From NCBI RefSeq assembly GCF_033153115.1, contig NW_026889772.1, positions 1,116,001 to 1,180,000 of the forward strand: DNA of 64,000 nucleotides, in the 5' to 3' direction. Below the pieces are notes generated by a model. That model saw only the letters and a program-made list of their open reading frames with translations, had not been told where the DNA came from and did not search any database. The translations under genes were made by a program, and so were the position numbers. Positions 1 through 64,000 of this stretch are shown here, piece after piece; the first letter of the stretch is position 1, and every line of letters begins with the position of its first letter. Source of the DNA: Saccostrea echinata (taxonomy: Eukaryota).

Positions 1-98
1 CAAATCTAAAAGTGGACAGATCATTTGAAATCTTATGCATTCAAATCCAAAAGTGGACAAATTATTCTTACGTATTCAAATCCAAAAGTGGATGAGGC
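1..98 (-). repeat. Degenerate tandem copies (~40 bp) of the KLHDC10 exon-6 3' end and donor region
   Basis: CAAATCYAAAAGTGGA occurs at 1, ~42 and ~77; the last copy is the exon end (STFGFEY|GTAAGA). Confidence 0.65.
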
Positions 99-3000
99 TG
101 TTCCACCACCAAACACATACAGACGATTGTCATGGCTAGCCACCTCATGTCGATACCTGAAATAAAACACAAGTAGGTCCCCTTTAAACTTCCTTAAAAA
201 TTCATTTATCACTTATTTAAAACAATTTCATGGTCTCTAATTGGCAAAATTCAGTTTTGTTTTAAATGGCAGTGAATAAGTTACCATATTCAAATTTTAC
301 CAATAATAGTGTCTGAAAGTTTTTATTTTCTGTACAGTTACCTGCTCTCTGGAACAAAGTCTGACTGGGCAGGTAACTCCTCCCAGGTCAGTGACTGAAG
401 GTCAAGTCTGTGAATGTGAAGGTCATACGTGTACCCTGACGTCCCACCACACACGTACATGTGCTTGCCGATCTTTGTCAGTGTCTGTTGATTGAATATG
501 AGAGATTTAACATTTATACTGTACATTTGCTTGCTGATCTTTGAGCATGTTGAGAGAGTCTGTTGATTGAATATGAGATATTTAACATTATACTGTACGT
601 TTATAAATGTGCGCATGTAATTTACTGTTTTCACTGTAGTACATGTATATAACACTGAAGTAAACACTGTAAGGAACTTATCTTTGAAAATGAATAAATA
701 ATGTCAGGAAAAGAGGTATAAAATCTGAGAATTCAAAACATATTTTATAAGCATCATTTATTTTTTTAAATTAATCTGATTGAGTAGTCAGGCATTCCTT
801 GTTGATTTTCTATTTGCCAACATGACATTACACAGCATAAGAATACAAAGTGTGGGATAGGAAATTGACAAAGAAATTTATCCGGTGATGCATATCCACT
901 GTATAAAGGAGTGAAGACTATTAACCAATCTTCACCTGATATAAAATATACATGTAGATTTCTGACATCTGAGTGACACATGGACATTCTGAAGATTTTA
1001 AAGTGATAAACATTAAACTACAGTCTCCACAATATATCTAGATAATTGCCTTATATTCACATGACCATTATTTTTCTGTGTGATACTCACATGACCATTA
1101 TTTTTCTTTTTGATACTCACATGACCATATTTTCTGTGTGATACTCACATGACCATATTTTTCTGTGTGATACTCACATGACTGTATTTTTTCTGTGTGA
1201 TACTCACATGACCGTATTTTTTCTGTGTGATACTCACATGGCCATACTTTTTCTGTGTGATACTCATATGACTGTATTTTTTCTGTGCGATACTCACATA
1301 ACAAATTTTTCTGTGTGATACTCACATGACCGTATTTTTTCTGTGTGATACTCACATAACCATACTTTTTCTGTGCGATACTAACAAGACCGTATTTTTT
1401 CTGTGTGTTACTCACATGACTGTATTTTTTCTGTGTGATACTCACATGACTATTTTTTTCTGTGTGATATACTCACATGACCGTATTTTTTCTGTGGAGA
1501 TTCTCCTGCACACTTCATATGTCTCCACTTCAGTGTGTCCAGGTTACAAATGTTCAGCTGATTACTGCTGTTAGAACCAAAAGGAACCCCGGTCCCTCCA
1601 AAACACAAAAGGTTCCTCCCAGACCTCAGGACTGAAGTGAAAAAAAAACCTCATTCATCACACTGTCAGATATATTAAGTGTTTATACTTCAGATGTACA
1701 AGGAAACCTGTAAAAGAAACAGCTGTTGCCTCTGAATAACAGCGACATTTGTATAAACGATATTGAAGGACAGACCCAAAAAGAACAAGGAAATCACACG
1801 AGCTCAAAATTTCTTTTACAACAGTTTACATGTAATTGGCATGTTGATGACAATGCCTTAGGAAAAGTAAAAGAAAAACCTTCATATTTAAACATAATAC
1901 CTACCTGCATGTGATGCCAGCTCTATCGGCATGTTACCATCAGTTTCTAGTTTTGTCCATTCCCGTCTTGCAAAGTTAAACTTCCATAACTGTCGTATGA
2001 TATCAATAAAACTTAAACAACAAAGAATGCATAAACAGTGAGTATTTGGCAAAATGTGAGCTGTCTATATTTGTGATCTTGGCTTTTAGAAAATTGGGTC
2101 AATTTTCAGTGCATCTCTATTTTGCTTTGTGAATAATGTCACTGATACAATATATATTATACAAAAAATATGCAGAATTAGACGAAAGAAAATACAATTT
2201 CTTCTTCTGGATGCAACAATTTAAAAAAAATAAATTGATAAACTGATACAAATTAACTATGAAAAACAGCTGCATGATAGCTACTGTCTGAAATCCAGAT
2301 TTTTCACCCAAATTTTACCTCTTTGAACAGTGGGTAGTAGGTATCCTCTGTGTTTGGAACATTCAGGAACTTTGGGTTATAGCCTCCCAGTACATAAAGG
2401 TTACTGTCGTCTACCACGACTCGATGACCACTTCGTGGAAACAGAAAATCTGAAAATGGGTGTATAAAAAACAAATTATGATTCATACAAGTCAGAAATA
2501 AGCTTTCTGTTTAAAGAACAATATAACTGAGTAACAGGAAGGGAGAAAATATGTGACAAATCAGACCAGGATTTGAAACCCGGTCCAATAAACTCTAGAA
2601 GCTGAAATACCATATGAGCTAGACACTGGCTGACCTCGACTGTTGTACGTACAATGTGTATAGTTTCACACATTGACACATTCACAAATATAAAACTGAA
2701 ATATTAGTGCAAAAGTAAACTGGTAAACCAGCCCTTGCAGTTCATTTTGAGTTTGTGATCATGGTGATGCATGAATTCTTTTGTTCTCTTAAATAAAGTA
2801 AATACTCCGATACTTTAGGTAAGTAACACAAAATGCGGCTAACAAAGATCTTTAAACGCAATTAATTTTTTATCCTCCCCACCCCCCCCCCAACAAAACT
2901 TTCACCTATAATGTTTAAATTCATGTGTTTTGAGCAATGTCTTTTATTTTAATCAATCATGTTAAAAAGACTTAATTTATTTTTTAATATCATAAAAGAT

Positions 3001-4668
3001 ATTATAAAAGATATTATGATTTGTGAAAAAACCGTTATACTAAAAACAAAATAAAAAAGGATACACAGTGTTTATATATGTGTAGTTGGTATCCTGGAGG
3101 TTATACATGCATCAAATAAGTCAATGAATTACCTCTCTTTTTAAAAGGGTTTCCCCATTCACTGAAAATAATAATGAATCGAGAAAGTACAGAACGCCAG
3201 TGATTGATGCAAGAATCACTTAAATCAGAACCACAAACTGTTCTAGACATTGAGACCTAGGACAAAATGACCCAAGACAAAGTACTTGCCCAGCTCCAAT
3301 ACTGACTGGCCCTAAGCCATATATTTTATTCTTATTTTAGAAGATTATTCATATCAGCAAAATTCAAAACACATGTATTTTCATTTTTTTTTTTACCACA
3401 CAGAGACAGATATTGATATGAACAAATTTATTCACATAGATTGTGCCATCAAAAATCATAGATACTCCGTAAAAATGCACAACTTGCAATTAAAAATGTC
3501 AGGGTTTCTAATTTCATGTGTTTACAAAGATCTACTTTTATGTTGAACTTCCCTTTCTTCTCTTGGAACATAACATAAGTACAAGATTCTTTTCCTGGCC
3601 CTCAATGGCTTACTTTTACCCTTCCTCAGCTTAAGAAAAAAAGAAGGCATGAACCTGAAACTCATCGGACTTATATCTTGTGTAAGTGTTGATATATAAG
3701 CCATTCATTTATTTTTATTTTTAAAAACAATACATGCAATAGCCAAATAAAAATTAAAAAGTTGGCAATTGACCTCAATGATGCACATTTAAATCATCTG
3801 TAAATTATACACAGTGTAACGATGCTCTAGTCTAGGTTTTACTAGGAAGTATTTTCCTTTGTGTAATCCATACCGATCTGAATGGAGTCTAGTGTTAACC
3901 AGACAAGTATGTAAACTGTATTAGGACGGCACTCCAGGTGGCTTTCATTATCTCATGTCTCTCGTGGATAACTCAACATTCACTTCATTATTATAATAAT
4001 TTCTTGGCAATTTGAAAATACAGTAAAACACGGTTATAACAAAGTACCAGGGACGAACAGTTTTGCTTAGTTATAAGCGTAATTCATTATATCTGTTTTA
4101 AGCATGTTAAGTGTTCAATATATTTTAAAGTCAAGGGGAATGAAAATCACTTTGCTATATGCCTCAATTCATTATAAATGTGTTCGCTATAAGCATGTTT
4201 TACTTTACTTTGATCATGTTAATTGTACAAATTTTATATTATAATTACAACATCCTGTTAGTATTTTCAATACAGCTTGCCTGCATTATCAGCACCTGTT
4301 TGTAATATATACCAACATTATAAAAGTGCTCACAATACAGTGTTATCAGTCGGAAACTGTGAATAGATTGCATTCTTTTTACTTAAACTAGTTCCGTCAT
4401 GTTCGGGGAAAAGTCTGCCTAGGGCTGCTTTCTTAAACACACCTGCCGCGTCAAGTAATCCGTTACAACCGTGTACCGATTGCACAATCTGTCAGATCAG
4501 CTGTTATTCATCAAGTCGTTTCTCCTAACTGCAAGTTTGCAAAATCTCATTTTTGTTCTAATATAAAAAAGTATACATACCTAAATTGCTTCTGTCGATA
4601 TTTTCCGTAGCTTCGTCGTCTTGCTCTGGAGATCCAAATTTTTCTACGACCAGTCCCCTAACTGCCAT
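72..4668 (-). CDS. KLHDC10: Kelch domain-containing protein 10, exons 1-6 (3' part lies beyond the left window edge)
   Basis: Exons 4668-4581, 2449-2319, 1989-1905, 1631-1477, 484-342 and 156-72 all have GT-AG boundaries and consistent phases. They translate to MAVRGLVVEKFG...PRSGHRVVVDDSNLYVLGGYNP...YPLFKELWKFNF...MPIELASHA...FGGTGVPFG...YVCGGTSGY...RYRHEVASHDNRLYVFGGG, kelch repeats matching vertebrate KLHDC10 as I recall it. Exon 1 is the least certain. Confidence 0.92.
455..600 (-). repeat. Duplicated acceptor plus exon start of KLHDC10 exon 5 (2 copies)
   Basis: GTCTGTTGATTGAATATGAGA.ATTTAACATT at 483 and 558; the upstream copy encodes a decayed KISKQMY versus the real KIGKHMY. Confidence 0.8.
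1053..1498 (-). repeat. ~30-bp minisatellite made of the KLHDC10 exon-4 end plus 5' splice site (~15 copies)
   Basis: Minus-strand unit CACAGAAAAAATACGGTCAT|GTGAGTAT(CA); the first copy is the true exon end QKKYGH|GTGAGT. Confidence 0.95.
2529..2632 (-). mobile_element. Decayed tRNA-derived SINE-like element
   Basis: Minus strand has A-box-like TAGCTCATATGG and B-box-like GGTTTCAAATCC followed by a short body. Confidence 0.5.
4021..4206. mobile_element. Tc1/mariner (pogo-like) MITE
   Basis: TA|CAGTAAAACACGGTTATA ... TATAAGCATGTTTTACT(T)|TA: imperfect TIRs with TA flanks. Confidence 0.6.
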
Positions 4669-4884
4669 TTTCTAAGGGCGAATTTGTTTCTCAAAAACTG
4701 GTTTTAGTTTCGAACCAGTTTGGTTAACCGTTCATTTGTTCCTCAAACTGGTTTTAAACTAGTTTCAACCCAGAACCGGTTTTCCATTTGTTTTTGCTGT
4801 AACCGAAACCAGTTCCTTGAACCAACCAAACCACCTCCGATGGTGGTTTATTCGGTTTACGAAATAGCGGGAAGCTTTTCCAGC

Positions 4885-6585
4885 ATGGCGACAGCGTCTG
4901 CAATATTGCTGAAATGTGCTGTCTGCTCTTTTGAAACGGAAGTAATTCCGGAGTTTGAAAAACATTTTTGTAAGATAATTGATTCTGCATTTATTTGATT
5001 TGAATGTAACAAAAGGATTTTCTTGTTAATAAAACATCTTTCAGTTATAAAATCCAAAAAAACCAGCATTTGTATGGGATAGAGGAAATTCTAGTTACAG
5101 TATAACTGATGAACAGTAATATATACTTATAGTGATATGGTCTGTCAACAAATATATCTTTACGTTGACAATTTTCATTTACTGACAGAGAATTTTAGTT
5201 TTTAATGTTAAATTTCTGAACATTTCTCACAAAGATTCATTGATTTGAGCAGTATCATTTATATTTGCTTTACTATTATTATATACCTTTTTCATAGGCT
5301 CTACCAACAACAATGTAGTTCAAGTGAAAGAGTTGGTGTCAAAAAAATATCATACGTTAATTTCAGAAGAATTTCTTAACACATATGTGTTTGAAAATGA
5401 AACTGAAGCCAATAACTTTAGAGAGAAAGACCAAGGGAATGATGATAAGGCAGTTATGGTTTTCAACAAAACCAAACCAATTTACCCAAAAGTTAACGAA
5501 AATTTGTCTGTTTTTGGAAAAGAATTTGTACGAAATACAAAACCATGGGTGGTCAATCTCCTTACTGATTGGTGTAGATTCGACGAAGTTATATGCTGCA
5601 AATCTTCAAGATACTCTGAGGCCAATGAAAGCACTGAAACAACTGGTAAAAAATTTATGTCTCTAATTATATAATATATCTATATTTTTAATTCAAAGTG
5701 AAACATCATAAAATGCTGAGTTTGTACATTGTATATTTACCCATTTATGTCAAGCCCCTGATAATATTTGCTATCCCCATGCTTGAATACTACTTAATAT
5801 GCTTTGAACAGAATATGTACATAATATACCAGTCATGATTTTTTTCCAAATTATTTGCAGATGAAAGTAAAACAGATGTACCAAGTACCAGCAATAATTC
5901 ATTATGGTCTGATATACCAAGTACCAGCAATAATTCATCAAGTACCAGCAATAATTCATCAAGTACCAGCAATAGTACCAGCAATAATTCATCAAGAACC
6001 AGCAATAATTCATCAAGTACCAGCAATATTTCATCATGGTCTAAAGTTGCAACCAGTCATCTAATAGAATTACACACCATGCATTCTGCCAAATTCACAA
6101 AACCCTCTATGAAAAAGAAGGAAGTTTGGAAGATAATTTGTTCTGAAATGCACAACAGGGGTTTCTCTTTCACAGTGAATCAATGTGAACAGAAATGGAA
6201 AAATCTTACAAAAGCATATAGAGATTGCGTTGATCACAACTCAAAATCAGGCAATGAACGGAAAGAATGTCCATTTTATAAAGAACTAGAAGACTGTTAT
6301 GGGTATAAACCGAATGTTAAACCCGTATTCACTCTAGGAACACGCAAGGAGGATGAAACCGATAACGAAGAATCAAAGGCAGAGTCAACTTCAAGTGACT
6401 GTGATGTGACCCCCAAAAGAAAGAAGAGTAAGCAGGCAAGTGAAATAGTAGAAATCTTGGATGACATGAGAAAAGAACACAAGGAGATGATGAAGACACT
6501 GAAGGAACAACATCAGAAGAAAATGGAAAATGAAGAAAAAAAACTTGAAATAATGGCTCAGTTGGTTGAAGCCATGAAAAAATAG
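4885..6585 (+). CDS. Harbinger Myb/SANT-like (trihelix) DNA-binding protein, 3 exons, ~385 aa
   Basis: Exons 4885-4969, 5298-5645 and 5861-6585, two phase-1 GT-AG introns, open throughout. N-terminal CxxC-x12-HxC, then a Ser/Thr/Asn repeat linker, a W..W..QCEQKWKNL..Y..CPFYKEL Myb_DNA-bind_4-type domain and a C-terminal coiled coil. Confidence 0.88.
5878..6040 (+). repeat. 21-bp coding repeat (STSNNSS) in the Myb-like protein linker
   Basis: CAAGTACCAGCAATAATTCAT repeated ~7 times, in frame. Confidence 0.9.
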
Positions 6586-7715
6586 TAACAGTAGTAACTA
6601 TTATGTTATCTTTTAGTGTAAGAAAGATTACTTAATGGTAATTTCTGGCAAGTTAGCGGACTGGTTTGTAGTTGACAGGAGAATCTGATACGACCATTAG
6701 TCAATTTTTCATGCCTTGTTATTATCAGATAAGATTATTTCATTGTTGATGAAAGTTCCTATTGTGGTATATTAAGTAAAGACTTAAGTAAGTTTTTAGT
6801 ATCAAGTTTGTCTGGTCTTGGCTGTTGTCACTGTTGACTTTCTTTTGATTTAAATATTTATTATCTTCTGTAGAACCCAGATGATTATCATAAATAAAGC
6901 TTTTTTCTTAAATTTGAAAATGAAAAGTATGGAGACTATTTTTAAAAAGTTTTAAATATTTGAAAATTGTTTTGTTCTTCAAGGAGAAATAATTCTTTGG
7001 CCTTTAATTCCACTGTTTGATGCATGTATTTTATAAGGCTTTAGAGAATAGATAAATAATTTGAATTTGTTCATAATAGTGGTCAGAAATCAAAATATTA
7101 AAAGTTTTCTCTTCAAAAATGAGTTTTGGTTAATTTGGTTATTAGTTTTAGAATCATTAGAAAAATAGTTAACATGTATTGTAAGGTAAATTATTAAACA
7201 TACTGTAAAGTTGGTTTGAATAATGGAAATCTAAAGTACATTTACCTGTGTGGACCTATGATAATCCAATTGTTTTAAATTATTACAATGTGATTACTAG
7301 TAGTCATCCATTCATAAATCATGATGTATACAGTATACATGTATCAGAATGTTTTGTAAAATTATTTATATAAGCCCTTGAGTATAATAGAAGGGGAGCA
7401 CTAGCTTCAAGACCGCATTATTTTGAGGAAGGTATCCTCTGTCTTTGATTTATTTTTGTGTTACAATAAAATTTAATATACCTGAGTTTTTATCTTTCCA
7501 CTGTGTTGAAAAAAAAAAATTCAGAATTTGATCATTGATGAATATTTGATGCATTAATATAAATACTTCATTTTAAGTAAGATTAACAATGAACAAATAA
7601 ACTTTTTTTGGATTCTTTATTAAGAAAGGAGTTTCAGTTTCTCATGCATGTGTAATTTAGATATGTTTTTCTGTTCATAACAAGGTGCCTACGTTGTATA
7701 TGAACAGGAAAAATA

Positions 7716-8860
7716 TTATAACATTCTTGCAATACTATCCCTCTTTTCTCCTGCAGCATTATTTACACATAAAATTTGCACAAAGTTGTTGACTTCATCC
7801 TCTCCTCCCTCCTCTATATACTCTACACAATCATCGTCATGCTGTAGACAAAATTCGTGCAATACACAGCAACTGATCACTACTTTTACAATTTTTTCAA
7901 TGTCCTGAATGTCTACAAATTTTAAGCGGCGAAATCTTCCTTTTATGGCCCCAAAAGTGCGTTCAATTACCATCCTAGTACTGCTGTGAATATAGTTGTA
8001 CTGATACTGACTTTGTGTTAGGTTTCCACGGTCCCTGTAGGGAGTCATCATCCACATTTCAAGACCATAAGCAGAGTCCCCCAAAAGGTGTGTATTGTTG
8101 GGAAACATCCCCTCTGGGTCTTTCTGAATCCTTTGGTACAATTCTGAATTTTTAAAAACTCGGGAGTCATGCACAGATCCCGGCCAACCACAGTTAACAT
8201 CTAATAAATGCATTTTTGAATCACACACGGCCTGAAGAATGACAGACGGAAATGACTTTCGATTAATGTAGTTTTCTGGACAATGATTTGGAGTTTTTAT
8301 AGGTATGTGACTACCGTCAATGGCACCAATTACAGCAGGGAAATTTTTTAAATCTTTAAACCCTTTAACAATGTTGGAAACTTTTTCACCATCTGGCCAT
8401 TTTATGCATTGCTGCAGAAGTTCACGGCAAACAATGTTTGCGAGGCGCTTTACAATATCAAAGACTGTATATTCACATACTCCGAATTGGTCAGCAATAG
8501 CTTGGATTGTCATTTGTGTTGTCAAATAGCGTATGAAAATTAATAACTGTTTTTCCATTGGTATAATTGTTTTCTCTTTAAATTCTAAGAAAATTGTTAA
8601 AAGAGATGAAAATGTTCCTGGGCTCATTCGAAACCTTCGTCTAAAAACTTTGGAATGATCTCCTCAACATAGTTAAGCGCTCGAGGAATTCTGATCCGAC
8701 GCTGAGGAATCAGGGTCATAAGAGCAGAACACATTGAAGTATGCATTTGGAGTTGAGACAATAGACCAACTTCATGATCTTCTAAGTTGCTATCATTTTC
8801 TAAAAATGCAGAATTAATAATCATGCAAACACAGGCATGTTTGTGCCTTTTAGACGCCAT
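7716..8860 (-). CDS. Harbinger (HARBI1-like, DDE_Tnp_4) transposase, frameshifted near 8625
   Basis: Catalytic motifs IGAIDGSHIPI, GSVHDSRVF, LLGDSAY and RMVIERTFG are intact in ORF 8627-7716. The N-terminal part (MASKRHK...YVEEIIPKFLDEGF) is in another frame and joins at the conserved FRMS motif. Confidence 0.93.
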
Positions 8861-8988
8861 CTTTATGTCTAAACTGTTCATTTGTTTTACCGAGGCAAAC
8901 CGGATTGAAACTAGAAACCAGTTTGAAAACTAGTTTCAAACTATAAACCAAAACCTGAACCAGTTTAAGCGCAACAAATTCGCCCTAA

Positions 8989-9400
8989 GTTTTTTTCTGT
9001 CATTGAAAACGTTCATCTGACCGTGATTCAATAACTGTTAAGATTTTATATTATCACTTTGCTGATTGGTTCATCTTTCCAAGTATGTCCAATCAAAAAG
9101 ATCGTATCTAATTGGACTCGGTATAAAGTACAAAATGGAGAATTTTGTAAACAATAAACGAATTTCAAGTTGCAGTGTAATGTATTGTAATTTACTCCTG
9201 AATTTTCCAATATTGATTTTTTTTGTCATCTTTCTCGAGAGATGACACATTAAGTTTGTAACCCCGGATATGAAGCCCCAGTGTAAGCTGCCATTGATAA
9301 GCTGGTGGTCTGGCAAATGACACGATTTCTAAATATAGATATGTAAACAAAACTGCTCAAAGACGAGGAATGGGCGATCTGTCAAACAGGCCATCTTAAA
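8989..9400 (-). promoter_or_regulatory. Probable native KLHDC10 5' UTR/promoter, displaced by the Harbinger insertion
   Basis: Directly continues the empty-site sequence; three CCAAT/ATTGG boxes at ~9064-9115 and a YY1-like GCCATCTT near 9391. Positional inference only. Confidence 0.4.
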
Positions 9401-9460
9401 AAAGAAAAACTACACATAAATCATAGAGAGTCAAAGAGACAATATCGCTTGGGTAGTGGT

Positions 9461-9705
9461 GGGTCTTCAAAATACATGCAGTTATCTAATCATGGTCAGC
9501 GCGTTGTGTATAAGAATGCACTAAACATGGCATCGATTAGAACGGCCAAGGCGTGGATCAAAGTATTTACAGAAAAACAAAGCGGGGGGTCTTCAAATAA
9601 CTTGCAGTTATCTAGGCTGTTACGTAAATGATGGCCAGTGCGTGTGTTACATGGCATCGATTAGATCAGCCAAGGCGTGGATCTAAGAATTTACAGAAAA
9701 ACAAA
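9461..9705. repeat. Imperfect ~124-bp tandem duplication
   Basis: GGGTCTTCAAA..TGCAGTTATCTA and ACATGGCATCGATTAG..GCCAAGGCGTGGATC each occur twice, ~124 bp apart. Confidence 0.8.
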
Positions 9706-10318
9706 ATCAAAGTAAATACTCGCATTAAAAGTTTAAATACGACTGATGTGAATTGATGTCGAAAATTTCACCTTTATGTGTATCTTAGTCATTCAATAAC
9801 CTGATGCCATTTTTAATTTTTTTTTTAAACAAATAGTTAATGTTAAAACTACAGGCATTGGAAGAAAGATTATATAATCATTGTGAATTTTTACGCATGT
9901 CTGCACTATTCTTTGTTTTTTGTTCTGTAAAAAGTAAATGTCAGAAATACAATATTGTTACCTTTGTATAAAAGACGGAATTTCTTTACCCGACTCGTAT
10001 TTTGAGAATTTATAATTATAGCATCTGCAATCATTTTCTTTGTGTAATTTTAAATTGCATTATTGGTTAGTGTCAAAAAAGCTATCAAATCACTTCTGTT
10101 ATACTTGAAATATTATTTAAATTGATTGTTTCCTTGAACAGCCTAAATATCAGGGTTGGTAAATTGGTACTCTTTCAGATAATTTGTAAATGCCTAATTT
10201 TAGCTTATACCGTGTTAATTTTATTACTGACCTATATTTAAATGCATGTGAGGGTTATTTCTTTGGATAAACCATATATTTAAAAGTGGAAAATCTTTCG
10301 AAATCAATTGAGGGTCAT

Positions 10319-11136
10319 TGTCGTATAGTGAGACTTCCCCATAGTGAGATTTCCCCGGAAGACTGGCTATGTAGTGAGATATACCCCGGGAAGACTGGCT
10401 ATATAGTGAGACTTCCCCCCGGAAGATCGACTGGCAATAGAGTGAGACTTCTCCCGGGGAAGTCTCACTATATAGCCAGTCTCTCCCCCTTTCATAGTGA
10501 GACTTCCCCTCAAATGTAGTTTCCGGAATATTTATTTCATTGTAAAACAATATTTTTCAGTATATGAATAAAAGTTCTCCGTTAATTAATAATTAAAACA
10601 TCTTAATAACCTTTTAACAGTTTGTTAGCCAAAAATAATTATGGGATGACATGTACATGTATATTGATGTGAGATAACTGAATGAAAAATGTACGTTATT
10701 GTTACAAGTATACATCTTTCTTTACTATATTGTATTTATTGCATTCCCCATGAAGGTTAACATAAGCAAATTCCAAGAGTCCTCGAGTAATGATCTCTTA
10801 AATGTTAAATGTATTTCTTTTGATAAGAATCATTTTGGAACAATGCAATTATTTACTGTGCACGATAAATTTTTAATGCGCACTTCTATATTTATTCATA
10901 CATGTATCTACTTTATAAGATCATTATCAAAATGCAAGTATATATACATCGTCGATGTAAATAAAATACAACTGAACATGGAAGTGGGAAGCCTCACTAT
11001 GGTCGTTTAGGGGGGAAGACTCACTATATAGTAATTCTCCCCCCCCCCCCCACCGGGGAGTCTTACCGCTATATATAGCCGCATTTCCGGGGGGAAGTCT
11101 CACTATGGGGGTGGGAGTCTCACTATATGACACCGG
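10319..11136. mobile_element. Non-autonomous DNA transposon with reiterated subterminal TATAGTGAGACTTCCCC motifs
   Basis: Left TGTCGTATAGTGAGACT versus right AGTCTCACTATATGACA; multiple motif copies in opposite orientation at each end, AT-rich core. Confidence 0.7.
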
Positions 11137-11561
11137 ACTAATTCAAGTTAGCGCTTTAAACTTCTTGGCTGTTGTCTGAGTAAGCTGCTGTGATGTAAAG
11201 TCAATAGGAACGCTAAGGTTTTACCCATCCTCTTGTATAACAATTGTTTACAAATTTTACGAATACTGCTCAGTGGTTACATTTTTTAAACACATATACA
11301 AAAAATATTTGAAATTACTGTTGGAAATGTTTACTGAAAGGCAGCTTGCCTCTACCTTCCCCATTTTTTTTGTTGCAGCATATTCATACTCCCCCCTTCC
11401 CCCCCCCCCCCCCAATGTGTTTTCGAGAGAGTCAAAAAGTTTAAATCTTCCCTCCCATCCACGAAAAAGAATTTCGAGTTTGAACACCCTCTTTTTTTCC
11501 TAGTGAAAGATTATTCAGGTAGGTTGAAATTTTTTTTCTGACTACCCCCCCCTTTTTTTTG

Positions 11562-11789
11562 AAAAAAAAGTTCTTCTGCTTGTAATCGCTGAGGAAAAAA
11601 AATGTTACATTCCACTGTTTATTCTGTGCCCCCTTCCCCCCTTTTGAAAAAAAGTTCTTCTGTCTGTAATAGCTGAGGAAAAAATGTTGCATTCCACTGT
11701 TTATTCTGTCCCCCCCCCCTTTTGAAAAAAAAGTTCTTCTGTCTGTAATAGCTGAGGAAAAAATGTTACATTCCACTGTTTATTCTGTG
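11562..11789. repeat. ~75-80-bp tandem repeat, 3 copies
   Basis: GAAAAAAAGTTCTTCTG..TGTAAT.GCTGAGGAAAAAATGTT.CATTCCACTGTTTATTCTGT x3. Confidence 0.85.
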
Positions 11790-36600: not shown

Positions 36601-38084
36601 GGAGTATCTTACTATGGGTATGTTTTGAGAGTGTTCCTTTAAGGGTAGGTTATGAGAGTGTCCTGCCTAGGAAAGGTTTTGAGAGGAGATCTTTACCAGT
36701 ACTGTAGTTTGTTATAAGTGTCCTTCTCATTTTTTTATATCAGGGAACCGGAGCCACCCGGCCTCTACCAAACCCCAGTTTTCAGAGGGAGACCCTCGCC
36801 TTAAATATGTCATGAAAAAACTGGATCCCAGAATTCACTTTGCTCTCGTGTGCGGAGCAGTGGTATGTAGATTTCTATTAAATGGGTACAATGTATAGGT
36901 ATTGGCAGTTGATTTCACTCATTGAAGTTTGGATAAGGAAAAATTTATATCTTATAGAAGCAGTTATCCATTAGCAACAAATGTTAACATTCTTATATTG
37001 CAAAACTATCTTCTTATTTGTAAGTACATGATGTGTACATAATAAATACTTATTCTGCAGTCCTGTCCAGCCATCAATGTGTACACTGCAGAAAACTTAG
37101 ATAAGGCTTTGGACCAGGCCACACGGAATTTCTGTAAACAGGAGGTGTCCATGTTCACAGAGGTGGATGAAGTCTGGCTCTCCAAGATCTTCCTGTGGTA
37201 TCGCGATGACTTTGGGGGAAACAGTGTTTCAGTTATTGAGTAAGCAGTTTATAATCTATTAAACAGTAGTATGAACTTATATTTGGAAATTATCTCATTT
37301 AAATCAGATTCATTCTATTTATATGTAGCACAATTTCCAAAACAAATATGTAAAAGGAACTTCATAAGTCATGATGTTGATGCTGAATTCCAAAGTTCAT
37401 CACAGGATTCATTTCACATTCACTATTCACTCAGGATCATATTCATGAAAAGGGGTGAAGATAAGGCCAATATATAAAATACCTTTGTTTACCCTAACGC
37501 GACCGACCCAATTAAATCCTGCCAACTGAAAAGTTTTTTTCGAATTAGATTATTCAAATAATTTTTTTTAATATTAACAAGTTTTTAATATTTTTACAAG
37601 TTCAATTGAATAATAATTGTGAATTAATTTACCTTGAAGTTTGCTTAAAAACGGCATTGGTAATGGTGAGATAATTCTGTTAAATCGTTTTCTTTGTACT
37701 TTTCTTATTTTTAAAGGTTATATTCCATTATATATAAATTTATATATTTTTATATTGATTAAAAGTTGCTGTCAGAAAAAAAATTATCGACCTACCTACC
37801 TACCCAACTTGAGATTTTAGGGTCAGGTTAAGGGAAACAATGATATTTTTAATGATGGCCTAATGAACAGTGTGAATTATGAACTCAATCACGTTGAAAT
37901 TAATTTAATTTTAATTCTTTTGATTTGTTATTTTAGATGGATTATGCCATATCTTGAGAAAGACATTCAGGACAGAGCTGTAGTCCTTCTATTTAAAATT
38001 AAAAATGTAGGTCAGGTGGACATTAAGTACAATGAGTATGATTGGCGGCTTAACAAGCTGGGAGTCACGCCTCTCATTCTGTGA
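27642..38084 (+). CDS. DUF547 domain-containing protein, 6 exons, 288 aa
   Basis: Exons 27642-27754, 28786-28940, 33679-33831, 36744-36862, 37061-37239 and 37937-38084 (867 nt, phases consistent). Family motifs AFFINLYNALTIHG, SLDDIEHGILRGN, DPRIHFALVCGAVSCP, LSKIFLWYRDDFG, YDWRLN. Confidence 0.93.
28143..28273. mobile_element. 131-bp near-perfect palindromic MITE with 5-bp TSD
   Basis: TCGAT|CCACAAGGGCTTGCTCCCGGCGTGTAAT...ATTACACGCCGGGAGCAAGCCCCTGTGG|TTGAT. Confidence 0.9.
29255..31277 (+). repeat. 43-bp minisatellite, ~47 copies
   Basis: Unit AGACCACAACATAACAGCTAGTGTAAGTGTAGGGGTTTTATAG; roughly a single monomer at the paralogous site 21893-21953. Confidence 0.97.
31763..32023. mobile_element. 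Short MITE with G/C homopolymer subtermini
   Basis: CATGGCTGTAGGAA ... TTCCTACAGGCTTG imperfect TIR. Confidence 0.55.
33763..33915 (+). repeat. 76-bp exon-3 end plus donor duplication, 2 copies
   Basis: Donors after 33831 and 33907. Confidence 0.95.
34432..36724. repeat. 27-bp minisatellite, ~80 copies, decaying up to the exon-4 acceptor
   Basis: Unit CTCACCAAGTGTAGGTTATGAGAGTGT with variant blocks repeated at higher order. Confidence 0.97.
37465..37860. mobile_element. Tourist-like (PIF/Harbinger) MITE
   Basis: TAA|GGCCAAT..AAAATA..TTGTTT.CCCT ... AGGGAAACAA..TATTTTT..ATGGCC|TAA. Confidence 0.75.
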
Positions 38085-38153
38085 TGGACAGCTATAAGAC
38101 ACACCCACCTTCTGTGATGGACAGCTGTAAGACATGCCCACCTTTTGTGATGA
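38077..38153 (+). repeat. 33-bp tandem repeat beginning at the DUF547 stop codon (~2.3 copies)
   Basis: TTCTGTGATGGACAGCT.TAAGACA..CCCACC repeated. Confidence 0.85.
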
Positions 38154-38506
38154 CTGGTATAGAGATAATCATGTGCAGTCCTTTACACATGTACCAACAC
38201 AGGGATGAAAAGGTTTCAACCTATCATATATGCAACCTATCATATGTAAAGCACCATTTTGAATTCTGTTATGTACTTCATAGATTCTAAATTTTATAAT
38301 AAGCAGTAAAGTTATATCATACATGTACATTTAGAGTGCCATATTTATGGAGAATGTTAGATATTTTTGCTTGTCCATCATTCTACCTGTAATTCAACAT
38401 TCACCTTGTCCCCCATCATGTTTACCAGCAGTAATATAGTCAGAACTGTCATTATTCAGGTATTTTAATTCCAATGAACTGAATTTCAACTTTCATTTAG
38501 AGGCTA

Positions 38507-38509
<3 letters not shown>

Positions 38510-38553
<44 letters not shown>
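38510..38553. repeat. (CT)n(AT)n compound microsatellite
   Basis: Direct reading. Confidence 0.9.
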
Positions 38554-38554
<1 letters not shown>

Positions 38555-39277
38555 AGGGATGGCAATCGAATACAGAATTGCCAATCGGTTAACCGCAAGA
38601 CGTTCCGACCGATTAGTCGGTTAATCGTATCAAAAATTCTCGACATAACTACACTCGAATAAGTAAGACTATAAAGATGTTCATGTAGTAATATTATGCT
38701 TATATTTATATATGATCAGAAAACTACATATATTGTATTTCAATTCTAAACTGAAGTTGCAGATGCATTAAAAAAAATTCAGAAAAGATGTCAAGGAAGT
38801 TCATTTTGCATTGTCACCATAATCAAAATTAAGTCTGAATTATCGCTTATCTTACGATGTTTGTTTTAGAATATAGTTTGATAGGTAACTGTAAAGGATA
38901 GAAGAGGTAAGGTACACCTTATAATCAGTTCACAGTAGTAAAAGATCATTTAATTAAAATCATTAAAGAAACACAGGACAGGGTGTGTAACGACGAGTGT
39001 TTAAACAGCAATTAACGACTCGAAAAGTGACCAATTACCCCCACGCGATGTCAATCTGGAGAGCCTTAATTATCTCCGAATCAGCGTAAATAGATAGGTG
39101 AACATACTAACATTTCAGAAAATTTTATTTGTATTTTTTAAATTGAATTTTCAGGAAATTGTATTCAAATTTACACATATATTAATTTTTTCCCGACTAA
39201 CTGATTACAGATTTTCTAACCGATTGCCATCGTTCCGACCGAGTAACCGGTTAACCGATTACAAATTGCCATCCCTA
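38554..39277. mobile_element. hAT-type MITE
   Basis: AGGGATGGCAAT / ATTGCCATCCCTA TIRs, ATATATAT 8-bp flanks, CGGTTAACCG subterminal motifs. Confidence 0.85.
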
Positions 39278-39371
39278 ATATATATACATGTATATATTAG
39301 TGGAACTGATCCCCATCCTTTAGTCTGTTTTTTTTATAATCAAGTTTGAAGATCTTCAGTGCATTACTTAA

Positions 39372-40307
39372 GGACGTTCGATCCTGAGCTTTTGAGCAGA
39401 TTTTGGTCTGGAGCTTTATTTCTAAAATTCTGCATTATTTTTAAGTTCTAACATTAAATCTGGATTCTACAATGCAAATTATGCTATATCCAATGAAAAA
39501 AACGCGATTAAATTCCATTCAAATAGGATTAAGCCAGGAACTATATTTTGTGGCGGAAGATTTTTTAGAAGAAAATGATCATTTTTTCCCTTTTGAAATA
39601 CATACAGTACTGTTAAGTTTAGATTCCTATTTTTCCATGCTGGTTGCACACAGAGCTATTTTGTGCATTGAAATGTTTAATGCTGGTTCTAAAATATTAA
39701 TTAAATCAGTTTTTGTGAATTCTATCATCATATTGTGACAAATATAGAAAATATATTCTGAAACTCCAGGAAAAAATTGAGCCAATTTTATCACAAAATT
39801 AACAGTTTTTTAGTAATATCTAAAAAATAACATCATAGACCTCCACTTTTGATTTTCTTTTCTGAATATATAAGATAACTCTGATCAATCTACTTAAATT
39901 CAGCAAAAGTTTAAGACTTTAAAATATTTTTCTTGCTTGTTATATTTTTAATGCCTGAAAAATGACATTTTGTGAGTGCAGAAAGGTCAAATAATTGATT
40001 ATGCGAAGCAATTTGAAAATTTTTCTTTGTCACAATTTTAATGTGTCTTTTTTAAGAGAGAATAATAGCATACTTTGTCCCATGATTTATTTGGATAAAA
40101 AATATTGGAGGGAAAACGTCGAAGATGTTATTTTTGATTAAGACACAAATTCAGTGCAAAAAGGTCATTTTAAATGTACTGTAGCGCCAAAAGAAGCATA
40201 TTGACCCCCATTTTTTGTTTTGATTTTTAATTAAGCTATGTGTGTACAAACTAAAAATATACTTGACAAAAAAAGTTTAAGACTTTAAATATCAAGATCC
40301 AACGTCG
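39372..40307. mobile_element. Kolobok-like non-autonomous element
   Basis: TTAA|GGACGTTCGATCCTGA ... TCAAGATCCAACGTCG|TTAA. Confidence 0.75.
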
Positions 40308-43300
40308 TTAATGTACTTTGTAATGTGTTACAATATACCCCTAAAGACAAGTTATAACAACATAAAAATGGCATATTTCTGGGCTAAGCTAGCTAGCTTA
40401 GTTCTTAGGCTAGGTATTTAGGTCCATTGTACAGTGTACAAATTAGGCTAGCTTATTTCATTCAAGAATGTAGCTCTGCACAGAGCTACATGTATGTAAT
40501 TGGTATGATCTTGAATACAGCCTTAGTTTGCATATTATTCAATTTTATGAAACAGATTTGGGTTAACTTTTTTTTTTTGTAATATTAGTTTGGCACAGTC
40601 CCTTTATATTGTGACCTCCACAGGTGATCGTGAAACCTCATCATTTTATCTGTGTAGAGTCTGTACCATGCAATGTTTGTGAATAGTAAAACATGATTAT
40701 AGCAAAGCTTTAAGCATAGTACAGATTAAATAATTTTTATGTCTTTATCTCTTTGTGTCGAGTTAATAGTAATTTAATACACTCTAATGTAGTGCTGGTT
40801 TTACAAAACTACAAGTTTGGTAATCAGTATTCAGTGTGCAAAATTTGCTGTAATCAAGGTTTACTGGTGTAAACAAATTATGATCAGGGAAAAATGTTCT
40901 TGCCAGACATTGAAAAGGATCTTCAGTACAGCCTGTTCTTAAGTTTGTGTTGCAAGAGTTGTTTAAATTAAAATTTTGTTAAAAAGTAATACAGAAAGGG
41001 CATTCCATAAGTTTTCAGGATCAAAATGTTACCGAGTTCAATACTAACAACTGGTATATGAATATTTGTAACATTGTAACATTAGCATTTTGTAAATATT
41101 ATTGAGTGAAGTACATGTAGATAGTTGTTATTTGTATATTTTAAATCAAGCACTTGACTTTCTTTGTTATAAAAAGTTGTTAGTGGTATGTTAATGTACA
41201 GGGTTGTCTGTGGACTAATTCTTTAGTATAGTGTGGCATACTATAGTTTTGTTATCAAGCTCTAGAATAATAATTAGATTGTTTGATTTAATTAAATTAT
41301 TTTAATTGTGAAAGACATGTATAAAAATGATTGTCTAATTTATTTAAGTTTTTTTTTGTCTGTTTGTTTTAAATCATGTTACATGTAATTTGAGAGTAAT
41401 TTCTAGTTGGTGCATTCTTTGTATTTTATAAAAAGCTGACATATCTTTGTACTTGACAGTATGGTAGCTTGAATTCATGTACCGGTACATATATTTTCAT
41501 TACTTAGTTTAGTATCTGCATTAAGCTGTTTATTAAGCCAAGTTTTTTCTTCTTCTTTGTTTTGTTTTATTGCTGCATTATCTCCCTTGCTTTCTATCTG
41601 TATTCTATGCATTTACAAAGTATCACCTATATTCTAAGTATTTGTAAATATAAGTTAATATTGTACTGCTATATTTTCTTATCAGTTTAAAGTGTTTATT
41701 TGACAGTGAGGCAGGTGCTGTATTTTCTGTTTTAATTCTTTTTTGAAAAAAATATGTTTGTGACAGGATTTTTATTTAATTTGTAAGTTCATGAGTGATA
41801 ATTTTAATATGTTTTGTGTATAGTATAAGGTCCTATTCTATTATTATAATTAATTTTGTGAATTTGATACAATTCTAAATTCCTCTAAATCGATAGTCCC
41901 TCTATTTAGTTTTTATTCTTTGTCTGTCAGTCTGTATGTGCATCAGTTAAGAGTCCTCTATGTAAGTCCATGCTCATTGCTCCCTATAACTATCCATTCC
42001 TTTTCACTCAGACTACATGAGTATATATTGTGTCCTTTGATCTGTATGTACATGTATAGACAGAAAAGGAAAATAACACTCCACAATTAATCTACAACAT
42101 GTTTAGCTGATAATAATGATCCCGTTATTCCTTTCTGTACTTGCATGGAAGACGTCCTTGTTACTTAATTACTTTGTTTATACACGTCACCTTAATGTTG
42201 GTGCTGGCCATGATTTCCTTGTCTTCCAAACACAGACCTGACCTTGATGTTTATAAATAGAACCCCAAAACCTCTGTATTTGCTTAATTAAAACTTAAAT
42301 ACATATATTTCTTAATATTTGGTACTTGTAATTTGATAAACAATCATAGCTACATATTTGGAAAAAAAATGAATCAAGAGAAGATGGTCTGTGAAATCTA
42401 CCGGTATATATTTACTACATGTTGTATAATTCTTTTTTTTCTCATGGCTTTCAAGGGTGTCAGTATTATTGATACTGAAAGCATGATTGATTAAATATTG
42501 CTTTTCTGGAACTCAAATGTACTTAAAAAAAACATAGAAATGTAAAACTTACAATAATTACATGTATCATTTAAATTGAGTCTAAAAAGATTTTGGTAGA
42601 GTAGAAATTTTGGTTTAGAACTTGCACATCCTAGGGTTTTTTTTGTATCCCACAAGTGTTCTATATATTTTGCAACATTGTTTGTTATTATTGTTAGAAG
42701 TAGTTGAAAGAGGCTGACTTAAGCTTTAGATATCTTAATTCATAAAATCAGTACAAGATAATTTAATACAACTGCTACATTTGATGGTAGTTTGATGATC
42801 CAGCATGCCTCCCAGACCCACAATACTAGGAGACTTAATAATCAATCATCATCTAAACAATCGTTACAAGAATGTTCTCTATTTTTGTGTAAGTCTGACC
42901 CAATGAACGAGTTAAGCAGTTACACAGTATTTTTCTTTCCATGCCCGTTTTTTTTTTCATGACAGAGTACATTACCTCATTTAAATTTATCCCTCTAAGC
43001 AATCAATTTTATTATTAATTTTTTTTTACTAAATAATATCTTGAGCTAGACATTTAATATTAATATGTCTACTTTTTGTAGAATGTCAAAGTTGATAAAC
43101 ATTGTGTCATGGGAAAACTCGGATTTATTCTATGTTGCAAGCTTAAGCCAGCCTTCATAGCTAATATTTAACTGAATTATTACTTTTCATTTAATTATGG
43201 CTTAGTTAGAAAAAATTTGTATATAGATTTTGTGTTATTCAAACTTTTCTCAGATTTTCTCCTTGAGATGGAGAACAGTTGATTATGATTTTCAGTGTAA

Positions 43301-43515
43301 ATAACAGAAATAATTCTTAACAAAAACAAATAACATTAAATGCATGCAAGCAATAATTACAATATAAAGTTGAAAATATATGCGAAAAGTGTTTAATAAT
43401 GCACTTCTAAGAGTTTGTAATTTGTTTGAAAAAATAATCAAAATAACATGGTGAATGACGTTTCACTGAATTTATTCACCTTGTATCATTATGTACTGAC
43501 TAATTATATAAGTAG

Positions 43516-43673
43516 CAGGGTTGTCCTTAAGACCTGGGGGCTGGGGAATTTCCCTGCCTTTAATGACATAATCCCCGGTTATTCTCCCTTCATTCCCTGT
43601 TAGGGGAGACACCCCAGACCCCCTTCTACTTTTTTAAAGTCCCCTGCTATTTCAATTCTTAGGGACAACCCTA
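43516..43673. mobile_element. Short hAT-like MITE with 6-bp TSD
   Basis: AAGTAG|CAGGGTTGTCCTTAAGA ... TCTTAGGGACAACCCTA|AAGTAG. Confidence 0.8.
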
Positions 43674-43808
43674 AAGTAGTAAAGAAAGTTTATCATATAT
43701 TGATTTTGTTAAATTATAAATTATTTTAATTCTTTTTAAATTGTTTATCTGAGAGATGAAGGATATATCTTTTTTAATAAATATATGAGGACACTCAATT
43801 AAGTTACT

Positions 43809-43932
43809 GACTTTATGATAACTGAGCTATGTGGATCACTGCATCTTTGCCTTTATAGTGAATTGCCAGGGACTTTATGATAACTGAGTTATGTGGATCA
43901 GTGCATCTTTGCCTTTATAGTGAATTGCCAGG
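43809..43932. repeat. 62-bp tandem duplication
   Basis: GACTTTATGATAACTGAG...GTGAATTGCCAGG x2. Confidence 0.92.
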
Positions 43933-44963
43933 AACATCTCTATACCCATTACATTTCTAGTTAATATTTTGCAATAATGTATATCCACATTTGCTGTAAA
44001 CATCGCTGCCTGTCTTGTGGCATCATTCTCCTGTGATATTTTTTTCTACGCCGTAACGCTTCTAGTGTCTCTGTATATCATTCGTCCCTTCTATAATTAT
44101 AAATTACGATTATTTTTATATACATTTCTAGATTGCTCTATATTTATATAATTCTGATAGCTTAGAATTTTGGCTTAATGGTTTTCTTACACAATATAAT
44201 GTATCTAATAAAGATTGCAAAATGTGTATATTACACAATAAAGACATTATAAATCAAAGCATTGAGTTGATCTTCAGTCTATATACAATCTACCTGTAAT
44301 CGCTAGCAAACTTGACAAATGACAGAGCACTGTACACCTCTTGTGTGCCAAGTCTTATTGAAATCTGAGCAAAACTGGGGGGGAGTAGTGTTTTTGAAAA
44401 ATTATTTACAGATAGACAGACACCTTACCAATGAATTAAGCTCTTCTTTAACTAGTGATCTAAAAAGGAGCCAAAACGGATTTTGTTTAGGAAACAAAAG
44501 GCAGACATTAAAGCTGACATGCAGGACTTAAGGATTCTATAGAGGAAAAATAAATCTAATTGTACAATATGACTCCAAACAAAAAGAGAAAAGGCAATCT
44601 GTTGTACAACCATGAAATCTTGTTTTCACCTCTGTGGCCAATGCCAGAATAAGGATTAACACATTTAACATGTCATATTTTGAATACTTTAACAGAAAGT
44701 TGTTCTGATAAACACTGAAGATGATGTTTTGTGGAGTGTTGTATAAGAATAATATATCACAGTCACTGAAACATGGAACTGATATAAACATCTGTACATA
44801 CATGAATGTTATTATTAAAAGTAATTTATTCTGAAAGAAAGACTTGTGATAAACAGGACATGCACCTATCCAGTCATAACAGCTAAACACAGATGATTAA
44901 ATGTAGAAATCAGACACATGGATGAACCACTGGTTGGTTTATATACATTTTACAGACATGTCC

Positions 44964-47149
44964 TCAGACAGAAATGCTCCCCTCTCTGAAGTTGGTCTTC
45001 CCGATGAGGATGTTGACTAGGATGCTATTTCCTTCTCTGTTCAGTTTAATCGTCTCCTTTAAGATCTCGCGGATCTTGTCTTCATTACTTCTGTCCAGCT
45101 TCAGTCCCATGCCTCCATAACCAATGGCAACCTTTTCATAGTCTGTGAACTAAAAATAAACACAGAATTTTTTTTATTAATCAAATTCTAATTTTCTATG
45201 TGAAAAGAGCCTAAAGACAATTTAATACATCCAATTTGATGTAGTGTATTCTTTAATAAGGTGTTTACTGTGGTATTTTTTCGGGGGGGGGGGGGGGGGG
45301 GGGTATTAATTTAGTGATTGAGTAAAAACTTTGGATTTTCTTGCAATGACAATACCATTAAACATTCTGCAATTCCTTAATTTAAACATTAGATAATGAT
45401 TGAATTTCACACATTCACTTGAAAAGGAAACCAAGAGATGAGCTGACCACAATGTGTATGCCCTGGTCTTGCTGACTGATGTATAATTTTTGAATCTAAA
45501 CATTATACTTCTAATGTGGTATGATGCATGCATCAAAATTAATTTTGACAAACTATAAACAATTCTCTATAAGATTTTTTCCAACATACTAGATCTCCTT
45601 AAGAAACCTTAGACATTATTAACTCATCTATTGTAAACATAGTAAAAATAAAAATAAAAGTAAAAATATAGAGAGGGGGCTCACATTTCTTTCTTATCTA
45701 TGGTGTTATTTACTTACTGCTAATTTACAGGCCACACTGCTATGGTGTCGTTTACTTACTGCTAATTTACAGGCCACACTGCTATGGTGTTATTTACTTA
45801 CTGCTAATTTACAGGCCACACTGCTATGGTGTCGTTTACTTACTGCTAATTTACAGGCCACACTGCTATGGTGTTATTTACTTACTGCTAATTTACAAGC
45901 CACACTGCTATGGTGTCGTTTACTACTGCTAATTTACAGGCTATGATGTCATGATTTCGTTTACTTACTGCTAATTTACAAGCCACACTGCTATGGTCTC
46001 GTTTACTTACTGCTAATTTACAAGCCACACTGCTATGGTCTCGTTTACTTACTGCTAATGTACAGGCCACACTGCTATGGTGTTATTTACTTACTGCTAA
46101 TTTACAGGCCACACTGCTATGGTGTCGTTTACTACTGCTAATTTACAGGCTATGATGTCATGATTTCGTTTACTTACTGCTAATTTACAAGCCACACTGC
46201 TATGGTCTTGTTTACTTACTGCTAATTTACAGGCCACACTGCTATGGTCTCAATTACTTACTGCTAATTTACAAGCCACACTGCTATGGTCTCGTTTACT
46301 TACTGCTAATTTACAGGCCACACTGCTATGGTCTCGTTTACTTACTGCTAATTTACAGGCCACACTGCTATGGTCTTGTTTACTTACTGCTAATTTACAG
46401 GCCACACTGCTACCAAACATAGGAACTTGTTCTCTCTCAATCTGTGTCCACCCAGCATCATTGCCAACCAATGCCATCACAGGTATCTATGAAAGTAACC
46501 AATGAAGGTGTAAAAATATATTAAATGGTCAACATTATTCTTTGTAAGATATGAACCCATATACATGTAACCAAACTGAGTAAATCCATGTGCATGTGTG
46601 TGGCAATATTATTCATTCATCATTTTATTATGCAATAAAATAGCTGTTCAGTTTGTTTTAAAATGAAAAAAAAAATTCGTTGTTTATTATCAAATCTACA
46701 CACATACCAGTGATACAAGTAGTTAAATCATATAATAACATGATTGGATGAGATTTACTTACAAGTATATGTAAAATAAGTCTAGAATTTGTAAATCAAA
46801 CCTTGTGCCTGGTGAAGGTATCAAACTCTGCGATGCTGTAACCAAGGGAACCGTCGCCATAGATAATCCACACATCAGAGTCAGGGCGACATAGCTTAGC
46901 TCCCAGGGCGAATCCTCCCCCAACCCCCAGGGTACCAAATGCTCCAGGGTCTAACCAGTGGAGGGGGGCACGGGGTCTGGTGAGAGACAACAGGATATCA
47001 GTTATAGGATACAGTATTAGGCAGATCAAATGTAACAACAGGTCAATGGGCCACTATGCTCCCCTGAATCATATTCATGTACTGGAATATATCAGTATAA
47101 AAGAGAATTTGTATTTATTGCCTAAAATTCATTCTGACCATTTTTTAGA

Positions 47150-47189
<40 letters not shown>

Positions 47190-48071
47190 CGTTGTCCATC
47201 GTCCGTCCATCTGTCTGTCCGTCCGTCCGTCTGTAAACTTTTCACATTTCCAAATTCTTCTCAAGAACCACTGTGCCAATTTTAACCAAACTTGGTACAA
47301 AGTATCCTTGGGTGAAGGGGAGTTTAAATTGTTAAAATTAAGGGCCAAATCCCCTTACAGGGGGAGATAATCAAGAAAAGACAAAAATAAGGTGGGGTCA
47401 TTAAAAAATCTTCTTCTCAAGAACCACTGGGCCAAAAAAGCTGAAACTTATGTGGAAGCATCCTGTGATAGTGTAGATTTTAAATTGTTAAATCATGACC
47501 CCTGGGGGTAAGGCGGGGCCACAATAGGGAATCCAAGTTTTACATTGAAATAAATGGGAAAAATCTTTAAAAATCTTCTTCTCAAGAACCACTGGGCCAG
47601 AAAAGCTTAAACTTATGTGGAAGCATCCTTGGGTAGTGGAGATTTTAAATTGTTCAAATCATGACCCCCGGGGGTAGGGCGGGGCCACAATAGAAAATCC
47701 AAATTTTACATTGAAATAAATGGGAAAAATCTTTAAAAAACTTCTTCTCAAGAACCACTGAGCAACAAAAGCTTAAACTTATGTGGAAGCATCCTGGGGT
47801 AGTGTAGATTCTAAATTGTAAAAATCATGACTTCCGGGGGTAGGGCGGGGCCACAATAGAAAATCCAAATTTTACATTGAAATAAATGGGAAAAATCTTT
47901 AAAAATCTTCTTCTCAAGAACCACAAGGCCAGAAAAGATGAAATTTATGTGGAAGCATCCTGGGATAGTGTAGATTTTAAATTGTAAAAATCATGACCCC
48001 CTGGGGTAGGGCGGGGCCACAATAAGTATTACAATGGGGAAATCTGGTAAAGAACAGCATGGCCAAAGTTA

Positions 48072-48107
<36 letters not shown>

Positions 48108-60100: not shown

Positions 60101-63100
60101 CACTTATTTTCCTGGCCCAGCAGTGACTATAGATACTCAGTTTACTGGTAGTTTGATGTCACTTATTTATCTAGCCCAGCAGTGCTTATAAATATTCAGT
60201 TTACAGGTAGTTTGATGTCACTTATTTACCTTATAGATACTCAGTTTACTGGTAGTTTAATGTCACTTATTTACCTGGTCCAGCAGTGACTATAGATACT
60301 CAGTTTAGTTTGTTGTCACTTATTTACCTAACCCAGCAGTGACTATAGATACTCAGTTTAGTTTGATGTCACTTATTTACCTAGCCCAGCAGTGACTATA
60401 GATACTCAGTTAAGTTTGATGTCACTTATTTACCTAACCCAGCAGTGACTATAGATACTCAGATTAGTTTGATGTCACTTATTTACCTAACCCAGCAGTG
60501 ACTATAGATACTCAGATTAGTTTGATGTCACTTATTTACCTAACCCAGCAGTGACTATAGATTCTCAGTTTAGTTTGATGTCACTTATTTACCTAACCCA
60601 GCAGTGACTATAGATTCTCAGTTTAGTTTGATGTCACTTATTTACCTAACCCAGCAGTGACTATAGATACTCAGATTAGTTTGATGTCACTTATTTACCT
60701 AGCCCAGCAGTGACTATAGATACTCAGTTTAGTTTGATGTCACTTATTTACCTAGCCCAGCAGTGACTATAGATACTCGGTTTACTGGTAGTTTGATGTC
60801 ACTTATTAACCTAGCCCAGCAGTGACTATAGATACTCAGTTTAGTTTGATGTCACTTATTTACCTGGTCCAGCAGTGACTATAGATACTCAGTTTAGTTT
60901 GATGTCACTTATTTACCTAGCCCAGCAGTGACTATAGATACTCAGTTTAGTTTGATGTCACTTATTTACCTAGCCCAGCAGTGACTATAGATACTCAGTT
61001 TAGTTTGATGTCACTTATTTACCTAGCCCAGCAGTGACTATAGATACTCAGTTTACTGGTAATTTGATATCACTTATTTACCTAGCCCAGCAGTGACTAT
61101 AAATACTCAGTTTACTGGTAGTTTGATGTCACTTGTTTACCTGGTCCAGCAGTGACTATAGATACTCAGTTTACTGGTAATTTGATATCACTTATTTACC
61201 TGGTCCAGCAGTGACCGCTGCCACACCAATCGTCCCTGACATCCTGGCTACAGCATCTGCTGCAAAAACTGTAGTCACCTGACAACAATTCAATACAAAT
61301 AATCATTTTAGTAATGAAAAGCATTAATCAATTTTAACCTGGTGTATATGGAATGTAAATCAATTATTCAAAACTATCAATGATGCCATTACTAATTTGT
61401 TATAACAATTTCAGGATGCTGTAAATTTTTTTAAAAGACCAATTAATCATCTGTTTTGAGAATTATATTACAGTGATTTATGTTAAACTTTATTCAAATT
61501 ATATTGAACTAAGGCCAAATTTATATGATAGCCATTATAATAATATTTAACAACATCTTTCATACAAGTATTTTTTCATTAAGTGTTTACAAAAGGAAAA
61601 CTATCAAAAATGTTCTCTTCTTATAAGCTATGAAATGTATAGTGGACATTTTTTCATGGCCATTGGCACAACTTCACTGATTTTATGACTAAATTCATAC
61701 CTCATGTCTTGTGTCTACAACTCTTATCCCAAGCTTTTCACAAGCTACGAGTATAGGGGATATATGTCCTCCTACGAGGGTAAACACATACTTCACTCCG
61801 TGTGCCTACAAACCAAATCAAACAGTGTATAATTCTGACATTTTTATATTCGGTTTATGTCCTCATGGATGAAAAAATGGATAAGAATGATTAAAGATTC
61901 CAAAATGTGTTCTATGCAAAAACTGCAAAATAAACCAGTTATTTTAAAATCCAATACTGTATCAACTCTGATTTCTTACACCTAAAAACTAAGTGCACAT
62001 GTAGTTCTGAAGCAGCTGACTTTAATTTATAACTAAAATAAACACGGAAGACTTGATAATTCTCTGTATTTTCCTCCAAACTTTTTCACTCTTCAATACA
62101 GAAAAAGTGAAATTATCTGCAGCTAGAGTTAAAAGATATATCCCAAATTCTATTGTTGATTTAACTGCAGTAAAGTTTACATATTTCTGAGTGAAAATTC
62201 TTGATGAGATATTAAACTTTAACCAAATTACTGTTTAATTCTATGCTCAAGGGAACTATTTGTGTGTATACTCCAGTTGATCCAAACTTTACAGAACTAT
62301 AATCAATTAAACTGAATCATTTGGGATTAAAATCATTGTTAATTATAAATCTTAGACATGAAAAGTTAAAAAATTATTATTTGTAATATTGTAGATTGCA
62401 AGGATATGAGACACTAATGGGGCTATAACAAGAAAGAAACATTATGAAGGACATGACCAGGATGGGAGCCTGTGGCCCCAAACTCTTTACAAAGTGCTTC
62501 AATAACTGAGGTATCTAATTCTTACTAGGGCTGTGTGTTGAGCAAAAAATTTTGATACGATATAATATGATATTTTATAAAGTGATATGCAATATATTGG
62601 ATACCTTAACAAGTCTATCAAAAAACTCTTGTAAATCATTTTATTTTAATGCATAAAATTTTTTGAAAAATGAGTGTTTTAAAAACAATTTCAAAGTTCT
62701 TGTCTTGCTGTCATTATAAAATACGCTTCAAATTCAACTTTTTAATGACTATAAAACCAACATGTTTAAAAAAAAATATCTATGCATTTTATAATAATTA
62801 TTTAAGATGTCATATCTCCTTAATGTTTATATCATTATTGATCTGTTTTAATTCAAAACAGTCAAATATAATCTTTGGTGATTGAAATTCCTAACTTTTT
62901 CACAGAATTATAAGAAAAACCGCCAGCCCGATACATATTGGAAGTTATTTCTTCGATACGATACATTCTTGAATATTGATATACATGTATAATCGATATA
63001 CATTGATACAACCCTAATTCTTACCATGGACTGACAGGAAACCTGTCAATAAGCCGGCCACCATGTACACCAAGATCAAGAGTTTTATCTATTAAATTTA

Positions 63101-63479
63101 TTTTGTATTCCTGTCCATATATTACCTTAAGGACATCCGCCACAATGTCGCCACCATTCCTCTTTGTTTTGCTGTCAACCTGTGAATGAATTATTGAATA
63201 TTACCCATCATGAAAATCTAATGAGAGGCTTTTCATCAGAGCTACAGACAGCCCTTCAAAGCAGGTTTCTGATATGCTCATGTCATATGGAAATAAAACT
63301 AAACACAATGCTTGACTCCAAATCAGAAATGAATCGAGGATTACCTTGTGAAATAGCTGATAAATTATTCCGAACTTCCTCAGGAAATACACGGTCCCTA
63401 GAGCTGCTGCAGATAAACCAACAGGAAGAGCCAAGTTTCTGAACAATTTCTGCAAACTCTCATTTTGTGACCCAGCCAT
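44964..63479 (-). CDS. ILVBL: 2-hydroxyacyl-CoA lyase 2 / acetolactate synthase-like ThDP enzyme, 16 exons, 633 aa
   Basis: Exons 63479-63345, 63179-63126, 61805-61701, 61278-61200, 54056-53965, 53558-53420, 52831-52717, 51957-51857, 51463-51354, 51025-50902, 50755-50661, 50315-50161, 49488-49351, 46976-46802, 46486-46388 and 45149-44964 (1902 nt, all GT-AG, phases consistent). Motifs [39 protein letters not shown], ThDP motif GDGS...GND, N-terminal hydrophobic anchor, C-terminal FREGSISV. Confidence 0.97.
45700..46412 (-). repeat. 42-bp ILVBL exon-15 end plus donor array, ~17 copies
   Basis: Minus-strand unit AGCAGTGTGGCCTGTAAATTAGCA|GTAAGTAAACGAGACCAT. Confidence 0.96.
47141..48106 (-). 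mobile_element. HINE / CvA-like element, same family as 15913-16998
   Basis: Reverse-complement termini (..CCCATGGGCCTCTTGTT), (CCGT)n microsatellite, ~4 x 167-bp units. Confidence 0.87.
48785..49392 (-). repeat. 52-bp ILVBL exon-13 end plus donor array, ~11-12 copies
   Basis: Minus-strand unit GTGGTGGTGATTTTGTGGCCACTGCTGCATACATCCTCAG|GTTAGTTTACAG. Confidence 0.96.
49988..50112 (+). mobile_element. Isolated 3'-end fragment of the Penelope-like element
   Basis: CAGGGAATGCTTAC.CCTCCATGGCACCTGATCCC.CCTCTG..GTCCGTGTTTGCTCTGCTC matches 15197-15315. Confidence 0.8.
51966..52245 (+). mobile_element. Short Helentron-type non-autonomous element
   Basis: AACAAGATGTGTTTGTGAAACAC start, (ACAG)n microsatellite, terminal hairpin TATGCGCCC.GAT..ATC.GGGCGCATA. 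Confidence 0.75.
54350..61216 (-). repeat. ILVBL exon-4 end plus donor array (53/59/45-bp variants, ~100 copies, ~1.65-kb higher-order repeat)
   Basis: Minus-strand unit GTCACTGCTGG(AC/GC)(C/T)AG|GTAAATAAGTGACATCAAACT..AAACTGAGTATCTATA; near-identical variant blocks 1652 bp apart (58114 and 59766). Confidence 0.97.
55449..56909. mobile_element. Mutator/foldback-like non-autonomous element with (GAAAC)n-rich TIRs and 10-bp TSD
   Basis: TAGTTTGATG|GGGTACCTGTAAAATGCGAAACGAAATAG ... CTATTTCGTTTCGCACTTTACAGGTACCC|TAGTTTGATG. Confidence 0.88.
62526..63016. mobile_element. hAT MITE with perfect 8-bp TSD
   Basis: ATTCTTAC|TAGGGCTGTG ... TACAACCCTA|ATTCTTAC. Confidence 0.88.
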
Positions 63480-64000
63480 CTTTTGCCGTGGACTTTGTGT
63501 CGGCTTCTGCCACCTACTTTCACTTTCATTAATAAAAAAGTAGGCCAATCCTATTTCATGCATACAACATGTACAATGAATACGATGAATTCTTCATCAA
63601 ATATTATTAGCTATAACTTTGTTTTCTAAGTAATAAATGAACCCCTTATATTTTCAAATTGTTGATTTCTATCTCTAAAATAGATAGATTGATCTATTCT
63701 GTTCATTTTATATGATATAAGCGACCATTATAATCATTTTGCTGTTTCCGGTTAGCAGTCTGACGTGTATGCCCTCGGTCAAACCATACTTATAGGATAA
63801 ATGTGACTGACTAATTTGTCGTCTACTTAAGGTAACGTTAGGGTTTTCAGCTGTGACTACAGTCATACATTATCGAAAAAAATAAATTCTACATTGAACG
63901 CGATATTGACATTAACATACGATTAGTGATTAACCAACTATAGATCTAATTGATAAACATTAACATTTTGAATGTTTTGATAAGCCAGTTGTGTTCACGC

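Follow-up and report, generated by a model that had tools for sequence, protein, structure and literature searches.

Seven introns in a 64,000-nt stretch of the Saccostrea echinata genome (GCF_033153115.1, NW_026889772.1:1,116,001-1,180,000, forward strand; hereafter the window) open with tandem copies of a unit that joins the end of the preceding exon to its 5′ splice site. These introns follow exons 4 and 6 of KLHDC10, exon 3 of both copies of a DUF547 gene, and exons 4, 13, and 15 of an ILVBL-like gene. The same anchoring is observed at two acceptors, those of KLHDC10 exon 5 and DUF547 exon 2, and at one stop codon, in the last exon of DUF547. The junction-anchored arrays are real, and the observation of an earlier sequence-only reading is thereby confirmed. 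Its six donor arrays are recovered by Tandem Repeats Finder and in the sequence itself, the count becoming seven with the doubled DUF547 exon 3 array, and the acceptors and the stop codon that it named can be seen directly. The arrays found in the window by Tandem Repeats Finder are intronic and head to tail, with periods of 30, 42, 52, 53-59, and 76 bp and 2 to ~100 copies. The independent origin proposed for them also stands, because their units bear no relation to one another.

Exon ends were fixed without reference to the arrays, through orthologue mapping, Pfam, a structure match for KLHDC10, and spliced RNA contigs, with exons searched one by one against references. The window donor arrays start 16-66 nt within the exon; the first unit holds the authentic exon end and 5′ splice site, and the donor is repeated in the downstream units. 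The GT dinucleotide is kept in 14 of 15 copies in KLHDC10 exon 4 and in 4/4, 15/17, and ~88/~105 copies in other donor arrays. The donor occupies no fixed position within the unit, the exon share of which varies from ~5 to 87%. The arrays are thus boundary-spanning minisatellites of the F7, IFI6, and CBS type.

The three KLHDC10 features lie on the minus strand. The exon 4 donor array (positions 1053-1496, 30 bp × 15, Tandem Repeats Finder) follows an exon that is identified by Pfam Kelch and by a match to the KLHDC10 structure PDB 9d8p (E = 3e-16), in which the exon-end YGH lies opposite YGQ. This exon ends at 1477 (..KKYGH), and its first donor is CAT/GTGAGT. The exon 6 donor array (1-92) runs off the start of the window, and its ~38-nt unit, composed of 21 nt of exon and GTAAGAATAATTTG, is present in at least 2.5 copies. 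It is plain in the sequence though missed by Tandem Repeats Finder, and its exon end at 72, with the donor GT at 71-70, is placed from the sequence and a Kelch Pfam match in the open reading frame at 36-212. At exon 5, the intron end and exon start are duplicated (459-598; two copies of 74 and 66 nt; Kelch Pfam match in the open reading frame at 341-703), and the real exon start, 484, lies inside the second copy.

In DUF547, on the plus strand, exons 1-3 are segmentally duplicated (copies A and B), and the 76-bp array is therefore present twice; the exon 3 array described in the sequence-only reading is junction-anchored as claimed but is not a single occurrence. In copy A, it spans 23158-23461 (76 bp × 4, Tandem Repeats Finder), with the exon end at 23225, the donor GAG/GTGAGT, and a unit of 66 nt of exon and 10 nt of intron; Pfam DUF547 positions 16-66 establish the identity of the exon. 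In copy B, the same unit is found twice (33764-33915, exon end 33831, Tandem Repeats Finder). Upstream of the acceptor of copy A exon 2 (21336-21480), the exon start recurs in two degenerate copies with a ~50-nt unit, as judged from the sequence and open reading frames. The stop-codon array of the last exon (38077-38152, 33 bp × 2.3, Tandem Repeats Finder and sequence) begins 5 nt ahead of the stop codon (TGA, 38082-38084), and its unit contains no donor. Two larger arrays on the same strand served as comparisons: a 43 bp × 47 array in copy B (29242-31278), which starts ~290 nt past the exon 2 donor, and a 27 bp × 82 array (34450-36662), which ends 50-80 nt before the exon 4 acceptor at 36743. 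Hidden anchoring was ruled out for both on checking. Junctions had been said to seed most of the minisatellites; an excess at junctions over chance is found, but these two largest DUF547 arrays are purely intronic.

The ILVBL-like gene, on the minus strand, carries three donor arrays, and its exon 4, 13, and 15 ends were placed by tblastn with full-length orthologues. After exon 4 (exon end 61200, ..TAGPG; first donor CAG/GTAAAT), ~100 units of 53, 59, and 45 bp extend over 54351-61215 (Tandem Repeats Finder) in two blocks, 54351-55434 and 57014-61215, which are separated by a foreign insertion at 55435-57013. Intron 4 measures 7.1 kb, of which about three quarters is array. The exon 13 array (48785-49393, 52 bp × 11.7, Tandem Repeats Finder) follows an exon end at 49351 with the first donor CAG/GTTAGT, and the exon 15 array (45698-46412, 42 bp × 17, Tandem Repeats Finder) follows an exon end at 46388 with the first donor GCA/GTAAGT. 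Both of these donors are used in RNA: contigs from four runs in three studies contain the spliced junctions 46976/49351 (exon 13) and 45149/46388 (exon 15), GT..AG on the minus strand.

Among the better-supported joints, which are those listed, only the first, exon-proximal donor is used at exons 13 and 15, and no distal-donor joint is found in the RNA contigs, a form of data that hides rare isoforms; the comparison covers two of the seven donor arrays and contigs only. The sequence-only reading had called for this check of proximal against distal donors and had viewed the arrays as a bank of decoy or alternative donors. That view finds no support in the proximal-only joints or in the conservation of the units, where the distal donor columns are no better conserved than the remaining ones and in several arrays come last. 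The decoy copies therefore look neutral, with no sign of selection on them in column conservation. Copy number also differs between duplicated copies in the assembly, at 4 versus 2 for the 76-bp unit and 4 versus ~14 for a 44-bp unit (sample loci L027 and L028), and the arrays are therefore dynamic. It is accordingly quite unlikely that the arrays are retained for a function, whether as spare donors, as clustered U1 binding sites that boost splicing or block premature polyadenylation, or as in-frame isoform units. A good donor is kept in most copies (12/15, 15/17, and ~80/100), three units are divisible by three (30, 42, and 54 nt), and when the first donor of human F7 is mutated, splicing is rescued by the pseudo-site that follows it (PMC1557585). 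Against such retention stand the unremarkable donor columns, the lack of distal-donor joints among those listed, the free variation in copy number between duplicates, and the fact that most units are not divisible by three.

The structure is already known from human genes; the pervasive excess is not. The sequence-only reading knew of no named system, and boundary-spanning minisatellites are in fact on record in human F7, IFI6 (6-16), CBS, LMNB2, and PDGF (PMC1557585). In F7 intron 7, a 37-bp VNTR of ~5-8 copies (Borensztajn et al. 2006, PMC1557585) has a first monomer that straddles the exon-intron boundary, and identical pseudo-donors follow the authentic donor. Splicing in F7 takes place at the most upstream donor alone, as the RNA contigs show here for ILVBL-like exons 13 and 15. 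F7 is a single mammalian locus, whereas the arrays here reach ~100 copies, occur several to a gene, and are in pervasive excess. Similar to F7, the minisatellites of IFI6 intron 2, CBS intron 13, LMNB2, and PDGF intron 4 (10-26 units; PMC1557585) have a first unit that straddles the boundary and a reiterated donor. In IFI6 and CBS, two pseudo-sites beside the authentic donor are also used, unlike in any of the joints listed here. These four cases have been treated as isolated curiosities, in contrast to the pervasive pattern seen here. Full-text literature searches returned single-gene human cases only, with no genome-wide report of an excess of boundary-spanning minisatellites, and neither systematic enrichment nor acceptor- or stop-anchored counterparts of the human cases were found in the literature searched.

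Two other systems share features with the arrays. Introns can be gained when an exon segment containing AGGT is duplicated in tandem, as in potato RdRp (PMC4974935); there, too, splice signals are doubled and splicing hides the extra copy. In such intron gain both breakpoints are exonic and a new intron arises between the duplicated AGGT motifs, whereas the arrays here have one breakpoint within an intron that was already present and create no further intron. The window units include the start of that intron, and each array gives way to unique intron sequence. Tandem splice sites of the GYNGYN and NAGNAG types (PMC2423196) likewise place several candidate sites in a row; they belong to a single motif, with a few nucleotides between them, and serve as alternatives, whereas the sites here are spaced at 28-76 nt and lie in repeated units.

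The enrichment at junctions put forward in the sequence-only reading is borne out against chance, in an independent sample as well as in the window. About 0.5 donor-anchored arrays are expected by chance in the window, and five distinct ones are present in the Tandem Repeats Finder list (Poisson P = 1.4e-4). The sample comprises 86 loci (226 kb, non-redundant) on other contigs, each placed around an exon that matches Myosin_head, Kinesin, Aldedh, or SNF2. Among ~28 minisatellites in the sample (period 20-100, at least 2.5 copies), 12 are donor-anchored, 2 are acceptor-anchored, and ~14 are other, with anchoring to flanking exons judged by eye and Pfam and without a blind pipeline. The donor-anchoring excess gives a binomial P ≤ 1e-4 even at 2 exons per kb, a density that bounds rather than annotates the flanking exons in this small, exon-centred (±1.5 kb) sample, and the anchored arrays are in 4- to 9-fold excess. 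The central, unbiased exons alone show a weak excess (2-3 anchored of ~66 versus ~0.6 expected). Pfam confirms the identity of the exon as far as the first donor at L025, L033 (two arrays), L041, L061, L062, and L023; the acceptor-anchored arrays are at L023 (~11 copies) and L024, and a stop-codon-anchored array is at L066. Strong donors in the array units are sense in 11 cases and antisense in 1 (p = 0.006).

It is extremely improbable that the arrays result from misassembly or are repeats carried by a transposon, rather than being a property of the genes. Long arrays are difficult to assemble, and satellites of 166-168 bp that resemble transposable elements are present in the window. An assembly artefact is nevertheless unlikely, given that unspliced short RNA contigs from independent runs lie inside the 52-bp array (X2, 49167-49327) and the 42-bp array (X4, 46310-46381, and X9, 46061-46132) and that arrays of the same kind recur at many loci on other contigs. 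A transposable-element origin is rejected for units that are mutually unrelated and colinear and continuous with their own exons; they are tied to the host exon rather than to a dispersed element, and self-BLAST within the window found no other copies of them, save in the segmental duplicate. The array units have a GC content of 36-37% (37% for the anchored ones) compared with 33% for the intron background, and no sequence driver is obvious because this value is only slightly above background. Seeding by GC is a weak candidate for this reason and because anchored and unanchored arrays are alike in GC.

It is improbable that no mutational bias exists and that arrays born uniformly simply persist, and are easier to recognise, where they abut constrained sequence and deletions on one side are lethal. 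Anchoring at each type of constraint edge (donor, acceptor, and stop) and the unanchored arrays near some exons (L007, L028, and L065) fit such persistence. Array starts counted by eye do not: ~18 lie inside the exon and ~3 within the 70 nt just past the donor, so simple one-sided deletion protection does not explain the pattern. Starts 7-70 nt past the donor should be almost equally protected, yet they are ~6-fold rarer than in-exon starts, and one-sided protection should yield a two- to few-fold excess rather than the 4- to 9-fold excess found.

The sequence-only reading had favored a mutational process tied to transcription or splicing, with R-loops, Pol II pausing, or a chromatin or GC step at exon edges as candidates. 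In a donor-specific form of this idea, Pol II pausing, R-loops, or U1 snRNP engagement at the 5′ splice site would lead to breaks or fork stalling there, and repair would duplicate the donor. Donors do dominate over acceptors (12 versus 2 in the sample and 7 versus 2 in the window), units nearly always contain the donor and seldom start just past it, and the window genes, at least the ILVBL-like gene, are expressed, as evidenced by RNA contigs. This process is rather doubtful, however, considering that a multi-copy array is anchored at the L023 acceptor, that the stop-codon array has no donor in its unit, that the donor has no set place in the unit, and that selection alone would produce the donor/acceptor asymmetry. 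The acceptor- and stop-anchored arrays therefore fit an exon-edge effect over a donor-specific one, and the data point to a general exon-edge (constraint-edge) effect filtered by selection.

The best explanation, evenly poised in our judgment, is that the exon-edge excess results from a locally raised birth rate of tandem duplications combined with asymmetric purifying selection. A short tandem duplication of 28-76 bp would arise from two breaks, the first within the final 4-66 nt of the exon and the second between a few and ~40 nt inside the intron, and ordinary slippage or unequal exchange would then amplify it. The spliceosome would pick the first, exon-proximal donor, leaving the mRNA unchanged for that reason, and the later copies would be intronic passengers under neutral drift. 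Births would be raised by a regional effect of the exon-intron transition that is not tied to GT. Purifying selection would pass donor- and stop-side duplications and purge those within exons and most of those on the acceptor side. To the observed anatomy, first-donor use, excess, and unconserved decoys, this explanation adds a raised birth rate and a cause for it, both of which we infer. A more specific proposal, which falls a little short of an even chance, is that exon edges are birth hot spots for 30-80-bp tandem duplications through a chromatin-, replication-, or transcription-linked process, accounting for ~40% of near-exon genic minisatellites and affecting a few percent of donors. If true, exon-edge hot spots would be a way for minisatellites to originate and for introns to grow that is not described genome-wide in the papers found.

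The birth of minisatellites is poorly understood, and recurrent births at one definable kind of site offer many independent events for study. If the excess is mutational, it would connect exon-intron architecture with local instability of the genome in a measurable way. Junction arrays inflate introns, as in ILVBL-like intron 4, and will mislead gene predictors and short-read mapping. With dozens of intact pseudo-donors behind real ones, this genome lends itself to testing the rules by which a 5′ splice site is chosen, much as F7 did in mammals.

Several other arrays were considered as members of the pattern. An ACTT-rich array at 12905-13050 does not belong to it; the first exons that can be recognised in KLHDC10 are below ~4.7 kb, and the array falls outside this gene. 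In the sample, arrays at L006, L007 (42 bp), L028 (44 bp), and L065 were found to be unanchored, and a 30-bp array at L007, which matches its own exon end at 14 of 17 positions, was classed as possible. The unanchored arrays close to exons are located at +25 (L007), +53 (L028), and -30 (L065).

The window (G000:C23:1116001-1180000 of the 923-Mb, 425-contig assembly) has a GC content of 30-40%, is rich in minisatellites as detected by Tandem Repeats Finder (TRF), and contains three genes, with domain searches made exon by exon. The Kelch gene, KLHDC10, lies below ~4.7 kb on the minus strand and is supported by Pfam Kelch matches and by the exon at 1453-1650, whose best solved relative is PDB 9d8p, "Kelch domain-containing protein 10" (E=3e-16), the Pfam matches being in other exons. 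The DUF547 gene (plus strand; Pfam DUF547) includes a segmental duplication of e1-e3 with their introns: copy A (~17.1-23.7 kb) and copy B (~27.5-34.1 kb), at 17100-23700 and 27500-34150, have ~10.4 kb spacing and 79-94% identity. Exons e4-e6 (36.7-38.1 kb) continue from copy B only and are absent from copy A; a 43-bp array of 47 copies is also present in copy B only. The ILVBL-like gene (44.9-63.5 kb, minus strand, 16 exons) encodes a thiamine-pyrophosphate enzyme of the 2-hydroxyacyl-CoA-lyase/ILVBL kind, and its exons were mapped by the full-length orthologues P0051, P0063, and P0067.

The sequence-only reading had described minisatellites seeded at splice junctions, and all of the arrays that it listed are present. 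Exon ends were determined independently of the arrays. The ends of ILVBL-like e13 and e15 come from spliced ~2.2-kb contigs (four runs, three studies), whose junctions on the minus strand are 46976|49351 and 45149|46388, both GT..AG. Exon e13 ends at 49351, 43 nt into a 52-bp array (48785-49393), and e15 ends at 46388, 25 nt into a 42-bp array (45698-46412). Exon e4 of the same gene ends at 61200, followed by GTAAAT, as placed by sequence and by an orthologue alignment that stops at ..TAGPG and picks up in the next exon at 54057; the repeats start at once after this boundary, with a 59-nt unit composed of 16 nt of exon and 43 nt of intron. A foreign insert of ~1.6 kb (55435-57013), with inverted tracts of (CGAAA)n and (GTTTC)n at its edges, divides the 53-bp ILVBL array and looks like a foldback-type element. 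In KLHDC10 (minus strand), e4 ends at 1477 (..KKYGH; Pfam, PDB), with GTGAGT next and then fifteen units of 30 bp. By sequence, the end of e6 is at 72, and its array of ~38-nt units, at least 2.5 of them, continues beyond the window edge. DUF547 e3 (plus strand; Pfam, sequence) ends at 23225 in copy A and at 33831 in copy B, and the 76-bp unit is present four times in the former and twice in the latter. The acceptor-side duplications at KLHDC10 e5 (598-459) and DUF547 e2 (21336-21480, degenerate) are likewise observed, as is a 33-bp array beginning 5 nt 5' of the DUF547 stop codon. Chance would yield ~0.5 donor-anchored arrays (~29 donors, ~15 minisatellites, 64 kb), versus five distinct ones on the TRF list (P=1.4e-4).

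Because the window itself had been chosen for looking odd, an independent sample was drawn by searching the whole assembly with the Pfam models Myosin_head, Kinesin, Aldedh, and SNF2-rel_dom and taking the best exon matches with 1.5 kb on either side. This small, exon-centred sample (86 loci, 226 kb non-redundant) was turned to the gene strand and yielded 76 distinct arrays by TRF. Consensus units contain a strong 5' splice-site motif on the sense strand in 11 arrays and on the antisense strand in 1 (p=0.006). Judged by eye from the first unit and the upstream reading frame, with Pfam support, 12 arrays are donor-anchored, two are acceptor-anchored (L023, L024), and ~14 are unanchored (period 20-100, at least 2.5 copies); five further arrays are long-period, TE-like satellites. 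In 7 of the 12, Pfam confirms that the reading frame leading to the first donor encodes the domain segment expected there, and at locus L022 the genome-wide HMM match stops precisely at the first donor. The probability of at least 12 anchored arrays among 27 is P=1.3e-4 at 2 exons/kb and P=9e-8 at 1 exon/kb, with a generous 70-nt target assumed per donor and a flank exon density that is bounded (up to 2 exons/kb), not annotated.

The donor-anchored arrays vary widely in unit and copy number: L022 (31 bp x13.8; ..YELPPHI then GTGAGT), L025/L027/L028 (34 bp x28-38; ..SNPIME then GTAAAA), two in L033 (62 bp x2.8, ..IGVLDIYG then GTAGGT; 44 bp x10, ..DEECK then GTAAGT), L041 (54 bp x5.8; kinesin ..HPSKGFY then GTATGT), L055 (74 bp x3.6; ..EAEQK then GTGTAAGT, in a coiled-coil exon 3' of the kinesin motor), L061 (28 bp x5.2; ALDH ..TAQGPQ then GTAGG), L062/L070 (82 bp x1.9 and 117 bp x2.0, one array; ALDH ..FLTQGQ then GTAAGT), L066 (47 bp x5.2, beginning at the ALDH stop codon, with CAG then GTAAGT within the unit), and L086 (45 bp x11.6; SNF2 ..KNKELLVG then GTAAGT). 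A single myosin gene, L023 (G000:C9:8087701-8090886), carries three junction arrays in 3.2 kb: an acceptor array of ~eleven ~55-nt units, ending ..TTGTAG then GCTGTAAAC, lies 5' of one exon, and donor arrays of 55 bp x3.4 (..ADQTLLQ then GTACTA) and 67 bp x3.7 (..FVIHHYAGK then GTAAGA) follow the next two. The acceptor array of L024 is 58 bp x2.8. Several loci form near-identical pairs (L024/L025, L027/L028, L039/L040, L074/L075, L083/L084, L089/L090). The members of a pair lie on separate contigs or at a great distance (C5 vs C36, C19 vs C41, C16 vs C6, C25 at 35 kb vs 7.4 Mb), and they represent either haplotypes that were not collapsed or duplications of very recent date.

At both arrays with RNA contigs (ILVBL-like e13 and e15; 2 of the 7 window arrays), the first donor is joined to the next exon. 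No distal-donor joint occurs among the better-supported joints listed (all but 8) from these transcript contigs, which hide rare isoforms. This usage agrees with the 5'-to-3' rule of the human F7 array, in which the sole donor in use is the most upstream functional one (PMC1557585). A good donor is still present in most distal copies, and conservation in the nine columns of the donor does not exceed that in the rest of the unit, being the lowest in several arrays. Thus, judging by unit sequence, the decoy donors look like neutral passengers, and the proposal that they supply a bank of alternative donors finds no support in either the RNA contigs at e13 and e15 or the conservation. The same absence of extra conservation argues against an adaptive role for the arrays, which we regard as very unlikely. 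Copy number differs between duplicated copies in the assembly (76-bp array, 4 vs 2; 44-bp array, ~4 vs ~14 in L027 vs L028), so the arrays are still changing.

Selection can account for the direction of the asymmetry, since a duplication spanning a donor or stop codon leaves a working first copy, and intra-exon and most acceptor-spanning duplications do not. The excess relative to the interior of introns, 4- to 9-fold, goes beyond what selection alone explains, in agreement with the earlier argument that selection accounts for tolerance and not for excess. Arrays might instead simply persist longer near exons, but ~18 start inside an exon versus ~3 within 70 nt 3' of the donor, so deletion protection by the neighboring exon is insufficient alone, and a pure persistence effect is distinctly unlikely. 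The position of the donor within the unit is not constant (exon share ~5 to 87%), and therefore the process is not anchored on GT; multi-copy acceptor arrays, and a stop-codon array with no donor in its unit, also speak against a trigger that is strictly specific to donors or U1. The transcription- or splicing-coupled mutational process favored by the sequence-only reading seems doubtful. Unit GC content is unremarkable. The best reading, to which we give an even chance, is a raised birth rate filtered by selection: short tandem duplications would be born more often at exon edges, and those spanning donors or stop codons would then pass.

Minisatellites whose first monomer lies across an exon-intron boundary are known from human F7, IFI6 (6-16), CBS, LMNB2, and PDGF (PMC1557585). 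The arrays described here share all testable defining features of this class and belong to it. Unlike the human cases, they are pervasive, with several per gene and a junction-anchored share of ~40% of genic minisatellites near exons in our small, exon-centred sample; they include acceptor- and stop-anchored forms beside donor-anchored ones, and the genome is that of an invertebrate. These three aspects are new, and full-text literature searches found no genome-wide description of such arrays.

The spaces between the window genes contain a 315-aa ORF (7719-8663, minus strand) with a DDE_Tnp_4 match (E=1.7e-38) that adjoins a 248-aa Myb/SANT ORF (5839-6582, plus strand) with a 21-bp coding repeat (5918-6036); this pairing is the two-ORF organization of PIF/Harbinger transposons. 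Following DUF547 copy A e3, the intron or spacer holds an open frame of 154 aa (23795-24256, plus strand) that contains an internal repeat of ~70 aa and has no Pfam match. One satellite of 166-168 bp is present in two introns or spacers, in opposite orientations (15996-16768 and 47404-48024). RNA contigs on it reach a depth of ~170,000; this satellite family is thus abundant, and some part of the genome transcribes it. Elsewhere, G000:C8:11294606-11321368 holds five intronless AMP-binding ORFs in tandem at ~5.9 kb spacing, four of which score identically, indicating a very recent tandem gene array.

What the first reader, a model, noticed from the sequence alone, without database searches (positions are those of the whole stretch)
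4581..9000. Young 4.3-kb Harbinger inserted 7 bp upstream of the KLHDC10 start codon
The TAA TSD (4673-4675) nearly abuts the AAAATGG start context (ATG at 4668). The insertion separates the CDS from its presumed promoter, puts the transposase in sense orientation just downstream of that promoter, and leaves the Myb gene head-to-head with KLHDC10, with only ~215 bp between the two ATGs. Inference: either a loss-of-function allele of a conserved gene, or promoter swapping in which the host promoter drives the transposase and the TE end drives the host gene. Perfect TIRs and TSD imply a recent and probably polymorphic insertion.
Basis: partly seen in the sequence, partly recalled or inferred. 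Interest (0 to 1): 0.7.

Follow-up and report, generated by a model that had tools for sequence, protein, structure and literature searches.

The report
Broken Harbinger transposon before oyster KLHDC10
A 4.3-kb Harbinger DNA transposon sits 7 bases before the start codon of an oyster's KLHDC10 gene; its own transposase gene is frameshifted, so it is likely an ordinary, still-segregating insertion that would cut the gene off from its promoter rather than a promoter swap.

Summary
The structure is real. A PIF/Harbinger element (4676-8985, 4310 bp, 13-bp perfect TIRs, TAA duplication) lies 7 bp before the conserved KLHDC10 ATG (4668). Exon 1 is spliced to exon 2 in contigs of three studies, and 14 of 15 listed oyster relatives start at this Met. 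The gene has one copy in the assembly.

Its transposase stops at 78 aa instead of 385, before the DDE residues, so "host promoter drives the transposase" yields no full-length enzyme. Two siblings (3 and 5 substitutions away) keep both genes intact, and a ~1.1-kb MITE family shares the ends, so the family was recently active.

Polymorphism is likely but indirect. One KLHDC10 contig stops matching exactly where an empty allele would diverge, and the listed element contigs carry sibling letters, not this copy's private ones.

Most likely the element acts as a gene trap, making a reduced-function allele that intact copies could excise in trans. The effect on expression is untested. This is an ordinary kind of event in oysters.

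The parts
4673..4675 (.). Left target-site duplication (TAA)
4676..8985 (.). PIF/Harbinger element, 4310 bp; this copy is transposase-defective
4676..4688 (+). Left TIR, 13 bp perfect
4689..4884 (.). Left subterminal region with repeated AAC(C/T)(A/G)GTT-like motifs (9 overlapping pattern hits in 210 bp against 4 in 3801 bp of the interior). Likely Myb-protein sites and Myb promoter (inferred). Two short closed uORFs on the minus strand (ATG 4787, 4735).
4885..6585 (+). Myb/SANT-like gene, exons 4885-4969, 5298-5645 and 5861-6585, 385 aa with no internal stop. Exon 2-3 joint seen in contigs of X1 and X2; exon 1 is predicted only.
7716..8860 (-). DDE_Tnp_4 transposase gene (start 8860 or in-frame 8881), frameshifted in this copy
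8646..8647 (.). Site of a 13-bp deletion relative to all five full-length siblings; gives a stop at 8626-8624 after 78 aa
   Evidence: intact form also in an X4 contig
7616..7621 (-). AATAAA downstream of the transposase stop; likely poly(A) signal (listed transposase contigs end at 7617, 7641 and 7694)
8973..8985 (-). Right TIR, 13 bp perfect
8986..8988 (.). Right target-site duplication (TAA)
4581..4668 (-). KLHDC10 coding exon 1 (ATG at 4668, 88 nt, GT donor)
72..2449 (-). KLHDC10 exons 2-6 (2449-2319, 1989-1905, 1631-1477, 484-342, 156-72); open frame, 205 of 229 aa identical to P0001 with exon 1; the remaining exons lie left of the window
8989..9219 (-). Single-copy upstream sequence, about 230 bp, the likely KLHDC10 promoter and leader. 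CCAAT/ATTGG at 9069, 9093, 9115 and 9211, TATA-like at 9050 (patterns recalled). Start site not determined.
9220..11000 (.). Unrelated high-copy interspersed repeat (at least 1.78 kb, about 95% to seven loci tested) bounding the promoter

Best explanation
A young PIF/Harbinger copy with a frameshifted transposase sits in the leader of the single KLHDC10 gene and likely acts as a gene trap: transcripts from the host promoter would run into the element and end at its poly(A) signal, making a reduced-function allele that likely still segregates with the empty allele. Shown: the structure, the frameshift, the intact Myb gene, two intact sibling copies, and the true start exon. Inferred: the promoter lies in 8989-9219; a transcript from there meets 93 ATGs and the AATAAA at 7621 before reaching 4668; the allele persists because it is likely recessive and sheltered in heterozygotes. 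Also inferred: its ends are intact, so transposase from L002 or L003 could excise it in trans, and Harbinger excision is usually precise.
For: Structure. Frameshift: 78 aa against 385 aa, and the 13 bp are present in 5 of 5 full-length siblings; the catalytic motifs lie at residues 183-308 of the intact protein. Youth: 3 and 5 substitutions to L002 and L003 over 4310 bp. Start exon: joint 2449-4581 in X1, X2 and X6; 14 of 15 listed cluster members begin MAV(R/K)G. Single copy. Empty allele, indirect: X2's KLHDC10 contig has 103 letters on the exon-1 side and is laid for exactly 96, to 4676, the last letter that filled and empty alleles share. Element contigs show sibling letters at 7377 (X1, X4), 7875 (X2, X4, X6) and the deletion (X4). 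Trap anatomy: 93 upstream ATGs, AATAAA at 7621. Background from papers (passages): heterozygous young TE insertions are common in oysters (bioRxiv 10.64898/2026.02.10.705023); KLHDC10 knockout mice are viable (PMC5025154); excision is usually precise (PMC2836001).
Against: No expression of a carrier allele was measured. The 7 unlaid letters of the X2 contig were not shown. The same arithmetic leaves 22 unexplained unlaid letters in X1, so unlaid ends also arise for other reasons. X2 bears a different organism label from X1 and X3-X6. Contigs drop rare variants, and the tables were cut (198 pieces and 121 loose ends not shown). Two substitutions and a deletion are private to this copy. If they arose in place, the allele has lasted a long time, which fits a mild effect as well as a sheltered null; they could also come from an unseen donor copy or be assembly errors. 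The start site is unknown, and a start near 9018 would put two out-of-frame ATGs in the empty leader.
Confidence: 0.62

Rival explanations
1. The element's left end, a likely divergent Myb promoter, takes over KLHDC10 transcription, so the allele is expressed under element control.
For: CpG-rich left end (o/e about 1.0 in 4750-4999). The two minus-strand uORFs in it are short and closed before 4668. X1 has contigs over the left end, but their strand and source copy are unknown.
Against: No listed contig joins the element to exon 1 (tables cut). X2's contig leaves the element sequence at 4677.
Confidence: 0.15
2. The element is spliced out of the leader as a new intron: TIR plus TSD create a pyrimidine-richer acceptor 3 nt before the ATG.
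For: 7 of 11 pyrimidines before that AG in the filled allele against 2 in the empty allele; seven real or modelled acceptors here score 5-10.
Against: 25 of 103 YAG sites on that strand score as high. The best donors before the transposase ATG match only 5 of 9 of a recalled consensus. The poly(A) signal lies inside. No such joint was listed in four runs.
Confidence: 0.07
3. The host promoter drives an active transposase.
For: Sense orientation. The frameshift stop overlaps an in-frame ATG (8627), so reinitiation could give a 303-aa protein that keeps the DDE domain.
Against: The main frame stops at 78 aa. A restart product lacks the first 82 aa, and reinitiation after a long ORF is inefficient in eukaryotes (recalled). 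This copy's private letters appear in none of the 6 listed comparisons.
Confidence: 0.03
4. The insertion or its private changes are assembly artefacts, or the insertion is fixed and neutral.
For: No read from the assembled animal was seen. Only one haplotype is held.
Against: Exact TSD, intact ends and a target site fitting the family's palindromic preference. The deletion is not in a homopolymer. The X2 contig points to an empty allele.
Confidence: 0.13

Closest known systems
Animal Harbinger transposons, such as zebrafish Harbinger3_DR (PMC9179366, passages; PMC2836001, passages)
   Same: DDE transposase plus a Myb/SANT-like gene, TIRs, 3-bp TSD, non-autonomous derivatives.
   Different: The perfect TIR is 13 bp, against the usual 25-50 bp in the review. 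The TSD is looser: TTA or TAA in only 9 of 20 copies, within a palindromic A-x-A-C / G-T-x-T frame. No phylogeny was built.
Rice Ping/Pong and mPing (PMC5724284, passages; PMC2836001)
   Same: A few autonomous copies with a MITE family, and insertion near a gene's 5' end (mPing prefers sites upstream of the start site).
   Different: Animal host. Here the full-length copy, not the MITE, is at the gene. A preference for gene starts was not shown for this family.
Harbinger-1M_cIno in C. inopinata dpy-11 (bioRxiv 10.64898/2026.05.26.728016, passages)
   Same: An active animal PIF/Harbinger making a probable loss-of-function allele, with a TWA-type TSD.
   Different: That case is a new coding-region insertion with a phenotype. 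This one is a leader insertion with no phenotype known.
Heterozygous TE insertions in oyster genomes (bioRxiv 10.64898/2026.02.10.705023, passages)
   Same: Young TE insertions segregating within individuals (3-14% of the genome hemizygous).
   Different: The passages seen give genome-wide counts and do not describe this family or locus.

Membership tests
PIF/Harbinger superfamily | DDE transposase of the DDE_Tnp_4 type | tested here: met
   PF13359 E 2e-38 for the window frame and for intact L002; D, D, E motifs located in L002
PIF/Harbinger superfamily | Second gene with a Myb/SANT-like domain | tested here: met
   PF13837 E 4e-16; 385-aa open model
PIF/Harbinger superfamily | Terminal inverted repeats | tested here: met
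   13 bp perfect
PIF/Harbinger superfamily | 3-bp TSD, typically TWA | tested here: met
   TAA here; 20 of 22 copies with exact 3-bp TSD, 9 of them TTA or TAA
PIF/Harbinger superfamily | Phylogenetic placement among Harbinger, Pong and ISL2EU transposases | not tested
   No reference set fetched. The Myb gene argues against ISL2EU as described in PMC9179366.
Autonomous Harbinger copy | Both genes intact | tested here: not met
   Transposase truncated at 78 aa in this copy; met for L002 and L003
Autonomous Harbinger copy | Demonstrated transposition | not testable with these tools
   Needs an assay or pedigree data
KLHDC10 orthologue | Kelch repeats and best match to KLHDC10 over KLHDC2/3 | tested here: met
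   Kelch Pfam hits; relative P0001 hits human KLHDC10 at E 1e-107 and KLHDC2 at E 4e-23 at best; 8 of 22 cluster members carry a name, and the named rows listed read KLHDC10. No tree built.
Introner-like (TE spliced out as an intron) | Transcript with the element removed by GT-AG splicing | tested here: inconclusive
   Acceptor plausible but not distinctive, donors weak; no joint listed

The most novel reading that the evidence does not exclude
The filled allele is tolerated because the element now supplies KLHDC10's 5' end. It would do so either through outward transcription from the Myb promoter or through an acceptor made by TIR plus TSD 3 nt before the ATG. Meanwhile intact sibling copies would excise it precisely in some cells, giving a naturally mutable, element-regulated allele of a conserved C-degron E3 receptor in a mollusc.
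Probability: 0.15. Interest if true: 0.55.

Novelty: new member of a known kind. Interest (0 to 1): 0.27.

Why it matters
As an allele it is a candidate natural knock-down of KLHDC10 and one example of the transposon-borne genetic load of oysters. More useful is the family. Two copies that differ by 2 substitutions keep both genes intact, and spliced Myb and undeleted transposase contigs exist in public runs. It is therefore a candidate active, native DNA transposon of a bivalve that could be tested as an insertion tool. Neither point is surprising to a transposon specialist.

Tried and rejected
Second haplotype or paralogue with an empty site in G000: none found.

No RNA holder is on record in the run search; the runs are guessed RNA. 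I treat their GT-AG-skipping contigs as spliced transcripts. Uncovered stretches were not used as evidence. Of 9 runs listed, 4 were laid.

Depth arithmetic on X1's left-end contigs could not tell whether they cross into exon 1 (done by hand; inconclusive).

Preference of the family for gene starts: the test (CpG-rich site next to a CpG-poor domain) gave 4 of 21 against 3 of 16 and 12 of 49 in background, and did not even call the window site, so it is insensitive.

A first CpG comparison against the window alone was replaced by 40 genome-wide stretches.

My first exon guesses were out of frame and were corrected.

Earlier findings near this place or by transposase sequence: none.

Paper searches for Harbinger in oysters or bivalves, for splice-out and for insertion preference listed nothing describing this family or allele. 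I saw listings only for most hits and read no supplements; TE libraries in such supplements (for example PMC10294476) may already hold the family.

Full report
OBSERVATION. The element runs from 4676 to 8985 (4310 bp) between two TAA triplets, with TIRs perfect for 13 bp. The host ATG is at 4668 on the minus strand, 7 bp from the element. The element carries a DDE_Tnp_4 transposase on minus (PF13359, E 2e-38) and a Myb/SANT gene on plus (PF13837, E 4e-16). The Myb model has three exons and 385 codons with no stop. Its second intron is skipped in contigs of runs X1 and X2; its first exon (ATG 4885, 217 bp from the host ATG) is my prediction.

THE HOST GENE. Exons at 4668-4581, 2449-2319, 1989-1905, 1631-1477, 484-342 and 156-72 give an open frame, 205 of 229 residues identical to P0001. 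The joints between them appear in contigs of X1, X2 and X6, three studies; X4 shows only the last joint. P0001's cluster has 22 members, 15 listed; the named rows are oyster KLHDC10 proteins, so the window is from an oyster. Fourteen of the 15 begin MAV(R/K)G. Thirteen match exon 1 at 24-27 of 29 residues, and one matches 29 of 29 and may not be independent of this genome; the fifteenth is a fragment. P0001 matches human KLHDC10 at E 1e-107 and KLHDC2 at E 4e-23 at best. The assembly holds one copy of exon 1 and no paralogue above 32% identity. So 4668 is the real start.

G000 holds five more full-length copies, one split copy and a family of roughly 1.0-1.1-kb derivatives with the same ends (counts are lower bounds). 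The window copy differs from L002 by 3 substitutions and from L003 by 5, and from both by a 13-bp deletion at 8646/8647. The 13 bp are present in 5 of 5 siblings. The deletion ends the transposase at 78 aa; L002 and L003 encode 385 aa, with catalytic motifs at residues 183-308. L004-L006 are broken elsewhere (185, 330 and 271 aa). The stop overlaps an in-frame ATG, so a 303-aa restart product is conceivable, but it would need reinitiation after a long ORF, which is inefficient (recalled). The host promoter therefore cannot make full-length transposase from this copy. The copy keeps its ends and an open Myb gene, so it could still be moved in trans (inference from PMC2836001, passages).

AGE AND ACTIVITY. 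L002 and L003 differ by 2 substitutions. Two substitutions (7377, 7875) and the deletion are private to the window copy among the five copies aligned in full. No mutation rate came from any call. At a recalled order of 1e-8 per site per generation, two changes in 4.3 kb would mean tens of thousands of generations, with wide error, unless they arose in a donor copy or are assembly errors. So the insertion is young for a transposon but not shown to be very recent. Twenty of 22 copies with both ends have an exact 3-bp TSD, 9 of them TTA or TAA, within a palindromic frame. Flanks of 26 of 27 attempted copies (L060 missed) keep more CpG than 40 fixed background stretches that I chose on large contigs: o/e at least 0.6 in 21 of 26 against 16 of 40, Fisher p 0.002. 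That fits a preference for, or survival in, unmethylated DNA, but several flanks are other repeats, and a test for gene starts was null and insensitive.

IS IT POLYMORPHIC? Only indirect evidence. Four of nine listed runs were laid. X2's KLHDC10 contig has 103 letters on the exon-1 side and is laid for 96, up to 4676. Filled and empty alleles share exactly one letter beyond the TSD, so 96 is what an empty allele predicts. The arithmetic is exact for X6 (60 of 60) but leaves 22 unexplained letters in X1, the 7 letters themselves were not shown, and X2 has a different organism label. At this copy's private sites the listed contigs carry the sibling form in 6 of 6 cases (7377 in X1 and X4; 7875 in X2, X4 and X6; the deletion in X4). 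This argues against "fixed and read through from the host promoter", but contigs drop rare variants. No listed contig bridges either junction; the tables were cut.

HOW IT LIKELY WORKS. About 230 bp of single-copy DNA (8989-9219) lie between the element and another high-copy repeat. They hold four CCAAT/ATTGG words and a TATA-like word (patterns recalled, start site unknown). A transcript from there would enter the element, pass 93 ATGs before the host ATG, and meet AATAAA at 7621, near where listed transposase contigs end. The likely result is a trapped, reduced-function allele (0.62). KLHDC10 is a CRL2 C-degron receptor (PMC10591846, search listing), and knockout mice are viable (PMC5025154, passages), so persistence of such an allele is plausible. 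Rescue routes remain open. Outward transcription from the CpG-rich left end is one (0.15). Splicing to an AG 3 nt before the ATG is another (0.07): the element raises its pyrimidine count from 2 to 7 of 11, though 25 of 103 YAG sites score as well and donors are weak. Precise excision in trans is a third. A working transposase from this copy gets 0.03; an artefact or a fixed neutral allele 0.13.

COMPARISON. The element meets the tested defining features of PIF/Harbinger (PMC9179366, passages) but is not an autonomous copy. Insertion near gene starts is known for mPing (PMC5724284, passages). A Harbinger loss-of-function allele is known in C. inopinata (bioRxiv 10.64898/2026.05.26.728016, passages). 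Young heterozygous TE insertions are common in oysters (bioRxiv 10.64898/2026.02.10.705023, passages). Searches listed no description of this family or allele; supplements were not read and may hold it.

VERDICT. Real, well-defined, a new member of a known kind. The promoter-swap idea fails on the transposase side and is untested on the host side. Interest 0.27; the novel case (an element-regulated, mutable allele) has probability 0.15 and interest 0.55.

Noticed in passing
L002 (G000:C47) and L003 (G000:C33): Two 4323-bp copies differing by 2 substitutions, both genes intact: candidate active autonomous Harbingers of a bivalve. Their TSDs are AAC and CCA, not TWA.
   Followed up: partly
L013-L030: MITE family of about 1.0-1.1 kb with the same ends, 92-93% identical at the left end; an X6 contig has this form.
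   Followed up: partly
window 9220-11000 and beyond: High-copy repeat (402 first-look candidates, 92-97% in the 39 other places listed) that begins with a short hairpin and holds internal direct and inverted repeats (9455-9705, 10315-10513). It leaves only about 230 bp of single-copy promoter. Not classified.
   Followed up: partly
window 1040-1480: Minisatellite of about 30 bp in KLHDC10 intron 4 whose unit copies the exon-4 end and donor; a second short duplication repeats the exon-5 acceptor (about 484-580).
   Followed up: no
window 4011-4204: Small high-depth repeat with inverted arms (4015-4043, 4183-4211) in intron 1, a likely MITE.
   Followed up: no
window 5875-6048: 21-bp tandem repeat coding a Ser/Asn/Thr-rich linker in the Myb protein; L005's coding model is 33 nt shorter and still open.
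   Followed up: no
L065 (flank of L003): The intact copy L003 sits in or beside frames that look like a DIRS-type retroelement (recalled resemblance, not tested).
   Followed up: no
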